Of a DNA stretch of 64,000 nt, positions 1 through 64,000 are shown piece after piece. Below the pieces are notes generated by a model. That model had not been told where the DNA came from, did no database searches, and was given only the letters and a program-made list of their open reading frames with translations. Source of the stretch: Tagaea sp. (GTDB taxonomy: Bacteria; Pseudomonadota; Alphaproteobacteria; CACIAM-22H2); assembly GCA_965279525.1 (NCBI GenBank), contig CBDIIB010000003.1:384001-448000 (forward strand), read 5' to 3'. Each line of letters opens with the position of its first letter. Positions within the stretch are counted from its first letter, which is position 1. A program made the translations under genes and the position numbers.

Positions 1-383
1 ACGACGTGGAGATTGGAGGCGGTCCACAGGTTCGCGGGCTCCGCGAGCGATGCCGGGATCGTCGCGGCCTCCGGCGACTTGTAGCTCTCGAACAGGCTGC
101 GGAAGGCACCCAGCGTGTTTGCGCTCGAACTCCAGAAGATGTCGGCCGCGGGCTTCGCGGCTTCGGCCTCCATTCGCCGGAGGAGCACGGCGCTGCCGCC
201 GGTGACGAAGTTGAACCGCACGTTGGCAAGCCGCTGGCGTCCCACGTCGGTGATCGACTGGACGGACTGCTGGTTGTTGGAGGTGTAGACGACGGCGTTA
301 CCGGCCGCCTGCGCGAAGGCCGGCAGTGCTGCGACGGTGCCGAGCCCGGCCAGGACGGTCCGGCGGTCGAGAAGGACAGACAT
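1..383 (-). CDS. ABC transporter substrate-binding protein, Fe3+/2-AEP/sugar-phosphate (AfuA/FbpA-like) family; 3' part outside window
   Basis: Read by hand (not in ORF track): ATG at 383 after AAGGGAG RBS; MSVLLDRRTVLAGLGTVAALPAFAQAAGNAVVYTS...GGSAVLLRRMEAEAAKPAADIFWSSS; twin-Arg-like signal; follows its permease and ATPase. Confidence 0.85.
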   Translation of the reverse strand, partial: MSVLLDRRTVLAGLGTVAALPAFAQAAGNAVVYTSNNQQSVQSITDVGRQRLANVRFNFVTGGSAVLLRRMEAEAAKPAADIFWSSSANTLGAFRSLFESYKSPEAATIPASLAEPANLWTASNLHV

Positions 384-415
384 GTGTTTCTCCCTTGCTT
401 GCGAAATCGTGGGTT

Positions 416-2059
416 TCATTTTGCGGCGAACAGGTCGAGCTTGAACCAAGTCGTCGCGACAAGGATCGGGACGAGGATGATGGAAACGAGCACCAGTCCG
501 TACGCCGAGGCCTGCGCCATCAGGTTGGAATCGATGAGGCGGAAGATCTGGATCGGCAGCGTCTCCTGTCCGGCCGAGTAGACCACGACCGAAGCACTCA
601 GTTCAGCCACCGTGGTCGTCCAGACAAGCACGCCTGCGGCCGCGACGGAGGGTACCATCAACGGGAACACGACCTTGAAAAAGGTCCGCAGGGGCGGGAC
701 GCCGAGGCTGATCGAGGCGTCCTCGATGGAATTCGGGATGTTGTAGAGCGTCGAGGAGGCATTGCGGATGCCGAACGGCAGGCGGCGGATCAGGTAGGCG
801 AGGACGACGATCCCGGCACCGCCCGCCAGCGGCAGCCAGCCGCCACTGAACGAGATGACGAGCCCGATACCGAGCACGGTACCCGACAGTGCCAGCGGCA
901 GGGCGGAGAGATAGTCGATCGCGGGCGTGAGGGCATTGCGCTTCTTGACGATCAGGAAGCCGACGAGCGTGCTGACGACGAGACTGAGCGCAGTGGCGAT
1001 CCCGGCGAAGGCGAGCGTGTTCCAGATCGGATCGGCGGCGTTGAGGAACACGCGTTCGAGATTGGCGGTCGTCCAGTCGCCCCAACGCATCACGGGGCCG
1101 CGCGCACGGGTAAAGGCACCGGCGATCACCGTCACGAGCGGCAGGATCGATACGACGACGATGAAAATCGCCGCGAGCCCGATCGGCAGGGCGGCCGCTC
1201 CCGCCAGCGGGCGCGGTTTCGCACCCCGGCCCTGGACGATCTCGTATCGTCCCCGCGCCACGATCCGGCGCTGGACGAACAGGACGCAGGCAACGATGGC
1301 GATGGATGCACTTGCCAGCGTGCTCTGCATCACCGGGTTTGTGCCGACCTCCGACACGAAGCTCTGGTAGGTCAGGACGGAGAGGAGCGGCACGCTGTGT
1401 CCAAGAATTGTCGCGACGGCGAAATTGCCGACGACCAGCGTGAAAACGAGCAGGGCACTCGCGAGGATGGCCGGCATCACCACCGGCACCATGACGTTGA
1501 CGAGCGAGCGGCCGGGCGGCACGCCGAGGCTCTGCGACGCTTCCTCCAGTTGGGAGTCGAACCCTCGGATCGCGGCCAGCGTGCCGATATAGACGTAGGT
1601 GTAGTAGATGAACGTCATGACCGTGATCAGGCCGAACCAGCCATAGAAGGACGGCAGACGGTAGCCCCAGTCGGCGGCGAGCCGGGTGAGGAAGCCGTTG
1701 TTGCCGAAGACCATCAGCCACGTCTGGGCGGCAATGACCTCGGGGACGATCAGCGTGGTCATCGGCAACAGTGCGATCAGCGCCTTGCCGGCGAACGAGA
1801 AACGCGCCGTGAAGAATGCGAGAGGCACGCCGATCAGCGTCGACGTGCAGGTCACGATCGCACCCAGCAGAAGCGTGTTGACGACCGCCGCCCGGTACTT
1901 GGCGTCCGTCGCCAATGTGACCCACCCGGACTGACCGTCTGCTCCGGCAACGAGACTTGTGCCCAGCACCTTGGCGAGCGGATAGAGCAGGAACAACACG
2001 GCGAGCGCCAGCGCCAGCGCCGAAAGCCAGAACCAGACATCGCGCAGCGGCCGGGTCAC
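416..2059 (-). CDS. ABC transporter permease, FbpB/AfuB-type (two fused TM domains)
   Basis: 547 aa, hydrophobic, two EAA loops (LEEASQSLG, IEDASISLG). Confidence 0.92.
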   Translation of the reverse strand: MTRPLRDVWFWLSALALALAVLFLLYPLAKVLGTSLVAGADGQSGWVTLATDAKYRAAVVNTLLLGAIVTCTSTLIGVPLAFFTARFSFAGKALIALLPMTTLIVPEVIAAQTWLMVFGNNGFLTRLAADWGYRLPSFYGWFGLITVMTFIYYTYVYIGTLAAIRGFDSQLEEASQSLGVPPGRSLVNVMVPVVMPAILASALLVFTLVVGNFAVATILGHSVPLLSVLTYQSFVSEVGTNPVMQSTLASASIAIVACVLFVQRRIVARGRYEIVQGRGAKPRPLAGAAALPIGLAAIFIVVVSILPLVTVIAGAFTRARGPVMRWGDWTTANLERVFLNAADPIWNTLAFAGIATALSLVVSTLVGFLIVKKRNALTPAIDYLSALPLALSGTVLGIGLVISFSGGWLPLAGGAGIVVLAYLIRRLPFGIRNASSTLYNIPNSIEDASISLGVPPLRTFFKVVFPLMVPSVAAAGVLVWTTTVAELSASVVVYSAGQETLPIQIFRLIDSNLMAQASAYGLVLVSIILVPILVATTWFKLDLFAAK

Positions 2060-3123
2060 GACGCGACCACGAGCGAGCGGGCGGGATCGAAGCGCAGCGC
2101 CACGCTTGCACCTACGGCATGAGGACTTGCCTCGTCGTGCGTTTCGACCCGGATCATGCGGCCGCCGGCAGTGCTGACCTGATATGTCGTTCGGCCGCCC
2201 AGATACTGCCGGCGAATCACCGTACAGGGGACGTCGCCGGTCGTTCCGCTTTCCCGTGGGAGAAGCCGGAGAGATTCGCAGCGTGCCACCAATATGGCCT
2301 TGCCGGGGCTGAGAGCCGCCGGTGCCGTCACTTCGACCGCCGCCCCGTCGAAGTCGATGCGCGTGCGGGCTCCACCGGCGACGGCGGAGGCAAGGGCGAT
2401 TTCGAGCGTGTTCGCGGCCCCGACGAAATCGGCGACATAGGCCGACACCGGGCGGGAATAGAGTTCCTCCGGCGTGCCGACCTGCTCGATCTGTCCCTCT
2501 CTGAGCAGGCCGATGCGGTCCGAGAGCGCCAGCGCCTCCTCCTGGTCGTGCGTGACGAGGATGGTCGTGATGCCGACCTGGCGCTGGAGGTCTGCGATCG
2601 TTTCGCGCACCTGCACGCGCAGCTTGGCGTCGAGGTTCGACAGCGGCTCGTCCATCAGCAGGACGGTCGGCTTGATCGCCAGCGCGCGCGCGAGTGCCAC
2701 GCGCTGGCGCTGGCCGCCGGACAGTGCTGCCGGCATGCGGTCGGCATAGGCGCTGAGCCCGACGCGCTCGAGATATTCGCCGACCGTCGCGTTGATCGCT
2801 GCCGCGTCCGCCTTCCGGGCACGCAGGCCGTAGGCGACGTTGTCGAACACGGTCTTGTCGGGAAAGAGCGCGTAGTCCTGGAACACCATGCCGATATCGC
2901 GCCGGTAGGCGGGGAGCTGCGTCACGTCGCGGTCGCCGAAATGCAGCGTTCCGGCGCGGACCGGGACGAAGCCGGCGATCGTGCGCAGCAAGGTCGTCTT
3001 GCCGCAGCCGCTTGGCCCGAGCAGGGTGAAGAGCGAGCCGTCGGCGACGTCGAGCGTCAGGCCCGAGATGACCGGGACGGAACCGTAACCAACAACCAGA
3101 TCCGTGATGCGGATGCCTGCCAT
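2056..3123 (-). CDS. ABC transporter ATP-binding protein, FbpC/PotA-type
   Basis: [28 protein letters not shown]; start trimmed to ATG 3123 (MAGIRITD). Confidence 0.93.
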   Translation of the reverse strand: MAGIRITDLVVGYGSVPVISGLTLDVADGSLFTLLGPSGCGKTTLLRTIAGFVPVRAGTLHFGDRDVTQLPAYRRDIGMVFQDYALFPDKTVFDNVAYGLRARKADAAAINATVGEYLERVGLSAYADRMPAALSGGQRQRVALARALAIKPTVLLMDEPLSNLDAKLRVQVRETIADLQRQVGITTILVTHDQEEALALSDRIGLLREGQIEQVGTPEELYSRPVSAYVADFVGAANTLEIALASAVAGGARTRIDFDGAAVEVTAPAALSPGKAILVARCESLRLLPRESGTTGDVPCTVIRRQYLGGRTTYQVSTAGGRMIRVETHDEASPHAVGASVALRFDPARSLVVAS

Positions 3124-3124
3124 G

Positions 3125-3898
3125 TCACGTGTTCTCCCGGATGATTTCCAGCGCCGCCGCGTGCCGCCGTGCATCGCCGGCGGCGAGCACGCGCGGGCCG
3201 CTTGCCAGCGTCAGTCGATCGCCGCGCCAATCGGTGATCACGCCACCTGCCCCCTCGATGATGGGCACGAACGCGGCAAAGTCGTGGATCTTGAGGCCGG
3301 CGTCGAGTGCGATGTCAGTCCGTCCGGAGGCGAGCCGCCCGTAGCTGAGTGCGGCCCCGCCATAGATGCGCCAGGCCGTGCAGGCGCTGAGTGCCGCAAG
3401 CGCGCGCTTCTCCTGAACGTCGAAAAAGTCCGGATTGCTGGCCGACATGATGGCACCGGGGAGATCGTCGCCCGGGCGCGTGCGGCAGATGGCGCCATCG
3501 TGCGTCGTCGGCCGACCCCGGGCACCGATCCAGCGCTCGCCTGTCGCCGGGAAGTGCATCGCGCCGACGACCGGCTCGCCGCGATGGGCAAGCGCTATGA
3601 GCGTACCGTAGACCGGCATGCCGGCAACGTAGGCCGCGGTACCGTCGATCGGATCAAGAATCCAGACGAACTCCGCCGCCGGCTGTTTGGCATCGAACTC
3701 TTCGCCGAGGATGCCGTGGTCGGGATATTCGGCGGCGATCATGTCGCGCAGGCGCCGCTCGATCGCGAGATCGAGTTCGGTGACGAACGATTTGTCGGGC
3801 TTGGTCCTGGAGCCCGCCGGACCGCCGGCACCGTCCCCGATCATGGCGGCGGCCGCGTCTGCAAGACGTTCGGCGAAGCTGACGAACGCAGCGTACAT
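3125..3898 (-). CDS. Inositol monophosphatase-family phosphatase (HisN-like)
   Basis: KPDKSFVTELD, GEE, WILDPIDGT, KIHDFAA; start trimmed to ATG 3898 (MYAAFVSFAE). Confidence 0.88.
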   Translation of the reverse strand: MYAAFVSFAERLADAAAAMIGDGAGGPAGSRTKPDKSFVTELDLAIERRLRDMIAAEYPDHGILGEEFDAKQPAAEFVWILDPIDGTAAYVAGMPVYGTLIALAHRGEPVVGAMHFPATGERWIGARGRPTTHDGAICRTRPGDDLPGAIMSASNPDFFDVQEKRALAALSACTAWRIYGGAALSYGRLASGRTDIALDAGLKIHDFAAFVPIIEGAGGVITDWRGDRLTLASGPRVLAAGDARRHAAALEIIRENT

Positions 3899-3947
3899 CA
3901 GGCGGCTCCCGCATTCTTGTTGTCGATGTCGTCGTTTCGAACCTGTG

Positions 3948-4826
3948 TCAGGGGCCTGTCCACCCGAAACGAGCCGCGAGATAGTCGGGCTGGGCCGGTG
4001 CCGTAGCCGTGAATTTCTGCCAGGCCGCGTCCGACGGCAGACCGCCGAACGTGATCTGCAGTTCTTCCATGTGTACGCCGCCGGCGACGAAAACGCTTCG
4101 CAGGCCCGCCGCTGCGGCCCCGCGGATGTCGTGATCGACGGAATCGCCGACGGCGACAACGCGGTTCCAGGCGACCGGCTCGAGAATGCGGCGGCTCTCC
4201 GCGTAGACCGACGGATGCGGCTTGCCATGCCACAGGACCGTGCCGCCACGCGCCTCGTACGCCCGCGCCACGACCCCGGCGGCCTCGTTGACCCCCGTGG
4301 GCGTCAGGCGCGCGAAATCGGGGTTGGCACAGACCATGGGCAGGCGGCGCGCGAGTGACTCGTCGAGTATGTCGCTCACGGACCCGACGAGCCCGGTCGC
4401 CTGTTCGAAGCCGACGACGCAAAGGAACTCCGCGTCGGCGACCCGTCCGACCATCTCGAGGCCGAGGCCGTCGAACAGTTCGCTGTCCTGGGGGCGTGCC
4501 AGTGCGAGGCACCGCCGACCGAGCGCGCGGTGTGCCGCATCGGGCCTTGTCGCGAGTGCCTGCCGGGCGGCATCGCCGGCGGTCACCAGCCCCTGATAGA
4601 GATCGGCGGGAATACCCATCCGGGAAAGCGTGCTGCGGTTATGGGCCGACAGACGGCCGGAATTGGACAGGATGACGACCTTCTTGCCGGCGGCACGCAT
4701 GCGGGCGAGGCTTTCAGCGGCACCGTCGTAGGGATTGGTGCCGTCGTGCAGCACGCCCCATTGGTCGAGGATGAAGCCGTCGAATTCACCCGCCAGATCG
4801 GACAGGGAACCGATGCGCCGCGCCAT
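3948..4826 (-). CDS. HAD-superfamily subfamily IIA hydrolase (TIGR01459-like)
   Basis: FILDQWGVLHDG (motif I), LSNSG, CANPD, GKP, VGDSVDHDI. Confidence 0.9.
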   Translation of the reverse strand: MARRIGSLSDLAGEFDGFILDQWGVLHDGTNPYDGAAESLARMRAAGKKVVILSNSGRLSAHNRSTLSRMGIPADLYQGLVTAGDAARQALATRPDAAHRALGRRCLALARPQDSELFDGLGLEMVGRVADAEFLCVVGFEQATGLVGSVSDILDESLARRLPMVCANPDFARLTPTGVNEAAGVVARAYEARGGTVLWHGKPHPSVYAESRRILEPVAWNRVVAVGDSVDHDIRGAAAAGLRSVFVAGGVHMEELQITFGGLPSDAAWQKFTATAPAQPDYLAARFGWTGP

Positions 4827-4827
4827 G

Positions 4828-5625
4828 TCAGGTCACCTTCGAGCGGATATGGGCCGATAGCGCTTCGCTGGCGATCACGATGACGAGGATGGCGGCCAAC
4901 ACGACCACCACGCGGTCCCAGGCGAACTGGTTGATCGATGCGTAAAGCTGGAGCCCGATCCCGCCGGCGCCGACGAACCCGAGGACGCTTGATTCGCGGA
5001 CATTGATGTCCCAGCGATAGACCGATGTGCCGATCATCACCGGCATGACCTGGGGCAGGATCGCGACCGCGTAAGTCTGCAACGTGCCGGCGCCTGTCGC
5101 ACGGATGGCCTCGACAGGCCCCGGATCGGCCTCCTCGATCGCCTCGGCGACAAGCTTGGCAAGGAACCCGATTGACCGCGCGGCGACCGCCGCAATGCCG
5201 GCGACAGGGCCAGGTCCGAATATCGCGACGAACAGCAGCCCCCAGACGACGGTATTGACCGAGCGTGATGCGACCAGGATCGACCGGCCGACCAGCCAGG
5301 TCGTGCCGTTGAGCGTGGTATTTCGCGCGGCAAGGAACGCGATCGGCAGCGAGAACACGACTCCGATTGCCGTTCCGAGTGTGGCGATGTGGATCGTCTC
5401 GATGAGCGGATCCACGATGATGGCAAGATACGACCAGCGTGGCGGCCACATTCGGACGGCGAGGTCGGCCGCCTGCTCGTGCGCGTCGATGAAAAAGGCC
5501 CACTCGATCTCGAGCGCATCCACCGACCAGACGCAGGCGAACGCCACAGCGACCGTCCAGGCCCAATGCTCGGCCGACTGGCGCAGCGTGAACCGGCGCC
5601 AATGCGCGGGACTGGGCGCTTTCAT
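4828..5625 (-). CDS. phnE: PhnE/PtxC-family ABC permease
   Basis: [41 protein letters not shown]; start at ATG 5625 overlapping upstream stop. Confidence 0.88.
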   Translation of the reverse strand: MKAPSPAHWRRFTLRQSAEHWAWTVAVAFACVWSVDALEIEWAFFIDAHEQAADLAVRMWPPRWSYLAIIVDPLIETIHIATLGTAIGVVFSLPIAFLAARNTTLNGTTWLVGRSILVASRSVNTVVWGLLFVAIFGPGPVAGIAAVAARSIGFLAKLVAEAIEEADPGPVEAIRATGAGTLQTYAVAILPQVMPVMIGTSVYRWDINVRESSVLGFVGAGGIGLQLYASINQFAWDRVVVVLAAILVIVIASEALSAHIRSKVT

Positions 5626-6428
5626 CGGATGCGCCTCCGGACCCAGTCGCTGAACCATTCGCCGAAAGCGACGAGAAAAGCGATGCACAGCAGGATCGCC
5701 AGGCTGAAATCGAAGTCGTAGCGCGAGAACGAGGCGGAAAGCGTCTGGCCGATTCCGCCGGCGCCGACGATGCCGATCACGGTCGAGTGCCGCAGGTTCG
5801 CGTCGAGCCGGTAGATGATGACGCCCATCGACCGGGACAGGATCTGGGGAACGATCGCGAAGGCGACAGTCTGGCCGAACGGAGCACCGGTCGCCCGGAT
5901 CGCCTCGACCGGGCCTGGCTGGATATTCTCGATGTCTTCAGCCAGCATCTTGCCGAGGAAAATCGCGGACGACAGTGCCAAGGTCAGCAGGCCCGCAACG
6001 GCGCCGAACCCGAATAGCTTGACGAAGAAGATGGCAATTATCACCTCGTGGAACGTCCGGCCAGCAACGATGAAGCCGCGAGCCGCGACGTAAATCGGTC
6101 GGGGTGCCAGATTGCGCGCGGCACACAGCGCCAGCGGCAGGCTGAGCAATACACCCAGGACCGTCGCGGTCAGGGCCATCTGCATGCTCTCGATCATTCC
6201 ACGCGAGATGAGTTCCCAGCGCCCGAAATCGGGCGGCACCATGCGCACGAAAATGTCGGCGGCGCGCGGGATCCCAAGCAGAACGCGGTCGAGGCCTATT
6301 TCCAGGTCGCTGATCGACCAGACGACATAAAGACATGCCGCCGCAACGGCGAGGCGCTGGCGGGCAAGCGAGCCGAACAGCGGCCGCCGGCGCCAGACCG
6401 TCGGATAGGCGGAAGCCGTCGCGGTCAT
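5622..6428 (-). CDS. phnE: PhnE/PtxC-family ABC permease
   Basis: [34 protein letters not shown]. Confidence 0.88.
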
Positions 6429-7264
6429 GCGCCCTCGTCGTCGGCGATGGCCGGGCCGATCGTCCGGCTCCAGTCCTCGGCTCCGTAGATCTCGGTGAGG
6501 GCTTCGGCAGACAGCATCGCGGGCAGGCCATCGAATACGACACGCCCCTCCTTTAGGCCGATCACCCGGTCGGAGAAATCGCGCGCCAGGGCCACGTCGT
6601 GGATGTTGACCAGTGCCGGAGTCCGGCTCTCGGCCGCGAGGGCGCGGATCAGCCGCATGATCTGGCGGGCAGTCTTCGGGTCGAGGCTTGCCGTCGGCTC
6701 GTCGACGAGCAGCAGGTCGGGCCGCTGCATCAAGGCGCGGGCGATGCCCACGCGCTGGCGTTGGCCGCCCGAAAGCGCGTCGGCGCGGGTATCCTGGTAT
6801 CCGGCCAGCCCGACCTTGTCGAGGAGTTCAAATGCGCCAGCAATGTCGTCCGGCGCGAAACGGCGGGTGAGCGTGGCGAACAATCCGACATGGCCGAGCC
6901 GCCCGCTCAGCACGTTCTCCATGACGGTCAGACGTTCGACCAGATTGTACTCTTGGAAGATCATGCCGATCCGCCGCCGCGCCAGCCGCAGGCCATTGCG
7001 ATCGAGCGTGGTCATGTCGACCCCACCGAGACGGATCATGCCGCCGGTCGGTTCGACGAGCCGATTGACGCAGCGGATCAGCGTGCTCTTGCCGGCACCG
7101 GACGATCCGATGATCGCGACGACACCCGGATCGGCAATATCGAAATCCACGCCGGCAAGTGCGGCCTTGCCCGTGGGATAGACCTTGTGCAGGCCCCGGA
7201 CCGATAGGAGCGGTGCGTCCGCCGGCCGGAGGCCGGCGGACGAGTCAGTTGTCGATGCAGTCAC
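6425..7264 (-). CDS. phnC: PhnC-family ABC ATP-binding protein
   Basis: [41 protein letters not shown]. Confidence 0.9.
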
Positions 7265-7267
7265 TTT

Positions 7268-8269
7268 TCACTCGGCCTTGTTCGAGAGCTTGTTGACGCC
7301 TTCCTGGGTGTAGCTCACGCCCATCGCCTTCTGGATCGTCCGGATGTCCTTCCAGGCGTCCTTGTACGAAAGCGTCGTGAAGCCGTGGGTGTCCTTGAAC
7401 TCGGTCGCGAGTTTCGACTTCTTGAAGTCGAAGTCGATGAAGGCCTTGACGATCTTGTCCTTGAGTTCGGGCTTGAGATTGTGTGCGACACCGAAGGCCG
7501 TGCGAGGGAACGGGGCGGATTCATAGATGACCCGCAGCGCACCCTTCGGAAACATGCCGCGCGCTTCCATGCGGTCGACGACGGACGACGCGACCGGAGC
7601 GGCGTCATAGTCCTTGTTGACCACGCCCATGATCGAGTTGTCGTGCTTCCCGGAGAAGATGACCTCGTAGTCTTTCCCCGGCTCGACGCCGAGCGCCTTG
7701 AACAGCATGCGCGGTGCCGTATCGCCGGAGTTCGACGACGGAGCGACGTGCGCGACGCGCTTGCCCTTCAGATCGGCAAGCGTGCGGATCGAGCTGTCCT
7801 TGTGGGTGATGAGGCGCAGCGTGTAGCCGATGCCGGTATCGTTCTGCATCGCCGCGACCGGCACGAAACCGGCAAGATTCACGGCAAACGGGGTGGGGCC
7901 GGAAGCGACGCCCGCGATGTGCAGGCGGCCCGAGCGCATCGCCTCGACCTGTGCGGCGTAGGATTCCGCGGGGAACCAGCGGATGCGCTTGCCGGTTGCC
8001 TTGGAAAGATGCTCGAGGAAATCGGAGAACACGTTCTCGTAGACGGCCGGATCCTCGACAGGCGTGTAGGAGAAGACCAGCGTCGCCGGATCCTGGACCT
8101 GACGGGGGTCCGTCGGCAGATCGGCGAGCATGTCTCCGTCGGAGTCGCAATAGCGCACGTCGAGATCGCCGCGATTGGCGCACGTACCTTGTGCAGCGAC
8201 GGGTGCCGTCGTCAGGAATGCAAGCAGCGCGATCGTTGCACTGCCGCAAGCCAGCTTCATACCGATCAT
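7268..8269 (-). CDS. phnD: Phosphate/phosphite/phosphonate ABC substrate-binding protein (PhnD family, long N-terminal variant)
   Basis: ATG 8269 after GGAGG; signal peptide; YTPVEDPAVY, YAAQVEAMRSG, SSNSG, SGKHDNS; directly upstream of phnC-phnE-phnE. Confidence 0.85.
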   Translation of the reverse strand: MIGMKLACGSATIALLAFLTTAPVAAQGTCANRGDLDVRYCDSDGDMLADLPTDPRQVQDPATLVFSYTPVEDPAVYENVFSDFLEHLSKATGKRIRWFPAESYAAQVEAMRSGRLHIAGVASGPTPFAVNLAGFVPVAAMQNDTGIGYTLRLITHKDSSIRTLADLKGKRVAHVAPSSNSGDTAPRMLFKALGVEPGKDYEVIFSGKHDNSIMGVVNKDYDAAPVASSVVDRMEARGMFPKGALRVIYESAPFPRTAFGVAHNLKPELKDKIVKAFIDFDFKKSKLATEFKDTHGFTTLSYKDAWKDIRTIQKAMGVSYTQEGVNKLSNKAE

Positions 8270-8299
8270 TTGACTGTTCCTCCCGGGGTTGAGGTTCAA

Positions 8300-10399
8300 C
8301 TATCTCGGAAAAGCTGCCGCGATTCCGCCGTCCACGGGCAACATCGCGCCAGTCGTCTTGGACAGAGCACCGCCGACGAAGCAGAAGGCGGCGTCGGCAA
8401 CGTCTTCAGGCAACACTTCGACCGCAAGCAGGGTGCGTTGGGCATAATGCTGGGGCAGTGCATCGAGCGCAACGCCATGCGCGCGCGCCCGGTCGGCCGC
8501 CCAGCCGGCCGCCCAGATGCCAGATCCGCGGATCACGGCGTCCGGGTTGATCGTGTTGACCCGGATTCCGAACTTTCCGAGTTCGGCGGCGAGCAGACGC
8601 GCCTGGTGCGCCTGGGCGGCCTTGACGCTGCCGTAGGCGACGTTGCTTGGCCCGGCGACAACGGCGTTCTTGCTGGCGATGTAGAGGATGTCGCCACCGA
8701 GCGCCTGATGCTTCATCTGGCGCACGAAGGCCTGTGCCAGCAGCAGGGATCCGCGTGTCATCACGTCGTGCATCAGGTCGAACTGCTCGATCGCGAACGC
8801 GTCGACGTCGCCGGCGATCGACAGGCCGGCATTGTTGACGAGGATGTCGAGGCCGCCGAAGCCGAGCGAGGCCGTCTCGACGGCGCGTTCGACCGCCTTG
8901 GCATCGCGCAGGTCGGCAACGACCGTCCGGACATTGTCTGCGCCGTGAATCTTGGCGAGCTCGTTCGCCGCATCGGCGAGCTTGGCGGCGTCGATATCGA
9001 GCAGGGCGACGGCAGCGCCTTCGGCCAGAAACCGTCGTGCGATGGCAAGTCCGATCCCGTTTGCAGCACCGCTGACGAGTGCCGCGCGCCGTGCCAACGC
9101 GCGCTCGGGCGGCTGGCGCTTGAGCTTGGCTTCTTCGAGCGCCCAGTACTCGATGCCGAAGGCATCGGCCGGCGGCAGGCCCTTGTAGCCGCCAAGCCGT
9201 TCCGCACCCTCCATGACGTTCACGGCATTGGTAAAATACTCACCTGCAATTCGTGCCGTCGCTGCATCTTTGGCGAAGGTGAACATGCCGATCCCGGGCC
9301 ACAGCACGACGACCGGCTGCGGGTCGCGCATCGGAGGCGAGTCCGCCAGCGCGTGGCGCTTGTAGTAAGCGGCGTGCTCGACGGCATATGCGTCGAATAG
9401 CGGCCGCGCGAGCCCGGCAAGCGTCTTGGGGTCGCGGGTCGCTTCGGCGGGAAGCAGGAGCGGGGCGACCTTTGTGCGCAGGAAATGATCGGGACAGCTT
9501 GTTCCGATCGCCGAAAGTCGCGCTCCGTCCGCCGAGCCTGCGAAGGCGAGGATCTGCTCGCTGTCGACGAAAGCACCGATCTTGCGCGTCTGGCGCGATG
9601 CGAGCCCACGCAAGACAGGCATTGCCGCCGCGGCGACGCGGCGGCGCTCGGCGGCGTCCGGAGCGCCCTTCAACACCGAACCGCCGAATGCAGTACCCGT
9701 TGCGCGGGCCGAGAGGAACTTCACGGCACGGTTGATGAGGCCGACCGAGCGGCGATAGCAGGCCTCTGACGTGTCGGCCCACGAGATGATGCCGTGTCCA
9801 CCGAGCATGACGCCGGCCAATTTCGGATTGGCGGCGGCCAATTCGGAGATCTTCACGGCAAGCTCGAACCCGGGTCGGATCCAGCCGAGCCACCCGACCT
9901 CACCGCCGTAGATTTCCCGGGTCATCGCCTCGCCGTCGCGCGCGGCGGCAATGGCGATCACGGCGTCGGGGTGCAGGTGGTCGACATGGCGTGCCGGGAG
10001 CAGGGCATGCAGTGGCGTGTCGATCGACGGTGCTCGGCTCTTCGGGTGGAACAGGCAATGGTCATAGAAGGCGACCATCGAATCCTCATCGGCAGGGCCG
10101 CGGTAGCGGGCGCGCAGTGCCGTCAAACGGTCCATGCGTAGCTGTGCGAGGCCGTCCTTGGTCAGCGTGCCGATGTCGCCACCCGAGCCCTTGACCCACA
10201 GGACGCTGACAGGCTCGCCGGTGACAGGGTCCCGCATGTCCGCCTTGGCGCTCGTGTTGCCGCCCGCGAAGTTGGTGATCCGCAGATCGCCGCCCAGCAG
10301 GTTGGACCGGTACACGAGGAGCGCAACTTCGTCGCCTGCGAGCGTCGCGGCATGCGCATTGTTCCAGCGGTCGTCGACAGTCTGATCGATCGTTGCCAT
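8300..10399 (-). CDS. rhaD: Bifunctional rhamnulose-1-phosphate aldolase / short-chain dehydrogenase (RhaD/RhaEW)
   Basis: 699 aa; class II aldolase (NFAGGNTSAK, PSIDTPLH, HLHPD, CPDHFLRTK), IEYWALEEAKL linker, C-terminal SDR (GAANGIG, NNAG, YGSVK). Confidence 0.92.
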   Translation of the reverse strand: MATIDQTVDDRWNNAHAATLAGDEVALLVYRSNLLGGDLRITNFAGGNTSAKADMRDPVTGEPVSVLWVKGSGGDIGTLTKDGLAQLRMDRLTALRARYRGPADEDSMVAFYDHCLFHPKSRAPSIDTPLHALLPARHVDHLHPDAVIAIAAARDGEAMTREIYGGEVGWLGWIRPGFELAVKISELAAANPKLAGVMLGGHGIISWADTSEACYRRSVGLINRAVKFLSARATGTAFGGSVLKGAPDAAERRRVAAAAMPVLRGLASRQTRKIGAFVDSEQILAFAGSADGARLSAIGTSCPDHFLRTKVAPLLLPAEATRDPKTLAGLARPLFDAYAVEHAAYYKRHALADSPPMRDPQPVVVLWPGIGMFTFAKDAATARIAGEYFTNAVNVMEGAERLGGYKGLPPADAFGIEYWALEEAKLKRQPPERALARRAALVSGAANGIGLAIARRFLAEGAAVALLDIDAAKLADAANELAKIHGADNVRTVVADLRDAKAVERAVETASLGFGGLDILVNNAGLSIAGDVDAFAIEQFDLMHDVMTRGSLLLAQAFVRQMKHQALGGDILYIASKNAVVAGPSNVAYGSVKAAQAHQARLLAAELGKFGIRVNTINPDAVIRGSGIWAAGWAADRARAHGVALDALPQHYAQRTLLAVEVLPEDVADAAFCFVGGALSKTTGAMLPVDGGIAAAFPR

Positions 10400-10401
10400 A
10401 T

Positions 10402-11694
10402 TCAGAGTCCTGTTGCCTGGCGGAATCCGCGCTGGCGCGCGGCCTCCTGCCGGTAGCCGGCGGCACGAAAAGCCGCCAGGGGATCGAGTGCACCACCCTT
10501 GCGCCGCCGCGTCTCGCGGACAAGCGGGCGCATGTCGGAGCGGAAAGCGTCCTGCAGAGTCTCCTGCGCGAGCACCGGATCGTTCTGCGCGCGTGCAGCC
10601 GCCAGCGCGATCCGGTCGACTGTCAGGGCTTGGGCATAGGCGACGAGGATCGCTTCGGTCGACTGGAGCACATCTTCCATCGGGTCCTTGACGTTGTGGC
10701 TCGCGTCGATCATCAGGTCCGGCGCGTGACCTGCAAGCAGCCCATCACGTTCGGCCTCCACAAGTTCGTTGCAGATCAGGAACAGCTGGTAGGGATGGAT
10801 CGAACCCGTCGTCAGGTCGTCGTCGCCGTACTTCGAATCATTGAAGTGGAATCCGCCCAGACGGCCCTGATGGACGAGCATAGCGACGATCTGCTCGATG
10901 TTGGCGTTGGGCAAATGATGCCCGAGATCGACAAGGCAGCGTGCCTGCGGCCCGAGTGCGCGCGCGATCAATAGGCTCGTCCCCCAGTCTGGATTCACCG
11001 AGCTGTAGAAGGCCGGTTCGAAGGGCTTGTGCTCGGTATAGAGCGACCAGCCGGCGGGAAGTGAGGCATAGACCTGCGCCAGACTTTCGATCGTCCGGTC
11101 GAGAGCACCACGGAAACTGTGCTGGCCGGGGTGGTTGGTGCCGTCGGAGAGCCACACGGTGATCGCTTTGCTTCCGAGCGCCTCGCCGAGTGCGACGACG
11201 CCGAGCATGTGGTCGACCGCCCGGGAGCGGGCTTCGTCCCAGACATTGCTGACCGATCCGTAGCGGTAGCTGGCACGCGGGTCGTTGGGCGGTTCGCCAT
11301 CCTGGAAGGTGTTCGAATTGATCGGGCCGCACACGATCGCGTTCGACCGGAGGCAGTCGCGCAAGGCTGCCGGATCGTCCGGCCGGTCCCAGGGGATGTG
11401 CAGGCTGATCTCGCCGTTGGCGCGGGTGAGCCGGTCGATCGCCGCGACGTCCTCGACCTTCTGGATGACGTCGCGCGGTTCGCCGGCCTGCGTGAATCTT
11501 CCGAAGCGCGTACCGCCGGTGCCGAGCGCCCAGCTCGGCACGGCGATGCGTAGTGCCGACAGGCGCGCGATTGCCGCCTCGAACTCAACGCCGCGGCGCG
11601 CAAGCTGCCGACTGGCATGTTCGAGGTCCACCTCGTGAGCGGAACCGTCGCGGCGGGACTGGCGGTCGATCTGTTCGGTCAATCTGTCGGTCAT
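10402..11694 (-). CDS. rhaI: L-rhamnose isomerase, xylose-isomerase-like type
   Basis: PSWALGTGGTRFGRF, LHIPWD, EHKPFEPAFY, VDLGHH, GFHFNDSKYGDDDL; start at ATG 11694. Confidence 0.9.
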   Translation of the reverse strand: MTDRLTEQIDRQSRRDGSAHEVDLEHASRQLARRGVEFEAAIARLSALRIAVPSWALGTGGTRFGRFTQAGEPRDVIQKVEDVAAIDRLTRANGEISLHIPWDRPDDPAALRDCLRSNAIVCGPINSNTFQDGEPPNDPRASYRYGSVSNVWDEARSRAVDHMLGVVALGEALGSKAITVWLSDGTNHPGQHSFRGALDRTIESLAQVYASLPAGWSLYTEHKPFEPAFYSSVNPDWGTSLLIARALGPQARCLVDLGHHLPNANIEQIVAMLVHQGRLGGFHFNDSKYGDDDLTTGSIHPYQLFLICNELVEAERDGLLAGHAPDLMIDASHNVKDPMEDVLQSTEAILVAYAQALTVDRIALAAARAQNDPVLAQETLQDAFRSDMRPLVRETRRRKGGALDPLAAFRAAGYRQEAARQRGFRQATGL

Positions 11695-12725
11695 GCTGGA
11701 TCTCGACGATGGATCAACGGTGCGGTCGATCCGCGGACGATGAGTCGGGTCGGCACGATCGCCGAGGTCGGCCGGCGGCCGGTCAGTTGGGCATGGAGTG
11801 CCGATAGGGCCGCGCGCGCGATCGTCGGCACGTCCTGCGCGACCGTCGTCAGGGCCGGGTCGAACGCTTCGTCGAGCCACAGATTGTCGTATCCGACGAT
11901 GGACAGATCGTCGGGAATGCGCAGGCCTCCGCGGAGAGCCGTGGCCATGAAACCGAGAGCCATCAGGTCGCTGGCCGCGACAAGCGCCGTCGGGCGCCTG
12001 TCGAGCGCCAGCAAGGTGCGACCGACGGACTGTCCGCCAGCAAAAGTATAGGTCGTTCCGAATATCCATTCCGGGCGGCAGTCGAGACCGGCTTCGGCCA
12101 TCGCCTGGCGATAACCTTCAATGCGATCCTGGCCCGCGCCGATCTCGGCCGATGGACCCACGCAGCCGATCTCACGATGGCCGATCTCGACGAGATGCCG
12201 GACGGCCGTGACCATCGCCTCGCGTCCGTCAGAGCGGATGCTCGCGACGCCGCCGGTCAGATCGGATTGGTCGAGGATTACGGCCGGATAGCCGTCGAGT
12301 TCGGCACGCAGGTCGGGCGCCAGCGCATCGACCGACTGAAGCGGCGACATAATGACGCCGCTGACTCCGCGCCGCTTCAGGCTGCGGACCAGGCCGGGCA
12401 ACGTGTCCTCCTGGCCGGCAAGCGAGGCGACGAGAAAATTCATGCCGGCTTCGCGGAAGAGCGGCTCCATCTCGGCCAGAAGCTGGTGGAAGTAGGCATT
12501 CAAGAAGTCGTTGACGATGATCGCTACCGTTCGGGATGCCGCGCGCCCGCGCATCTGCCGGGCGGCGAACATCGGTACGTAGCCGAGGGACGCGATGACG
12601 TCTTCGATGCGCGAGCGCGTCTGTTCTGCCACAGGACCGCTGGCATTGAGCACGCGCGAAACGGTTGCCGGCGACGCGTTCGCGAGGCGGGCGACGTCCT
12701 TTATCGTGGCCTGTTTCGGGATCAT
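11691..12725 (-). CDS. LacI-family transcriptional regulator
   Basis: TIKDVARLANASPATVSRVLN HTH, LGYVP hinge, IPDDLSIVGYD. Confidence 0.93.
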   Translation of the reverse strand: MIPKQATIKDVARLANASPATVSRVLNASGPVAEQTRSRIEDVIASLGYVPMFAARQMRGRAASRTVAIIVNDFLNAYFHQLLAEMEPLFREAGMNFLVASLAGQEDTLPGLVRSLKRRGVSGVIMSPLQSVDALAPDLRAELDGYPAVILDQSDLTGGVASIRSDGREAMVTAVRHLVEIGHREIGCVGPSAEIGAGQDRIEGYRQAMAEAGLDCRPEWIFGTTYTFAGGQSVGRTLLALDRRPTALVAASDLMALGFMATALRGGLRIPDDLSIVGYDNLWLDEAFDPALTTVAQDVPTIARAALSALHAQLTGRRPTSAIVPTRLIVRGSTAPLIHRRDPA

Positions 12726-14095
12726 GCGGATGCCACCGCACGTCGCCAGCTATCGCGATGCGCCGCGATCCGTGCATCGGCGATGGGGACGGCGGTGACG
12801 AAACCCGTACCGTTGCCGCGGCGACCGCGCGCGACGAGGGCGGCACCGAGCGGTGTCCCGTCCGTCGCCGTGTCGAGATGGATGCGATCCGATGGGCGTA
12901 TCGCCGCAAGCGTGCGACCGAACAGCGGCAGACCGGCAAACGGCCCGGTGACATAAATGTCTGCGGCCGCGCCGAGGCGGTCGAGGCACCAGTCGCTGAC
13001 AAGTGCCACGTAAAGGATGGCAAGTGCTGCTCGTCCGGCCGCGTCGAGCGTGCCGTCCGCAAATACGCGGCCAGGCAGGATGCGGAACGGTCCACCTGCT
13101 GTGGCGAACGAAGGAAGCGCCGTCGCGCCTGAGGCGATGACCTGCATCAATGCCGTATCGTTGGCGAGTGGCAGCGATTCTGCCGAGACGATTGCCTCGG
13201 CCTCGCGTCCGCCCATAAAGCGGATGCTCGGCACCGAGGTGCCGTCGGGCGCGACGTTCGCAAGCATGTCTTTGGCTGGATCGAGCGTATCCACCGACCC
13301 ACCAGGGCGAAGTGCGACGAACCAGGTTCCGGTCGAAAGGATTGTCGCACTGCCGTCGCCCCGCCCGATACAGCGCCAGGCAGCGGCGTTGCTGTCGTGT
13401 ACGCCGCAATGGATCGGCAAGCCGTCTGGAAGGCCGAGGCGCCGCGCAATTCCAGGATCGAGAGTTCCGATCACATCGCCCGCCGGGCGGATCGGTGCAA
13501 AACGCGTGTCCCATCCACGCCGGGTTGCGAGCCGCGAATAGCCGCGAGTCATCGGGTTCCAAAGATCGGTGTGGCAGCCCAGGGACGATACTTCGCTCGC
13601 TGCTACCCCGGAAAATCGCCATGCCCAATACTGCGGGAACGGCACCAGATAGCGTCCGGCCGAGAAACGGGCGGGATCGACGTCTTCCATCCATGCGAGC
13701 TGCCGGCCAAGATTGAGACCGGCAGGCAGCTGTGGCGAGAGGGTTTCCGAGAAGTCCCGCACTTCGGCGCCGTAGGCGGCGGCGACATTCGCGGGCGGCT
13801 CGGCCTCGTAGTCCATAACCGGCAATGCGAGTGATCCGTCGCCGATCAGCGCTGCGGCGGCACCATGCGCGACCGGCATCACGCCGGTCGGTGCGAAGTC
13901 CTGAGCCATCTCAGAAAGCCCGTCGCACAAAGCGGCGAAAGTGTCGTCGACATCGAGATGCGGATAGGGCGGGGCGCCGCGCGCACGACAGGCGTGCCGG
14001 CGGACGAACGAGATCTGGCCGTCTTCCGCCACGCCGACGACACGCGCGGCGGACTTTCCGACGTCGAGGACCGCAAGGACGGGCTCGCGCGTCAT
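12722..14095 (-). CDS. rhaK: FGGY-family carbohydrate kinase (RhaK-like)
   Basis: LDVGKS, VAHGA, LGCHTDLW, GVHDSNA, STGTW, FMGGRE; adjacent to rhaI/rhaD. Confidence 0.8.
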   Translation of the reverse strand: MTREPVLAVLDVGKSAARVVGVAEDGQISFVRRHACRARGAPPYPHLDVDDTFAALCDGLSEMAQDFAPTGVMPVAHGAAAALIGDGSLALPVMDYEAEPPANVAAAYGAEVRDFSETLSPQLPAGLNLGRQLAWMEDVDPARFSAGRYLVPFPQYWAWRFSGVAASEVSSLGCHTDLWNPMTRGYSRLATRRGWDTRFAPIRPAGDVIGTLDPGIARRLGLPDGLPIHCGVHDSNAAAWRCIGRGDGSATILSTGTWFVALRPGGSVDTLDPAKDMLANVAPDGTSVPSIRFMGGREAEAIVSAESLPLANDTALMQVIASGATALPSFATAGGPFRILPGRVFADGTLDAAGRAALAILYVALVSDWCLDRLGAAADIYVTGPFAGLPLFGRTLAAIRPSDRIHLDTATDGTPLGAALVARGRRGNGTGFVTAVPIADARIAAHRDSWRRAVASA

Positions 14096-15774
14096 ACCAG
14101 CGCCTCTTCCCGCTTGCCCAGAAACGTGAACAGCACGACGAGCGGCAGGAAGGTCAGCAGGATCAGCACCGTGCCGAGCGCGGACGCGATACCGAAATTG
14201 GCGTTCACGACCTCATTGAAGATTTCGATGCTGAGCGTGACGGTGTTTCCCGATTGCAGGATCAGCGTGGCGCTGAGCTCGCGGATCGTGTTCGACCACG
14301 TCAACAGAACGCCGGACAGGATCGCCATCGCGAGCAGCGGCACCGTTATCTTCAGGAAGGTGCGGCCAGGACCGGCGCCGAGATTGATCGAGGCGTCCTC
14401 CGTGTCCCTTGAAAGCTGCTGCAGCATGCTGACCGACGAGCGTACCGAAAAGGGAAGGCGGCGAATGAAGAAGGCCAGAATCAGGATGGCCGACGTGCCG
14501 GTCAGGATGATCGGCGGCTCGTTGTAGGTGACGATCAGTCCGACGCCGAGCACGATGCCGGGAACCGCGTAGGAGAACATCACCACACCGTCCAGCAGTC
14601 CGCCGAGCCGGCCGGGGCGGCGGACGATGATGTAGCCGACCGCGGTTCCGACGACCGCGCACATTGTCGTCGCGACGGTCGTGTAGAAGATCGTGTTTGA
14701 AAGCGGTGTCGCGATCGTGCGGAAGATGTGGACATAGTTCCCGAGCGTGAATTCGGCGACGAGCAGCGGCCCGTTCGCCTTCAGGAACGACGAGATCACG
14801 ATATTGATGATCGGCATCAGTGCCAGTCCGACAAGCAGCAGAACGTAGGCACTGGCAAGAAGCCGTTTCAGTGGCCGCTGCTCTTGCATCGTCAGCGGCC
14901 GGATCGCGGCTGTGCCGTGTGCGTGGCGCGCGGCGAACCAGCGCTGCAGGAGCAGCGCGGCTGTCGTCACGGTCAGCAGCAGTACGGCAAGCGTGCTGGC
15001 CAGGACCGGTCGGCCGCCGAATTCGTTGACGAACTCGCCGTAGATCAGCACGGGCAGCACGCGGAACCGTTCGCCGATGATGATAGGCGTGCCGATGTCG
15101 GTGAAGGCGGCGACGAAGACGAGCAGCGCGCCGGCACTGATCGACGGAACAAGCAGCGGGAGGAGCACGGTGAAGAAGACGCGCAGTTCGCCGCTCCCGA
15201 GGTTGCGCGCGGCATCCTCTATCGACTGGTCGATCGACTTCAGCCCCGACGACACCATAAGGAATACGAACGGGAAAAACTGGAGTGTGAAGACAAGGAC
15301 GATGCCAGGCGCCCCGTAGATCGAGGGAAGGGGAATGCCGAAGTCCGCCAAAGTCGATGTGATCAGGCCGCTCCGTCCGAAGAGGATGACCCACGAGTAC
15401 GAACCGATGAAGGGTGGCGACACGAACGTCAGCACGACAGCCGCTCGCACGAAGCCACGGCCCCAGATATCATAGCGTGTGGCGAAATACGCAGCAGGCA
15501 CACCGAAAAGGACAGCCAGAACGGTTGTCGCGGCGCTGACCTGGAGACTGTTGATCAGGGTCTGGTAGTAAAAGCGCTCCGAAAAGAATGTCTTGTAGTT
15601 CGCAAGCACGCTCGACTGCGCGTCCTTGCCCGAAAGGCTGAGGCCGATGATGTTGATGACGGGCATGACCAGCAGTGCGAAGAGCGCCACGAACACCAGC
15701 GCCGTGACGACCGGCCAGAAGCCCATCCGACGCGCGAGCCAGCCGCCGGCACGACTGTGGACAGCGCTCGTCAT
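14092..15774 (-). CDS. ABC transporter permease, FbpB/AfuB-type
   Basis: 560 aa, two EAA loops (IEDAARNLG, TEDASINLG). Confidence 0.92.
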   Translation of the reverse strand: MTSAVHSRAGGWLARRMGFWPVVTALVFVALFALLVMPVINIIGLSLSGKDAQSSVLANYKTFFSERFYYQTLINSLQVSAATTVLAVLFGVPAAYFATRYDIWGRGFVRAAVVLTFVSPPFIGSYSWVILFGRSGLITSTLADFGIPLPSIYGAPGIVLVFTLQFFPFVFLMVSSGLKSIDQSIEDAARNLGSGELRVFFTVLLPLLVPSISAGALLVFVAAFTDIGTPIIIGERFRVLPVLIYGEFVNEFGGRPVLASTLAVLLLTVTTAALLLQRWFAARHAHGTAAIRPLTMQEQRPLKRLLASAYVLLLVGLALMPIINIVISSFLKANGPLLVAEFTLGNYVHIFRTIATPLSNTIFYTTVATTMCAVVGTAVGYIIVRRPGRLGGLLDGVVMFSYAVPGIVLGVGLIVTYNEPPIILTGTSAILILAFFIRRLPFSVRSSVSMLQQLSRDTEDASINLGAGPGRTFLKITVPLLAMAILSGVLLTWSNTIRELSATLILQSGNTVTLSIEIFNEVVNANFGIASALGTVLILLTFLPLVVLFTFLGKREEALV

Positions 15775-16838
15775 CGAGCTTCGACCGGAAAAAGCCAGAG
15801 TGCACCGGGCGGCAGCGAAAGGCCGACCCGGCTTCCTGGCATCGGGAGTTCCTGGCCCGCGCGGCCCGTGAGCGCCACTTGCGCGGTATGGCCGGGGGCA
15901 AGTTCGAGAACGAGGCGGATCGTTGCACCGTAGAACTGCGTGTCTGCGACCGTCGCATTCCAGCCGCCATCGATCGGGGTTCCCAGCACGAGGTCGTGGC
16001 TGCGGAACGCGATTTCGGCCTGCGGGCCAACTGCGGCGGCGCGGTCGGCGGGCACCGAAAGTCTGCCGCCGCCGGGCACTTCGTATACGGCCGCGCCAAC
16101 TCGCGTGGCGGGCAGGAAGTTACTCTCGCCGATGAAGGACGCGACAAAGCGTGTCTGCGGCCTATGGAAGATCTCGACCGGGGTGCCGACCTGCTCGACA
16201 TGACCGGCGCTCATTACGGCGACGCGATCCGACATCATCAGCGCTTCTTCCTGATCATGGGTCACATAGATCGTCGTGACCCCGATCTGGCGCTGCAGCG
16301 CCCGAATTTCACCACGCAGATGCACGCGCATTTCCGTATCGAGATTCGACAGGGGTTCGTCCATGAGCAGGACGTCCGGCTCGATCACGATCGCGCGCGC
16401 CAGCACGACGCGCTGCTGCTGTCCGCCGGAAAGCTCGCGCGGGCGGCGGTGGCCGAGATGTTCGAGCCGCATCATCGCGAGCATGCGGGCGACACGGTCG
16501 TTCACCTCGGCCTTGGGCAATCCCCGTGCGCGCAAGCCGTAAGCGATGTTGTCGATGACCGTCAGATGGGGAAAGATCGCGTAGTTCTGGAAGACCATCC
16601 CCGTATTGCGTCGGTGTGCGGGGACGTCATCGATGCAGGTATCGCCAAACAGGATGCGCCCGCCGCTCTGCGGCATGAACCCAGCGACAATGCGCAGCAG
16701 CGTGGTCTTGCCGCAGCCGCTGGAACCCAACAGCGTGAAGAACTCGCCCTTCGCGATCGATAGATCGACCTTGTCGACCGCCGTAACCTCACCGAACCTT
16801 TTGCTGACCTGCTCTATGCGGACCGAAGTCGACGCCAT
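15771..16838 (-). CDS. ABC transporter ATP-binding protein, FbpC/PotA-type
   Basis: GSSGCGKT, LSGGQQQR, MDEPLSNLD. Confidence 0.93.
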   Translation of the reverse strand: MASTSVRIEQVSKRFGEVTAVDKVDLSIAKGEFFTLLGSSGCGKTTLLRIVAGFMPQSGGRILFGDTCIDDVPAHRRNTGMVFQNYAIFPHLTVIDNIAYGLRARGLPKAEVNDRVARMLAMMRLEHLGHRRPRELSGGQQQRVVLARAIVIEPDVLLMDEPLSNLDTEMRVHLRGEIRALQRQIGVTTIYVTHDQEEALMMSDRVAVMSAGHVEQVGTPVEIFHRPQTRFVASFIGESNFLPATRVGAAVYEVPGGGRLSVPADRAAAVGPQAEIAFRSHDLVLGTPIDGGWNATVADTQFYGATIRLVLELAPGHTAQVALTGRAGQELPMPGSRVGLSLPPGALWLFPVEAR

Positions 16839-16872
16839 ACCCGTGCCTCTGAAATTGAGTCGACTGATGGAA

Positions 16873-16907
16873 TGCCGCCGCCCGGATCGCCGATCCGGGC
16901 GGCGGCA
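16873..16907. terminator. Strong stem-loop between SBP and ATPase genes (mRNA-stabilising or attenuating hairpin)
   Basis: TGCCGCCGCCCGGATCG-C-CGATCCGGGCGGCGGCA, 17-bp perfect inverted repeat just after the SBP stop; no U-tract. Confidence 0.65.
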
Positions 16908-16913
16908 AGCCGT

Positions 16914-17915
16914 TCAGCTCTGTGTCTTGATGATGATCTGCTGCATCTTGTCGAGGATTTCCTTGCGGTTCTGTGCCGCCCAGCTCTCGTCATATTCGAT
17001 GACCTTGAACTTGTCGGGTGCCAGCATCTCGGGGTGTGTCTTGACGCCCTTTACGGTTGGCCGGCGCCCGGGGAACTTCTCGGCGAGCTGGGTCTGCGCG
17101 TCGACCGTCAGCAGATAGTCGGCGAACAGCCGGGCTGCCTTCGGGTTCTGCGCTCCCTTGACGATAAACATGCCTTCCGGCTGCAGCAGCGTGCCGTCAG
17201 TCGGGTAGACAATGCCGGCATTGCCAGCGAGCACGTAGTTGAAGGCACCTTCCTCGTAGGTGACACCGATCGGATATTCGCCGCGGCCCACCTGCTGGAA
17301 AACGAGCGACGAGCGCAGCACGATGTTCATGTTGCGCGTCATGTCTTCGACGAGCTTCCATGCCGCATCGCCCTTGCCGTAGATCTGCAGCCATGTCGTC
17401 AGCGCGCCGAGCGACGAACTCGACTTCGACGGATCGGCATGTACGACCTTGCCCTTCCATTGCGGCTTGGCGAGGTCAGCCCATGTCTTCGGCGCCTGAT
17501 CGGCCGGAACGAGCTTCTTGTTGTACATGATGACCATCGTGCTGGCGCCGAACGGCGTGTTGAAGCCGGCCGGATCGACCATCTTCGGCTCGACATTCGA
17601 CATGTTCTTCGAGCGGTAGACGTCGAAGAGGTCGGGCGACGAAGACCCGGTATCGGAGAAGCCGCCCCACATGACGTCGCCGGCCGGCCGGCCGCGCTCG
17701 GCGCGGATGCGGTTGAGGAGTTCGCCGGTTCCTGCCTTGACGGTCGTTACCTTGATGCCGTTCTTCTCGCCGAACTCCTTGGTGAAATGGTCCACCATTT
17801 CCGACGGGTGCGAGGCATAGATGACGAGCTGCTTTTCGTGGTCTTGCGCCAGGGCGGCAAACGCCATGACGGAAAGTGCGCCGGCCAGCGCCAGCGTCCC
17901 GAACGATTTAATCAC
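16914..17915 (-). CDS. ABC substrate-binding protein, AfuA/FbpA-like
   Basis: GTG 17915 after GGGAGG; signal peptide; AGTGELLNRIRAE, DVMWGG, ADPSKSSS, YPTDGT. Confidence 0.88.
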   Translation of the reverse strand: MIKSFGTLALAGALSVMAFAALAQDHEKQLVIYASHPSEMVDHFTKEFGEKNGIKVTTVKAGTGELLNRIRAERGRPAGDVMWGGFSDTGSSSPDLFDVYRSKNMSNVEPKMVDPAGFNTPFGASTMVIMYNKKLVPADQAPKTWADLAKPQWKGKVVHADPSKSSSSLGALTTWLQIYGKGDAAWKLVEDMTRNMNIVLRSSLVFQQVGRGEYPIGVTYEEGAFNYVLAGNAGIVYPTDGTLLQPEGMFIVKGAQNPKAARLFADYLLTVDAQTQLAEKFPGRRPTVKGVKTHPEMLAPDKFKVIEYDESWAAQNRKEILDKMQQIIIKTQS

Positions 17916-18004
17916 CGGTTTCCTCCCGAGGCTCACGTTGAACTCGCTAAATCGCCGGATGGCGATGTTGCGGTTTGATGTGTTTTTTGTGACAATAACG
18001 TGAA

Positions 18005-18018
18005 TGGAATCGGTTCCA
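18005..18018. promoter_or_regulatory. LacI-type operator upstream of the rha/phosphatase operon
   Basis: TGGAATCGGTTCCA near-palindrome with central CG; on the minus strand it lies in the 17-bp spacer of TGGACA-N17-CACGTT. Confidence 0.65.
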
Positions 18019-18202
18019 CTGTCCAACGAATATGATTCCGCAGTGCAGCACGGCTGCCGTTCGCTCCTGCAAATTGGGAGATCCCAGATGACCCACTTGG
18101 GAATGGCTTTGTCGTGTAAAGCCGGTCGGCGAATTCACAAAAATGCGGCGATGGACTCCGGTTCTTGGCGGAACGGGGCGCCGAAGTGAAGGCACTCCTC
18201 AC

Positions 18203-18991
18203 GTGACAGGCACCGGGCTCGATGCGCGGCTGTCAGTAGCGAGCGACATCGCACTGGAAGCTGGCAGACTCGCGATGGAGTGGTGGTCGGGCCAGCGCGC
18301 GCTGGGTACCACCTTCAAGGGGCGGCACGACTTCCTGACGCAGGCGGACGGAGCGGTTGAAACTCTGATCCGCGCGCGACTCGCGGCCGCCTTTCCCGAA
18401 GACTCATTTGTCGGCGAAGAGGGCGGTGGTGCTGGCGGCGGTCGCATGTGGGTTGTCGATCCCATCGATGGGACGTCGAATTTTGCGACGGGTGTCGCCG
18501 ACTGGTGCATCTCGATAGCGTATGTGCAGGACGGGGTCCCGACGATCGGCGTGATTTTCGCGCCGGTCCTTGCCGAACTCTATGTCGGATGCATCGGGCG
18601 CGGCGCGACCAAGAACGGCACGGCTATTCGCGTCGCCGGGCCGGTGGATGTCGGCGCGGCGGTGCTTGACATCGACTGGAGCCCCTCGATTCCAAAGCCA
18701 GCATTCATCGGCCTGCTGGCGCGCGTGATGGAAGACGGGTTCGATTTCCGGCGGGCAGGATCCTGCGCGCTGGCACTGGCGCGCGTCGCCTGTGGTTCCC
18801 GGCATGGATACATCCAACTCTGGACGAAGCCGTGGGACGCGCTTGCGGGTGTTGTTCTGGTCCGCGAGGCGGGCGGCTATACGAGCCGTTTCGAGGACGG
18901 GCTCGACATTGCATGCGGGAATCCGATACTCGCATCAACGCCGGATCTCGCGCCGGCGCTTGTTCGGCTTTCCGGTATCGGGGCTGGTTAG
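18203..18991 (+). CDS. Inositol monophosphatase-family phosphatase
   Basis: DFLTQAD, GEEG, VVDPIDGTSNF, KPWDALAG; start uncertain (GTG 18203 chosen). Confidence 0.87.
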   Translation: MTGTGLDARLSVASDIALEAGRLAMEWWSGQRALGTTFKGRHDFLTQADGAVETLIRARLAAAFPEDSFVGEEGGGAGGGRMWVVDPIDGTSNFATGVADWCISIAYVQDGVPTIGVIFAPVLAELYVGCIGRGATKNGTAIRVAGPVDVGAAVLDIDWSPSIPKPAFIGLLARVMEDGFDFRRAGSCALALARVACGSRHGYIQLWTKPWDALAGVVLVREAGGYTSRFEDGLDIACGNPILASTPDLAPALVRLSGIGAG

Positions 18992-19053
18992 CGCGGCGGG
19001 CGTGGCGATGCCGATGATGCATCGCGCGCGGTGGAGGGATAGGCTTCCCGACC

Positions 19054-20076
19054 ATGGACGACGAGCGGATTCTGGGGAGGGGCGGTGGGTTCATCACTTC
19101 GCGCGATGTCGCGAGGCGCGCCGGCGTCTCTCGTTCGGCGGTATCGCGGACCTTCACGCCGGGCGCGAGCGTTTCGCCACGTATGCGCCAGCGTGTACTG
19201 AAGGCCGCCGAAGAGCTGGGCTACCGCGTCAACCGGCTGGCCCAAAGCCTGATCAGCGACCGTTCGATCCTGGTCGGTGTCCTGGTGGCAAACATGTCGG
19301 CGCCCTACATGGCGCGGCAGCTTGAGGCGCTTAGCCTCGCGCTGCTGCAGGAAGGCATGCAATGCCTGCTGCTGAACGCGGCAGCGACCGAAAGTCACGG
19401 AATTTCCGAACTGATCGAGCGAATTCTCGAGTTTCGCGTACGTGCCATTGTCGTGATGTCGGGCGCACCCCCCACTTCGATCGTCAAGGAATGCTTGGCC
19501 AACGGCGTGCGGGTCATCCTCGTCAACAAACTAATCGAAGGCGCAGTGACCGACACGATCCTGACGGATGATGCGACCGGCGCACGCCTGGCCGCCGGTC
19601 GGCTGATCGACGATGGCTGCCGGCGGCCGGCAATCATCAGCAGCGGTGCCGGCACGCATAGTCTTACGCGCCGGACCGACGCGGCGCTGGCGCGTTTCGC
19701 CGAGGCCGGCCTGTCACCCGTCGTCTGGGCAAAAGGGACGACCACTTACGAGACCGGTGCACGTGCTGCGCGCGAAACGCTGGCTGATCGCGGCGTCGAT
19801 GGTGCGTTCTGCGTCACCGACTTTCTTGCGCTTGGCTATCTGGATGCGGCGCGGGCGGAGATGGGGCGGCGTGTGCCGCAGGATCTGAGCGTCGTCGGGT
19901 TCGATGACATCCCGCAGGCGTCCTGGGACAGCTACCGGATGACGACGCTCCGCCAGCCGGTGGGGACTCTCATTGATGCAATCATGCGGGCGATCCTGCG
20001 CGATGCGACTGGCAGCAAGCCAGTCGAAGACCTGCTGCCGGTTGAACTTGTCGAGCGTTCGACGACGCGGAAATAG
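19054..20076 (+). CDS. LacI-family transcriptional regulator
   Basis: TSRDVARRAGVSRSAVSRTF HTH, LGYRVN, VPQDLSVVGFDD. Confidence 0.93.
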   Translation: MDDERILGRGGGFITSRDVARRAGVSRSAVSRTFTPGASVSPRMRQRVLKAAEELGYRVNRLAQSLISDRSILVGVLVANMSAPYMARQLEALSLALLQEGMQCLLLNAAATESHGISELIERILEFRVRAIVVMSGAPPTSIVKECLANGVRVILVNKLIEGAVTDTILTDDATGARLAAGRLIDDGCRRPAIISSGAGTHSLTRRTDAALARFAEAGLSPVVWAKGTTTYETGARAARETLADRGVDGAFCVTDFLALGYLDAARAEMGRRVPQDLSVVGFDDIPQASWDSYRMTTLRQPVGTLIDAIMRAILRDATGSKPVEDLLPVELVERSTTRK

Positions 20077-20088
20077 CGTCTCTTGCCT

Positions 20089-20110
20089 ATTTTGCACTCG
20101 TGTGCAAAAT
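20089..20110. promoter_or_regulatory. LacI-type operator upstream of the DSP-ABC-MBL operon
   Basis: ATTTTGCACTCGTGTGCAAAAT, 22-bp palindrome with one mismatched pair and central CG; overlaps TTGCCT-N17-AAAATT putative promoter. Confidence 0.75.
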
Positions 20111-20187
20111 TCCATTCGACCAAGGCGTAAGGTCGGCGTCCCGGAAGGGCGAACTGGCCGCCGACGAAATGGGAGAAGACGCACTTC

Positions 20188-20799
20188 ATGGCTATCGAAG
20201 CTCCTGTCCATGCCAGGCCAGCGATCAGCCTGATCGCCGAAGACCTCCCGCCACACGGAGCCAAGATCTATATCGGCGACACCGATGCCGCGCGCGACGT
20301 GGCGCTGCTGCGCCAGCATGGCATTGCGACCGTGATCAACTGCGCGGTCAATCTCGACATCAATTACGTCGGCGAGCCGGCGCACCCGGCGACCGAAACG
20401 ATGCTCGCAGCAGGGACGGGCCCGGTGCGGATTTACAAGCTTGGCCTGATCGACGGTCCGGGCAATCCGGCGACGATGCTGCTTGCCGGCTACTACATGA
20501 TGAGCGGCGCCATGCGTCAGGAGTTCCCGGACAAGCCGAGCTATCCGCGCCGAGAGCGGGGCAACATCCTTGTTCATTGCCGCGGTGGCCGCAGCCGCTC
20601 GGTAGCATTGGTGGCGCTTTACCTACACGTCGAATTGCCAGGTCGATTCCCGACGGTAGACGCGGCGATCGCGCATATCCGCCAGCACCGCGAACTGCAC
20701 CCTGACGAATGGTTCGAGACTCCGAACCCGCTTCTGCAGGAAGCGGCCGAGCGCTCGGCCGGCTGGATCCGCAGGATTGCCGAAGAGGGAGGGCATTAG
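20188..20799 (+). CDS. Cys-dependent dual-specificity phosphatase family protein
   Basis: P-loop VHCRGGRSRS (HCxxGxxR), IYIGD, VINCA, acid loop LIDGPGN; no signal peptide. Confidence 0.88.
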   Translation: MAIEAPVHARPAISLIAEDLPPHGAKIYIGDTDAARDVALLRQHGIATVINCAVNLDINYVGEPAHPATETMLAAGTGPVRIYKLGLIDGPGNPATMLLAGYYMMSGAMRQEFPDKPSYPRRERGNILVHCRGGRSRSVALVALYLHVELPGRFPTVDAAIAHIRQHRELHPDEWFETPNPLLQEAAERSAGWIRRIAEEGGH

Positions 20800-20803
20800 C
20801 AAC

Positions 20804-21880
20804 ATGGCCCACCTGAAGGTCGACGCAGTTTCCAAGCAGTTCGGCACGTTCCGCGCGGTCGATGACGTCTCGCTCGACGTGCGGGACGGCGAGTTCCTGG
20901 CCGTGCTCGGTCCGTCCGGTTGCGGCAAGACGACGCTGCTGCGCCTCATCGCCGGGTTCGAAGAGGTTTCGGCGGGCCGCATTGCGATCGGCGATCGCAT
21001 CATGTCCTCGGCAGCAGTGCATCTGCCGCCGGAGCAACGGCGGATCGGCATCGTTTTCCAGTCCTACGCGCTTTGGCCGCACATGACAGTGTCGGAGAAT
21101 GTCGGATACAGCCTGAAGGTCGCCGGTGCTGCGCCCGACGAACGGCGCAGGCGGGTCGATGACGCGCTGGCGATGGTCGGGCTTGCCGGTTTCGGCGGGC
21201 GTCGGCCGTCGATGCTGTCGGGCGGCGAACGCCAGCGCGTGGCGTTGGCGCGCTGCCTGGTCGCGGCTCCTTCGCTGATTCTCCTCGACGAACCGCTCGC
21301 CAATCTCGACGTCCATCTGCGGGCCGCGATGGAGGACGAGTTCACCGATTTCCACCGGCGTACCGGCACGACGATGTTCTACATCACGCACGACCAGTCC
21401 GAAGCGATGGCGCTTGCCGACAGGATCGCGGTGATGGATCACGGGCGCGTCGTACAGGTCGCGACACCACTGGAACTTTATCGCGAACCGGCCACAGAGA
21501 TGGTCGCGGGATTTATCGGCCAGGGCATGGTCGTGCCGGCCGAAATCCGCTCCGTCGAGCCGGGCGGCCGATGCCACGCGCGAATATTCGGACACGACGT
21601 CGCCGTGCGCTGCCGCGTCGACCAGAAGCCAGTGACTGCCGGGAAGGTCTGCGTCCATCCGCGCGAACTGGCGGTCGTTCCGGCCGGTAGCCCGGGTGTC
21701 GCCGCCCGTGTGCGCCGGATCGTCTATCGCGGCGGCTATCTGCGCGCCGAGGTGGCGCCGCACGCCGCCCCGGACCTGTCTCTCAATATCGAAGTCGTCG
21801 ATCCGCAGGCCCTGCGCCCCGATCTCGACGTTTCGGTCACGCTGAACGACGGCTGGGCAATCCCGGCGACCGGCATTTAG
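20804..21880 (+). CDS. ABC transporter ATP-binding protein, FbpC/PotA-type
   Basis: GPSGCGKT, LSGGERQR, LDEPLANLD; ATG 20804. Confidence 0.93.
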   Translation: MAHLKVDAVSKQFGTFRAVDDVSLDVRDGEFLAVLGPSGCGKTTLLRLIAGFEEVSAGRIAIGDRIMSSAAVHLPPEQRRIGIVFQSYALWPHMTVSENVGYSLKVAGAAPDERRRRVDDALAMVGLAGFGGRRPSMLSGGERQRVALARCLVAAPSLILLDEPLANLDVHLRAAMEDEFTDFHRRTGTTMFYITHDQSEAMALADRIAVMDHGRVVQVATPLELYREPATEMVAGFIGQGMVVPAEIRSVEPGGRCHARIFGHDVAVRCRVDQKPVTAGKVCVHPRELAVVPAGSPGVAARVRRIVYRGGYLRAEVAPHAAPDLSLNIEVVDPQALRPDLDVSVTLNDGWAIPATGI

Positions 21881-21915
21881 ACGCAAACGAAAACGAAAAC
21901 GCAATGGAGGAAACG

Positions 21916-22896
21916 ATGAGAAGGATCCTTGGCGCCATTGTCTGCCTCGTCTCCTGGACGGCTGTCGCCGTAGCCCAGCAGCCGAGCGGAAAACTGGTCG
22001 TCTATACCTCACAGCAGCCTGATGTTGCCCAGCAGACCGTCGACGCCTTCAAGGCAAAGAATCCGAGAGTTGATGTCGAGTGGACCCGCAACGGTACTGG
22101 TCCGCTGATGAACGTGCTGCGCGCCGAGATCACCGCAGGCGATGTGAAGCCTGACATCCTTTTCGTTGCTGACGAGATCAACCTCGGTCAGCTCAAGATC
22201 GAGAAGCGGCTGCTCGCCTATCCCGAGGCGAATGTCGCGATTTACAACAAGGTCTTTCACGATCCGGACAAGTTCTATTTCGGCACAAAAGTCGTTGCGA
22301 CTGGCATCGCGTACAACACGCGCGCAGCCAAAAAGCCGACCAGCTGGTGGGACCTGACCAAGCCTGAGGTAAAAGGGCAAGTCGCCGTGCCGAGCCCGCT
22401 GTTCTCGGGCGCAGCCCTTGCCGTGCTGCATGCTTTCCTGGAAGCGCCCGGTCTCGGTTGGGACTATTACCGCGCAATGTCGAAGAACGGTGTCGTGCCG
22501 CAGGGCGGGAACGGGCCGGCTTTGAACGCCGTTTCCGGCGGGCGCGCGCTTTACGGCATCATTGCCGACGGCGACGTGTTCCGTGCAAAGGCTGAAGGCT
22601 CGCCGGTCGATCTCGCTTATCCGGTCGAGGGTGTTTCTTTCATCACCGAGCCGGTGGCGATCATGTCGACCGCCCGAAACGTACCCGCTGCAAAGGCCTT
22701 CATCGATTTCCTCGTCTCCAAGGAAGGCCAGGAACTTGTCGCCAAGCAAGGGAATCTCGCGATCCATCCTGACGTGGCATCGCCACCCGGGTTCCCGAAG
22801 CTCTCCGAGATCAAGCTGCTGCCGATCGACGCGAAGAAGGCGATCACCAACGACAGCGAGGTGAAGAAGACCTACACCTCGATCTTCGGCGGCTGA
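21916..22896 (+). CDS. ABC substrate-binding protein, AfuA/FbpA-like
   Basis: ATG 21916 after GGAGG; signal peptide; LVVYTSQ, RNGT, PSPLFSG, YPVEG. Confidence 0.88.
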   Translation: MRRILGAIVCLVSWTAVAVAQQPSGKLVVYTSQQPDVAQQTVDAFKAKNPRVDVEWTRNGTGPLMNVLRAEITAGDVKPDILFVADEINLGQLKIEKRLLAYPEANVAIYNKVFHDPDKFYFGTKVVATGIAYNTRAAKKPTSWWDLTKPEVKGQVAVPSPLFSGAALAVLHAFLEAPGLGWDYYRAMSKNGVVPQGGNGPALNAVSGGRALYGIIADGDVFRAKAEGSPVDLAYPVEGVSFITEPVAIMSTARNVPAAKAFIDFLVSKEGQELVAKQGNLAIHPDVASPPGFPKLSEIKLLPIDAKKAITNDSEVKKTYTSIFGG

Positions 22897-22902
22897 CGAC
22901 TT

Positions 22903-24648
22903 ATGGCCAGCGAAGCGGCCATCGATCCGGCACCCAGGTTTCTGGACCGCATCGGCGCGCGCCGATGGACGGTCTCGGAAGCCTGGGTGCTTGTCGGCCT
23001 CTTCGGGTTCGTGCTTTGCCTATCGCTCGCACCGCTCGGGCGCCTGCTGTCGGAAGCGCTGATGCCGGGCGGCGAATTCAATCTTTCGCGCCTTGCTCGT
23101 CTGTACGGCGAAGGGGTTGTATGGCGCGCGACGATGAACACGCTCCAGATCGCAGCGGGCGCCACGGTCATTGCCGTCATACTCGGGGTTGCGATGGCCA
23201 GCGTCATCGCGGTTACCGATGTGCGCGGCAAGGCAGCAATCGTGTTCTGCTTCATCCTGCCGTTGATGATTCCGCCGCAGGTGAGCGCTTTGGCCTGGCT
23301 CCAGGCCTTGGGACCTTCAAGCACACTGCTGGGTATGGTCGGTCTCGCACCGCCGCCAGGTTCGCCCCACCCGCTCTTTTCGATGTGGGGCATCATCATC
23401 CTGCTTGGCATGCACAACGCGCCTCTGGTTTTTCTTGCCACCCGGGCAAGCATGCGCGCCGTTCCCGCCGATCTCGTGGATGCTGCCCGCTCGAACGGGG
23501 CAGGGCCGTTCACGACGATGCGCACCGTAATCCTGCCGCTTGCAAGTGCCGGTCTGATCTCAGGCGGCGCCATTGCCTTTGTTTCAGCGGCGGGGAACTT
23601 CGGCATCCAGGCGATGCTCGGTATCCCGGCGCGAATCCCGACGCTGATCACGCTTATCTTCCAGCGCCTTTCGGATTTCGGGCCGAGCGTCCTCGCCGAC
23701 GCGGCTGCCCTGGCACTCGGCCTTGCGGTCATCGCGATCTGCGGACTTGGCCTGCAGAGCTGGCTGATCCGCCGACGCGACCTGCGGGTTACCGGGACGG
23801 GCGCCCAATTCCTCGAGTTCCGGCTCGGGCGGTGGCGCACTGCGACTGCGGCTATCTGCTGGATCGGCATTGCAGTCGTACTGTTCATTCCTCTCGGCGC
23901 CCTCCTGACCGCAGCTCTGGTACGCGCATACGGCTTGCCTCTTTCCTGGGAGACGCTGACCTTCCGGCATTTCGCCAATGCGCTTTTCAATCACACCGCA
24001 ATCCGCCGCGCATTCCTGACCAGCCTGTCGCTGGCGACGATGACGGCCGTCATCCTGATGGCCGTGGCGATCCCGCTCGGCTACTTCCTCACTTGGCGAA
24101 AGAGTCTGGCGGTCCGTCTCCTCAGCCTTTCCGCCGAACTGTCCTATGCACTTCCGGGCGCGGTCATCGCGATCGCTGCGATCCTCTTTTTCCTGAAACC
24201 GCTTCCCTTCATCGGGATCAGTCTGTACGGCACGATCTGGATCATCCTTGCAGCGTACCTCGCCAACCGGCTGCTGCTGGCACTGCGTCCGACCGTGAGC
24301 GGCTTCCTTCAGATCGATCGGGCTCTCGACGAGGCAGCCCGCGTCGCCGGTGCAGGCTTCTTGCGCAGCCTCAAGGACGTGCTGCTGCCTATGGTTGCCC
24401 CGTGCGCGGCGGCGGGGGCAATTCTTGTCTTCCTCACCGCACTCGCCGAGATCCAGGTTTCGATCCTGCTGGTGTCATCGAGCGCGCGTACCATCGGTTC
24501 GATCGTCTATTTCCTCGAGGAAAGCGCTTCGTCCAGCCTTGCGTCGGCCGTCGGCGTGCTGATCGTCGTCGCGGTGTTTCTGCTGATGCTTGCAGCCTCG
24601 ATGCTCCGCGGCCGTCTCCCTCGCGGAGTATTGCCTTGGGAACCGTGA
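22903..24648 (+). CDS. ABC transporter permease, FbpB/AfuB-type
   Basis: 581 aa; EAA loops LVDAARSNGA and LDEAARVAGA. Confidence 0.92.
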   Translation: MASEAAIDPAPRFLDRIGARRWTVSEAWVLVGLFGFVLCLSLAPLGRLLSEALMPGGEFNLSRLARLYGEGVVWRATMNTLQIAAGATVIAVILGVAMASVIAVTDVRGKAAIVFCFILPLMIPPQVSALAWLQALGPSSTLLGMVGLAPPPGSPHPLFSMWGIIILLGMHNAPLVFLATRASMRAVPADLVDAARSNGAGPFTTMRTVILPLASAGLISGGAIAFVSAAGNFGIQAMLGIPARIPTLITLIFQRLSDFGPSVLADAAALALGLAVIAICGLGLQSWLIRRRDLRVTGTGAQFLEFRLGRWRTATAAICWIGIAVVLFIPLGALLTAALVRAYGLPLSWETLTFRHFANALFNHTAIRRAFLTSLSLATMTAVILMAVAIPLGYFLTWRKSLAVRLLSLSAELSYALPGAVIAIAAILFFLKPLPFIGISLYGTIWIILAAYLANRLLLALRPTVSGFLQIDRALDEAARVAGAGFLRSLKDVLLPMVAPCAAAGAILVFLTALAEIQVSILLVSSSARTIGSIVYFLEESASSSLASAVGVLIVVAVFLLMLAASMLRGRLPRGVLPWEP

Positions 24649-24685
24649 ACGCCGCCGAAATCCAGAACAAGAGTGAGGATACCGA

Positions 24686-25771
24686 ATGTCTCGCCTGACC
24701 ATCGTGAGCGGCCTCGGCGGCAAGTTGCCGGCGTGTTTCCTTGTCGAAACGGCCGGTGCGCGCATCCTGCTCGACGTCGGCGAGGGACCCGAACCGGGTG
24801 TGCGTCCCAACATCGAGCCGGTCGGCAAGGTCGACGCGATCGTGATTTCGCATGCGCACGAGGACCATGCCGCAGCGCTCGATCTTGCGCCCGACCTCGG
24901 CAATCCGCCGATCTATGCCACGTCCGGGACCTGGGCAAACATCAAGAATTGTCCAGTTCCGGCTGAACGGCGGCGCTTGCTGCCGTTGCGCGGTTCTGCC
25001 GAGATTTCTGGCGCACGCGTCGTCACCGGCCGCTGCGGTCATGCACCGGGTGGCATCTGGCTGCATTTCGACGTCGGCGGCGGATTTCTCTACACCGGCG
25101 ACTGGAGTGCCGAATCCAAGGTTTATCCCTTCGACATGCCGCCGGAGGCGGCGACCGTCGTCCTTGATGCCTCTTACGGCGATCGGGACGAAACGCTCGA
25201 CGACCAGGTCGCGGCCTTGGGCGGGATGCTCGGCGAAGGGGCCGTGCTGCCGATCCCGATCGGTGGTCGTGGGCCGGAGATGGCGCTACGGCTTGTCGAA
25301 CTCGGTCATGTGAAGCCGCATCTGTGCCCGGAGGTGCGCCGGCAGGCGGAGAGCATTGCCTCCGGCGTCGATGATGCGGCATCGCCCGCCGCCCGGGCAG
25401 CACTGGCAGACCTGTTGCGCAGCGGCCTGCCCGACAGGCCTGACCCAAGGGGGATCACGATCTGCGGCGACTCCAACGCCGAAGGCGGCCTCGCCGCGGA
25501 ACTTTTCGCCAAGTGGCTCGGTTCGACGCCGTTCATCTTCACCGGGCACGTACCAAAGAAGACCCCGGCCCATGGCGCGATCGCTGAAGGGCGGGCGCGC
25601 TGGCAACGGTGGAACACCCATCCACGGCGCAGCGACAACGTAATGCTTGCGCGCGCGATTGGTGCACGACAGGTCATTCCGGCATTCACCGACCTCGCGG
25701 GGCTCGTCGAATTGCCCCGGGAACTCGCGCCTGCGCCGATGCTGCGGGCCTACAATATCGAACTGATCTGA
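24686..25771 (+). CDS. Metallo-beta-lactamase-fold hydrolase, beta-CASP-like
   Basis: LLDVG, SHAHEDH (HxHxDH), GHAPGG, YTGD, LDASYG, C-terminal WNTHP. Confidence 0.85.
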   Translation: MSRLTIVSGLGGKLPACFLVETAGARILLDVGEGPEPGVRPNIEPVGKVDAIVISHAHEDHAAALDLAPDLGNPPIYATSGTWANIKNCPVPAERRRLLPLRGSAEISGARVVTGRCGHAPGGIWLHFDVGGGFLYTGDWSAESKVYPFDMPPEAATVVLDASYGDRDETLDDQVAALGGMLGEGAVLPIPIGGRGPEMALRLVELGHVKPHLCPEVRRQAESIASGVDDAASPAARAALADLLRSGLPDRPDPRGITICGDSNAEGGLAAELFAKWLGSTPFIFTGHVPKKTPAHGAIAEGRARWQRWNTHPRRSDNVMLARAIGARQVIPAFTDLAGLVELPRELAPAPMLRAYNIELI

Positions 25772-25832
25772 ACTCGTCGCCGCTTGCGGGGCGGCTGGAC
25801 AATCGTACAATGGCCCCAAGAGGGCCAATTCC

Positions 25833-26780
25833 GTGAGCAGCAAACTTGACGATGCCGCCCGGGCGGCGTGGTTGTACTTCGTCGCCGGGAACACTCAGGA
25901 TGACATCGCCAAGAAGATGTCGGTTTCGCGCCAGACTGCGCAGCGGCTTGTCTCGCTGGCGGTCAGCGAGCGGCTCGTGCGCGTCACGCTCGAGCATCCG
26001 ATCGCCGCTTGCATGGAACTCGCCGAAGAGATCCGCCGGCGTTTCGGGATAGCGAATTGCGATGTGTCGCCATCGGACACCGGTTCGGCTGCCGCCGGTC
26101 TCGGTGCGATCCATTCAGCGGCACGCGCGATCGAACGCTGGCTCAGTGCCGACAAGCCGGTCGTCATGGCACTGGGTACCGGACGCTCGATGCGCGCGGC
26201 GGTCGACCAAGTTGCCGAGATGGAATGTCCGCAGCACAAGCTCGTATCGCTGGTTGGCAACATTTCGGCCGACGGCTCGGCGAGCTATTACGATGTCATC
26301 TCGTATCTGGCCGGGCGAGTGAAAGCGCATTACTACCCGATGCCGCTGCCGGTGATCGCACGCTCGGCGGAAGAGCGGCGCCTGCTGACAGAGCTTGCCA
26401 CCGTTCGTTCGGTTGCGGATCTGGCGCGTGGCGCCGACGTCGCTTTCATCGGTATCGGACATATCGGTGCCAATGCGCCGCTACGCGAAGACGAGTTCAT
26501 CTCCGACGTCGAACTCAGCGAATTGGTTTCAGCCGGCGGGGTCGGTGAGATCGTCGGATGGGTATTCGATGCCGGCGGCAAGGTCCTGGCCGGCCGGACC
26601 AACGCGCGCGTGGCGAGCGTGCATGTCGGCAGCCTTGGTGGAGCACGCATTGCGGTCGCGACAGGCGTGCGCAAAGTCGCGGCGATCCGGGGCGCGCTTG
26701 CAGGGGGCCTTGTCACCGGGCTGGTCACCGATGAAGCAACGGCAAGGCTTATCCTTGCCGACGGGTCGCTCAAGCCGTAG
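25833..26780 (+). CDS. SorC/DeoR(LsrR)-family sugar-binding transcriptional regulator
   Basis: RAAWLYFVAGNTQDDIAKKMSVSRQTAQRL HTH; LGTGRS, GIG, GEIVG, GLVTDE sugar-binding domain. Confidence 0.9.
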   Translation: MSSKLDDAARAAWLYFVAGNTQDDIAKKMSVSRQTAQRLVSLAVSERLVRVTLEHPIAACMELAEEIRRRFGIANCDVSPSDTGSAAAGLGAIHSAARAIERWLSADKPVVMALGTGRSMRAAVDQVAEMECPQHKLVSLVGNISADGSASYYDVISYLAGRVKAHYYPMPLPVIARSAEERRLLTELATVRSVADLARGADVAFIGIGHIGANAPLREDEFISDVELSELVSAGGVGEIVGWVFDAGGKVLAGRTNARVASVHVGSLGGARIAVATGVRKVAAIRGALAGGLVTGLVTDEATARLILADGSLKP

Positions 26781-26806
26781 GACCCTGCTGCTGCTTGACT
26801 TATTCA

Positions 26807-26847
26807 GATTTGAGCATTAGCTCTTTTGTAGGGCAAATGCCCAAATC
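26807..26847. promoter_or_regulatory. SorC-family operator, copy 1 (upstream of SDR)
   Basis: GATTTGAGCATTAGCTC-TTTTGTA-GGGCAAATGCCCAAATC; TGAGCA-N21-TGCCCA; second copy at 31479-31521. Confidence 0.75.
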
Positions 26848-26867
26848 TTTCATCGAAGAGCCCCGCA

Positions 26868-27641
26868 ATGTATCTCGAACGGTTCAAACTCACCGGCCGC
26901 AATGCCGTCGTCACTGGTGGCGGGCGCGGTATCGGGCTTGCCTGTGCCGACGCACTCGGCGAGGCCGGCGCCTCACTCGTGATTGTCGATCGCGACGCGG
27001 CTGTTGCGGAAGAAGGGGCCGCTTTCCTGCGCGGCAAGGGATACAAGGTCGCGACCCATCTTCTCGACGTGACGGACTCGCGCGGTGTCGACGCGTTTGC
27101 CGACGCGACGGTCGCGCGGCTCGGACATATCGACATCCTGGTGTGCAATGCCGGCATCGCTCGTAGCGGCACGCCGGCCGAGCTGGTGGAGGACGAGCAC
27201 TGGCGCAACGTCATCGACGTGAATCTAAACTCGGTTTTCTGGTGCTGCCGCTCATTCGGCCGACACATGCTCGCCGCCGGGCGCGGTGCCATTGTCAATG
27301 TCGGCTCGATGTCGGGGTTTATCGTCAACAGGCCGCAGCCGCAGAGCTACTACAACGCCTCGAAGGCGGCCGTGCACCACCTGACCAAGTCCCTGGCGGC
27401 GGAGTGGGGTGCGCGCGGCGTGCGCGTCAACGCGGTGGCACCGACCTATATCAACACGCCGCTCAACAAATTCGTCGAGGACGATCCGGAGATGGCGGCG
27501 GCCTGGCTCGGCGGCACGCCGATGGGCCGGATGGGCGAGGTCGAGGAGATTGCTTCGGTCGTGCTGTTCCTCGCGTCCGACGCTGCGAGCCTGATGACCG
27601 GCAGCATCGTCGTGGTCGATGGCGGCTACACCAGCTGGTAG
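26868..27641 (+). CDS. Short-chain dehydrogenase, polyol (galactitol/sorbose-reductase-like) type
   Basis: TGGGRGIG, CNAG, GSMSG, NRPQPQSYYNASK (YxxxK), VDGGYT. Confidence 0.85.
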   Translation: MYLERFKLTGRNAVVTGGGRGIGLACADALGEAGASLVIVDRDAAVAEEGAAFLRGKGYKVATHLLDVTDSRGVDAFADATVARLGHIDILVCNAGIARSGTPAELVEDEHWRNVIDVNLNSVFWCCRSFGRHMLAAGRGAIVNVGSMSGFIVNRPQPQSYYNASKAAVHHLTKSLAAEWGARGVRVNAVAPTYINTPLNKFVEDDPEMAAAWLGGTPMGRMGEVEEIASVVLFLASDAASLMTGSIVVVDGGYTSW

Positions 27642-27647
27642 GCCGGA

Positions 27648-28421
27648 TCAGGCAAGCAACTTGATCAGCCTTTCGACCAGCGCCGGCGGACCGACGATCA
27701 ATGGCTGGCGCACCGGAAACCCGTAGTCCGGTTTCAGCAGTGGCGCGATATCGAACGGCGAGCCGTCGAGATAGCGCTCGATGTGCCCAAGTGCCCGGGT
27801 GAAGGGCAGGGCCGGGGCCATGTCCCACAGATAGCAGGGGCCCGTGATGATCGCTTCGCACCGCCCGGTCGCAAGCGTCATCAGGTGATAGAGGTTGGAG
27901 CCGAGATTGTGAAGTCGGTGGTCGCGCACCCGTCTCACATCGACGTAGTCGTGTATTGCTGTGATCATGATGTTGCGCGTGTCGTCGGCGATGCGCTGTG
28001 TCGGCTGGCGTAGCGGCTTGCCATTGCGCGTGGAAACGCCGCCCTCGCAGACATAGGTCTCGCCGACCACGGGGAAATGCAGGTAGCCGGCAACCGGATC
28101 TGCCCCACGCAGCAGACCCATTCCGACACCCCACACCGGCAGTCCGCGTGCGAAGGACGCAGTGCCATCGAGCGGATCGATCGCCCACTGCCATTCGGCG
28201 TCGGGCAGGTGAGATGCCTTCTCCTCCTCGGAGATGACGCCGTAGCCCGGCGTGAGGCGCTTGAGCGTGGCGAGCGCATGCGCCGACGCGCGCTGGTCGG
28301 CCAGCGTCACCGACGACCCGTCGAGCTTGTCCTGTGCCTCGATGGCGCCATGCAGCGGAAGCGTGATCGCTTCGTAGTCTTGGAAAAACTCGGCCGCAAA
28401 CCCGGCGTAGTAATCCGCCAT
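27648..28421 (-). CDS. Inositol monophosphatase-family phosphatase (divergent)
   Basis: KLDGSSVTLAD, SEE, WAIDPLDGTASF, YLWDMA. Confidence 0.85.
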   Translation of the reverse strand: MADYYAGFAAEFFQDYEAITLPLHGAIEAQDKLDGSSVTLADQRASAHALATLKRLTPGYGVISEEEKASHLPDAEWQWAIDPLDGTASFARGLPVWGVGMGLLRGADPVAGYLHFPVVGETYVCEGGVSTRNGKPLRQPTQRIADDTRNIMITAIHDYVDVRRVRDHRLHNLGSNLYHLMTLATGRCEAIITGPCYLWDMAPALPFTRALGHIERYLDGSPFDIAPLLKPDYGFPVRQPLIVGPPALVERLIKLLA

Positions 28422-28422
28422 G

Positions 28423-29220
28423 TCAGGACATTCCCTTTACGAGAAACTTCTGCGTGGCGAAGCAGAGGATAACGACAGGCAGGATCGCCACGACGCCCAG
28501 TGCCGACACCTCGCCCCACAGGATGCCGCGCTCTGTCTTGAAGAACACGACTGCGGTCGAGATCATGTTGACGTTGGAGGCGCTCAGGAACAGCGCATAG
28601 GTGAATTCGTTCCATGCTGCCAGGAAACACATCGTGCCGGTCGCGAAAATCCCGGTCCGCACCTGCGGCAGCACGACACGCCAGAGCGCGCCGAAGCGGC
28701 TGCAGCCGTCGAGCATCGCCGCTTCCTCGAATTCCGGTCCGATGGCCGCAAAGTAGCTGCGCATCATGATCACGACGAAGGGGAGGTTGAACACCATGAA
28801 CGCGAGCACAAGGATCGTGTAGGTGTCGAGCAGATGGAACGTGATGCCGATGATGTAGAACGGGATGACGAGTGCGATCGACGGGAAGATGCGCGACGAC
28901 AGGATCGTAAAGACAACGAACTCTTTGCGCCGGAAGGAGAACTTGTGGAGCGCGTAGGCCGCGACCGTGCCGAGCACGAGGCACACCGCAACATTGGTGA
29001 TCGACACGATCAGGCTGTCGACGACGAACTTGTGCAGCCCGTACTGGACAATGGCGGCTCGATAATTGTCGAAGGTCGGTTCGAACAGGATGCGGGCAGG
29101 CTCATAGAGCATGGCGCGCGTCTTGAGGGACGTCAGAAGCATGAAAACGATCGGAAAGACCGAAAACATGCAGGCCAGGGAAAGCCAGAAATAGTCCCGG
29201 GTACGGTGATCGCGGATCAT
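28423..29220 (-). CDS. Carbohydrate (CUT1) ABC permease, MalG-like
   Basis: FEEAAMLDGCSR EAA loop, AWNEF. Confidence 0.92.
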   Translation of the reverse strand: MIRDHRTRDYFWLSLACMFSVFPIVFMLLTSLKTRAMLYEPARILFEPTFDNYRAAIVQYGLHKFVVDSLIVSITNVAVCLVLGTVAAYALHKFSFRRKEFVVFTILSSRIFPSIALVIPFYIIGITFHLLDTYTILVLAFMVFNLPFVVIMMRSYFAAIGPEFEEAAMLDGCSRFGALWRVVLPQVRTGIFATGTMCFLAAWNEFTYALFLSASNVNMISTAVVFFKTERGILWGEVSALGVVAILPVVILCFATQKFLVKGMS

Positions 29221-30089
29221 CCTTGGTGCCCCCGGCGGCCGATTGCCATCATCGCGACAGACAGAACCGTCGTGATGACGACGAGAATGATCGCGGCCGC
29301 CCCGGCGAGGCCGACCGAGCCGATCGTGAAGGCAGTCTTGTAGACGTAGAGCGGAAGGATCGTCGTGGCATTGCCCGGTCCGCCGTCAGTCAACGCGTAG
29401 ATTGGCCCGAATGCCTGGAAAGCAAGGATCGCTTGAAAGAGGCTGCTGCCGATCAGCACCGGCCAGAGTTGCGGCATGACGATGCGCCAGAAGACCTGGC
29501 GGTCCGTGCAGCCGTCGAGCCGGGCGGCTTCGAGAGGCTCCGGCGCGATGTTGCGCAGGCCGGCCAAAAGCATCAGTGCGGAGAGCGGGAAGTGCATCCA
29601 CACCAAGACGACGATGACGGAGGTCAGCGCCCAAGTCTGACCGAGCCAGACAATCTTGTAACCGAGCAGCGCCTGGGCCGCCGCGTTGACGATGCCAAAG
29701 TCGTAGCTGAGCATCAGTTTCCACATCAGGCCGGCGATCGCAGGATTGACGGCCATGGGCATGATGATCAGCGTCGTGGCGATGTATTCGAAGCGCAGCT
29801 TCTTGTTCAGCAGCACGGCCACGCCGAGGCCGAGTGCCGTCTTCAGCACGACACTGACCGCTGCGACGATCAGGCTGAGGCGGATCGACGGCCAAAACTC
29901 GACCTCGCGGCCCGAGAACAGGCGCCGGTAGTTCGCGAGGCCGACGAACTCATGGTCGGCCCAGTCGTAGCCGATCTCGAAGGACGTGAGACTGATATAG
30001 CCGAGCAGCGCCACCGGCACGCTGCTCAGAAGTACAAGCGGCAGGGCGGTTGGCGTGATCCAGAGCCAGATGTTCGAGAGCCTGTTCAT
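29217..30089 (-). CDS. Carbohydrate (CUT1) ABC permease, MalF-like
   Basis: FVGLANY, LEAARLDG, TDGGPG. Confidence 0.92.
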   Translation of the reverse strand: MNRLSNIWLWITPTALPLVLLSSVPVALLGYISLTSFEIGYDWADHEFVGLANYRRLFSGREVEFWPSIRLSLIVAAVSVVLKTALGLGVAVLLNKKLRFEYIATTLIIMPMAVNPAIAGLMWKLMLSYDFGIVNAAAQALLGYKIVWLGQTWALTSVIVVLVWMHFPLSALMLLAGLRNIAPEPLEAARLDGCTDRQVFWRIVMPQLWPVLIGSSLFQAILAFQAFGPIYALTDGGPGNATTILPLYVYKTAFTIGSVGLAGAAAIILVVITTVLSVAMMAIGRRGHQG

Positions 30090-30105
30090 CCCGCCGCAGG
30101 TGCGA

Positions 30106-31458
30106 CTAACTTCCCTTCTTGATGCGCTGCGAGATCTGCTCCAGTTCGGGAACAGCGCCTGCCAGAGCGGCTTCGGGCGTCATCTTCTTGAGCAGTGCCT
30201 GGCCGGCATAGTAACCGGCAACCTGATGGATCTTGGTCGATTCCATCGTCGCGGGTACCCAGTTGCGGCCCGTCGCCAGCAGATTGCCGGCGGCGTCGAG
30301 GCTGTCCTTCAGCGCCTTGGCGAGATCCGGATCGTTTCGGACGAACGTGGCGTCAGTCAGGACGGAGAGGCGCGAAGGCACACCGCCCTTGGCGAGATTC
30401 TCCATCGCTTTCGCTTTCGACGTCATCCACGCGACGAAAGCCCAGCCGGCGTCCTTCTGCCGGCTGTTGCTCGGCAGGCCGAGACTCCATCCGCCGATGG
30501 GGCCGAAACGCCCTTCCGGCCCGCGCGGCGGCGCGACATAACCGATCTTGCCGACGACCTTGGACTTTGTCGCGTCGACAAGCCAAGGCTGCAGGGACGT
30601 TGCATCAAACCACATCGCGGTCTTGCCGGACGCAAAGGCCGAAACGGCGGCATCCCACGTATAGGTCTCGATATCGGGCGGCGCGTTCGAGAGGAGATCG
30701 AGGAGATACTTGAGCGAGGCCAGCGTCTGAGGCGTATTGATCTTAACGTCCCAAGTCTTCTGGTCGAGGATGGCGCCGCCAAAGGCCGGCGTGAACAGGT
30801 CCCAGCTCAGCGCGAGAGTGCGTCCCGTCTCGGCGCGCATCGAGATGCCGTAAAGGCCCGGTTCCTTGTTCTGGAAGAACCGAGCCGTCTCGAGCAGGTC
30901 CTGCATCGTTTCGGGCGGCTTGCGACCGTATTTCTCGAAGAGATCCTTGCGGTAGGAGACGAAGAACGTCTCGCCGGCGATCGGGACGCCGACCGTCAAG
31001 CCGCCGATCGAGCCGAGGCCACTTCGATAGGCGACGTGGATGTCTTCGAAATCGTAATCCGAGGGTGTTGCGTCGGCATTCTTCAAGAACGGGCCTAAGT
31101 CCGTCAACATCCGCTTAGCGCCGTATTCGGCCAGGGCGGTGCCGCGGACCATATAGACGTCGTACGAGGAATCGCGCGCGGTCTGTGCGAGCAGCTGCTT
31201 GGACATGATCTCGCCGCCGCCGACAGTTTCCCATACGACCTTGATGCCGGTCGCCCGTTCGAAATCCGGCGTCATCGCCTTCATCGCGTCGGAGGCAGGA
31301 TGGGAGATTGCGAGCACGCGGATCGATGCGCCGTCATGCTTGCCTTTGATGGCCTTTTGCCAGCCTTCGAAATCAGCAGCTCGGGCACCCGCGGGAAAAG
31401 CTGCACCTGCGGCAACGAGGCCGCCTGCGAGGATGAGGGCGCGTCGGGAAATCGACAT
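30106..31458 (-). CDS. Carbohydrate (CUT1) ABC substrate-binding protein
   Basis: Tat-like SRRALIL; FERATGIKV, YRKDLF, GGWSLG; AGGAGG RBS. Confidence 0.9.
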   Translation of the reverse strand: MSISRRALILAGGLVAAGAAFPAGARAADFEGWQKAIKGKHDGASIRVLAISHPASDAMKAMTPDFERATGIKVVWETVGGGEIMSKQLLAQTARDSSYDVYMVRGTALAEYGAKRMLTDLGPFLKNADATPSDYDFEDIHVAYRSGLGSIGGLTVGVPIAGETFFVSYRKDLFEKYGRKPPETMQDLLETARFFQNKEPGLYGISMRAETGRTLALSWDLFTPAFGGAILDQKTWDVKINTPQTLASLKYLLDLLSNAPPDIETYTWDAAVSAFASGKTAMWFDATSLQPWLVDATKSKVVGKIGYVAPPRGPEGRFGPIGGWSLGLPSNSRQKDAGWAFVAWMTSKAKAMENLAKGGVPSRLSVLTDATFVRNDPDLAKALKDSLDAAGNLLATGRNWVPATMESTKIHQVAGYYAGQALLKKMTPEAALAGAVPELEQISQRIKKGS

Positions 31459-31478
31459 GTTTCCTCCTTGATTTCTAC

Positions 31479-31521
31479 GATTTGAGCATTTGCCCTATGT
31501 TAGGGCGTATGCTCACAAATC
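31479..31521. promoter_or_regulatory. SorC-family operator, copy 2 (upstream of CUT1 SBP)
   Basis: GATTTGAGCATTTGCCC-TATGTTA-GGGCGTATGCTCACAAATC; TGAGCA-N21-TGCTCA; overlaps minus-strand TTGACA-N17-GAGCAT. Confidence 0.75.
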
Positions 31522-31580
31522 GCTCCGACAATGTCAATGCTCGCGCGGATTCTGTCCCCTGCGGCCCTGGCGCGGCGTGC

Positions 31581-32240
31581 CTATACGTGTTCGCCGCGGA
31601 AGTCGCGGATCACGCGCGTTGCTCCGACTGCCCGCAGCGGGTGGGTATCATCAATTTGCGCGGCGTGCTGGTCTATGCCGACCGTCTCGACGCCTGCCGC
31701 TACGCCCGCGCGCACGCCGGCAGCGGAGTCTTCGTAGACGCGTGCGGCTCCAGCCTCGACACCGAGCTGCGCCAGCGCGGTCAGATAGGGAAGGGGATCG
31801 GGCTTGCCGCGCGCCAGTTCGTCGCCGATCACCAGTGTGCCGAACACCGCCAGCAGCCCGAGCCGGCCGAGGATCAATTCGGCGTTTGCGCGCGGCGCGT
31901 TGGTAACCGCGGCGATGGCAAGGCCAGCCGCTCGGGCGCGGTCGATGAGGTCGCACACGCCTGGCGTGGGCTCGATCGAAGCGAGGAGGCTGCGGAAGAG
32001 CGCTTCTTTGCGCTCGGGCAGCGCGCGCGCGATCGCCGGATCGAGCATGGGAAAGTTCCGCCCTACGATGGCGTCGCTGGTCAATCCGATGAAATCTCGC
32101 GCATAGCGTACCGGATCGATCGTCAGCCCGAGCTCGCGATGGATACGCGTCCAGGCTTCGTAGTGAACGGCCTCCGTGTCCGTCAGCGTTCCGTCGATAT
32201 CGAAGAGCAGGGCACGCAGGCGAGAGACGGGTGGCGCCAT
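31581..32240 (-). CDS. HAD-superfamily IA phosphatase (beta-PGM/CbbY-like)
   Basis: LFDIDGTL, VTNA, GKPDP, YEDS; ATG 32240. Confidence 0.88.
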   Translation of the reverse strand: MAPPVSRLRALLFDIDGTLTDTEAVHYEAWTRIHRELGLTIDPVRYARDFIGLTSDAIVGRNFPMLDPAIARALPERKEALFRSLLASIEPTPGVCDLIDRARAAGLAIAAVTNAPRANAELILGRLGLLAVFGTLVIGDELARGKPDPLPYLTALAQLGVEAGAARVYEDSAAGVRAGVAAGVETVGIDQHAAQIDDTHPLRAVGATRVIRDFRGEHV

Positions 32241-32243
32241 ATT

Positions 32244-32260
32244 ATGTAACTTTCCTACAT
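32244..32260. promoter_or_regulatory. HexR/RpiR-like operator, copy 1
   Basis: ATGTA-ACTTTCC-TACAT, 3 bp from the HAD start codon; matches copy at 32373. Confidence 0.6.
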
Positions 32261-32372
32261 TTCGTGTTGCCCACATTAATGCCAGAAAAACTGCTTGATT
32301 CACCACTTATTACGAGTATATGACAGCTCAAGAATGAGATGCGGGGTCGATTTTTGATCGATCCCCGTCAAT

Positions 32373-32389
32373 ATGTAACAAAAATACAT
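32373..32389. promoter_or_regulatory. HexR/RpiR-like operator, copy 2
   Basis: ATGTA-ACAAAAA-TACAT just upstream of the afuA RBS. Confidence 0.6.
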
Positions 32390-32403
32390 CCTCGGGAGGG
32401 ACC

Positions 32404-33429
32404 ATGATCCGGAAATCATTCGCTGTAGCGGCCCTGGTGTTCGGCATTCCGCTGACGCCGGCACACGCCCAAGGCAGCCTCAACCTATCCTGCTCCGTGC
32501 AGGTCGAGTGGTGCCAGGCCGTGGCCACGAACTTCCAGAAGGCGACCGGCATCAATGTCGCGATGACGCAGCGCGGCTCGGGCGAGGCGCTCGCCCAGCT
32601 GCGCGCCGAGGCGCAGAACCCGCGCACTGACGTGTGGTTCGGCGGCACCGGCGACCCGCACCTGATTGCAGCCGAGGAAAACCTGACAGTCGACTACAAG
32701 TCGGCCGCAAACGGCCAGCTCCAGGCTTGGGCGTTGCGCCAGTATGAAATTTCCAAAGGCCGCTCGATCGGCATCTATTCGGGCGCCATCGGCTTCGGGT
32801 TCAATACCGAACTGCTTGCCAAGAAGGGCCTGCCGGCCCCGGCCAGTTGGGCCGACATCCTGAAGCCGGCCTACAAGGGCGAAATCCAGATCGCCAACCC
32901 GAACTCGTCGGGCACGGCCTATGTCGTGATCGCCACACTCGTCCAGCTGATGGGCGAGCCCAAGGCATTCGAGTATCTCGCCGCCATGCACAAGAACGTC
33001 AATGCGTATGCGCGTTCGGGCACCGGTCCGATCAAGGCGGTGGCGCGCGGCGAGACGGCCGTGTCGCTGTCGTTCGTCCACGACGCGGTGACCGAGTCCA
33101 ATGCCGGGTTCCCGGTCGGCTGGGCCACGCCGAGCGAAGGCACGGGCTACGAGATCGGCTCGATGTCGATCGTGCGCGGGGCGCGCAACATCGCGCAGGC
33201 GCGCCGCTTCTACGACTGGGCGCTGACGCCGGAGGCCCAACGCTTGGGCTACGAAGCCGGTGGCCAGTTGCAGATGCCCTCGAACAAGGCAGCACCGCTA
33301 CCGCCAAAGGCACCGGACCTGTCGAAGTTGAAGCTCGTCGAGTACGATTTCGTCAAGTATGGCCAGGCCGCAGAACGCCGCCGCCTGCTGGCGAAGTGGG
33401 ACGCCGAGATCGGCTCGCTGCCGCGCTGA
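32404..33429 (+). CDS. afuA: AfuA-like sugar-phosphate ABC substrate-binding protein
   Basis: NPRTDVWFGGTGDPH, QIANPNSSGTAY, SFVHD, PSEGTGYEIG resemble the AfuA clade as recalled. Confidence 0.78.
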   Translation: MIRKSFAVAALVFGIPLTPAHAQGSLNLSCSVQVEWCQAVATNFQKATGINVAMTQRGSGEALAQLRAEAQNPRTDVWFGGTGDPHLIAAEENLTVDYKSAANGQLQAWALRQYEISKGRSIGIYSGAIGFGFNTELLAKKGLPAPASWADILKPAYKGEIQIANPNSSGTAYVVIATLVQLMGEPKAFEYLAAMHKNVNAYARSGTGPIKAVARGETAVSLSFVHDAVTESNAGFPVGWATPSEGTGYEIGSMSIVRGARNIAQARRFYDWALTPEAQRLGYEAGGQLQMPSNKAAPLPPKAPDLSKLKLVEYDFVKYGQAAERRRLLAKWDAEIGSLPR

Positions 33430-33463
33430 ACCACGCAACGGCGGCCGGGCCCGGAACGCATCG

Positions 33464-35674
33464 ATGAAGCGCCTCGACCCGGCCGTTGTCTGGTGGCTCC
33501 TCGCCACCGTTGGCTTCGCCATCCTGCCTTGGCACATGGCACAGGAGCCGCGGCCGATCGCTGGCTATTTCGCGGCCTTCGCAGCGGACGAGGATTCCGC
33601 CGCCGCGCTTGCACAGATGCTGGTCTTCGGGCGTTGGTGGTTCTGGCCAGTTGCTGCCTCACTCGTCCTTGCGTTACCCGCCTTCGTGCCTGATTTGCCG
33701 CGCCCACGGCGGGCGCGCTGGCTTTTGGCGGCAGGGCTCGCCGGGCTTGCGGCGGTGATCCTGCAAGGCTGGTTCGTTGGCGTGCGCGGCTGGAGCTACA
33801 ACTGGCTCGAGACCGCGTTCGGCGTGATCGATGGCCGGCAGTTCGGCATCGGTTGGGGCGGTTCCCTTGCCTTCTTCGCCTTCATGCTGATGGCGACGGA
33901 CGGGCTGGCATTGAAGGGTCGCTTCGGCGGCGACAGATTCGTATCGGCGAGCGTAGGCATCCTCGTCGCTTCGATCGCGATTTTTACCGTGTGGCCGGTG
34001 CTCACGCTGCTTGGCCAGATATTCACCGCACCTGCTGACCAGACGCTGCTTGCCGCGACTGCCGACCGGCTGTTCGCGCCGAAGATATGGAGTCTCGCCT
34101 GCGTCGTGTCGGGATCGAGCTGCGGCGTGGCGTGGAACACGATCGTGCTTGCACTTGCGACCGCGACCTGCGCCACGCTGCTCGGGCTCGCCTTCGCGCT
34201 GATCGCGACGCGCACCGGCTTCAAGCTGAAGCGCCCGTTGCGCCTGCTCACGGTGTTGCCGATCATCACGCCGCCCTTCGTCATCAGCCTCGGCCTGATC
34301 CTGATCTTCGGCCGCTCGGGCCTGGTCAACCAAGCGGCGAGTTCCTGGTTCGACGTCGAACTCGGCCGCTGGATCTATGGCTTCGACGGCGTGCTGCTCG
34401 CCCAGGTCTTCAGCTTCACGCCGACGGCCTTCCTCGTGCTGATCGGCGTGGTCGAGGGTATCTCGCCGACGATGGAGGAAGCCTCGCAGACACTGCGGGC
34501 CAGCCGCATGCGCTCGTTCCTGACCGTCACGCTGCCGCTGATGCGCCCCGGCCTCGCAAACGCCTTCCTCATCGTGTTCATCGAGAGCATTGCCGATTTC
34601 GGCAACCCCATCGTGCTCGGCGGCTCGTTCGGCGTGCTGTCGACCGAGATCTTCTTCGCCGTTGTCGGCGCGCAGGCCGATTTCGGCCGCTCGGCCACGC
34701 TTGCCTCGATCCTGCTTGTTTACGCGCTCGCAGCGTTCTTCCTGCAGCGGCGCGTCGTCGGACGAGGCTCCTACGTCTCGATGTCGGGCAAGGGGGATGC
34801 CGGCCTCGCGTCCCCGTTGCCCGTGCCGGTGGAGCGCGCTGCCTACGCGCTTGCCCTGCCGTGGGCGGCATTGACGGTCACGGTCTATGCATTGGCACTT
34901 GCCGGCGGCTTCGTCACGGTGTGGGGCCGCGACTGGACGCCGACGCTCTCGCATTTCAGCCGAGCTTTCGCGGTCGAGTTTGGCCCAGCCGGAATCATCT
35001 GGGCGGGCGGGGCGTGGAACTCGTTCTGGACGACGATCCAGCTCGCCAGCATCGCCGCCCCGCTGACGGCCGGTATCGGTCTGCTCGCGGCCTGGATTCT
35101 GGCGCGCCAGCGCTTCGCCGGGCGCGGCATGCTCGAATTCGCGCTGATGCTCAGTTTCTGCGTGCCGGGCACGGTAATCGGTGTTGCCTACGTCCTGACC
35201 TACAACATTCCGCCGGTCGAGATCACCGGCACGGCCGCGATCCTCGTGGCGTGTTTCGTGTTCCGCAACATGCCGGTCGGCGTTCGCTCGGGCCTCGCAG
35301 CGATTAGCCAACTCGACAAGAGCCTCGACGAGGCTTCGTCGACATTGCGCGCTTCGACCGCGCGCACGCTGCGCAAGGTGGTTTTGCCACTGCTCAAGCC
35401 CGCAATCGTCACGGCACTGATCTACAGCTTCGTTCGAGCGATGACGACCGTCAGCGCCGTCATCTTCCTCGTTTCGGCGCAGCACGAGATGGCAACCGTC
35501 TACATCATCAACCGCGTCATCAACGGCGATTACGGCATCGCGATCGCCTACGCGACTGTTCTGATCGTCCTGATGATGGTGGCGATCGGACTCATCCAGC
35601 TTCTGGTCGGCCGGCGGCGCATCGGCCGGCGCAGTTCCGATCCCATCCCGCACGCCGCCGGAGCGCAAGCATGA
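33464..35674 (+). CDS. afuB: AfuB-like long ABC permease
   Basis: ~736 aa with extra N-terminal TM region; LPIITPPFV, MEEASQTLRA, ADFGNP, LDEASSTLRA. Confidence 0.8.
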   Translation: MKRLDPAVVWWLLATVGFAILPWHMAQEPRPIAGYFAAFAADEDSAAALAQMLVFGRWWFWPVAASLVLALPAFVPDLPRPRRARWLLAAGLAGLAAVILQGWFVGVRGWSYNWLETAFGVIDGRQFGIGWGGSLAFFAFMLMATDGLALKGRFGGDRFVSASVGILVASIAIFTVWPVLTLLGQIFTAPADQTLLAATADRLFAPKIWSLACVVSGSSCGVAWNTIVLALATATCATLLGLAFALIATRTGFKLKRPLRLLTVLPIITPPFVISLGLILIFGRSGLVNQAASSWFDVELGRWIYGFDGVLLAQVFSFTPTAFLVLIGVVEGISPTMEEASQTLRASRMRSFLTVTLPLMRPGLANAFLIVFIESIADFGNPIVLGGSFGVLSTEIFFAVVGAQADFGRSATLASILLVYALAAFFLQRRVVGRGSYVSMSGKGDAGLASPLPVPVERAAYALALPWAALTVTVYALALAGGFVTVWGRDWTPTLSHFSRAFAVEFGPAGIIWAGGAWNSFWTTIQLASIAAPLTAGIGLLAAWILARQRFAGRGMLEFALMLSFCVPGTVIGVAYVLTYNIPPVEITGTAAILVACFVFRNMPVGVRSGLAAISQLDKSLDEASSTLRASTARTLRKVVLPLLKPAIVTALIYSFVRAMTTVSAVIFLVSAQHEMATVYIINRVINGDYGIAIAYATVLIVLMMVAIGLIQLLVGRRRIGRRSSDPIPHAAGAQA

Positions 35675-36744
35675 CCGACAGCACCCGCAAGAACGCCGGC
35701 GTCCGGCTCGATGGAATCGTCAAGCGCTACGGCAGCGTCGTGGCCGTCAAGAAGCTGTCGCTGGACATTAAACCGGGCACGCTCGTCACGCTGCTCGGCC
35801 CATCAGGCTGTGGCAAGACAACATTGCTGCGCATGGTCGCGGGACTTGAAGTACCCAGCGAAGGCCGCATCGAAATCGGTGGAACGGACGTCACCCAGCT
35901 TTCGGCGCGCGAGCGCAACGTCTCGATGGTGTTCCAGTCCTACGCCTTGTTCCCGCATATGAACGTCACCGAGAATGTCGCGTACGGCCTCATCTCCAGC
36001 GGCATGAACAAGCCGGATGCAGCGAAGAAGGCCATGCGGGCACTCGAAACTGTCGGCCTCTCGGGGTATGGCGAGCGGCTGCCTTCCGAGATGTCGGGCG
36101 GCCAGCAGCAACGCGTTGCGGTGGCACGCGCACTGGTGCTGGAGCCTGACGTGCTGCTTTTTGACGAACCACTATCGAATCTTGACGCACGGCTGCGCCG
36201 CTCGATGCGCGAAGAGATCCGTGCCCTGCAGCAGGCGCTGGGGCTTACGGCCGTTTACGTCACGCACGACCAGAGCGAGGCGCTGGCGGTTTCCGATACG
36301 ATCGTCGTGATGCGTGCGGCCGAGATCGCGCAAGCCGGGACTCCTGCCGAACTCTATGACGCGCCCCGCGACGTGTTTGTCGCGACGTTCATGGGCGAGG
36401 CGAACCATGTGCGCGGGCGCCTCGACGCCAAGAACGGCGCCGTCGGCCGCGTGGCGCTCGACCGCGCTTTCGTGGATCTGCCACACCGCGAACTGCCGCT
36501 CGGCCCGATCGACCTGGTCATCCGCCCAGAGGCGATAAGTCTGGCGGCACCCGATGCAGCCGGCGACGCGCTGGAAGGCCGTGTGGCGCGCGCGACCTTC
36601 ATGGGCTCGCATGTCGAGTATCATGTTGATACCGCACTCGGCGACCTGTTCGCCGTGGTCCCACGCGCCGCAACCTTCCGGCCGGTCGGGTCATCTGTGC
36701 GTGTGCTGCTCGATCCGAAAGGCGCGATTCTCGTTCGTCCGTAG
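35671..36744 (+). CDS. afuC: AfuC/FbpC ABC ATP-binding protein
   Basis: GPSGCGKT, MSGGQQQR, LFDEPLSNLD. Confidence 0.85.
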   Translation: MTDSTRKNAGVRLDGIVKRYGSVVAVKKLSLDIKPGTLVTLLGPSGCGKTTLLRMVAGLEVPSEGRIEIGGTDVTQLSARERNVSMVFQSYALFPHMNVTENVAYGLISSGMNKPDAAKKAMRALETVGLSGYGERLPSEMSGGQQQRVAVARALVLEPDVLLFDEPLSNLDARLRRSMREEIRALQQALGLTAVYVTHDQSEALAVSDTIVVMRAAEIAQAGTPAELYDAPRDVFVATFMGEANHVRGRLDAKNGAVGRVALDRAFVDLPHRELPLGPIDLVIRPEAISLAAPDAAGDALEGRVARATFMGSHVEYHVDTALGDLFAVVPRAATFRPVGSSVRVLLDPKGAILVRP

Positions 36745-36796
36745 TTGTCGCCTTTCCATAACGGGCGACAGGAGCGAGGATCCACAGTCGGTGCCC

Positions 36797-37492
36797 CGGC
36801 AGACGCGCAAGAAGTACTCGTCGGAAGGGAAGATCCGGATCGTGATCTCGGGGCTCCGCGGCGAGCACTCGATCGCCGAGCTGTGCCGGCGGGAGGGGAT
36901 CGCGGAGAGCCTGTATTACGTGTGGTCCAAGGAGTTCATGTCGACCGGCAAGAAGCGGCTGGCCGGCCACACCGAGCGCCAGGCGTCGTCGGGCGACGGC
37001 TGCGTGTGTTGACGTTGTTCGATATCTACGCCCGGGAATCCCTGGCCATCGAGGTCGACAAGGGCCTCACTGGCGAGGAGTCGCCGATATCCTTCGGCGT
37101 GTCGTTACCCGAAGGGGCGCACCCGCGCGTATTCGTCTCGATAACAATCCCGAGTTCGTCTCGACCGCACTCGATCGATGGGCCTACGAGAACGGCGTCA
37201 CGCTGGACTTCAGCCGGCCCGGCAAGCCGATCGACAACACTTATGTCGAATCATTCAATGGCAGGCTGCGCGAAGAATGTCTGAATGTGCATTGGTTCTT
37301 GTCTCTGGACGACGCCCGGAACAAGATCGAGGCGTGGCGGCGGTTCTACTACGAGAGCCGTCCTCACACGGTCCTTGGCAGCAAAACGCCGAACGAGTTC
37401 GCCTTGTCCGCCGGGCTTCGGCCCGCGTCATGAGGTGAAGAAAAGGGCTCGAAGCTCACTCCCGAGCTGGTTGGGAAACCGGGGCACAGTCA
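36797..37492 (+). mobile_element. Degenerate IS3-family remnant (OrfA fragment joined to frameshifted OrfB integrase core; right end preserved)
   Basis: OrfA RQTRKKYSSEGKIRIVISGLRGEHSIAELCRREGIAESLYY (36797-36990); OrfB GRRLRVLTLFDIYARESLAIEV from 36991, frameshift ~37080, then RLDNNPEF...FSRPGKPIDNTYVESFNGRLREECLN...RPH, stop 37433; end ...CGGGGCACAGTCA at 37492. Confidence 0.85.
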
Positions 37493-37665
37493 ACTTTTTT
37501 CCAGGTAGACTGTTCCGGAGTAGTTGGAAAAGTGGGACACTCTTGGGCGAGAAGTAGTGGAAAATCATGGTTTGCAAAAATGTCCCACCTCAACATAAGG
37601 CTATGTTTCATTTAACTTTTCGTGCTCCGACCCTGGGCACCACTTCTTCTTTCCCGACATAGGCC

Positions 37666-39534
37666 ATGGTGGTCACGCTCGAAGCGGCACTCGAACACCA
37701 TCGGGCGGGCCGGCTTGCAGAGGCCGACGCGATCTATCGCGCATTGCTTGCGCGCAATCCCAGGAACGTCGACGCGGTCAACCTGTCGGGGCAGGTGGCG
37801 CTTTCGACCGGGCGATTTGCCGAAGCGCTGGCCGCGTTCGTGCGGGCACGCAATCTTCAGCCGGCCTTCGCCGACGCCCACCACAACGAGGGCAACGCGC
37901 TGCGCGCACTCGGCCGCACGAGCGACGCGCTGGCCGCATTCGGCCGCGCGCTCAAGCTTGCACCCGACAATCCACTCTTCGTGTGCAATCGCGGCCTTGC
38001 CGAACTCGATGCCGGAGACGCTGCCAAGGCGGTCGCCAGCCTCGAACGCGCCGCGTCGCTCGCGCCCGACATCGCGCTGATCCGCCACAATCTGGCTGTC
38101 GCCTACAAGTCGGCAAACCGCCCGATGGCAGCACTTGCCGCCTTCGAATCGGCCGGTTCGATCGGCGATGCCGCTGCCGTGCGGCAGGACCTGTTCGATC
38201 ACGAAGGTGCACGTGCCCAGTACGCGCGCGCCATGGTGGCGTTTCCGGACCGACCGGACATCGAGAGCAACAGGCTGTTCGCGGCAAACTACGATCCGGC
38301 CATCGGGGCGGATGCGCTCAAGTCACTCTATGCCGGATGGGGTGCGGCTCGCCGGTTTCCCGCAGTCCCGCATCCGAACCTGCGTGACCCGGACCGTCGG
38401 ATCCGGATCGGGTTCGTATCGCCCGATTTCCGCGCCCACTCGGTCCAGCCTTTCCTGTGGCCACTGTTATCGAATTTCCCGCGCGAGGATGTGGAACTCT
38501 TCGGCTATTCCGCCATGCGGGGGGAGGGTGACGCCTGGACCGGACGATATCGCCAGGCGTTCGACGTGTGGCGCGTCGTCGGCACGCTCGACGACGAGGC
38601 ACTCGCGGCCGAAATCCGCAAGGACGGCATCGACGTGCTGGTCGATCTGGCCGGCCACACGGTCGGCAACCGCCTTGGCGCCTTCGCCCGCAAGCCCGCA
38701 CCGGTGCAAGCGACGTGGCTCGGATATGGCGGCACGACGGGGCTTGCCGCGATCGACTGGTACGTCGGAGACCACCGGCTGGTGCCGCCCGGCGGCGAAG
38801 CGGCGTTCGTCGAGCGTGTCTGGCGTCTGCCGAAGACCGCCTTTGTCTACGGCGCCTCCGAGGAGATGCCCTTGTCGGGCAGCACCCCGGCGCGTGCGGC
38901 CGGCTATCCGACGTTCGGATGCTTCAGCCGCGCCGTCCGCCTCAATGCGGATACGTTCCGCGTCTGGGGGCGGATCCTGTCGCGACTGCCGCGCGCGCGT
39001 CTCCTGCTCAACGCGTCGGTCTTCAACGAGCGCGAGACACAGGCGCTGTTCGCGCGGAAATTCGCCGAGTTTGGCGGCGACGCGGGCCGGCTCGAACTGG
39101 TCTTCACATCGCCGCAGTCCGCCACGTGGGCCGCCTATGGGCGGATCGACGTGGCACTCGATCCGTTTCCGCACAATGCCGGCGCGACGACATTCGAAGC
39201 CTTGTGGATGGGCGTGCCGGTGGTTTCCAAGCGCGACCGCGTCCCGCTGGGGCGCTTCGGCGATTCGATCCTGGGTGCCTGCGGCATGCCCGATTGGGTT
39301 GTCGACAGCGAGGACGAATATGTGGCCCGCGCGGTCGCCGCCGTTGCGGATATCGATGCGCTTTCGGAACTTCACGACAACCTGCGCACGCGCATGCGCG
39401 CATCACCTTTGTGCGACGGTACGGCGTTCGCACGCGATTTTGCGGCTGCCATACGCGGGATGTGGCACGACTACTGTATGAAGTCTGACGGGTTTTCACG
39501 CGACGAGAAGGTGCCAGATATCGATAAAGTCTAG
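37666..39534 (+). CDS. TPR-repeat O-linked glycosyltransferase, GT41 (OGT/SPINDLY-like)
   Basis: N-terminal TPRs; RIGFVSPDFRAHSV, DVLVDLAGHT, KPAPVQATWLGY, LDPFPHNAGATTFEALWMGVP. Confidence 0.88.
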   Translation: MVVTLEAALEHHRAGRLAEADAIYRALLARNPRNVDAVNLSGQVALSTGRFAEALAAFVRARNLQPAFADAHHNEGNALRALGRTSDALAAFGRALKLAPDNPLFVCNRGLAELDAGDAAKAVASLERAASLAPDIALIRHNLAVAYKSANRPMAALAAFESAGSIGDAAAVRQDLFDHEGARAQYARAMVAFPDRPDIESNRLFAANYDPAIGADALKSLYAGWGAARRFPAVPHPNLRDPDRRIRIGFVSPDFRAHSVQPFLWPLLSNFPREDVELFGYSAMRGEGDAWTGRYRQAFDVWRVVGTLDDEALAAEIRKDGIDVLVDLAGHTVGNRLGAFARKPAPVQATWLGYGGTTGLAAIDWYVGDHRLVPPGGEAAFVERVWRLPKTAFVYGASEEMPLSGSTPARAAGYPTFGCFSRAVRLNADTFRVWGRILSRLPRARLLLNASVFNERETQALFARKFAEFGGDAGRLELVFTSPQSATWAAYGRIDVALDPFPHNAGATTFEALWMGVPVVSKRDRVPLGRFGDSILGACGMPDWVVDSEDEYVARAVAAVADIDALSELHDNLRTRMRASPLCDGTAFARDFAAAIRGMWHDYCMKSDGFSRDEKVPDIDKV

Positions 39535-39739
39535 TTTTCAGTTCCTAGCTGATTGAAAAGTAAGATTGAATTTTGACTTTAGCAGTCGGGGTGATTCTCG
39601 GCCCCACTTCAGCGCGGAAGCTTTGTAGTCGGACACATTAGTTTGTTGCCGCCCGATATAAGCTGTTGTCTTGTCGGGCGCTAAAAATTATATTGTTTAC
39701 AATCTCAGATAAATCTTCCGGCGCATCGCGAGTGTTGGC

Positions 39740-40225
39740 ATGACGGATATCCGCAGTTCGATTACCGATCTTCTGGGGCAGGTGGAACGCCTGCTTCATA
39801 ACCTGGCCTTCGCAAAGGGGCTCAACCCGGCGCAATGGAGCGCGCTGCGCTATCTGTCGGCGGCCGCCGCGGACGCGCGGACGGTAACGGCTTTCGCGCG
39901 CCATCACCGCACGACCAAACCGGCCGCCTCCAAGACGATCGACGCGCTGGTGCGCAAGGCGCTGGTGCGAAAGATGTCGATCCCCGGCGACAGGCGCGCG
40001 CAGCGACTCGATCTCACGGGCAAGGCACTTCGCCGATTGGGCCAGGACCCGCGGAACCTGTTGCGCAGCGCCGTCGGCGCGCTCAACCGATCGGATATGC
40101 TTTCCCTGTCCAGATCACTCGAATCGATCACGGCCGGGATCGGCGTCCATGTCGGCGGAGCCGGGAACGGCACGCCCGCCCGCAAATCTTCCGTTCGGGG
40201 CCGCCGGACAAACGGAAAAGCCTAG
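39740..40225 (+). CDS. MarR-family winged-helix regulator
   Basis: GLNPAQWSALRYL, TKPAASKTIDALVRKALV, GDRRA, LTGK. Confidence 0.85.
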   Translation: MTDIRSSITDLLGQVERLLHNLAFAKGLNPAQWSALRYLSAAAADARTVTAFARHHRTTKPAASKTIDALVRKALVRKMSIPGDRRAQRLDLTGKALRRLGQDPRNLLRSAVGALNRSDMLSLSRSLESITAGIGVHVGGAGNGTPARKSSVRGRRTNGKA

Positions 40226-40371
40226 ATCGGCGGGGCGGTTGCCCTCCCTACCGACCTGTTCCAAAGCGACTTTTCGGGCCCGGCCTCGAAAACTTTCTGG
40301 TATATTGATTCCCGCCTGACCGGAGGCGCCATCCCGCGCCGACGCGCCGGCTGTCCTTTGGAACGGACCCC

Positions 40372-41394
40372 ATGCGTGTACGCGACGATTACCGGACCCT
40401 GACCGGTCAGGACAAGGCCTCGATCCTGCTGCTGTCGCTGGGCGAGGAAGTCGCGACCAAGCTCTTCGCGCTGATGAGCGACGACGAGATCAAGGAAATT
40501 TCGCAGTCGATGGCCGGCCTCGGCACGGTCAACTCGTCGATCATCGAGCGCCTGATCGTCGAATTCGCCGACCAGATCGCCGCCACCGGCTCGCTCGTCG
40601 GCTCGTTCGATTCGACCGAACGCCTGCTCGGCAAGGTCCTCGACAAGAACCGCGTCGCCGGCATCATGGACGACATCCGCGGCCCGGCCGGCCGTACGAT
40701 GTGGGACAAGTTGGGCAACGTCAACGAGGCGGTGCTCGCCAACTACCTCAAGAACGAATATCCGCAGACCGTCGCCGTCGTGCTCGCGAAGATCCGGTCG
40801 GACCATGCCGCGCGCGTGCTGGGCACGCTGCCGGAAGCCTTCGCGATGGAAGTCGTCATGCGCATGCTGCGCATGGAGACGGTGCAGAAGGAGGTCCTCG
40901 ACGATCTCGAGCGCGTGCTGCGCAACGAGTTCATGTCGAACCTCGCCAAGACCAGCCGCAAGGACACGCACGAGCTGATGGCGGAGATATTCAACTCTCT
41001 GGATCGACAAACCGAAGCGCGCTTCACGACCGCACTCGAAGAGCGCAACCGCGACAGTGCCGAGAAGATCAAGGCGCTGATGTTCAAGTTCGAGGATCTC
41101 GGCCGCCTCGACCCCGGCGGCGTGCAGACGCTGTTGCGCGCGGTCGACAAGGGCAAGCTCGCCATCGCGATGAAGGGGGCGAACGAACAGGTGCGCGACC
41201 TGTTCTTCTCCAACATGTCCGAACGCGCCGGCAAGATGCTGAAGGAAGAAATCGAAGCGCTGGGCCCGGTGCGCGGCAAGGACGTGGCCGAAGCGCAGAC
41301 GGCGATGGTCAACGTCGCCAAGGAGCTGGCGGCCAAGGACGAGATCGTGCTGTCGAAGGGTGGGGCCGGCGGCGAGGACGACCTGATTTACTGA
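40372..41394 (+). CDS. fliG: Flagellar motor switch protein FliG
   Basis: [42 protein letters not shown]. Confidence 0.95.
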
Positions 41395-41410
41395 CGCCGG
41401 GGCCGCCTCA

Positions 41411-41469
41411 ATAGGTTACGACAGGTTACGGTAACGTATTTAAGCCGTTGATTTCGAAGACTTGTAACG
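41411..41469. repeat. Tandem 10-bp repeats plus IHF-consensus site
   Basis: ATAGGTTACG-ACAGGTTACG, inverted GTAACG at 41431 and 41464; TAAGCCGTTGATT (41441-41453) fits YAANNNNTTGATW. Confidence 0.55.
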
Positions 41470-41675
41470 TCGCTCGTGCTTTTTGCGCGGTTTGTATTCG
41501 CCGGTTCGTGGCGGGACTTCAGCGCACTGAAATCCGCGACCACGGCCGGACTCCACTTACGTCTTCACTTGTCAAACAGCGCACGGCGCCAGCGAGCGAC
41601 CGATGCTGTGACTATAAGCTGTATCAGGATTAATTACAACTATAACTACTTCTGTAGGAGATGGCGGGGCACCCG

Positions 41676-43172
41676 CTATCCCTTCAGCACGAAGCCGTAA
41701 CGCGCGAGGCTGGGATCCGCGCCTTCCTTGAGGTACGCGGCCTTCACGGCGCTGACGGCGTCCGTCTCCAGTCCGGCCTTCTTGGCGTCGTACTTGTACA
41801 TCTTCGCCGAATTCGTGCCGAAGATCGCCGTCTTGATCGGCCCGTCCGCGGCACCCAGCGGCGCGAACCCATAGCGCTTCTGCATGTCGTCCGGGATTTC
41901 GAGCCGGCGCAGCGCTTCGATCTGCCATTGCGGGGCACCGGTCCAGATCGCGTCCGTGCCCCAGATCACGTGGTCGACCCCGAGACCCTTCACGAGGATG
42001 CCCATCATCGCGGCGCACAGGCGCGGCTCGACGACGGTGCTCTGCGCGAAGATCTGCCCGAGATCGCCGTAAACGTTGGACACGCCGAACTTCGCCGGGA
42101 TGTCGGCAAGGTCGCTGACCCATTCGACGCGGCCCGTCTCCTCGAACTGGCGCATGCCGGCACCGGCATTGCTGCCCGAGCCCCAGCGATAGGCCGAGTG
42201 GTAGATGACGAAATTGATCTGCGGCCAGTCCTTCGCCGCCTTGCCGACATCGTCGACCCGCGCATAGGGCGTGAGATGCGGGAACTGCGCTTCGACCGAC
42301 GGCGGATAGAGGCCCTTGTGGACGCACACGATGTTGTGCCCGGCCTTCAGCAGCTTCTCGTAGAAGGGATAGAGCAGCTTCTCGTCGTCGAGCCGCCAGG
42401 GATGGCGGGCGAGCTGCTTGTTGGTGTTGTCGCCGACCGTGTAGCCCTTCCACGAATCCGGCTTGTTGAGTTCGATGTCCTCATCGACCTTGTCGAGCCA
42501 GCCCGGCAGGCCCGGCATGAAGATCGCGTGCGACAGGCAGCGGCGCGTGCCGGCTGCCTGATTGACCGCATCGCGTGCCCGGCGCTTGTTCTCGTTGGTC
42601 AAGAACCAGTCCCGGGGATCTTCGGAACCGGAGCCGCTGATCAGCGCCACCTTCGTGTCGCTGTCGAGAAAGACCTCCTTGAACCAGTTCGGATACTTTA
42701 GATCCTCGAGCGTCTGCGGCTTGCCGGCCAGTGCCGGATTCCAGCCGGCCTGGCCGACCGCTTCGCGCGCGCGGACAAATCCCTGCAGCCGCGTATCGTC
42801 GCGCAGGAAGTGCGTATGGACATCCATCACGAACTGGCCGGCGAGGCCCTGCGCACGCTGCTGCGCCACCTCCACGCTTGCCGCTTCCGCCGATCCGACC
42901 GCGTAGAGCGGACCGTAGACCTCGTTCATCGCGACGAAAGCCGCGGCCATTCCCGCCGACGTCTTGAAGAACTGGCGACGGGACAGCTTGTTCTTCGCAC
43001 CCAGTTCGTCGCCGAGCGATTCGAGCCGCGCCTGGACGCGGGCCTGCCGCTCGGTCTGTGCCGTGGGCATGAACTCGTCCGAGGAGATCACCTGGGTGGG
43101 GATCGGGGTTCGCGGTGCGGCGGTCTCGGCCGGCACAAGCTGCGCCATTTCCGAATCGCTCAGCTGCGTCAT
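41676..43172 (-). CDS. Amidohydrolase-family (amidohydro_2-like) protein
   Basis: MDVHTH (HxH), WKGY, CVHKG, IYHSA, VIWGTD; ATG 43172 after GGAGG. Confidence 0.85.
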   Translation of the reverse strand: MTQLSDSEMAQLVPAETAAPRTPIPTQVISSDEFMPTAQTERQARVQARLESLGDELGAKNKLSRRQFFKTSAGMAAAFVAMNEVYGPLYAVGSAEAASVEVAQQRAQGLAGQFVMDVHTHFLRDDTRLQGFVRAREAVGQAGWNPALAGKPQTLEDLKYPNWFKEVFLDSDTKVALISGSGSEDPRDWFLTNENKRRARDAVNQAAGTRRCLSHAIFMPGLPGWLDKVDEDIELNKPDSWKGYTVGDNTNKQLARHPWRLDDEKLLYPFYEKLLKAGHNIVCVHKGLYPPSVEAQFPHLTPYARVDDVGKAAKDWPQINFVIYHSAYRWGSGSNAGAGMRQFEETGRVEWVSDLADIPAKFGVSNVYGDLGQIFAQSTVVEPRLCAAMMGILVKGLGVDHVIWGTDAIWTGAPQWQIEALRRLEIPDDMQKRYGFAPLGAADGPIKTAIFGTNSAKMYKYDAKKAGLETDAVSAVKAAYLKEGADPSLARYGFVLKG

Positions 43173-43301
43173 GGCATCCTCCGGTGGATTGCGACGGTTA
43201 CCCGCATTCCCTAAAATCCTGATACAGGTCGTGCATGCGGTCAATCCCACGGTCGGTTACAGGCCGGAAATCGGGATGCTTGCCTGTTCAGGGAGGCAAC
43301 A

Positions 43302-44147
43302 ATGTCGGGACTTGGTCGAACCGTTCAGCTTCCCGATGGCACGAAGGTGCCGGCATTCGGGCTCGGAACCTGGCGGATGGGCGAGCGCGTGCAGCTGCGG
43401 CAGGCCGAAACATCGGCGCTGCGCGCGGGGCTCGATCTCGGCGTGCGCCTGATCGACACTGCCGAAATGTACGGCGAGGGCGAGGCGGAGGGGATCGTCG
43501 GGGAGGCCGTCGCCGGCCGGCGCGACGAGGTCTACATCGTTTCGAAGGTCTATCCGCATAACGCAAGCCGCGCCGGCGTCGTCGCCGCCTGCGAGCGTTC
43601 GCTAAAACGCCTGAAGACCGACCGGCTCGATCTTTACCTGCTCCACTGGCGCGGGAACCACAAGCTGGCCGATACGGTCGCCGGCTTCGAGACGCTGAAG
43701 GCGGCCGGGAAGATCCGGGCCTGGGGCGTCAGCAATCTCGATGTCGAGGACATGGACGAGCTGCATGCGGCAGCTGGCGGCAAAGCCTGTGCGACCAACC
43801 AGGTCCTCTACAACCTGGCCCGGCGCGGGATCGAGGCGGGGCTGCTCGCATGGTGCCGGAAGCACCGCGTCCCGATCATGGCCTATTCGCCGCTCGATCA
43901 GGCACGCATACCCGGCGCCCCGGGTCTAGCGGCCGTCGCCAAGCGCCATGGCGTGACGCCGGCCCAGATCATGCTCGCCTGGGTCGCGCGGCATCCCGAC
44001 GCGATCGTCATTCCGAAAGCCGTCAAAGCCGAACACCTGCGCGCCAATATCGCGGCAATGGATCTGGCGCTTGCGGCAGAAGATCTGGCGGATCTGGATC
44101 GCGCGTTCCCGCCGCCGAAGCGGCGGGAAGCCCTCGAGATGCTTTAG
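43302..44147 (+). CDS. Aldo/keto reductase (YeaE-like)
   Basis: [39 protein letters not shown]. Confidence 0.92.
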
Positions 44148-44158
44148 AACGCCCGGGT

Positions 44159-45070
44159 TCAGGCGTTCGCGGATGCCGTCTCGCGTGCAAGGTCGCGCGT
44201 GCGCGCCTGCAGTTTGGCAAGCGCACGCTCTTCGAGCTGGCGCACGCGCTCGCGGCTGACGCCGAAGCGCTTGGAGAGATCCTCGAGCGTTTCCGGCTCG
44301 TCGCACAGGTTGCGCGCGCGCACGATCTCGCGCTCGCGCTCGTCGAGCGTGAGGAGTGCGCGATCCACGAGATTGCGCTGCCAGCGCCGTTCGTCGTCCG
44401 CCACGACCTGGCCTTCGACGTCGACGTTCGGATCGGCGATCTCGCTCGGGAGCGTCTCGCCGTTGCCGGTGCGGATGGGCGCGTCGAGCGGCACGATGGC
44501 GCCACGTGCGGCGACCTCGATCTCGATGACGTCCTTCTCGCCCAGGCGCGTGGCCTTGGCGATCTTGGTCACGTCAGCCTGCGTCAGGCGCGTGTCGGAT
44601 TCGATGCCGAGCTTGCGCTTCACCGAATTGAGGCTGAACAGCAGCTTCTTGCGCGCGACGGCCGTGCCGATGGTGACCATCGACCAGGAGCCCAGGACGA
44701 ATTCCTGGATCGCGGCCTTGATCCACCACATCGCATAGGTCGACAGGCGCACACCCCGTTCCGGGTCGAAGCGCTTGACGGCATGCATGAGCCCGATATT
44801 GCCTTCGGCGATCAGGTCGGGGACGGGCAGGCCGTAGCCGCGGTACTTCCACGCCATCTTCACGACGAGACGCAGATGGCTGGTGACGAGCTTGTGGGCC
44901 GCGTCGACGTCCTGATGGTCGCGCCAGGCGCGGCCAAGGGCGCGCTCTTCCTCGGGCTCGAGCATGGGGAAGCGCTGGATTTCGGCCAGATAGCGGCCAA
45001 GCTCCGCGCGGACGGAATTGCGGGGGATTGAAACGGCCGGGACATCTGCCGGCGTAGCGGCGTACGACAT
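44159..45070 (-). CDS. RpoH (sigma32)-family RNA polymerase sigma factor, divergent paralog
   Basis: LVTSHLRLV, YRGYGLP, EGNIGLMHAVKRFDPERGVRLSTYAMWWIKA, region 4 TLEDLSKRFGVSRERVRQLE. Confidence 0.88.
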   Translation of the reverse strand: MSYAATPADVPAVSIPRNSVRAELGRYLAEIQRFPMLEPEEERALGRAWRDHQDVDAAHKLVTSHLRLVVKMAWKYRGYGLPVPDLIAEGNIGLMHAVKRFDPERGVRLSTYAMWWIKAAIQEFVLGSWSMVTIGTAVARKKLLFSLNSVKRKLGIESDTRLTQADVTKIAKATRLGEKDVIEIEVAARGAIVPLDAPIRTGNGETLPSEIADPNVDVEGQVVADDERRWQRNLVDRALLTLDEREREIVRARNLCDEPETLEDLSKRFGVSRERVRQLEERALAKLQARTRDLARETASANA

Positions 45071-45275
45071 GGATCACCCTCCTTGAGGCTTGATCGTCGA
45101 TCACTTTTCGGACCCCATGTGGGCATCCGATGTCGTCCAAAGTAAGGCGTCGTCGGGCGTTAATCAAGATTAATGGGGCATGAGACCGGCGCAGGGCTGG
45201 CCTGCACGGACGGCGGAAGTCCTGTTCCTGCAAGTATCTGAAAAAATTACAGAATCGTAAAATTCAAATCGGCTG

Positions 45276-46736
45276 TCAGGCGCCCCGGTCCAGCGCTTCC
45301 CAAGCCTGCTTCTTGCGGTAGATCGTCGACGGGCTGATTTCCAGGAACGCCGCCGCGCGCGGGATGTTGCCGTCGCAGGCGGCGATGGCGGCCTCGATGA
45401 TCTCGCGCTCCGAAATCCAGAGCGGACGGATGCGCGGCTTGCCGCTCGAGGTGGCCGTCGCGAGATCTTCGTCCATCGCGGCGGGCTTCACGATCGTGGG
45501 CACGTTCGCGCCGAGCGTGCTTTCGCCGATGTGACGCGGCAGCATGTCGAGACGCACCGCATCGCCGTCGTGAAGGACGACGATCGAGCGCATCACGTTT
45601 TCGATTTCGCGCACGTTGCCGGGCCACGGATATGAGCGGAGCGCGTATTCGGCATCCGGCGCTATGTCGCGAAAGCCCTTGCTTTCGTCCTTGGCGAAGC
45701 GTTGCAGCGCGTGTCGGGCGAGCAGCACGGCGTCGTCTTCGCGCTCGCGAACGGGCGGCAACTGCACCGGAATGACGTGGAGGCGGAAGAACAGGTCTTC
45801 GCGCAGGCGCCCCAGCTTGACTTCCTGGCGCGCCTCGCGCGTGGACGAGCAGACGAGACGCACGTCGGAAGCCTCGCTCGGCCCGCCGCCCAAGGGCTCG
45901 ACGATTCCGGTCTCGAGAAACCGGAGCAGCTTGCTCTGGAGGCCGGCATCCATGTCGCCGACTTCCTCGAGGAAAAGCGTGCCGCCGTTCGCGCGCGCAA
46001 GTGCGCCCTTCTTGTCGTCGGCGGCACCGACAAAGGCGCCCTTGCGATGCCCGAAGAGTTCGCTTTCAAGGGAGTCGCGGGGCAGGGCAGCGCACGACAC
46101 GCTGACGAACGCGCCGGCCGCGCGCGTGGAGCGCCGGTGGATCGCGTCGGCACAGACTTCCTTGCCCGTACCGCTTTCGCCGCTCACATAGATCGGCGCC
46201 TGGCTGGGTGCCGCACTGTCGACGATCCGGTAGACGCGCTGCATGGCGAGCGATGCGCCGACAAAACCGAAATACCGGTTGCGGCCGAATTCGGACTCGT
46301 AGGTATCGACGGCCGTGCGAAGGCGGCGACGCTCCATGGCGTTGCGCATCGTCACCAGGAGCCGGTCGCGCGCGAACGGCTTGACGATGAAGTCGAAAGC
46401 ACCCTCCCGCATGGCCTCGACCGCGACGGCCAGCGTTCCCGTGGCGGTCACGACCAGCGTCTCGAGCGGCAGGCTCTGCCGGCGGATTTCCTTCAACACG
46501 GAAAGGCCGTTTCCGTCGGGCAGATTGAGATCGAGGACGACGGCATCGAAAGGCTCGGAGCCGAGCAGCCCGAGCGCGCTCGCGACCGTTCCTGCGACCT
46601 TCACCCGATAGTCCGCCGAACGGAGATATTCTTCATAAAGAGCTGCGGTCGCCTCGGAGTCCTCGACGACCAGAATCGCCGGCGAAGAACGGGTGGCAGC
46701 CTTGATTTCGCTCGCAGTGGGTAAAACTTCCGTCAT
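45276..46736 (-). CDS. NtrC-family REC-AAA+-Fis response regulator, LuxO-like, with degenerate AAA+ motifs
   Basis: REC (LVVED, LDLNLPD, KPF), GESGTGKE, GAFVGA, LFLEEV, WPGNVRE, C-terminus RPLW...GNIPRAAAFLEISPSTIYRK. Confidence 0.88.
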   Translation of the reverse strand: MTEVLPTASEIKAATRSSPAILVVEDSEATAALYEEYLRSADYRVKVAGTVASALGLLGSEPFDAVVLDLNLPDGNGLSVLKEIRRQSLPLETLVVTATGTLAVAVEAMREGAFDFIVKPFARDRLLVTMRNAMERRRLRTAVDTYESEFGRNRYFGFVGASLAMQRVYRIVDSAAPSQAPIYVSGESGTGKEVCADAIHRRSTRAAGAFVSVSCAALPRDSLESELFGHRKGAFVGAADDKKGALARANGGTLFLEEVGDMDAGLQSKLLRFLETGIVEPLGGGPSEASDVRLVCSSTREARQEVKLGRLREDLFFRLHVIPVQLPPVREREDDAVLLARHALQRFAKDESKGFRDIAPDAEYALRSYPWPGNVREIENVMRSIVVLHDGDAVRLDMLPRHIGESTLGANVPTIVKPAAMDEDLATATSSGKPRIRPLWISEREIIEAAIAACDGNIPRAAAFLEISPSTIYRKKQAWEALDRGA

Positions 46737-46902
46737 TGGTCGGAGTATGTCCGGGTGGGTACCGCCGACGCAAGCGGTTAACGCCAACGGCTTCCACCAC
46801 AAAGGCCTTCCCTTGCAAAATCCCGCCGACTAAGGTCTCGTCCAACGAGAAGATATCGAACAGGCAAAAGTCCAAAACGAAGCTTTTTACGGGGCCGGAC
46901 GG

Positions 46903-47817
46903 GTGGAGTATTTTCTACAACAATTGATCAATGGACTGACGCTTGGTGCGATCTACGGTTTGATCGCAATCGGTTATACGATGGTCTACGGGATCATCGG
47001 CATGATCAATTTCGCCCACGGCGAAGTCTACATGATCGGCGCGTTCATTTCGGTCATCACGTTCACGATTCTCGGTCCCTTCGGCTTCGCGAGCCCGGTG
47101 CTCGCGATCATCGTCGTGCTGATCGTGGCGCTCGTGTTCACGTCGGTCTATGGCTGGACGGTCGAGCGGATCGCCTACCGGCCCCTGCGCGGGTCTTTCA
47201 GGCTGGCGCCGCTCATCTCCGCGATCGGCGTCTCGATCTTCCTGCAGAATTATGTCCACATGCTGCAGGGCGCCAAGATGAAGCCGGTCCAGCCGGTCGT
47301 GCGCGGCGGCTTCGTGCTTGCCGAGGAGGCGGGCTTCGTCGTGCAGATCACCTATCTGCAGATCGGGATCATCGCCGCCACGCTCGTGCTGATGGCGGGC
47401 TTCACGCTGCTGATCCACCGCACGTCGCTGGGGCGCTCGCAGCGCGCGTGCGAGCAGGACCGCAAGATGGCCGCACTGCTCGGCGTCAATGTCGACCGGA
47501 CGATCTCGCTCACGTTCGTCATGGGTGCCGCCCTCGCGGCAGTCGCCGGACTGATCTTCACGCTCTATTACGGGGCCGTCGACTTCTTCATCGGGTTCCT
47601 CGCCGGCCTCAAGGCGTTCACGGCCGCCGTCCTCGGCGGGATCGGGTCGCTGCCGGGGGCCATGCTCGGCGGATTGCTGATCGGTCTCATCGAGGCATTC
47701 TGGTCGGCGCATTTCCCGATCGCGTACAAGGACGTCGCGGTGTTCGGCATCCTCGTCATCGTCCTCATTTTCCGTCCGACCGGCCTGCTCGGCCGGCCGG
47801 ACATCGAGAAGGTCTGA
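46903..47817 (+). CDS. livH: Branched-chain amino acid ABC permease LivH
   Basis: GYTMVYGIIGMINFAHG, KAFTAAVLGGIGS. Confidence 0.95.
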   Translation: MEYFLQQLINGLTLGAIYGLIAIGYTMVYGIIGMINFAHGEVYMIGAFISVITFTILGPFGFASPVLAIIVVLIVALVFTSVYGWTVERIAYRPLRGSFRLAPLISAIGVSIFLQNYVHMLQGAKMKPVQPVVRGGFVLAEEAGFVVQITYLQIGIIAATLVLMAGFTLLIHRTSLGRSQRACEQDRKMAALLGVNVDRTISLTFVMGAALAAVAGLIFTLYYGAVDFFIGFLAGLKAFTAAVLGGIGSLPGAMLGGLLIGLIEAFWSAHFPIAYKDVAVFGILVIVLIFRPTGLLGRPDIEKV

Positions 47818-47821
47818 GCGC

Positions 47822-49075
47822 ATGCCTGGCGCGAAGTTCGGCGGTGCACTGCGCGAATCCGCACTTGCGGCACTTGTCGCCCTGCTGCTGGCCATCCCGC
47901 TCGTCGGGCTGCGGCTTACCGAAGGCCTCCAGGGACTGGGCATCGAGACGCGTTTCGACTGGGTCGCGTGGGGTGTCGGGATCGTCTTTTTCGGCCGCCT
48001 GGGCCTGGCGCTTTCGCGCGGCTCGCGCGGCGACCTGCTCGGCCGGATGCCGGCCATGCCGAAGTTCCCGACGGGCACGGGCAGCGCCGTCGCCGGCCTG
48101 CTGCTGGTCCTTGCCGTCGCGATGCCGCTGCTGCCCGTCGCGGACCGCTACATGGTCGAGATCGCCATCACCGTCCTCATCTACGTGATGCTCGGCTGGG
48201 GCCTGAACATCGTCGTTGGTCTCGCCGGGCTGCTCGATCTGGGTTACGTCGCTTTCTACGCGGTCGGTGCCTACACGTATGCATTGCTCGCGATCAACTT
48301 CGACATCTCGTTCTGGCTCTGCCTGCCGATCGCCGGACTGTTCGCGGCACTTTTCGGTATCATCCTCGGCTTCCCGGTCCTTCGCCTGCGCGGCGACTAT
48401 CTTGCGATCGTCACGCTCGGCTTCGGCGAGATGATCCGCATCGTCCTGCTGAACTGGAAAGACTTCTCCGGCGGCCCCAACGGCATCTCGTCGATCCCGC
48501 GGCCCGATTTCTTCGGCTTTCCCTTCGCGCGCGATGGCGAGGGACAGACCACCTTCCACGAACTGTTCGGTCTCGAATTCAGCCCGATGCATCGCATCGT
48601 GTTCCTCTACTACCTGATCCTGATTCTCGCGCTGCTGACCAACTGGTTCACGCTGCGCATGCGCAAGCTGCCGGTCGGCCGCGCGTGGGAAGCCCTGCGC
48701 GAGGACGAGATCGCGTGCCGGGCGCTGGGCATCAATCCGACGAACGTGAAGCTTTCCGCCTTCGCGCTCGGGGCCATGTTCGGCGGGTTCGCGGGCGCGT
48801 TCTTCGCCACGCGCCAGGGCTTCATCAGCCCCGAAAGCTTCTCCTTCATCGAAAGCGCCGTCATCCTCGCGATCGTCGTGCTCGGCGGCATGGGCAGCCA
48901 GATGGGCGTGGTCATCGCCGCCGCGTTCCTGATCCTCGTGCCCGAGCTGCTGCGCGACTTCTCGCAGTACCGGATGGTGCTGTTCGGCATGGCGATGGTG
49001 CTCATCATGCTGTGGCGGCCGCAGGGGCTGGTGTCGCATCGCGCACCCAGCGCCCGGCTGGAGGCAGGCACATGA
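47822..49075 (+). CDS. livM: Branched-chain amino acid ABC permease LivM
   Basis: GLNIVVGLAGLLDLGY, LRLRGDYLAIVTLGFGE, LREDEIA. Confidence 0.95.
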   Translation: MPGAKFGGALRESALAALVALLLAIPLVGLRLTEGLQGLGIETRFDWVAWGVGIVFFGRLGLALSRGSRGDLLGRMPAMPKFPTGTGSAVAGLLLVLAVAMPLLPVADRYMVEIAITVLIYVMLGWGLNIVVGLAGLLDLGYVAFYAVGAYTYALLAINFDISFWLCLPIAGLFAALFGIILGFPVLRLRGDYLAIVTLGFGEMIRIVLLNWKDFSGGPNGISSIPRPDFFGFPFARDGEGQTTFHELFGLEFSPMHRIVFLYYLILILALLTNWFTLRMRKLPVGRAWEALREDEIACRALGINPTNVKLSAFALGAMFGGFAGAFFATRQGFISPESFSFIESAVILAIVVLGGMGSQMGVVIAAAFLILVPELLRDFSQYRMVLFGMAMVLIMLWRPQGLVSHRAPSARLEAGT

Positions 49076-49878
49076 GCCTGCTGACGGTCGAACATCTGAC
49101 GATCCGTTTCGGCGGCCTCGTCGCCGTCGACGACGTGAGCTTCACGGCCGACGACCGGCGCATCACGGCGATCATCGGGCCGAACGGTGCCGGCAAGACG
49201 ACGGTCTTCAACTGCCTCACCGGGTTCTACAAGCCGGATGTCGGCTGCATGCGGCTGGCGAAGGACGGCCGCGAATGGCTGCTCGAGCGGATGGAAGGGT
49301 TCCGGATCTCGCAACAGGCCGGCGTCGCGCGCACGTTCCAGAACATCCGCCTGTTCCCGAAGATGACCGTGCTGGAGAACCTGCTGGTCGCCCAGCACAA
49401 CGTGCTGCAGGCCGCCTCGGTGTTCTCGCTCGCCGGATTGCTCGGGCTTTCCAGCTTTCGGACCGCCGAACGCGCGGCGATCGAGCGTGCCCGCCACTGG
49501 CTCGACCGGATCGGCATGATCCATCTGGCGAACGACGAGGCGGGCAGCCTTCCCTATGGCGCCCAGCGCCGCCTCGAGATCGCGCGCGCGATGTGCACGA
49601 ATCCCCGGCTGCTTTGTCTCGACGAACCGGCGGCCGGGCTCAACCCCGCGGAGTCCGCCCAGCTCGCGACGCTCGTCCGGCGCATCCGGGACGAGGACGG
49701 CATCGCGATCCTGCTGATCGAACATGACATGAGCGTGGTGATGGAGATTTCCGACCGCATCGTCGTGCTCGATCACGGCCGCAAGATCGCCGAGGGGACG
49801 CCCGATCAGGTGCGCGACGATCCAGAAGTGATCCGCGCCTATCTGGGTGCCGCCGAAGACGAGGTCGTAACGCCATGA
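49072..49878 (+). CDS. livG: Branched-chain amino acid ABC ATPase LivG
   Basis: FGGLVAV, GPNGAGKTT, RTFQNIRLF, LDEPAAG, EHDM; ATG 49072. Confidence 0.94.
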   Translation: MSLLTVEHLTIRFGGLVAVDDVSFTADDRRITAIIGPNGAGKTTVFNCLTGFYKPDVGCMRLAKDGREWLLERMEGFRISQQAGVARTFQNIRLFPKMTVLENLLVAQHNVLQAASVFSLAGLLGLSSFRTAERAAIERARHWLDRIGMIHLANDEAGSLPYGAQRRLEIARAMCTNPRLLCLDEPAAGLNPAESAQLATLVRRIRDEDGIAILLIEHDMSVVMEISDRIVVLDHGRKIAEGTPDQVRDDPEVIRAYLGAAEDEVVTP

Positions 49879-50603
49879 CCGCGCGGCCGCTGCTGTCCGT
49901 CCAGGACGTCAAGGCGAACTACGGGCCGGTCGAGGCGCTGCGCGGCGTTTCGCTCGACGTCTTTCCCGGCGAGATCGTGGCCCTGATCGGCGCCAACGGG
50001 GCCGGCAAGTCGACCCTGCTGATGACGATCTGCGGCGACCCGCGCGCGAGTGCGGGCAAGATCCTCTACGACGGTGCCGAGATCACCAATACGCCACTGC
50101 ACGAGATGGTCCGGCTCGGCATCGCCCAGTCGCCGGAGGGGCGGCGGATTTTCCCGCGCATGAGCGTCATCGAGAACCTCCAGATGGGGGCGTTCGCCGG
50201 AGATCCGGCGAATTTCGACAGCGACCTTGATCGCGTACTGCGTCTGTTCCCGCGTCTTGCCGAGCGCCGGGACCAGCGCGCCGGCACAATGTCGGGTGGC
50301 GAGCAGCAGATGCTCGCCATAGGCCGTGCCCTGATGAGCCGGCCGCGACTTTTGCTGCTGGACGAACCGTCGCTTGGCCTTGCCCCCTTGCTCGTCGCCC
50401 AGATTTTCGCGACCATCCGGGAAATCAACCGCAGCGAAGGGGTGACGGTGTTGCTGGTCGAACAGAACGCCTACCATGCGTTGCGGCTGGCGCACCGGGG
50501 CTACGTCCTGGTGAACGGGTCGATCCGGATGAGCGGCGCGGGTGCCGAACTGCTGGCCAACCCGGACATCCAGAAGGCGTATCTTGCCGGGGGTCATCAT
50601 TGA
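49875..50603 (+). CDS. livF: Branched-chain amino acid ABC ATPase LivF
   Basis: GANGAGKS, PEGRRIF, MSGGEQQM, DEPSLGLAP, VEQN. Confidence 0.95.
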   Translation: MTARPLLSVQDVKANYGPVEALRGVSLDVFPGEIVALIGANGAGKSTLLMTICGDPRASAGKILYDGAEITNTPLHEMVRLGIAQSPEGRRIFPRMSVIENLQMGAFAGDPANFDSDLDRVLRLFPRLAERRDQRAGTMSGGEQQMLAIGRALMSRPRLLLLDEPSLGLAPLLVAQIFATIREINRSEGVTVLLVEQNAYHALRLAHRGYVLVNGSIRMSGAGAELLANPDIQKAYLAGGHH

Positions 50604-50619
50604 TGGCGGGGACTGGCAC

Positions 50620-51000
50620 ATGACCGGCTTCAGCTTTGCCGAGTTCTTCTTCCTCACGCTGATCCTTTTCGGCGGCGCGGGCTTTCTGATGGGACAGGCG
50701 CTGGCACAGACGTGGCGGCCGTGGTGGCACGCGATGCCCTATGCGGCCTTGATGGCGGCGGCCAACCGGTTCCTGTCCTTCTCGCTGTTCGAAGGGGACC
50801 TGCGCGCCATCGCCCCGTTTCTTCTGGATTTCGCGGTCGTCGCCGGGCTTGCGATGCTGGCCTACCGCATCACGCGCGCGCGGACGATGACGCGCCAGTA
50901 TCCATGGCTCTACGAGCCGGACGGACTTTTCGGCTGGCGGACGCGCGAAGCGTCTGCCGGTCCGCCTGCTGCCGGGTCCCAGGACCGGCGCGGGCATTAA
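50620..51000 (+). CDS. Small membrane protein found in alphaproteobacterial liv operons (DUF6867-like)
   Basis: ~126 aa, hydrophobic segments, GQALAQTWRP, RFLSFSLFEG, MTRQYPWLY; between livF and livK. Confidence 0.75.
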   Translation: MTGFSFAEFFFLTLILFGGAGFLMGQALAQTWRPWWHAMPYAALMAAANRFLSFSLFEGDLRAIAPFLLDFAVVAGLAMLAYRITRARTMTRQYPWLYEPDGLFGWRTREASAGPPAAGSQDRRGH

Positions 51001-51038
51001 TGCGACTTGGGACTTCAACTTCAACAAGGAGAACTGGA

Positions 51039-52166
51039 ATGTCGATGAAACGTAGAGATCTTCTGAAGGCGGGTGCGGGCGCCGCGGCGTTCGCAGCCGT
51101 GTCGCCGTCGATCGTGCTGGCCCAGAGCGGCCCGATCACGATCGGCTGCGCGGGCCCGTTCACCGGCCCCAATGCGGCCTTCGGCGAACAGCTTCGCCGG
51201 GGCTTCAACATGGCGATCGCCGACCTGAACGCTTCGGGCGGCGTGCTCGGCCGCCAGCTCGCGGGCGTCTTCGAGGACGACGCGTCGGATCCCAACCAGG
51301 CGCGCGCGGCGGCCAACCGTCTTGCCGGCCGCAAGGTCCCGTTCGTGCTCGGCCACTTCAACTCGTCGTGCTCGATCCCGGCTTCGGAAGTCTATGCCGA
51401 GGAAGGCGTGCTGCAGATCACCCCGGCGTCGACCAACCCGCGCCTGACCGATCGCGGTGCCAAGTTCAAGAACGTGTTCCGCACCTGCGGGCGCGACGAC
51501 CAGCAGGGCGCCATCGCCGGCGGCTGGCTCTCGGACAAGTACAAGGGCAAGTCGGTCGCGATCATCCACGACAAGACGACCTACGGGCAGGGCCTCGCCG
51601 ACGAGACCAAGAAGGCGATGAACGCCAAGGGCCTCACCGAGAAGCTCTATGACGGCGTGGGCGTGGGCGACAAGGACTTCACGGCGCTGATCACGCGCAT
51701 GAAGAGCCAGGCCGTGGAAGCGATCTATTTCGGCGGTCTCCACACCGAAGCGGCTCTGCTCGTTCGCCAGGCGCGCGAGCAGGGTCTTGCGGCGCAGATG
51801 GTTTCGGGCGACGGCATCGTGTCGGCCGAATTCGCTTCGATCGCCGGCAAGGCCGCCGATGGCGTGATCATGACGTTCGACAGCGACCCCCGCAAGGCGG
51901 CCGGTGCACGTCAGGTCGTCGCCCGCTTCGTCCAGCAGGGCTACGATCCGGAGGGCTACACCCTCCTGTCGTACGCCGGCGTCCAGGTTTTCGCGGGTGC
52001 CGCGAAGGCCGCGAACGGCACGGGCGTCAACGCGCTCGTGGCGAACATGCACGGCAAGTCGTTCGACACGGTGATCGGCAAGCTGACCTACGACACCAAG
52101 GGCGACCTCACGGCGCCCAACTACGTCTTCTACATCTGGAAGGACGGCAAGTACGCCGAGATGTAA
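51039..52166 (+). CDS. livK: Branched-chain amino acid ABC substrate-binding protein
   Basis: AGGAG RBS; Tat-like KRRDLL; GPFTG, EDDASDP, GHFNSS, TPASTNP, HDKTTYGQG. Confidence 0.9.
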   Translation: MSMKRRDLLKAGAGAAAFAAVSPSIVLAQSGPITIGCAGPFTGPNAAFGEQLRRGFNMAIADLNASGGVLGRQLAGVFEDDASDPNQARAAANRLAGRKVPFVLGHFNSSCSIPASEVYAEEGVLQITPASTNPRLTDRGAKFKNVFRTCGRDDQQGAIAGGWLSDKYKGKSVAIIHDKTTYGQGLADETKKAMNAKGLTEKLYDGVGVGDKDFTALITRMKSQAVEAIYFGGLHTEAALLVRQAREQGLAAQMVSGDGIVSAEFASIAGKAADGVIMTFDSDPRKAAGARQVVARFVQQGYDPEGYTLLSYAGVQVFAGAAKAANGTGVNALVANMHGKSFDTVIGKLTYDTKGDLTAPNYVFYIWKDGKYAEM

Positions 52167-52182
52167 TCGACGGGTAACGATC

Positions 52183-52220
52183 AGCCGCCGGCTCCCTTCC
52201 GGAGCCGGCGGCTTTTTTTT
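52183..52220 (+). terminator. Rho-independent terminator of the liv operon
   Basis: AGCCGCCGGCTCC-CTTCC-GGAGCCGGCGGCT followed by a T-tract. Confidence 0.9.
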
Positions 52221-52438
52221 GTCCGGATTTCGGAACGGGGACCCTGTATCGCGGTGCAGCAATTCGCTGCCAGGTCCCGCGAACGCGTTACGGCGCCGTA
52301 CGCTGCCTTGACAAGGGCGGGCGCAGGATATGACACTTTAATTACGGAAAAATGGATCGGATGCGGCTGTGCGCGCAGAGTGCTGCGCGGAAGCTTCATC
52401 GGACGGAAATAAATGGGCCGGCAAAGGCCCGATAGAAA

Positions 52439-52455
52439 GACCGGTACAGCCGGTC
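52439..52455. promoter_or_regulatory. Candidate operator upstream of the CUT1-GDPD operon
   Basis: GACCGG-TACAG-CCGGTC palindrome just before the RBS; TTGACA at 52308. Confidence 0.35.
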
Positions 52456-52473
52456 ATAAAGGGAGATGTCGCA

Positions 52474-53853
52474 ATGAAGAGTCTTCGCGTCCTGTCTGCA
52501 GCCTTGCTTGCAGGCACCATGCTGGTCGGCGCTACCGCCGCCAGCTATGCCGAGGAAGTCGTCGTCAAGATGTGGGCGCGCGCCGACCGTTCCGGTCCGT
52601 TGCGCGCGGGCAATGTCGTCGCGGCTGCCGAAGCGCTGAACATGGCGTTGAAGGCGGCAGGCTCCGACAAGACCGTGAAGGTCGAGGTCTTCGAGGGTCC
52701 TGCGACGGGCTACGACGCCGATGCGCTCGACATCCTGAAGGCTTTCGCCGTCAATCGCGGACCGGACGTCTATGTCGCCGCGCACGAATGGGTCGGCGAG
52801 TTCGCGAAGTCCGGCTATGCGATGGATCTCGAAGCCTTCATCAAGAAGAACCAGTGGGCCTTCAGCGACGTCATCCCCGTGCTCTGGGAGTCGACAAAGT
52901 ACCAGGGCAAGATCTACGCGATCCCGCAGGATTCCGAGATCCGCATGTTCTTCTACAACAAGGACATGCTGCGCAAGATCGGCAAGAGCGAGGAATTCGT
53001 CAACAATCTGCCCGTGATGGTCGACAAGGGCGAGTTCACGATGCAGGACCTGTCGAACCTCGCAAAGGAAGTGGTCGACAAGGGTGCGGCACAGATCGGC
53101 ATCATCCACCGTCCCAACCCCGGTCCCGACTATCTGATGAGTTTCGCGTCGTTCGGCGTGAAGTTCATGGACGAGAAATCCGGCCAGCTTCTCCTTCCCA
53201 AGGCCGAGATGCGCAAGGGCCTCGAGTGGTTCGCGTGGAACGCGGCCAATGGCGTGACGCCGAAGAACAACACCGCCATGTCGTGGGACGAGATCCAGAG
53301 CGCGTTCAAGTCGGAAAAGGCTTTCATCTACCATCAGGGTGTCTGGGCCGTCGGCGAGTGGATGCTCGGCGACGCGAAGGGCGGCAACTGGCCCAAGGAC
53401 CAGGCGGGCTATTTCAAGAAGATCGGCTGGCTGCACGCGCCCGCCGCCGTCAAGGGTGGCGAGCCCGCCAACCTGTCGCATCCGATCGTCTATGTCGTGA
53501 ACCCGAAGTCGAAGAACGCCGAACTGGCCGCCACGCTTCTGGCCTATGCCTCGCTGCCGCACTTCAACACCAAGCACGCGGTGACGACGGCACATACCGG
53601 CATCCTCAACGGCCAGCGCAGCATGCCTGACTATGCCAACGCCTGGTATCTCGAGGCGGCGACCCCGATGCTCGCGCGTTCGACGTTCATCCCGAACCAC
53701 CCGGAGTTCGGCCGCTACAACGGCATCCTGTTCAAGGCGCTGCAGGGCGTCGAGACGGGCCGTCTCACGCCGGCCAAGGCCATCGAGTTCCTCGAGGACG
53801 AGATGACGAACGAACTCAAAGGCAACGTGAAGATCGTCGAGAAGCTGAACTAG
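52474..53853 (+). CDS. Carbohydrate (CUT1) ABC substrate-binding protein
   Basis: ATG 52474 after GGGAG; signal peptide; GPDVYVAAHEW, IPQDSEIRMFFYNKD. Confidence 0.88.
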   Translation: MKSLRVLSAALLAGTMLVGATAASYAEEVVVKMWARADRSGPLRAGNVVAAAEALNMALKAAGSDKTVKVEVFEGPATGYDADALDILKAFAVNRGPDVYVAAHEWVGEFAKSGYAMDLEAFIKKNQWAFSDVIPVLWESTKYQGKIYAIPQDSEIRMFFYNKDMLRKIGKSEEFVNNLPVMVDKGEFTMQDLSNLAKEVVDKGAAQIGIIHRPNPGPDYLMSFASFGVKFMDEKSGQLLLPKAEMRKGLEWFAWNAANGVTPKNNTAMSWDEIQSAFKSEKAFIYHQGVWAVGEWMLGDAKGGNWPKDQAGYFKKIGWLHAPAAVKGGEPANLSHPIVYVVNPKSKNAELAATLLAYASLPHFNTKHAVTTAHTGILNGQRSMPDYANAWYLEAATPMLARSTFIPNHPEFGRYNGILFKALQGVETGRLTPAKAIEFLEDEMTNELKGNVKIVEKLN

Positions 53854-53875
53854 GCGTCTAGGAGTCGACGACATC

Positions 53876-54787
53876 GTGCCGAAAGCCGGCACATCCGTCC
53901 GGCAGTGGGTCGACCGGGCCCTTTTCCTGGGCCCGGCGACCCTCTTGCTGACGGCTTTCTTCCTGCTGCCGGTCCTAGTCGATATCGGCATCGCCTTCAC
54001 CGACATGAGCCGGAACCTCCAGGTTACCGGTTTCACGACGGCGAATTTCGCGCGCATGTTCGGCGGCGATTCGAGGCTGGCAGGGGTGATGCTGGTCACG
54101 CTCTTCTACGTGCTCGGAACACTCGCGATCTTCAACGTCACCTACGGGCTGCTGCTGGCCCTCGTCACGACCTCGCTGCCCGACCAGACGGGCGCCTTCT
54201 TCCGGGCGATCTGGTTCCTGCCGCGCATGAGCCCGTCCGTGGTCTATGCGCTGCTCTGGTCCTGGGTGATCGCGCCCACGAACTACGGACTTCTCAACCA
54301 GGCCTTGGCCTTTTTCGGTGTCGGCGCGCTCGACCTCAAGAGCGACGCGCCGATGCTGGTCATCCTGCTGGCGAACGGCTTCATCGGCGCGTCGTTCGGA
54401 ATGATCATCTTCACCAGCGCCATCCGCTCGATCCCGGCGCATCTCTTCCACGCGGCACGTGTCGACGGGGCAGGCGGACTTGCCATCATCCGGTACATCA
54501 CGCTGCCGGCGATCCGCTGGCAGCTCAGTTTCGTGACGATCTATCAGGCATTGGCGCTGCTCGTCAGCTTCGAATACATCTGGCTGATCACCAATGGCGG
54601 GCCCTTCTTCGACACGACGGTCTATGCGCTCTACGTCTATCGCCGCGCGTTCGAGAACGGGCAGTACGCCTATGGCGCGGCCCTTTCGCTTGGCCTGGTC
54701 GTCGTGGGCACGTTCGTGGCACTCGTCCTCTGGCGTTTCTTCGACATGCGGGCCCTCCTGCAGAAGCCGCGTATCGAGGTGTCATGA
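53876..54787 (+). CDS. CUT1 ABC permease (MalF/UgpA-like)
   Basis: LFHAARVDGA, TNGGP, YGAA. Confidence 0.9.
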   Translation: MPKAGTSVRQWVDRALFLGPATLLLTAFFLLPVLVDIGIAFTDMSRNLQVTGFTTANFARMFGGDSRLAGVMLVTLFYVLGTLAIFNVTYGLLLALVTTSLPDQTGAFFRAIWFLPRMSPSVVYALLWSWVIAPTNYGLLNQALAFFGVGALDLKSDAPMLVILLANGFIGASFGMIIFTSAIRSIPAHLFHAARVDGAGGLAIIRYITLPAIRWQLSFVTIYQALALLVSFEYIWLITNGGPFFDTTVYALYVYRRAFENGQYAYGAALSLGLVVVGTFVALVLWRFFDMRALLQKPRIEVS

Positions 54788-55854
54788 CGACCGTCGCCGC
54801 ATCGGCCGAAAAGCGGCCGGACTGGAACGCACTGGTCATCCGCGCCCGTTCCCGGCGCCGCATGACGACGGCGTTTCTCTATGTCGTCCTTATTCTCGGG
54901 TCGCTGCCGATCGTGGTCCCGTATCTGTGGCTCGTCACCGTGGCGGTTTCGGGGCGCACGGGCACTTCGACCGTCGTCCTGTGGCGTGCCATGGCGGTCG
55001 CGATGCCCGCACTCGTGATCTGGTCGATGTTGCGTCTGGCGCTGGACGATGCACGCCGTCTCCGGTACTTCGAAATCGCCCTTGGTGCCGTCACTTTCCT
55101 GGCGCTTGCCGCGATCACCGGCCCCTATCTCCATACGGACAATTTCCGCTTCCTGTGGAACGCGAATATCGCCGACGACCTGAAAGGCGTGGGCGGGGTC
55201 GGCAACCGCTATCCGAGCGTCTGGGTCGCGTTCCGGAACTCCCTGATACTCGCCTGCGTCCAGATGTCCCTTGTCGTGATCGTCAGCACATTCGCGGGCT
55301 ACTATCTGTCGCGGTTCGACTTTGCCGGACGTGGCGCCTACCTGAAGGGGCTGCTCGTGCTGCACGCATTCCCGGCGATGTCGCTGATCATCCCGATCTT
55401 CCTGATGATGTACTGGGTCGGACTCCTCGATACGCTGACCGGTGTCGTCCTCGTCATCGTGGCGCTGGAACTGCCTTTTGCGATCTTCGTGATGAAGGGC
55501 TTCTTCGACGCCGTTCCCTGGGACATCGAGATGAGCGCCATGACCGACGGCGCGTCGCGCCGGCAGGCGTTCTTCATGGTCGTTCTCCCGCAGGTCAAGG
55601 TCGGCATGATCGCGGTCGGCGTATTCGCATTCCTGCGCGGCTGGGAAGAGTACGTGTTCGTGCGGACACTGCTGTTCGAGAAGGCGAACTGGACGATGAG
55701 CCTGTTCCTGTTCTGGATGTACGACGACGTGATGGGAACCGACTATGCGATGGTATCGGCGGTCGGCGTGTTCTACGTGATGCCGTCGGTCATTCTCTAC
55801 ACGTTGTGCCAGAAATATCTGACGCAGATGTCCGTTGGCGGCATCAAGGGCTGA
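54784..55854 (+). CDS. CUT1 ABC permease (MalG/UgpE-like)
   Basis: ATG 54784 overlapping upstream stop; IEMSAMTDGASR, GWEEY, GGIKG end. Confidence 0.9.
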   Translation: MTTVAASAEKRPDWNALVIRARSRRRMTTAFLYVVLILGSLPIVVPYLWLVTVAVSGRTGTSTVVLWRAMAVAMPALVIWSMLRLALDDARRLRYFEIALGAVTFLALAAITGPYLHTDNFRFLWNANIADDLKGVGGVGNRYPSVWVAFRNSLILACVQMSLVVIVSTFAGYYLSRFDFAGRGAYLKGLLVLHAFPAMSLIIPIFLMMYWVGLLDTLTGVVLVIVALELPFAIFVMKGFFDAVPWDIEMSAMTDGASRRQAFFMVVLPQVKVGMIAVGVFAFLRGWEEYVFVRTLLFEKANWTMSLFLFWMYDDVMGTDYAMVSAVGVFYVMPSVILYTLCQKYLTQMSVGGIKG

Positions 55855-55858
55855 CAAG

Positions 55859-56920
55859 ATGGCGAAGATCGAGTTGAAGGGTGTGGCAAAGCGGTGGGGA
55901 GACGTGGCGGCGGTCGAGCCGACGGATCTCGTCATCGGTGACGGAGAGTTCGTCGCCATCCTCGGACCATCCGGTTGCGGAAAGTCGACGACGCTGTTCA
56001 TGCTTGCCGGCATCTACACCCCGACCGAGGGCGACATCCTGTTCGACGGCCAGCGCGTCAACGAAGTCGAGGCGCGCGACCGGAATGTCGGCATCGTCTT
56101 CCAGTCCTACGCGCTCTATCCGAACATGACGGTGCGCGACAACATCCAGTTTCCGCTCCGGTTCAAGGACGTGACGCGAGAGGCTTCCCTGGCGCGCGCC
56201 GATGCGGCGGCACGACTGGTCCAGGTCCACGAACTGATGGATCGCAAGCCGGGGCAGCTTTCGGGCGGCCAGCAGCAGCGCGTGGCACTCGCCCGCGCAC
56301 TGATCAAGGAGCCGCAGCTGATGCTGCTCGACGAGCCGCTGTCGAACCTGGATGCCTCCCTGCGCCTGACGATGCGCAGCGAGATCCGCGGTCTCCAGCG
56401 CAAGCTGGGTGTGACGACATTGCTGGTGACGCATGACCAGATCGAAGCGACGACGATGGCCGATCGCGTGATCTGCATGAGTCGCGGCCGTATCGAGCAG
56501 GTCGGTACGGCCGACGATCTCTATCATCGTCCGGACAGCCTGTTCGTCGCCGGTTTCATCGGTTCGCCACCGATCAATCTGCTGGATTGCAGTGCCTCTG
56601 CAGGTTCCCTGCGGTGCGGCGAGGTGACGCTGCGCGTTGCGGGCGCCCGGGACGGTGCCTGCGTGCTGGGCATCCGGCCGGAAACGGTTTCGCTCGGTAC
56701 GGGACCGTTCCACGCGCAGGTCCAGGATCTGGAGCCGCACGGCCGTGAGGCGATCTACCATCTTTCGACGCCGTTCGGTGTCGTGCGGGCGCTCGAGCCG
56801 GGTGCGACGGCGAGGTTCAGGGTCGGCGATCAGATCACATTCGGCCTGTCGCAGGCGATGCTGTTCGACGCGAAGTCGACGCGGCGGATCGAGGGCGCGG
56901 TGGTGGATCTCGTTCCATGA
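55859..56920 (+). CDS. CUT1 ABC ATP-binding protein (MalK/UgpC-like)
   Basis: [34 protein letters not shown]. Confidence 0.93.
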   Translation: MAKIELKGVAKRWGDVAAVEPTDLVIGDGEFVAILGPSGCGKSTTLFMLAGIYTPTEGDILFDGQRVNEVEARDRNVGIVFQSYALYPNMTVRDNIQFPLRFKDVTREASLARADAAARLVQVHELMDRKPGQLSGGQQQRVALARALIKEPQLMLLDEPLSNLDASLRLTMRSEIRGLQRKLGVTTLLVTHDQIEATTMADRVICMSRGRIEQVGTADDLYHRPDSLFVAGFIGSPPINLLDCSASAGSLRCGEVTLRVAGARDGACVLGIRPETVSLGTGPFHAQVQDLEPHGREAIYHLSTPFGVVRALEPGATARFRVGDQITFGLSQAMLFDAKSTRRIEGAVVDLVP

Positions 56921-57744
56921 ACCGGCCGCCGCCGCGGCTGAAATGGCATATGTTGCGCCGCCGGAAATCCGATCCGGGGCATCTGCGCGCCAACCTCGAA
57001 GCGGCCTTGCTTGCCGGGGCTGCTTGCGAGGTTGATCTGCAGTTCACGGCGGACGGCCACGCGTTCTGCCTGCATGACGATACGCTCGATCGCGAGACGA
57101 CCGGCACGGGACCGGCTGCCATCCTGCGCAGGTCGGATGTCGAGCGGCTCCGCCAGCGCGGCGGCGATGGCGTGGCGCTCGAAAGTGCCCCGTTGTTCCT
57201 CGACGAGGTCGCCGACATGGTGCGCCGTTTCGGCCGTCCCGATGGCGGGCTTGTCCAGCTCGACGTCAAGGCGCCGCTCGATACGTTGGGGCCGGACGGT
57301 TTGGAGAGGATGTCGGGTGCGATAGGCGAGGCCGCCTCGCGGTTTGTCGCCGGTGCTTGCGATTGGCGCACGCCGACGCGGATGGCGGACGCGATAGAGG
57401 GGCTTCGCCGGGGATTCGATCCGCTCGATTTCTATCCGCGTTCGATGCCGCAGGGAGCCGAGGCGTTCCGGGCGCTGGGCCGGCGGACGATGGAGACGGC
57501 ACCGGATGCGGACATCTACTATCTCGAGGCGAAGCTCGTGCGCGCCGGCCTTCGCGCCGGCGTCAATCTCGTCGAGATTGCCCGGCGCGATGGTTCGGAA
57601 GTCGACGTCTGGACGATCGATGCCGATCGGCCCGCGCTCCGCGAGGAGCTTGCCGAGCTGATCCGCGCCGGCTGCACGCAGGTGACCAGCAACGATCCGG
57701 ACATCCTCCAGCCCCTCGTCGAGGAAATCGCCCGATGCTTGTGA
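56917..57744 (+). CDS. Glycerophosphodiester phosphodiesterase-family protein (atypical N-terminal motif)
   Basis: LKWHMLRR in place of HRG; CEVDL, LHDDTLDRET, DVWTI, VTSNDP. Confidence 0.8.
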   Translation: MNRPPPRLKWHMLRRRKSDPGHLRANLEAALLAGAACEVDLQFTADGHAFCLHDDTLDRETTGTGPAAILRRSDVERLRQRGGDGVALESAPLFLDEVADMVRRFGRPDGGLVQLDVKAPLDTLGPDGLERMSGAIGEAASRFVAGACDWRTPTRMADAIEGLRRGFDPLDFYPRSMPQGAEAFRALGRRTMETAPDADIYYLEAKLVRAGLRAGVNLVEIARRDGSEVDVWTIDADRPALREELAELIRAGCTQVTSNDPDILQPLVEEIARCL

Positions 57745-58790
57745 CAAAGACGACCGACCGCCTGGCCCTGCCGACCGCGGAGGAGCGCCAGGCGATCATC
57801 GATGCGCCGATCGAGGAGAACAGCTTCCGACGTGCTTTCGATGCGAGCAGCTCGCTGCATGTGATCGAAGCACGCCCGCCTGCGGTCGCGCGCGAAGCCG
57901 GCCGTCGGGCGCGGATCGCTTTCTGGAATGCCGAGCGCCTCAAATACGCCGCCGCGTCGGCCCGTCTGCTCGGGGGGCTTGGCGCCGATGTCCTGATGCT
58001 CTGCGAACTCGATCTCGGCATGGTCCGCTCGCAGGATCGCCATACGATCCGGGATCTCGCCGATACGCTGGGGCAGGGGTACGTCTTCGGCGTCGAGTTC
58101 GTCGAACTCGGGCTTGGCGACCTGCGCGAGCGCAAGGCCCATGCCGGCGAGACGAACAGTGCCGGCCTGCATGGCGGCGGATTCGTTTCCGGGCTTTCTT
58201 TGACCCGCCCGGCGCTCGTGCGGCTCGAAACGTCCGGCCGCTGGTTCGACGGGGCGTTTCACGAGCGGCGGGTCGGCGGACGCATCGCGATGCTGGCCGA
58301 GATCTCGCTCGGCGGTCGCAAGGTCCTGCTCGCGTCCGTGCACTACGAAAGCCATACCGGCCCCGCAGACCGGCTGCTCCAGACGCAGGTCTTGCTGGAC
58401 GCCATCGAGGCGCACGCGCCGGGGATGCCGGTCCTCATCGGGGGCGATTTCAACACCAGCAGTTTCGAGCGGACCGACAAGACGGACAAGGCATTCGTCG
58501 CGAAAGCGTTGGCGGCCGACCCGAACCGGCTTGTTGCTCCGATGGCCCACGAACCGATGTTCGAATTCCTGCAGCGGCGCGGTTACGACTGGAGCGCCTG
58601 CAACGTGGAATTGGCGCCGACGCAGCGCACGCGACCGGACGGCACGCCACAGCCGCCCTTCGGCAAGATCGACTGGCTGTTCTCGCGCGGTCTTGCCTGC
58701 AGCGCGCCGCAGGTCGTGCCGGCGGTCGACGCGATGGGAGTAGCCATATCCGACCATGAGGTGCTGTGCGTCACGGTCGAGACGGAATAG
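57735..58790 (+). CDS. Endonuclease/exonuclease/phosphatase (EEP) family hydrolase
   Basis: FWNAE, LCELD, SVHYES, GGDFNT, KIDW, ISDH; ATG 57735. Confidence 0.85.
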   Translation: MLVTKTTDRLALPTAEERQAIIDAPIEENSFRRAFDASSSLHVIEARPPAVAREAGRRARIAFWNAERLKYAAASARLLGGLGADVLMLCELDLGMVRSQDRHTIRDLADTLGQGYVFGVEFVELGLGDLRERKAHAGETNSAGLHGGGFVSGLSLTRPALVRLETSGRWFDGAFHERRVGGRIAMLAEISLGGRKVLLASVHYESHTGPADRLLQTQVLLDAIEAHAPGMPVLIGGDFNTSSFERTDKTDKAFVAKALAADPNRLVAPMAHEPMFEFLQRRGYDWSACNVELAPTQRTRPDGTPQPPFGKIDWLFSRGLACSAPQVVPAVDAMGVAISDHEVLCVTVETE

Positions 58791-58800
58791 GGGAAACGGC

Positions 58801-59622
58801 ATGAAGTACATTCCGCTCGCCAGCTCGAACGGCCGGTTTCACGTCTGCGCGCATCGCGGACACAGCATCGGCGCGCCCGAGAACACGTTGCCGGCGATCG
58901 AGGCGGCTGCCGTCAACCGGGCGACGGTCTGCGAGATCGACGTCGTGTTGACGCGCGATGACGAGATCGTGCTCCTGCATGACGAGATCCTCGACCGGAC
59001 GACGGACGGGCGTGGCCGCGTGGGCGCGCTGGATCTCGCGCAGGTCAGGACGCTCGACGCGGGCGCCTGGTTCGCGCCGGCATTCGCCGGGACCCGCGTC
59101 CCGACGCTTGCGGAAGTTCTCGCGACCGCACGGCGGCTGGGTCTGGGCACGCTGGTCGAGATCAAGGAGCGCCAGCGCCCCGAACGGATGATCGAGAAGC
59201 TCGCCGATGTCCTCGGCGCGCAGAACGCGATCGACGAAGTCCTCGTGATCTCGTTCGACCATCCGACGCTCGTGCGTGCCCGCGCGCGCATCCCCGGCCT
59301 GCGCACGGAGATCATCACGCATGCGCGTCATGTCGACCCCGTGGCGGTGGCGCTTCGTGCGGAGGCGGCGAGCGTGGCGATCGAGGCCGACATGTTCCAT
59401 CCCGACGACGCGCGGGCCCTTCACAAGGCAGGGGTTGCGGTCCGCGTGACGTTGCCGCGGCCCGAGAAGATCGCGATGCGCCGGGGCTATGGCCTCGACA
59501 TCGAGGCGCCGATCGTCGCGGCACTTTCAGAAGGGCTCATCGACGTCCTGGCGGGCGACGATACGGCGGCCATCGAGTCGCTCGTTCGCGGGCACGCCCG
59601 GCTTCCGGCCCGGCACGTCTAG
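58801..59622 (+). CDS. Glycerophosphodiester phosphodiesterase (UgpQ/GlpQ-like)
   Basis: AHRG, APENT, CEIDV, LHDEILDRTTDG, VEIK, ISFDH. Confidence 0.9.
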   Translation: MKYIPLASSNGRFHVCAHRGHSIGAPENTLPAIEAAAVNRATVCEIDVVLTRDDEIVLLHDEILDRTTDGRGRVGALDLAQVRTLDAGAWFAPAFAGTRVPTLAEVLATARRLGLGTLVEIKERQRPERMIEKLADVLGAQNAIDEVLVISFDHPTLVRARARIPGLRTEIITHARHVDPVAVALRAEAASVAIEADMFHPDDARALHKAGVAVRVTLPRPEKIAMRRGYGLDIEAPIVAALSEGLIDVLAGDDTAAIESLVRGHARLPARHV

Positions 59623-59689
59623 ATCGCCGAAGCCGGAATTATCCAAATATTTATATAGTCTTAAGCCCGGATATCCCGAGGCCCGACGG

Positions 59690-59718
59690 CCGTCATAAAT
59701 CGGCAACGTAACTTCAAT
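59690..59718 (+). promoter_or_regulatory. Putative Pho box upstream of pstS
   Basis: CCGTCAT-AAAT-CGGCAAC-GTAA-CTTCAAT, 11-bp periodic half-sites resembling CTGTCAT-N4. Confidence 0.6.
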
Positions 59719-59786
59719 ATTTTTGTCGGGTCCGGACACTACGGTGCGCGTCGGGTTTCACGTTCCGACCGAAAAAGGAGGTTCCT

Positions 59787-60827
59787 TTGAACCGTAAAAC
59801 AACTCTCGTGGCTGCACTTGCCGCCACCGCCCTGCTTGCCGGCGCTGCGAACGCGCAGCAGGCACGCGACCAGATCCGCATCGTCGGCTCGTCGACGGTG
59901 TTTCCGTTCACGACGGCCGTCGCCGAACAGTTCCAGCGCACCGGCGGCTTCAAGGCCCCGATCGTCGAGTCGACCGGAACGGGCGGTGGCATGCGCCTCT
60001 TCTGCGGCGGCGTCGGCGTCCAGCACCCCGACGTGACGAACGCGTCGCGCCGCATGACGAAGTCCGAGTTCGAGCAGTGCAAGACGAACGGCGTCACCGA
60101 CATCATCGAAGTGAAGATCGGATTCGACGGGATCGTCCTCGCGACCAAGAAGGGTTCCGAGAAGATGAACCTGACGCTGCGCCACGTGTTCCTGGCACTC
60201 GCGCGCCAGGTGCCGGTCAACGGCCAGCTCGTCAACAATCCATACACCCGCTGGAACCAGATCGATGCCTCGCTCCCGGCACTCGACATCGAGGTCATCG
60301 GCCCGCCGCCGACCTCGGGTACGCGCGACTCGTTCAACGAACTCGCGATGCTTGCCGGCTGCGGCATGGTCGACGAGATGAAGACGCTGATCGCCGACAA
60401 CGCGGCGCGCGGCAAGGCCTGCCAGTCGCTCCGCGAGGACGGCAAGTTCATCGAGGGCGGCGAGAACGACAACCTGATCGTCCAGCGCCTGACGACCGGC
60501 CGTCCGGGCACCATGGGGATCTTCGGCTTCTCGTTCCTCGAGGAAAACCCCGACAAGATCGAAGGCAAGCTCATCGGCGGGGTCGAGCCGAACCCGGACA
60601 CGATCGCCGACGGCAAGTATCCGATCGCCCGCGACATGTACATCTACGTCAAGCGCGCGCATGTCGGCGTGGTCCCGGGGATCCGGGAGTTCGTCACCGA
60701 GTACACGAGTGCCCGGGCGATGGGCGACAACGGCTATCTGGAGAAGAAGGGCCTCGTTGTCCTTCCGGCCGCCGAAGCCGCGAAGGTACGCGCGGGTGCG
60801 CTGGCTCTCCAGCCGCTGACGATGTGA
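59787..60827 (+). CDS. pstS: Phosphate ABC substrate-binding protein PstS
   Basis: AGGAGG RBS, TTG start; IVGSSTVFP, ESTGTGGG, NASR, GPPPTSGTRDSF. Confidence 0.93.
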   Translation: MNRKTTLVAALAATALLAGAANAQQARDQIRIVGSSTVFPFTTAVAEQFQRTGGFKAPIVESTGTGGGMRLFCGGVGVQHPDVTNASRRMTKSEFEQCKTNGVTDIIEVKIGFDGIVLATKKGSEKMNLTLRHVFLALARQVPVNGQLVNNPYTRWNQIDASLPALDIEVIGPPPTSGTRDSFNELAMLAGCGMVDEMKTLIADNAARGKACQSLREDGKFIEGGENDNLIVQRLTTGRPGTMGIFGFSFLEENPDKIEGKLIGGVEPNPDTIADGKYPIARDMYIYVKRAHVGVVPGIREFVTEYTSARAMGDNGYLEKKGLVVLPAAEAAKVRAGALALQPLTM

Positions 60828-60831
60828 CGGC

Positions 60832-60870
60832 AAGCGCGCCGGCTCCTTCGACTTCGGAGCCGGCGCGCTT
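60832..60870 (+). terminator. Stem-loop after pstS
   Basis: AAGCGCGCCGGCTCC-N9-GGAGCCGGCGCGCTT followed by a T-rich tail. Confidence 0.75.
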
Positions 60871-60915
60871 TCTTACCTTTTCCGTCGACATGCGCGGGGG
60901 GCGCAAGACGGTCCG

Positions 60916-62298
60916 ATGAACACGATCTTTCTGCTATGCGTGCTGCTCGCCTTGTCCGCCGTCGGATACCGGATGGGCCGGGCCACGGCCATCGGCCGCC
61001 AGAATGGCGGCACGGTACGCCTGCATTCCCTCACGTCCTACTATGGCTATTACGTCGCGCTTTGGTGCGGCCTGCCAGCACTCCTCATGATCTTCCTGTG
61101 GACGGCGTCTTCGGACTGGATCGTCAAGCTGCTGGTGGTTTCCGCACTCCCCGAGGAGATCCGCTCGCTGCCGGCGGACAAGCTGAGCCTCGTCATCTCG
61201 GATATCCGCAACATCGCGGCAGGCAACATCGCTTCGGCAGCCGCGACGCCGGCAGTCCAGGCGGCCGTCGACACCTATCGCAATCTTGCCGGCATCGCCC
61301 AGTCGGCGATGTGGCTCATCGGACTTGCCGTCGCGATGCTCGGACTGCTTCTGGCGCGCAGCCACATCGCGCCGCAGATGCGCGCGCGCAACCGCGTCGA
61401 AGGCATCATCGGGATCATCCTGATCATCGCATCGGTCATCGCGGTCCTGACGACGATCGGAATCGTCCTTTCGCTGGTGTTCGAGGCGGCACGGTTCTTC
61501 ATCGCCGTTCCGGCGACGGACTTCCTGTTCGGCTTGACATGGAGCCCGCAGACCGCGATCCGGGCGGACCAGGTCGGCTCGTCCGGTGCCTTCGGCGCCG
61601 TGCCGCTCTTCACCGGAACGCTCCTGATCGCGACGATCTCGATGCTCGTCGCGGTCCCGGTCGGACTGATGTCCGCCGTCTACATGGCCGACTATGCGCC
61701 GGCGAAAGTAAGGTCGGTCGCAAAGCCGCTCCTCGAGATCCTCGCGGGCATCCCGACGGTCGTCTACGGTTTCTTCGGCGCGCTGACGGTTGCCCCGTTC
61801 GTGCGGGAGGCAGGTGCCGCCATCGGCCTGGAAGTCGCTTCCCAGTCCGGCCTTGCCGCCGGTCTCGTCATGGGAATCATGATCATTCCCTTCGTTTCTT
61901 CCCTGTCCGACGACGTGATCAATGCCGTGCCGCAGTCCATGCGGGACGCGTCGTACGGTCTCGGTGCGACGAAATCGGAGACGATCAAGAGAGTCATCCT
62001 GCCGGCAGCGCTGCCCGGCATCGCGGCCTCGGTCATCCTCGCTTTCAGCCGCGCGCTGGGCGAAACGATGATCGTCGTCATGGCGGCGGGTCTGGCGGCC
62101 AACCTCACCGCCAACCCCCTCAATGCGGTGACGACAGTCACGGTGCATATCGCCGCCCTGCTCGTCGGCGACCAGGAATTCGACAGCCCGAAGACGCTGT
62201 CGGCCTTCGCGCTCGGCCTCGTGCTGTTCGCGGTGACGCTCGCACTCAACATTCTTGCGATGCGGATCGTCCGCAAATACAGGGAGCAGTACGAATGA
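60916..62298 (+). CDS. pstC: Phosphate ABC permease PstC
   Basis: KPLLEILAGIPTVVYG, SRALGETMIV, GDQEFDS. Confidence 0.95.
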   Translation: MNTIFLLCVLLALSAVGYRMGRATAIGRQNGGTVRLHSLTSYYGYYVALWCGLPALLMIFLWTASSDWIVKLLVVSALPEEIRSLPADKLSLVISDIRNIAAGNIASAAATPAVQAAVDTYRNLAGIAQSAMWLIGLAVAMLGLLLARSHIAPQMRARNRVEGIIGIILIIASVIAVLTTIGIVLSLVFEAARFFIAVPATDFLFGLTWSPQTAIRADQVGSSGAFGAVPLFTGTLLIATISMLVAVPVGLMSAVYMADYAPAKVRSVAKPLLEILAGIPTVVYGFFGALTVAPFVREAGAAIGLEVASQSGLAAGLVMGIMIIPFVSSLSDDVINAVPQSMRDASYGLGATKSETIKRVILPAALPGIAASVILAFSRALGETMIVVMAAGLAANLTANPLNAVTTVTVHIAALLVGDQEFDSPKTLSAFALGLVLFAVTLALNILAMRIVRKYREQYE

Positions 62299-63605
62299 CC
62301 GAAATGGCTGTTCCCGCCGGAGCTGCATCGCGGCACACCAGCGACGAGGCGCGCAAGCGGCTCGAGAAGCGCTATGCGGCCGAGCGCCGGTTCAAGATCT
62401 ACGGAATGGCAGCGCTTTCGTTCGCGATCGGCGCCCTGTTCCTGCTCCTTTGGACGATCCTTTCGAACGGTGCCACCGCTTTCGTCCAGACCCATATCCG
62501 GCTGCCGGTGCATTTCGATCCGGCCATCATCGACCCGGACGCAAAGCGCGATCCGGTCGCCTTCCGCCAGGCGAACTGGGCGGCTGTGGTACGGGCTGCA
62601 CTTCAGGAGAAGTTCCCGGACGTGCGCGGCCGACTTCCATTGCGCCAGCTCGATGCGCTGCTTTCCGACGGCGCCCAGATCGAACTGCTGCGGATGGTCA
62701 CAGCCGATCCCGGGCTCCTCGGGCAGCGCCGGGATGTCTGGCTTCTCACGTCGTCCGACATCGACATGATCCAGAAAGGCCACTCGGCGCGCGATATCCC
62801 GGAGAGTTCCCGCCGGGTCAATGACGCGCAGCTGGGCTGGATCGATAAGCTTGCCGCCGAAGGGCGCCTCGAAAAGCGCTTCAATACCCGTTTCTTCACG
62901 GCGGCAGACAGCCGGCAGCCGGAGCTCGTCGGTGTCTGGGGCGGTGTCGTCGGCTCATTCCTCACGCTCGGGATCACGCTGCTGCTGGCATTTCCGATGG
63001 GCGTGGCGGCGGCGATCTATCTCGAAGAATATGCGCCGAAGAACCGTTTCACCGACCTGGTCGAGGTCAACATCAACAATCTGGCGGCCGTGCCGTCGAT
63101 CGTCTACGGCCTGCTCGGCTTGGCGGTGTTTCTCCAGTTCTTCGGCATGCCGCGTTCCGCTCCGGTGGTCGGCGGCGTCGTGCTCGCCCTGATGAGCCTT
63201 CCCATCATCATCATTGCGGCACGGGCAGCACTACGCTCGGTGCCGCCCTCGATCCGCGAGGCCGCACTCGGGATAGGAGCTTCGAAGATGCAGGCGATCT
63301 TCCATCACATACTGCCGCTTGCCATGCCGGGTATCATGACCGGTACGATCATCGCGCTCGCGCATGCGCTGGGAGAGACGGCACCGCTCCTGATGATCGG
63401 GATGGTCGCGTTCGTCGTCGACATACCGACCGGCCCGTTCTCGCCGTCGACTGTCCTGCCGGTGCAGATATTCATGTGGGCCGACAATCCCGAGCGCGGC
63501 TTTGTCGAGAAGACGTCGGCTGCGATCATGACCTTGCTGGTATTCCTCCTGATGATGAACGCGGTCGCGATCTGGCTGCGGAAAAAATTCGAAAGACGGT
63601 GGTAG
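62295..63605 (+). CDS. pstA: Phosphate ABC permease PstA
   Basis: ATG 62295; INNLAAVPSIVYGLLG, LGETAPL. Confidence 0.95.
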   Translation: MTEMAVPAGAASRHTSDEARKRLEKRYAAERRFKIYGMAALSFAIGALFLLLWTILSNGATAFVQTHIRLPVHFDPAIIDPDAKRDPVAFRQANWAAVVRAALQEKFPDVRGRLPLRQLDALLSDGAQIELLRMVTADPGLLGQRRDVWLLTSSDIDMIQKGHSARDIPESSRRVNDAQLGWIDKLAAEGRLEKRFNTRFFTAADSRQPELVGVWGGVVGSFLTLGITLLLAFPMGVAAAIYLEEYAPKNRFTDLVEVNINNLAAVPSIVYGLLGLAVFLQFFGMPRSAPVVGGVVLALMSLPIIIIAARAALRSVPPSIREAALGIGASKMQAIFHHILPLAMPGIMTGTIIALAHALGETAPLLMIGMVAFVVDIPTGPFSPSTVLPVQIFMWADNPERGFVEKTSAAIMTLLVFLLMMNAVAIWLRKKFERRW

Positions 63606-63608
63606 ATC

Positions 63609-64000
63609 ATGGAAATCAGTCTCAAGAGCCAGACGGTCTCGAGCACGCCGGTTGCCACGGTGTCGCCGACGATGAAAGTCGTCGCGAACGGCGTGAACGT
63701 GCACTATGGCGCCAAGCATGCACTGAAGGACGTCAGGATCGGCATTCGCGAGAACCAGGTCACGGCTTTCATCGGTCCATCCGGTTGCGGCAAGTCGACG
63801 TTCCTGCGCTGCATCAACCGGATGAACGACACGATCGCCTCGTGCCGCGTATCTGGCGATCTCCGGCTCGACGATCAGGACATCTACGACAAGTCGATCG
63901 ACGTCGTGCAGCTGCGCGCGCGGGTCGGGATGGTGTTCCAGAAGGCCAATCCGTTCCCGAAATCCATTTTCGAGAACATCGCCTATGGCCCCAGAATCCA
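63609..64000 (+). CDS. pstB: Phosphate ABC ATPase PstB (runs off window)
   Basis: Read by hand: MEISLK...[20 protein letters not shown]...[22 protein letters not shown]. Confidence 0.93.

Follow-up and report, generated by a model that had tools for sequence, protein, structure and literature searches.

The window analysed here is a 64,000-nucleotide stretch of a Tagaea sp. contig, and it opens on an array of exactly 16 co-oriented minus-strand genes that runs from position 17915 down to a point 612 bases beyond the window start. Genes were called with Pfam and NCBIfam profiles, the last of them (SBP_B) being completed from genome sequence beyond the window, and the calls match the gene list and order given for this strand in an earlier note on the same DNA. 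The spacing described there (gaps of no more than 75 bp and 4-bp overlaps) is also confirmed: with starts chosen alongside a ribosome-binding site, apart from seven 4-bp overlaps, the junctions are gaps of 75, 2, 30, 3, 1, 49, 1 and 32 bp. The array ends against a convergent plus-strand operon, which includes, just outside the window, a DeoR-family gene. At its beginning lies a divergent IMPase-family gene (IMPase2; 18143–18991, plus strand), counterparts of which adjoin the core of the array (module A, below) in seven other loci. Terminator-like hairpins are not enriched within the array (8, against 10.2 ± 3.2 in shuffled sequences). Judged by spacing, the 16 genes would be co-transcribed, and the array is a single tightly packed unit, probably under LacI control. 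The putative operator is the LacI-type palindrome TGGAATCGGTTCCA (18005–18018, unstranded), some 90 nt ahead of the first codon of SBP_A, which occurs in exact form only once in the window. It sits in the intergenic region common to SBP_A and IMPase2, and its motif is found at the matching relative position in a sister genome (G007).

The part of the array from 17915 to 8300, which we term module A or the core, begins with an ABC importer, importer A. SBP_A (16914–17915, minus strand, as are all array genes below) is a 333-amino-acid periplasmic binding protein of the AfuA/FbpA family (Pfam SBP_bac_6/8/11) with a GTG start and the ribosome-binding site GGGAGGA. It is followed by ATPase_A, which carries a TOBE_2 domain (15771–16838; Pfam, NCBIfam), and by permease_A (14092–15774), a fused two-domain protein of 560 amino acids with two BPD_transp_1 stretches that is PhnU2/ThiP-like by NCBIfam. 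Next come a RhaK-type FGGY sugar kinase (12722–14095; PF21546 FGGY_C_2, 164.6 bits), 35–44% identical to the kinases of rhizobial rha loci, and a LacI-family repressor (11691–12725; Pfam, NCBIfam). The module closes with a 430-amino-acid homologue of the P. stutzeri-type L-rhamnose isomerase (10402–11694; PDB 2HCV, 469 bits) and a rhamnulose-1-phosphate aldolase/short-chain dehydrogenase fusion of the RhaD/RhaEW type (8300–10399), which scores 889.6 against TIGR02632 (cut-off 567.75). The isomerase keeps the first-shell residues W57, F66 and H101 of P. stutzeri L-RhI. It falls under both RhaI equivalog cut-offs (492.6 against 646.75 for TIGR02629) and forms a separate clade of at least 69% identity, its next relatives being at most 61% identical. 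Isomerases of the P. stutzeri class are broad in specificity.

Rodionova et al. 2013 (PMC3870299) describe the phosphorylated pathway of L-rhamnose breakdown through RhaI, RhaK and the RhaD or RhaEW fusion, for which the Rhizobium leguminosarum rhaRSTPQUK-rhaDI locus is an example. Module A shares with the rhizobial locus a P. stutzeri-type isomerase, a RhaK-type kinase and a fusion passing TIGR02632, but it has an AfuA-family importer in place of the CUT2 system RhaSTPQ, a LacI instead of a DeoR regulator and no mutarotase. The earlier note had remarked that these rhizobial components are missing from the window, and the profile calls agree: neither Pfam nor NCBIfam identified CUT2 RhaSTPQ, DeoR-type RhaR or the RhaU mutarotase in the 16-gene array. 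The sole RhaM of the genome is on a different contig (C4). Gene order differs as well, with the isomerase preceding the fusion here whereas the fusion precedes the isomerase in most of 79 other rhaI loci, and the core, unlike the rhizobial locus, has a minimal variant without isomerase and kinase.

Module A is a conserved unit, present at about 20 loci in four genera. Within the genus it is found in G007, G014, G018, G001 (two copies) and G002, and beyond it in genera g312 and g320. On metagenome contigs importer A accompanies the isomerase in all nine informative cases with an isomerase identity of at least 69%, and in none of the 35 loci in which that identity is 61% or less. Relatives conserve this pairing of rha enzymes with an AfuA-type importer, but of 80 loci with rhaI in other bacteria just one has it. 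The earlier proposal that rhamnose-type enzymes are served here by an anion/phosphoester-type importer of the AfuA family, and not by RhaSTPQ, is supported. Among these relatives the invariant partner of the importer is the aldolase/dehydrogenase fusion. In the minimal variant, seen in G424 and G432, the importer is followed directly by an intact RhaD/SDR fusion (65–67% identity); a RhaI-like gene, RhaA (PF06134) and a RhaK-type kinase (PF21546 above cut-off) are absent from both assemblies in the sense of ‘not found’, since these are incomplete drafts (93% and 88% complete, respectively).

The surroundings of the core vary. A divergent IMPase-family gene adjoins importer A in 8 of the 13 assessable loci, and no IMPase adjoins the core in the other five (L110, L111, L112, G432 and G442). 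Phosphorus-related but mutually non-homologous genes flank or come after the core in G000, G018, G007, L108 and G424: two GpxB-like binding proteins and a PF04185 phosphoesterase in G018, a CUT1 system and an IMPase in G007, Na/Pi-PhoU and a metallophosphoesterase in L108. The G424 locus also holds an RpiR/SIS regulator. In L111 an aminotransferase gene precedes the importer.

What importer A carries can be approached through its binding protein. The closest solved relatives of SBP_A are 8X1A (the top match), AfuA (4R72-75), P5PA (6WCE) and HptA (6LKG), and all three with a known ligand among the best five matches (AfuA, P5PA and HptA) bind phosphate esters. No neutral-sugar binder appears among the 41 solved relatives listed, and we know of none in the family. 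The AfuABC sugar-phosphate importer and its sugar-coordinating motif were described by Sit et al. 2015 (PMC4546632). SBP_A and SBP_B, the binding protein at the far end of the array, belong to the same family as AfuA, the PLP-binding P5PA and the glucose-6-phosphate sensor HptA, and the fused permease and single ATPase of their importers are likewise shared with AfuABC. If a +2 offset between paper and chain numbering is assumed, the phosphate-contacting residues Ser37 and Thr150 of AfuA are conservatively changed to Thr and Ser in SBP_A and kept as Ser and Thr in SBP_B. In contrast, the AfuA-defining sugar triad His205/Asp206/Glu229 is replaced in both, SBP_A having Glu/Glu/Gln at these positions and SBP_B Asn/Gly/Thr, and identity to AfuA is only ~30%. 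Neither protein is an AfuA orthologue, and the ligands considered here are putative. Of the 16 other sequences aligned with SBP_A, 14, the orthologues of at least 60% identity, have its predicted pocket motifs unchanged, and they span all three locus variants. This genome encodes 11 paralogues of the binding protein family, which may have diversified toward neutral ligands. Because two genomes have the importer and fusion alone, we lean, at about even odds, towards a phosphorylated 6-deoxy-L-hexose or ketose as the cargo of importer A, a choice also favoured by the ligands of the solved relatives, the phosphate-contact positions, the invariant pocket motifs, the IMPase2-like and other phosphorus-related neighbours and the RpiR/SIS regulator of G424. 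An environmental source of rhamnose or rhamnulose phosphates is putative.

Importer A would supply the substrate for a rhamnose-type route, in which the isomerase would turn an aldose into a ketose, the RhaK-type kinase would turn the ketose into a ketose-1-phosphate and the fusion would split this into DHAP and lactaldehyde, the latter going on to lactate. A sugar imported in phosphorylated form might be cleaved directly, or be dephosphorylated by IMPase2 and re-enter through isomerase and kinase. We tentatively propose, at somewhat less than even confidence, a previously undescribed route in which importer A takes up the phosphate ester of a 6-deoxy-L-hexose or ketose (rhamnose or rhamnulose phosphate, for example) and delivers it directly to the bifunctional aldolase/lactaldehyde dehydrogenase. 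In its minimal form an importer and one polypeptide would suffice to take an external sugar phosphate to DHAP plus lactate; later additions, namely isomerase, kinase and neighbouring IMPase, would admit the aldose form as well, and the whole would belong to a broader strategy of importing an ester and hydrolysing or cleaving it inside, so scavenging both phosphorus and carbon.

A less likely alternative is that importer A was simply recruited to carry L-rhamnose in free form or a neutral sugar close to it. The core would then be a common rhamnose operon whose transporter is not orthologous to the usual one, and the phosphate-related genes around it would be there by coincidence, such genes being plentiful in this genome. 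The standard route for the free sugar does consist of isomerase, kinase and aldolase fusion, sugar operons are typically under LacI-type control, and rhamnose transporters are often replaced (PMC3870299); with 11 binding protein and nine IMPase paralogues in the genome, moreover, chance adjacency is not rare. The lack of a neutral-sugar binder among the 41 solved relatives listed argues the other way, as does the minimal variant, in which importer and aldolase fusion alone would be unable to use a free sugar. The phosphorus-related neighbours also recur, yet they are non-homologous. That the rha-like enzymes act on something else altogether, such as an L-sugar of another kind or a derivative that is cationic or carries an amino group, with an isomerase not dedicated to rhamnose, is improbable: the acidic Glu-Glu-Gln pocket of SBP_A suggests such a derivative, and the low equivalog scores and separate clade of the isomerase, the breadth of its class and the aminotransferase of L111 are consistent with it, but the RhaD fusion lies above its equivalog cut-off and the first shell of the isomerase, Phe66 included, is retained.

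Downstream of the core lies module B, the ‘phnDCEE’ genes of the earlier note. Its binding protein (7268–8269; PDB 9LF9/9LFB, E 1.8e-85) is not PhnD but GpxB-type, a predicted binder of glycerol-1- or glycerol-3-phosphate, with all four of the ligand residues tested by mutagenesis in GpxB (Tyr138, His199, Arg223 and Thr247; Wang et al. 2025, PMC12718374) preserved in its pocket. It is accompanied by a PhnC-type ATPase (6425–7264; TIGR02315, 302.2 against 266.1) and two PhnE-type permeases (5622–6428 and 4828–5625; TIGR01097, 253.5 and 280.5 against 216.7). PhnD binds the amine group of 2-aminoethylphosphonate through two acidic residues, Glu177 and Asp205, in place of which GpxB has Arg223 and Thr247 (PMC12718374). 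A phosphonate PhnCDE system was considered and rejected: the binding protein scores 142.4 against the PhnD equivalog TIGR03431 (cut-off 261.1) and has Arg and Thr at the acidic-pair positions, as located through the GpxB positions. These residues suggest that module B imports sn-glycerol-1-phosphate and/or sn-glycerol-3-phosphate, not phosphonates. Module B thus resembles the published GpxB system in its binding protein and residues, single PhnC-type ATPase and two PhnE-type permeases, but here it lies inside a longer operon, behind rhamnose-type genes. A GpxB-type system stands alone in G025, as it does in the Phaeobacter neighbourhood (figure legend, PMC12718374).

Module C1 is a single TIGR01459 HAD-IIA protein (3948–4826). 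HAD phosphatases have a motif I of the form DxDx(T/V), in which the Asp at position +2 is the general acid/base. Here motif I reads LDQWGV, as in three orthologues, with LDQFGV in L087 and DVWGV in PDB 6NQ4. Because Trp replaces the catalytic Asp+2, a phosphatase role is doubtful, and with it the earlier suggestion that this protein frees the sugar. Its orthologues in G007, G011 and G017 lie away from the core, beside the genes of another ABC importer; in G007, the one genome of the three scanned with Pfam, the neighbours are an SBP_bac_6 protein, a fused permease and an ATPase. Module C2 consists of an IMPase-family phosphatase paralogous to HisN (3125–3898), ATPase_B (2056–3123), the 547-amino-acid fused permease_B (416–2059; both called by Pfam and NCBIfam) and the second AfuA-family binding protein, SBP_B (1–383 plus 612 bases beyond the window start, its N-terminal part being in the window). 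The IMPase has the motifs GEE and DPIDGT. Its assignment as HisN itself was rejected, its TIGR02067 score being 242.3 against a cut-off of 275.15; the true HisN is encoded on contig C5 (291.5). As an independent four-gene operon (73–83% identity) C2 occurs elsewhere in 6 of 20 congeners, and in all seven genomes translation of the IMPase is coupled to that of importer B. The IMPase belongs with importer B, and not with the rha genes that it had been thought to serve. Of the six congeners that carry the core, four also have C2, a co-occurrence that relatedness or function may explain.

The array as a whole had been read as one pathway. Since sister genomes carry the modules in separate places, that reading finds only partial support: the pairing of an AfuA-family importer with rha enzymes stands, but the 16 genes as one pathway do not, the phn, HAD and IMPase/ABC_B parts being found away from the rha core. 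No genome but this one was found to have the full array, which is absent from all other loci compared (sister genomes, rhaI loci and metagenome contigs). Rhamnose phosphate or a phosphodiester entering through three anion-type importers, with the HAD and the IMPase (3125–3898) releasing free rhamnose for RhaI, RhaK and RhaD, would fit the tight packing, the single LacI-type operator and the three binding proteins, all from phosphoester- or oxyanion-binding families; core and GpxB-like genes also meet in G018, where the GpxB-type system comes after the core, separated from the kinase by up to ~355 bp, an arrangement unlikely to be due to chance. The scattered modules, the want of a second full array, the glycerol-phosphate pocket of the PhnD-like protein, the HAD without Asp+2 and the IMPase coupled to importer B nevertheless make this very unlikely. 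The Agrobacterium acc system for agrocinopine reportedly takes up a sugar phosphodiester that is split and then dephosphorylated by the IMPase-family AccG. The acc system likewise places an ABC importer and a cytoplasmic IMPase-family phosphatase ahead of ordinary sugar catabolism, but its binding protein is of another family, and the 16-gene array has no phosphodiesterase.

We consider it probable that the array was pieced together in this lineage as a mosaic of four modules, each inherited separately and working side by side with the others, in an island devoted to phosphate-ester uptake. Module B would take up glycerol phosphates, whilst importer B of module C2 would bring in another phosphate monoester for its own IMPase to hydrolyse in the cytoplasm. 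The direction of assembly is inferred, and the modules, so tightly joined in this genome, may yet share a physiological role. Genes for organophosphate uptake abound in the surrounding region, which ends at pstSC; besides pstSC, the island holds four AfuA-type systems, several CUT1 systems, one GpxB-type system, four IMPases, two HADs and a GDPD. Organophosphate importers are paired with phosphatases throughout, in keeping with the link between the two drawn in the earlier note.

For annotation, ‘phnDCEE’ beside sugar genes can denote a glycerol-phosphate importer, a catalytic residue that phosphatases should have is missing from TIGR01459 HAD proteins, and the genes here annotated as iron(III) binding proteins almost certainly do not encode iron transporters. 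Should the cargo of importer A indeed be a deoxyhexose phosphate, such compounds would have their first known transporter, the AfuA family would gain a second substrate class, and import of a sugar phosphate would be seen to allow the kinase step of a pathway to be skipped. The island itself is a compact system in which to study how free-living bacteria harvest dissolved organic phosphorus.

The earlier note's gene list for the 16 minus-strand frames was reproduced by Pfam and NCBIfam scans, and so was its observation of a tightly packed, co-oriented array with gaps of no more than 75 bp. With start codons chosen as those with a Shine-Dalgarno sequence, seven of the 15 junctions are 4-bp overlaps, the other gaps being 75, 2, 30, 3, 1, 49, 1 and 32 bp. 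The array begins at 17915 and its last gene, encoding the binding protein SBP_B, extends 612 bases beyond the window start and was completed from the genome sequence. On one side lies a convergent operon (DeoR, a Ugp-like CUT1 ABC system, an IMPase and a short-chain dehydrogenase, SDR), on the other a divergent IMPase-family gene, IMPase2 (18143-18991). Terminator-like hairpins are not enriched within the array (8, against 10.2 ± 3.2 in shuffles) and the spacing suggests that the 16 genes are co-transcribed. A perfect LacI-type palindrome, TGGAATCGGTTCCA, occupies 18005-18018, some 90 nt ahead of the start of the first gene, which encodes the binding protein SBP_A; no other exact copy occurs in the window, and the motif is found again at the corresponding position in sister genome G007.

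The catabolic genes of the array are, by predicted family, of the rhamnose type. The fusion of rhamnulose-1-phosphate aldolase and short-chain dehydrogenase (RhaD/SDR) scores 889.6 against TIGR02632, above the curated cut-off of 567.75. The isomerase matches the L-rhamnose isomerase of Pseudomonas stutzeri (2HCV) with 469 bits and keeps Trp57, Phe66 and His101; it scores under both RhaI equivalog cut-offs and belongs to a small clade whose members are 69–85% identical, the next relatives being no more than 61% identical. The kinase is of the FGGY_C_2 type, 35–44% identical to those adjoining rhizobial rha loci. A sulfo-sugar (sulfoquinovose-like) route was rejected on stereochemistry, because the products of rhamnulose-1-phosphate aldolases are L-threo and sulfofructose phosphate is D-threo.

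Comparison with relatives shows the array to be a mosaic of separately occurring modules, of which only the first contains the rhamnose core. This module A (an AfuA-family importer of SBP_A, ATPase and fused permease, with RhaK-type kinase, LacI, isomerase and fusion) recurs as a unit, whilst the complete 16-gene arrangement was met in the genome studied here (G000) only, among all loci compared. The isomerase is present in five of 20 congeners, as is SBP_A. Three variants of the core were seen (in what follows, G-numbers other than G000 are genomes of congeners or other relatives and L-numbers are loci or contigs). The order importer-kinase-LacI-isomerase-fusion (V1) occurs in G000, G007, G014 (where it is cut by the contig end), L105, L116, L010 = L107 and L106 = L167, the last two pairs being the same contigs each met twice; L110 has a V1-like arrangement without LacI. 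The order importer-isomerase-fusion-kinase' (V2), in which the kinase is 41% identical to that of V1, occurs in G018, G001 (twice), G002, L108, L111, L112, G425 and G427. Importer and fusion alone (V3) are found in G424 and G432. In G001 the two cores, on contigs C9 and C3 (L007 and L008), lie in different neighbourhoods, their isomerases each 79% identical to that of the window.

The importer lies upstream in all nine informative metagenome contigs with an isomerase at least 69% identical, and upstream of more distant isomerases in none of 35 loci. At rhaI loci from other bacteria an importer A-type system was found once in 80; of the remaining 79, most have the fusion ahead of the isomerase, and many have two-ATPase CUT2-like genes. 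SBP_A also has orthologues in Bosea, Kaistia (K. adipata), Rhizobium sp. CG4 and Xinfangfangia. Amongst 400 sampled genomes of the class G000 alone matched, and the plasmid collection searched contained no match. Genome G442 has an importer A orthologue (66% identity; L165, 696-12884) without adjoining rha genes, flanked by genes for a TauE sulfite exporter, an FAD oxidase, an aldehyde dehydrogenase, an aldo-keto reductase and a DHDPS-family lyase; the sole RhaD-like gene of that genome, 37% identical, lies away from the importer. The TauE gene, 6 kb from the importer, is too weak a lead to serve as a sulfo-sugar hint.

What might importer A carry? The closest solved relatives of SBP_A, and of the SBP_B that ends the array, are 8X1A, AfuA, P5PA and HptA, all of which outrank iron-binding members of the family. 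Known ligands come from the last three: glucose-6-P, fructose-6-P and sedoheptulose-7-P for AfuA, pyridoxal phosphate for P5PA and glucose-6-P for HptA. Amongst solved structures, both proteins are thus nearest in sequence to phosphate-ester binders. When AfuA residues are mapped with an inferred +2 numbering offset, the phosphate contacts Ser37/Thr150 appear as Thr/Ser in SBP_A and unchanged in SBP_B, and the AfuA-defining sugar triad His205/Asp206/Glu229 is replaced by Glu/Glu/Gln and Asn/Gly/Thr, respectively. SBP_A and SBP_B are therefore predicted to work like AfuA without being AfuA orthologues. The predicted pocket motifs of SBP_A (KAGTGEL, DPSKSSS, TYEE and DGTLL(Q/E)) are invariant in 14 of 16 other aligned sequences, namely those at least 60% identical, and as these span V1, V2 and V3, one common ligand would be expected throughout.

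The minimal variant bears on the nature of that ligand. What always accompanies the importer in the core is the fusion, rather than the isomerase or the kinase. In G424 and G432 the permease gene is followed by an intact fusion gene (65–67% identity) after 32–38 bp, as measured with chosen frames and predicted start codons. Neither assembly (93% and 88% complete, respectively) yielded a RhaI-like gene at E 1e-3 or better, a RhaA-type isomerase, a kinase homologue at E 1e-10 or better or an FGGY_C_2 match above cut-off. The aldolase needs a ketose-1-phosphate and cannot be fed by a free sugar; V3 would therefore make sense only if the imported compound were already phosphorylated, or if other enzymes bridged the gap.

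The surroundings of the core also hint at a phosphorylated cargo. An IMPase-family gene adjoins it in G000, G007, G018, G001-C3, G002, L108, L116 and G424 (none does so in L110, L111, L112, G432 or G442) and the G424 locus includes an RpiR/SIS regulator. Phosphorus genes that are not homologous from one locus to the next lie after or around the core in five cases: the remaining modules, B and C, in G000; two GpxB-like binding proteins and a PF04185 phosphoesterase in G018; a CUT1 system with an IMPase in G007; an Na/Pi cotransporter-PhoU gene and a metallophosphoesterase in L108; and two more AfuA-like systems in G424. Elsewhere the neighbours are unrelated, with dipeptidases in G001-C9 and a prophage in L116.

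The other modules of the array appear to have business of their own. Module B (8269-4828) was read in the earlier note as a phnDCEE phosphonate system, but its PhnD-like protein misses the PhnD equivalog model (142, cut-off 261) and has as best solved relative, with an E value of 1.8e-85, GpxB of Marinobacter (9LF9/9LFB). PMC12718374 describes GpxB, bound in these structures to sn-glycerol-1-phosphate and sn-glycerol-3-phosphate, as a high-affinity transporter component for both, and reports that mutation of Tyr138, His199, Arg223 or Thr247 lowers binding 10- to 100-fold. All four residues are kept in our alignment, and the window protein is thus unlikely to be a phosphonate binder. No orthologue above 59% identity was found amongst the relatives searched; the closest relative of module B, in G025, is solitary, with cobalamin genes on one side and a regulator on the other, and with no HAD or IMPase match at that locus the HAD was rejected as a GpxB partner.

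The HAD protein itself (module C1; 3948-4826) passes TIGR01459, but its motif I reads LDQWGV. In HAD phosphatases Asp+2 is the general acid, and because Trp takes its place here, activity as a phosphatase is doubtful. Three orthologues, and 6NQ4 as the nearest structure, also have Trp at this position; the nearest characterised relative, the glycerol-3-phosphate phosphatase 4I9F, is matched at only E 1.8e-11. The orthologues (66–69% identity, in G007, G011 and G017) each adjoin genes of another ABC importer, none adjoining the rha core; in G007, the only one of the three scanned with Pfam, these encode an SBP_bac_6 binding protein, a fused permease and an ATPase. Locus L087 of Nitratireductor sp., alone amongst 80 rhaI loci, has a TIGR01459-type HAD gene (9158-9988; 37% identical, motif LDQFGV) directly upstream of a rhizobial-type rhaI. 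The array IMPase (3125-3898) has intact metal and substrate motifs and is a HisN paralogue, scoring 242 against the HisN equivalog (cut-off 275), with the true HisN of the genome encoded on another contig. With ATPase_B, permease_B and SBP_B it forms module C2, which recurs as a four-gene operon (73–83% identity) in G001, G002, G009, G013, G015 and G018, lying millions of bases from the rha core in G018 and on a different contig in G001.

These distributions bear on the pathway proposed in the earlier note. That the substrate enters phosphorylated and is processed inside the cell is a general idea in keeping with the island and backed, in the case of importer A, by V3; the specific model drawn from it is unsupported. 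The 16 genes are unlikely to form one pathway, since modules B, C1 and C2 stand apart from the rha core in relatives. Nor are three importers likely to serve one rhamnose phosphate, as those of modules B and C2 have likely substrates of their own, and the HAD and IMPase supposed to release rhamnose for the rha enzymes both belong to other modules.

By its predicted genes, the whole window is an organophosphate-uptake island. Four AfuA-type importers lie in it (the genome encodes 11 such binding proteins), as do, within ~30 kb, four of the genome's nine IMPase-family genes, along with several CUT1 systems, a second HAD, a DSP-like phosphatase, an MBL-fold protein, an EEP-family enzyme and a GDPD, with pstS and pstC at the far end. 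Beyond the array, three importer-plus-phosphatase units occupy 18143-36744: IMPase2-LacI2-DSP-like phosphatase-ATPase-AfuA-like SBP-fused permease-MBL-fold protein (18143-25771); a SorC regulator and SDR next to an IMPase with a CUT1 ABC system (25833-31458); and a HAD_2 gene divergent from an AfuA-like SBP, a 771-aa fused permease and an ATPase (31581-36744). At 52369-62298, genes for a CUT1 binding protein, an ATPase, an EEP-family phosphoesterase and a GDPD glycerophosphodiesterase are immediately followed by pstS and pstC, in what looks like a Ugp/UgpQ-type unit joined to a high-affinity phosphate transporter. Direct repeats resembling the Pho box (consensus TGTCAY-N5-TGTCAY), with two mismatches allowed, number three in the window against 8.5 expected by chance, which is not significant. 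All three (17989-18005, 32309-32325 and 52330-52346) fall in promoter regions of importer operons, the first abutting the LacI palindrome upstream of SBP_A; as a signal of phosphate control they are a lead only. The genome's only L-rhamnose mutarotase gene is on another contig (C4, ~1291-1311 kb; L104), amongst genes for a GntR regulator, a sulfatase, two NMT1/SsuA-like ABC systems, an SMP-30 lactonase, an enolase-superfamily dehydratase, an aldo-keto reductase and an amidohydrolase_2. That locus may encode a non-phosphorylative deoxyhexose route linked to desulfation, and is a candidate for the use of sulfated rhamnose or fucose.

The earlier note did not recognise the arrangement as described, and we likewise found no account of rhamnose genes paired with an AfuA-type importer, either in the available text of a 2013 comparative study (PMC3870299) or amongst the matches listed for literature joining rhamnose and AfuA, and a search joining rhamnose-1-phosphate, ABC transporter and catabolism gave no match. 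What gives the finding its weight is the conserved core, together with the minimal form of it, and not the 16-gene fusion.

Follow-up and report, generated by a model that had tools for sequence, protein, structure and literature searches.

Independent ABC importer modules with associated phosphoesterases probably serve organophosphate uptake in an alphaproteobacterial genome region

Positions 1 to 36744 of the window (the whole 64,000-nucleotide stretch of DNA analyzed here) are best explained, with a probability of about 0.6, as an accumulation of separate substrate-inducible modules for organophosphate uptake followed by cytoplasmic hydrolysis, and as neither an iron locus, a phosphonate locus, nor a single transferable island. 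In each module, a periplasmic binding protein and an ABC permease would feed one or two cytoplasmic phosphoesterases, mostly with a local sugar-type repressor. Homology, ligand residues, catalytic motifs, fold, gene order, and recurrence in other genomes are the observations from which we infer substrates, enzyme activities, regulation, and use as a carbon and/or phosphorus source. The cargo appears to be phosphorylated sugars or glycerol phosphate, not the annotated iron or phosphonate, for at least two importers and probably for four. An earlier sequence-only reading had proposed a panel of organophosphate importers; the evidence for this is strong for module 4 and the GpxB-type module and good for modules A and 2, and module 1 and the CUT1 module may import either a phosphorylated or a neutral form.

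Pfam and NCBIfam models identified four Afu/Fbp-type ABC importers, one PhnCDE-type importer, and one CUT1 importer, together with three IMPases, two HAD hydrolases, one Cys-phosphatase, and one beta-CASP metallo-beta-lactamase-fold (MBL) hydrolase, which is the inventory that the sequence-only reading had given. In each of the four Afu/Fbp-type systems, a permease with two fused domains is accompanied by an ATPase and by a binding protein (SBP) of the SBP_bac_6/11 type, and three of the four ATPases carry a TOBE_2 domain. These are module A (1-3174, minus strand, SBP cut by the left window edge), module 1 (14092 to ~17930, minus), module 2 (20777-24648, plus), and the AfuA-type module 4 (32404-36744, plus). 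The PhnD/C/E/E system lies at 4828-8299 (minus), and the CUT1 system, an SBP and two permeases with no ATPase of its own, at 28423-31458 (minus). From ~17930 down to 1, all 17 genes are on the minus strand, and their starts and stops overlap or abut. Gene order bears out the claim that each of the six importers shares a gene string with, or stands divergent from, a phosphoesterase. Judged by eye on the translations, none of the seven phosphoesterases has a hydrophobic signal peptide, as had been stated, while all five complete SBPs and the truncated one have signal peptides. The regulators and sugar-catabolic enzymes also agreed with the models: two LacI proteins (11691-12725, minus; 19054-20076, plus), one SorC protein (25833-26780, plus), a RhaD-type aldolase/SDR fusion, a RhaI-like isomerase, an FGGY kinase, and an SDR. 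Of the module types, four show the transporter-phosphoesterase pairing in other genomes as well; its conservation elsewhere had been named beforehand as a test of the proposal. At one Billgrantia locus, a stretch of 20 kb contains gpxBACD, a module 2-type system with MBL and His-phosphatase genes, an IMPase, and one more ABC system of the Afu-like type.

Module 4 is predicted to be a true AfuABC system that imports hexose-6-phosphate-type sugars. Its SBP (32404-33429), long fused permease (33464-35674), and ATPase (35671-36744) are encoded on the plus strand, and the SBP matches AfuA (4R72) with an E value of 1e-79. All five sugar-phosphate ligand residues of AfuA taken from the available text of PMC4546632 (S37, T150, H205, D206, and E229) are kept, as they are in four of five plasmid orthologues; the Pantoea protein has Ala at S37. 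In relatives, an IMPase follows the AfuABC ATPase (5 of 6 loci inspected, the sixth being without an adjacent phosphatase), whereas here that place is occupied by a degenerate IS3-family element (36780-37440, plus) with an OrfA HTH fragment (HTH_Tnp_1) and two OrfB fragments, the IS remnant previously noticed at the right edge (~36.78-37.44 kb). Module 4 forms its own operon without a phosphatase and has only a divergent HAD-IA hydrolase of the beta-phosphoglucomutase/YqaB superfamily (31581-32240, minus; TIGR02009, 121.7 bits, below the 153 cut-off) with an N-terminal DxDG motif and no signal peptide. IMPase 2, a relative of the AfuABC-linked IMPase, stands 14 kb from module 4. Glucose-6-phosphate and fructose-6-phosphate can be used as carbon without dephosphorylation, and for this reason an AfuABC-linked IMPase counts against our best explanation.

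Despite its annotation, the PhnCDE-type SBP (7268-8299, minus) is a homologue of GpxB (PDB 9LF9, E value of 1.8e-85). Of the nine GpxB residues binding glycerol-1-phosphate or glycerol-3-phosphate that were taken from the available text of PMC12718374, eight are identical (G112, Y138, S168, N169, S170, H199, R223, and T247) and T111 is conservatively replaced by Ser, and the protein is predicted to bind the same two compounds. It is encoded with a PhnC-type, GpxA-like ATPase (6425-7264, minus; TIGR02315, 302 bits, above the 266 cut-off) and two PhnE-type, GpxC/D-like permeases (4828-5688 and 5622-6428, minus; TIGR01097, 280 and 253 bits, cut-off of 216.7). The adjoining HAD-IIA hydrolase (3948-4826, minus; TIGR01459, 172 bits, above the 103.75 cut-off) is likely a glycerol-phosphate phosphatase and is found after phnE likewise in Paracoccus, Sulfitobacter, and Deinococcus. 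Among eight gpx-like plasmid loci inspected, a HAD hydrolase adjoins the operon at five and glpD at two, and an adjacent phosphatase is absent at three. The HAD-IIA enzyme would release glycerol and phosphate, and the archaeal enantiomer would thereby return to metabolism via glycerol kinase.

Only the N-terminal 139 codons of the module A SBP lie in the window (1-419, minus), encoding a Tat/Sec-type signal and then the SBP N-lobe; its start codon, the ATG at 419-417, shares an ATGA with the stop of the permease gene. The fused permease (416-2059, minus) has two BPD_transp_1 stretches and PhnU2 as its best NCBIfam match, below cut-off, and the ATPase (2056-3174, minus, start uncertain) has ABC_tran and TOBE_2 domains. 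IMPase 1 (3125-3898, minus, start approximate; Inositol_P, 6.7e-49) is HisN-like and predicted to be cytoplasmic, and it scores 240.6 bits against TIGR02067, under the equivalog cut-off of 275. Its orthologues on Paracoccus and Shinella plasmids, 62% identical, are the first gene of a matching four-gene operon; the SBP of the Paracoccus denitrificans operon is 51% identical to that of module A over 129 amino acids. By coordinates, 8 of the 12 IMPase 1 matches listed are followed on their own strand by an Afu-like SBP, at a distance of ~3.5 kb. Both annotated module A-type loci that were viewed have a divergent regulator of the DeoR/GlpR family, which often senses sugar phosphates. In full-length orthologues of this SBP, the Ser and Thr that hold the phosphate are retained and the sugar pocket is different, which argues that the cargo is likely another polyol or sugar monophosphate. 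To name inositol phosphate would be a guess.

Module 2 is preceded by IMPase 2 (18143-18991, plus; Pfam, 7.9e-52), which of the three IMPases in the window is closest (37 to 42%) to the one that follows AfuABC in other bacteria, and by LacI2 (19054-20076, plus; Pfam), 40 to 44% identical to LacI regulators beside AfuABC-IMPase operons. The 16-bp palindrome TTGCAC-N4-GTGCAA (20092-20107) ahead of the DSP-ABC operon is a candidate operator through which LacI2 would repress this operon. It is the sole site in the window with at most two mismatches, and the motif is exact at six SBP2-type and two AfuA-type promoters in other genera and present with at most two mismatches at the promoter of 21 of 47 atp2-first loci. 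The Cys-based dual-specificity-type phosphatase (DSP; 20188-20799, plus) scores 34.8 bits against DSPc, above the 33.5 cut-off, and its HCRGGRSRS loop (CX5R) and D89 do not vary among 22 orthologues. Genes for the ATPase (20777-21880), the binding protein SBP2 (21904-22896), and the fused permease (22903-24648) follow on the plus strand. The compact beta-CASP MBL hydrolase (24686-25771, plus) was assigned by motifs and predicted structure: the metal ligands (HxHxDH, H119, D139, D161, and H312) are invariant, and the model (pLDDT of 91) has CPSF3, CPSF73, and TTHA0252 as top Foldseek matches (E value of 1e-20, TM of 0.74). On this basis, it is likely a phosphodiesterase. To our knowledge, beta-CASP enzymes are all nucleases, and to assign a small molecule to this one as its substrate is to extrapolate.

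SBP2 has 416 relatives at an E value of 1e-20 or better and 526 confirmed genomic relatives. Among 80 related genomic loci, a same-strand MBL is found at 51 and a DSP at 27; at six loci, the DSP is replaced by a His_Phos_1 gene after the MBL, and five Erwinia loci have a PAP2 gene after that of the permease. At least one of these four phosphoesterase types is present at 57 of the 80, and none at 23, where some contigs are short. This adjacency suggests a phosphodiester substrate, which the beta-CASP enzyme would cut after import and from which the Cys-phosphatase would strip the remaining phosphate. The proposal that each module handles a different sugar- or polyol-phosphate is therefore too narrow for module 2, where the MBL points to a phosphodiester.

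The remaining two modules may channel a sugar or polyol into catabolism. Module 1 comprises a bifunctional RhaD-type class II aldolase/SDR (8300-10399, minus; TIGR02632, 889.6 bits, above the 567.75 cut-off), a RhaI-like isomerase (10402-11694, minus; TIGR02629, 492.6 bits, below the equivalog cut-off of 646.75) to which a rhizobial RhaI is ~51% identical, the first LacI regulator, an FGGY-family kinase (12722-14095, minus; FGGY_C_2, 2.7e-48), a fused permease and an ATPase (14092-15774 and 15771-16838, minus), and SBP1 (16914-17933, minus, start uncertain), whose best PDB match is AfuA (1e-32). The kinase and the rhamnose-type pathway argue for an unphosphorylated sugar entering catabolism. 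SBP1 lacks the His-Asp/Glu sugar triad of AfuA (H205/D206 to Glu-Glu, E229 to Gln), but the phosphate-side hydroxyls are kept as Thr (S37) and Ser (T150); none of the 76 full-length relatives listed at 57% identity or more has a functional name. The CUT1 SBP (30106-31458, minus) resembles neutral-polyol binders rather than UgpB: its best PDB matches are 5IAI, a "Sugar ABC transporter," and 4RYA, "(Sorbitol)," at E values of ~1e-32, and no UgpB or glycerol-3-phosphate-binding structure appears by name among them. The permeases (28423-29220 and 29217-30089, minus) are followed after one base by IMPase 3 (27648-28421, minus; Pfam, 4.4e-29), the last gene of the operon. The SorC regulator and the SDR (26868-27641, plus) flank the operon, and an operator-like inverted repeat is common to ~26.80 kb and ~31.47 kb. 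No plasmid relatives of the CUT1 SBP or IMPase 3 were found.

These features favor the most serious alternative, a possible but unlikely one, in which phosphoester import is confined to the AfuA-type and GpxB-type systems, the remaining four take up neutral sugars or polyols, and the IMPase, HAD, and DSP enzymes act on intracellular phosphorylated intermediates, for example in sugar-phosphate stress relief or pathway completion. The isomerase, kinase, and aldolase of module 1 are like those of a rhizobial rhamnose locus whose transporter takes a neutral sugar; the best solved relatives of the CUT1 SBP and the SDR and SorC genes with their common repeat point the same way, and the AfuA sugar triad is missing from SBP1, SBP2, and the module A orthologues. 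Against the organophosphate reading, SBP2 also keeps just one of the two phosphate-binding hydroxyls (T150 to Ala). However, SBP1 and the module A orthologues keep the phosphate-side Ser/Thr, DeoR/GlpR regulators accompany the latter, the MBL at SBP2-type loci is phosphodiesterase-like, and the non-orthologous phosphatase swaps beside SBP2 (DSP, His_Phos_1, and PAP2) are hard to reconcile with a neutral substrate.

It is improbable that the Afu-like systems, module 4 aside, import phosphonates such as 2-aminoethylphosphonate (2-AEP). The 2-AEP importers PhnS, AepX, and AepS fall in the same Pfam family as the Afu-like SBPs (PF13343 for PhnS and AepX, according to the available text of PMC8316502), and the best NCBIfam matches of all Afu-like subunits are the "putative 2-AEP" models PhnS2/T2/U2. 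These matches are nevertheless far under the cut-offs (130 to 189 bits versus 392 for the SBPs), the 2-AEP binder 4R6Y is a much poorer match than AfuA (2e-7 for SBP1, 2e-11 for the module 4 SBP) and is not among the PDB matches of SBP2, no phnW, phnX, phnA, phnY/Z, or C-P lyase genes were found within the 64 kb, and the linked enzymes are phosphoester hydrolases. It is still harder to credit that module 1 imports a nonphosphate anionic 6-deoxy sugar, e.g., a sulfonated sugar, to be split by its rhamnose-type enzymes. The idea is one of analogy: the logic of isomerase, 1-kinase, aldolase, and aldehyde dehydrogenase is akin to that of the sulfo-EMP pathways covered by a review (PMC9594981), and SBP1 retains the anion-side hydroxyls. 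Yet the sulfoglycolysis described in the available part of that review relies on other families (YihS/SqvD, YihV/SqiK, and YihT/SqiA), and the window showed neither a sulfoquinovosidase nor a sulfonate exporter. Ferric iron import by the four Fbp/Afu-type systems, which the database names "iron(III) transport system substrate-binding protein" and "iron ABC transporter permease" imply, is the least credible reading. None of the four SBPs looks like a ferric-binding protein by sequence. For the three complete ones, the best solved relatives are AfuA in complex with sugar phosphates (4R72-75), 8X1A, and P5PA, which binds PLP; these matches have E values of 1e-24 to 1e-84, and ferric proteins, at 1e-8 to 1e-14, fall 8 to >60 orders of magnitude behind. 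Genes for a TonB receptor, a siderophore, Fur, Irr, or RirA were not found in the window, the regulators nearby are of sugar type, and Pfam gave no iron-related match in 1 to 40 kb, as the sequence-only reading had also stated.

That reading had further called the region a modular island. GC content is even across the region (62 to 68%), no tRNAs were found in it, and in the nearest relative (81% nucleotide identity) the left neighbor is different and the locus diverges just left of LacI2; there is thus no sign of a mobile island, and the modules are independent units. A Pho-box consensus scan gave 2 matches versus 2.8 expected by chance; the regulators encoded nearby belong to the LacI and SorC families, and those in relatives to DeoR/GlpR. 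Use of the organophosphates as both carbon and phosphorus source is plausible. The phosphorus theme is present where it had been described and is not limited to that part, since a CUT1 ABC system, two GDPD genes, an EEP gene, and pstSCAB lie at 52 to 64 kb. The host is described as a soil or water alphaproteobacterium.

Systems of the kind proposed for this region are already known in AfuABC, GpxB, and the acc operon. Three SBP subfamilies and the pairing of a beta-CASP enzyme with a DSP are so far uncharacterized.

Genes were picked from third-position GC together with Pfam and NCBIfam scans. From ~17930 down to base 1, 17 minus-strand genes follow one another, each stop abutting or overlapping the next start. 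Read in the direction of transcription, this string encodes module 1 (14092 to ~17930; an Afu-like binding protein, SBP1, with an ATPase and a fused permease), then a FGGY kinase, a LacI regulator, a RhaI-like isomerase, and a fusion of a RhaD-type aldolase with an SDR, then a PhnD/C/E/E system (the Gpx module, 4828 to 8299) with a TIGR01459 HAD-IIA hydrolase, and finally an IMPase (IMPase 1, ~3125 to 3898) ahead of module A (1 to 3174; ATPase, fused permease, and the binding protein SBP-A). The window edge truncates the SBP-A gene, whose ATG at 419 overlaps the stop codon of the permease gene; the translated part contains a signal peptide and the N-lobe of a binding protein. The plus strand from 18143 encodes IMPase 2 (18143 to 18991), the LacI regulator LacI2 (19054 to 20076), a Cys-phosphatase of the DSPc family (DSP, 20188 to 20799), the ATPase, binding protein (SBP2), and fused permease of module 2 (20777 to 24648), an MBL-fold hydrolase (MBL, 24686 to 25771), a SorC regulator, and an SDR. 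The minus strand from 27648 to 32240 encodes IMPase 3 (27648 to 28421), the CUT1 module (28423 to 31458; two permeases and a binding protein), and a HAD-IA hydrolase. Module 4 occupies 32404 to 36744 on the plus strand with a binding protein, a 736-aa fused permease, and an ATPase, and is followed by a degenerate IS3-family element. As judged by eye, a signal peptide is absent from all seven hydrolases and present in every binding protein, and the Pfam scan of the window gave no match to iron-related genes. On the basis of this gene list, the missing hydrolase signal peptides, and the lack of iron-related Pfam matches, we therefore find the inventory of importers, hydrolases, and regulators in the earlier, sequence-only reading to be correct, all of them having been recovered by the Pfam and NCBIfam scans.

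That reading had taken the "iron" and "phosphonate" importers to be organophosphate importers whose cargo is dephosphorylated in the cytoplasm. The claim is well supported, by solved homologues and ligand residues, for module 4 and the Gpx module. The best solved relatives of the three complete Afu-like binding proteins are 8X1A, AfuA (4R72-75), and the pyridoxal-phosphate binder P5PA, with AfuA the best for SBP1 and SBP2; a literature search found no paper associated with 8X1A. Their closest similarity is not to ferric-binding proteins of the FbpA type, which match at E values of 1e-8 to 1e-14 compared to 1e-24 to 1e-84 for AfuA and 8X1A. AfuABC is a hexose/heptose-phosphate importer of Actinobacillus pleuropneumoniae and Citrobacter rodentium; in AfuA, Ser37 and Thr150 bind the phosphate, and the sugar ligands His205, Asp206, and Glu229 form the motif by which AfuA homologues were defined and filtered by authors who left open whether further predicted iron transporters are misannotated (PMC4546632). 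The module 4 binding protein matches AfuA with an E value of 1e-79 and keeps all five ligand residues, as do four of its five plasmid orthologues, the Pantoea protein having Ala at Ser37. In nucleotide comparisons with plasmids, module 4 was the sole match (70 to 78%). About 165 residues precede the first permease-model match in its permease (33464 to 35674), and the plasmid orthologues of this protein are of similar length (~735 to 745 aa).

The main text of PMC4546632 never uses the word "phosphatase". An IMPase gene follows the AfuABC ATPase in five of the six loci inspected (Ponticoccus, a Roseateles-labelled record, Pararhizobium, Pantoea dispersa, and Sinorhizobium meliloti pSymB), the Pseudoroseomonas locus having none there. 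In the window, this position is taken by the IS3-family remnant (36745 to 37440). No trace of an IMPase is left at the site, and the IS element may have displaced or deleted the IMPase gene of module 4. Among the three IMPases of the window, IMPase 2 is the closest to the AfuABC-linked IMPases (37 to 42% identity).

The combination of an AfuA-homologous binding protein, a fused permease, and an ATPase was found in modules 1, 2, and 4 and, by way of its orthologues, in module A. At the positions of Ser37, Thr150, His205-Asp206, and Glu229, SBP1 has Thr, Ser, Glu-Glu, and Gln; SBP2 has Thr, Ala, Gly-Asp, and Ile, retaining the phosphate pair only in part; and full-length orthologues of SBP-A have Ser, Thr, Ala-Asn, and Ser or Thr. 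Alignment to AfuA thus shows the phosphate side of the pocket mostly kept and the sugar side divergent in these three types, and the His-Asp/Glu sugar motif is present in module 4 only. Therefore, module 4 alone is AfuA in the sense of the AfuA authors, and we do not file the other three as AfuA. The SBP1, SBP2, and SBP-A types share 25 to 29% mutual identity, each has its own orthologues across genera, and they are separate, old branches.

For the Gpx module, the model is GpxBACD, described as a glycerol-1-phosphate/glycerol-3-phosphate importer of Phaeobacter sp. MED193 and others, in which an Arg223/Thr247 pair stands where the 2-AEP-binding PhnD has a Glu/Asp pair (PMC12718374). The PhnD-type protein of the window matches 9LF9 with an E value of 2e-85, has the Arg223/Thr247 pair, and is identical at eight of nine named ligand residues, Thr111 being replaced by Ser. 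Its operon partners, a PhnC-type ATPase and two PhnE-type permeases, score above the cut-offs of the NCBIfam equivalog models. When co-occurrence of the HAD-IIA hydrolase and GpxB was assessed from two tblastn lists, a single record was shared, as the HADs of roseobacters did not reach the E-value limit; the pairing was judged instead by direct inspection of eight plasmid loci. HAD genes of class IIA, class IIB, or no assigned class were directly attached to or divergent from the importer in five of them. The gene glpD was present at two of the eight, and three had neither, one of them in an arsenic/pst setting. The main text of PMC12718374 does not contain the terms phosphatase, hydrolase, dephosphorylation, or GlpK. 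The locus suggests a missing step of the newly described GpxB pathway, for which the candidate is a conserved HAD phosphatase that could turn archaeal glycerol-1-phosphate into glycerol. The closest plasmid relative of the HAD-IIA protein (43% identity) lies at 1668 to 12179 of L098, a locus on Burkholderia plasmid pBTU, among two FGGY kinases, glycerol-3-phosphate dehydrogenases, class II aldolases, and a TIM-barrel protein, a setting that looks like a polyol-phosphate pathway. In L086, from an Agrobacterium tumefaciens plasmid, a GpxB-like PhnDCEE system of ~50% identity (4932 to 8431) lacks a phosphatase and is flanked by pstCAB-phoU and arsenic resistance genes; it may bind a different ligand from GpxB.

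Modules A and 2 are reasonably supported as organophosphate importers by phosphoesterase partners that are conserved and non-orthologously replaced. Relatives of IMPase 1 with 56 to 62% identity occur on Paracoccus and Shinella plasmids, and among the matches listed, 8 of 12 IMPase 1 records have an Afu-like binding protein ~3.5 kb downstream on the same strand. Two annotated plasmid loci contain the four-gene operon IMPase-ATPase-permease-binding protein with a divergent DeoR/GlpR regulator.

The partners of module 2 were surveyed more broadly. After alignment of 14 SBP2 orthologues, species-representative genomes were scanned, and at least 526 relatives were confirmed, in groups as far apart as Rhizobiales and Rhodobacterales on the one hand and Erwinia, Pantoea, and Halomonadaceae on the other. 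The best 80 of these 526 loci were kept with 10-kb flanks and searched with the window proteins by tblastn. Of the best 80 loci, 51 have MBL in the same orientation at a distance of up to 6.5 kb (47 among the 72 loci whose downstream sequence is 5 kb or longer), and 27 have DSP. Six loci (Billgrantia, Halomonas, Brenneria, Wohlfahrtiimonas, and a MAG) have a histidine-phosphatase gene after MBL, in the place of DSP, and five Erwinia loci have a PAP2-family gene after the permease. At least one of these phosphoesterase genes was present in 57 of the best 80 loci and none in 23, some of which are short contigs. The swapping of one phosphatase family for another at the same position is good evidence of a phosphate ester in the module 2 cargo. 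The Erwinia protein, encoded at ~12812 to 14080 of loci L015-L021, has 422 aa, and a porin gene is next to it in one species. PAP2 enzymes are usually membrane-bound or periplasmic, so hydrolysis in Erwinia may occur outside the cytoplasm. Absence of the transporter-phosphatase pairing from other genomes was among the refuting conditions named by the sequence-only reading itself, and the pairing recurs for the module 2, Gpx, module A, and module 4 types.

The two module 2 hydrolases were analyzed individually. MBL matched beta-CASP RNases weakly in sequence. A model predicted from the single sequence (pLDDT 39) was unusable, and the prediction was repeated with an alignment of 36 orthologues, giving a pLDDT of 91 and a pTM of 0.91. 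Foldseek matched this model over the whole protein to CPSF3/CPSF73, TTHA0252, archaeal CPSF, Integrator-11, and RNase J (E values down to 1e-20, TM 0.74). MBL motifs 1 to 4 are invariant in the 36 sequences (D30; H56/H58/D60/H61 as HxHxDH; H119; D139). In the part expected to hold beta-CASP motifs A, B, and C, D161 after the MBL core and the late H312 are invariant, but no second invariant His was found. The fold matches and invariant metal-ligand residues point to a compact (361-aa) beta-CASP enzyme that is very probably active. DSP scored just above the Pfam DSPc cut-off; it has the HCX5R(S/T) loop as HCRGGRSRS (C131-R137-S138) and the upstream acid D89, all invariant in 22 orthologues.

The simplest reading of these parts is import of a phosphodiester, its cleavage by the beta-CASP enzyme, and loss of the remaining phosphate to the phosphatase. 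Going further, we propose that module 2 is a widespread, unstudied route of phosphodiester uptake. The binding protein, which belongs to a divergent "iron"-family branch, would capture a phosphodiester that is imported whole, the miniature beta-CASP enzyme would cut the diester in the cytoplasm, and the Cys-phosphatase, or the His-phosphatase in other lineages, would remove the remaining phosphate. The proposal is tentative, and we put its probability at roughly 0.3. A nucleotide-derived diester (dinucleotide, short oligonucleotide, or cyclic or sugar-linked nucleotide) is a possible cargo if the substrate follows the beta-CASP ancestry of the enzyme. The cargo could alternatively be a sugar phosphodiester of plant or algal origin, because the module shares its operator and LacI regulator with AfuABC operons. 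Among the matches listed in a literature search, we found no relevant description of an importer/beta-CASP operon.

The shared operator is a perfect palindrome, TTGCAC-N4-GTGCAA, at 20092 to 20107 between LacI2 and the DSP gene, and it is the sole such site in the window at up to two mismatches. Exact copies immediately precede the first transporter gene of six SBP2-type loci from four genera, and others lie ahead of the AfuA-type binding protein gene in Ponticoccus and Pantoea; besides the window, the loci concerned, in our numbering, are L001, L006, L009, L010, L035, L044, L089, and L093. Allowing two mismatches, it is found in the promoter of 21 of 47 ATPase-first loci and in two to three copies in four of six AfuABC loci. 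LacI2 shares 40 to 44% identity with the LacI proteins encoded next to AfuABC-IMPase operons. The operator and the lineage of the regulator are thus common to modules 2 and 4, a hint that their inducers are chemically related. A different repeat of ~40 bp with an inverted TTTGAGCAT/ATGCTCAAA-type core occurs at ~26790 to 26850 before the SDR gene and at ~31465 to 31525 before the CUT1 operon, and is probably a site of the putative SorC regulator that links the SDR and CUT1 units. A scan of the window with a Pho-box consensus gave two matches at three mismatches versus 2.8 expected, which is not above chance; both lie in promoters of phosphoester importers, ahead of the AfuA-type binding protein and of the CUT1 binding protein at 52 kb, and at this level, they have no evidential weight.

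For module 1 and the CUT1 module, import of neutral sugars is at least as good a reading as import of organophosphates. The module 1 operon contains a kinase and rhamnose-type enzymes, and its RhaI-like isomerase is ~51% identical to rhizobial RhaI. The best solved relatives of the CUT1 binding protein (30106 to 31458) are entries named "Sugar ABC transporter" and "(Sorbitol)" (E value of ~1e-32), and none of its 23 solved matches at E values of ≤1e-5 is named UgpB or glycerol-3-phosphate-binding protein. This protein had no NCBIfam match, and neither it nor IMPase 3 had a match on plasmids. SBP1 had no plasmid relatives of its own type; the matches in its plasmid search share ≤35% identity, are module A-type binding proteins, and were rejected as SBP1 orthologues. 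Import of a sulfosugar by module 1 was rejected, since the known sulfosugar pathways use other enzyme families.

The region had also been described as a modular island. It is modular, its modules occurring singly in other genomes as well, but it does not look like one transferred block: G+C is 62 to 68% throughout the window, scans of the window found no tRNA genes and no Rfam matches, and the degenerate IS3 remnant is the only mobile trace. The nearest relative found, L001, is a 6.7-kb contig of a Rhodospirillales MAG with 81% DNA identity over 19081 to 24456 (LacI2 through the permease), in which a LysR gene replaces IMPase 2 to the left of LacI2. The presence of module 2 without its left neighbour argues for module-wise assembly. 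In Billgrantia montanilacus, a locus of ~16 kb (L063, 4372 to 20000) combines gpxBACD, an SBP2-type importer with MBL and His-phosphatase, an IMPase, and another Afu-like ABC system; as this cluster is gammaproteobacterial, clustering of such modules recurs independently.

To the right of the importer region lie housekeeping-type genes encoding FliG, an RpoH-like sigma factor, an NtrC-type activator, and a Liv-type ABC system. The complete FliG gene (40372 to 41394) sits between a MarR regulator and an amidohydrolase, with no further flagellar gene in the window. A second phosphorus block begins with a CUT1 binding protein (52369 to 53853), two permeases (53876 to 54787 and ~54790 to 55854), and an ATPase with TOBE_2 (55835 to 56920), continues with a GDPD (56917 to 57744), an Exo_endo_phos (EEP-family) hydrolase (within 57357 to 58790), and a second GDPD (58756 to 59622), and ends with pstS (59787 to 60827), pstC (60916 to 62298), pstA (to 63605), and the start of pstB (63606 onward). 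The whole window is thus rich in genes for phosphorus acquisition.

Systems of this kind are known already, as AfuABC, GpxB, acc, and Ugp. What would be new here is the recurrent coupling to phosphatases, including the candidate glycerol-phosphate phosphatase for the Gpx pathway, three predicted binding protein subfamilies that are uncharacterised, and the putative importer/beta-CASP/phosphatase operon. The error once made for AfuABC may affect thousands of bacterial "iron(III) ABC transporter" annotations. With four divergent branches of the family next to one another, all linked to phosphoester hydrolases, the locus offers a concrete test panel; it also singles out the conserved importer/beta-CASP/phosphatase operon and bears on the use of dissolved organic phosphorus by soil and marine bacteria.

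Compared with AfuABC, module 4 is alike in its three-gene make-up and in all ligand residues of the binding protein, while modules A, 1, and 2 are alike in fold and architecture but lack the sugar motif; in alphaproteobacteria and Pantoea, AfuABC itself stands between an upstream LacI regulator and a downstream IMPase. GpxBACD and the window system have in common a PhnD-family binding protein with phosphate ligands, a PhnC ATPase, and two PhnE permeases, and the HAD hydrolase attached in the window and in five of eight related plasmid loci goes beyond GpxBACD as described. Ugp with UgpQ/GDPD combines ABC import of glycerophosphoesters with cytoplasmic hydrolysis, and a like-made system lies at 52369 to 59622, next to pstSCAB, whereas the CUT1 module at 28423 to 31458 has a binding protein that is not UgpB-like and an IMPase instead of a GDPD. 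To our knowledge, every characterised beta-CASP member is an RNA or DNA nuclease that cleaves phosphodiester bonds in nucleic acids. MBL resembles the nucleases CPSF73, RNase J, and TTHA0252 in fold and metal-binding motifs; unlike them, it is 361 rather than >430 aa long, lacks RNA-binding extensions, has one invariant His only after motif A, and sits in an ABC importer operon with a phosphatase. The protein families of the acc operon of Agrobacterium Ti plasmids are unrelated to those of module 2: AccA is an oligopeptide-type binding protein and AccF a GDPD-type enzyme, whereas module 2 has an Afu-type binding protein, a beta-CASP MBL, a Cys-phosphatase, and a LacI regulator. The logic proposed for module 2 is nonetheless that described for acc, in which a sugar phosphodiester is imported whole by the ABC importer AccA-E and processed in the cytoplasm by the phosphodiesterase AccF and then the phosphatase AccG, with a phosphosugar as the inducer (PMC4526662).
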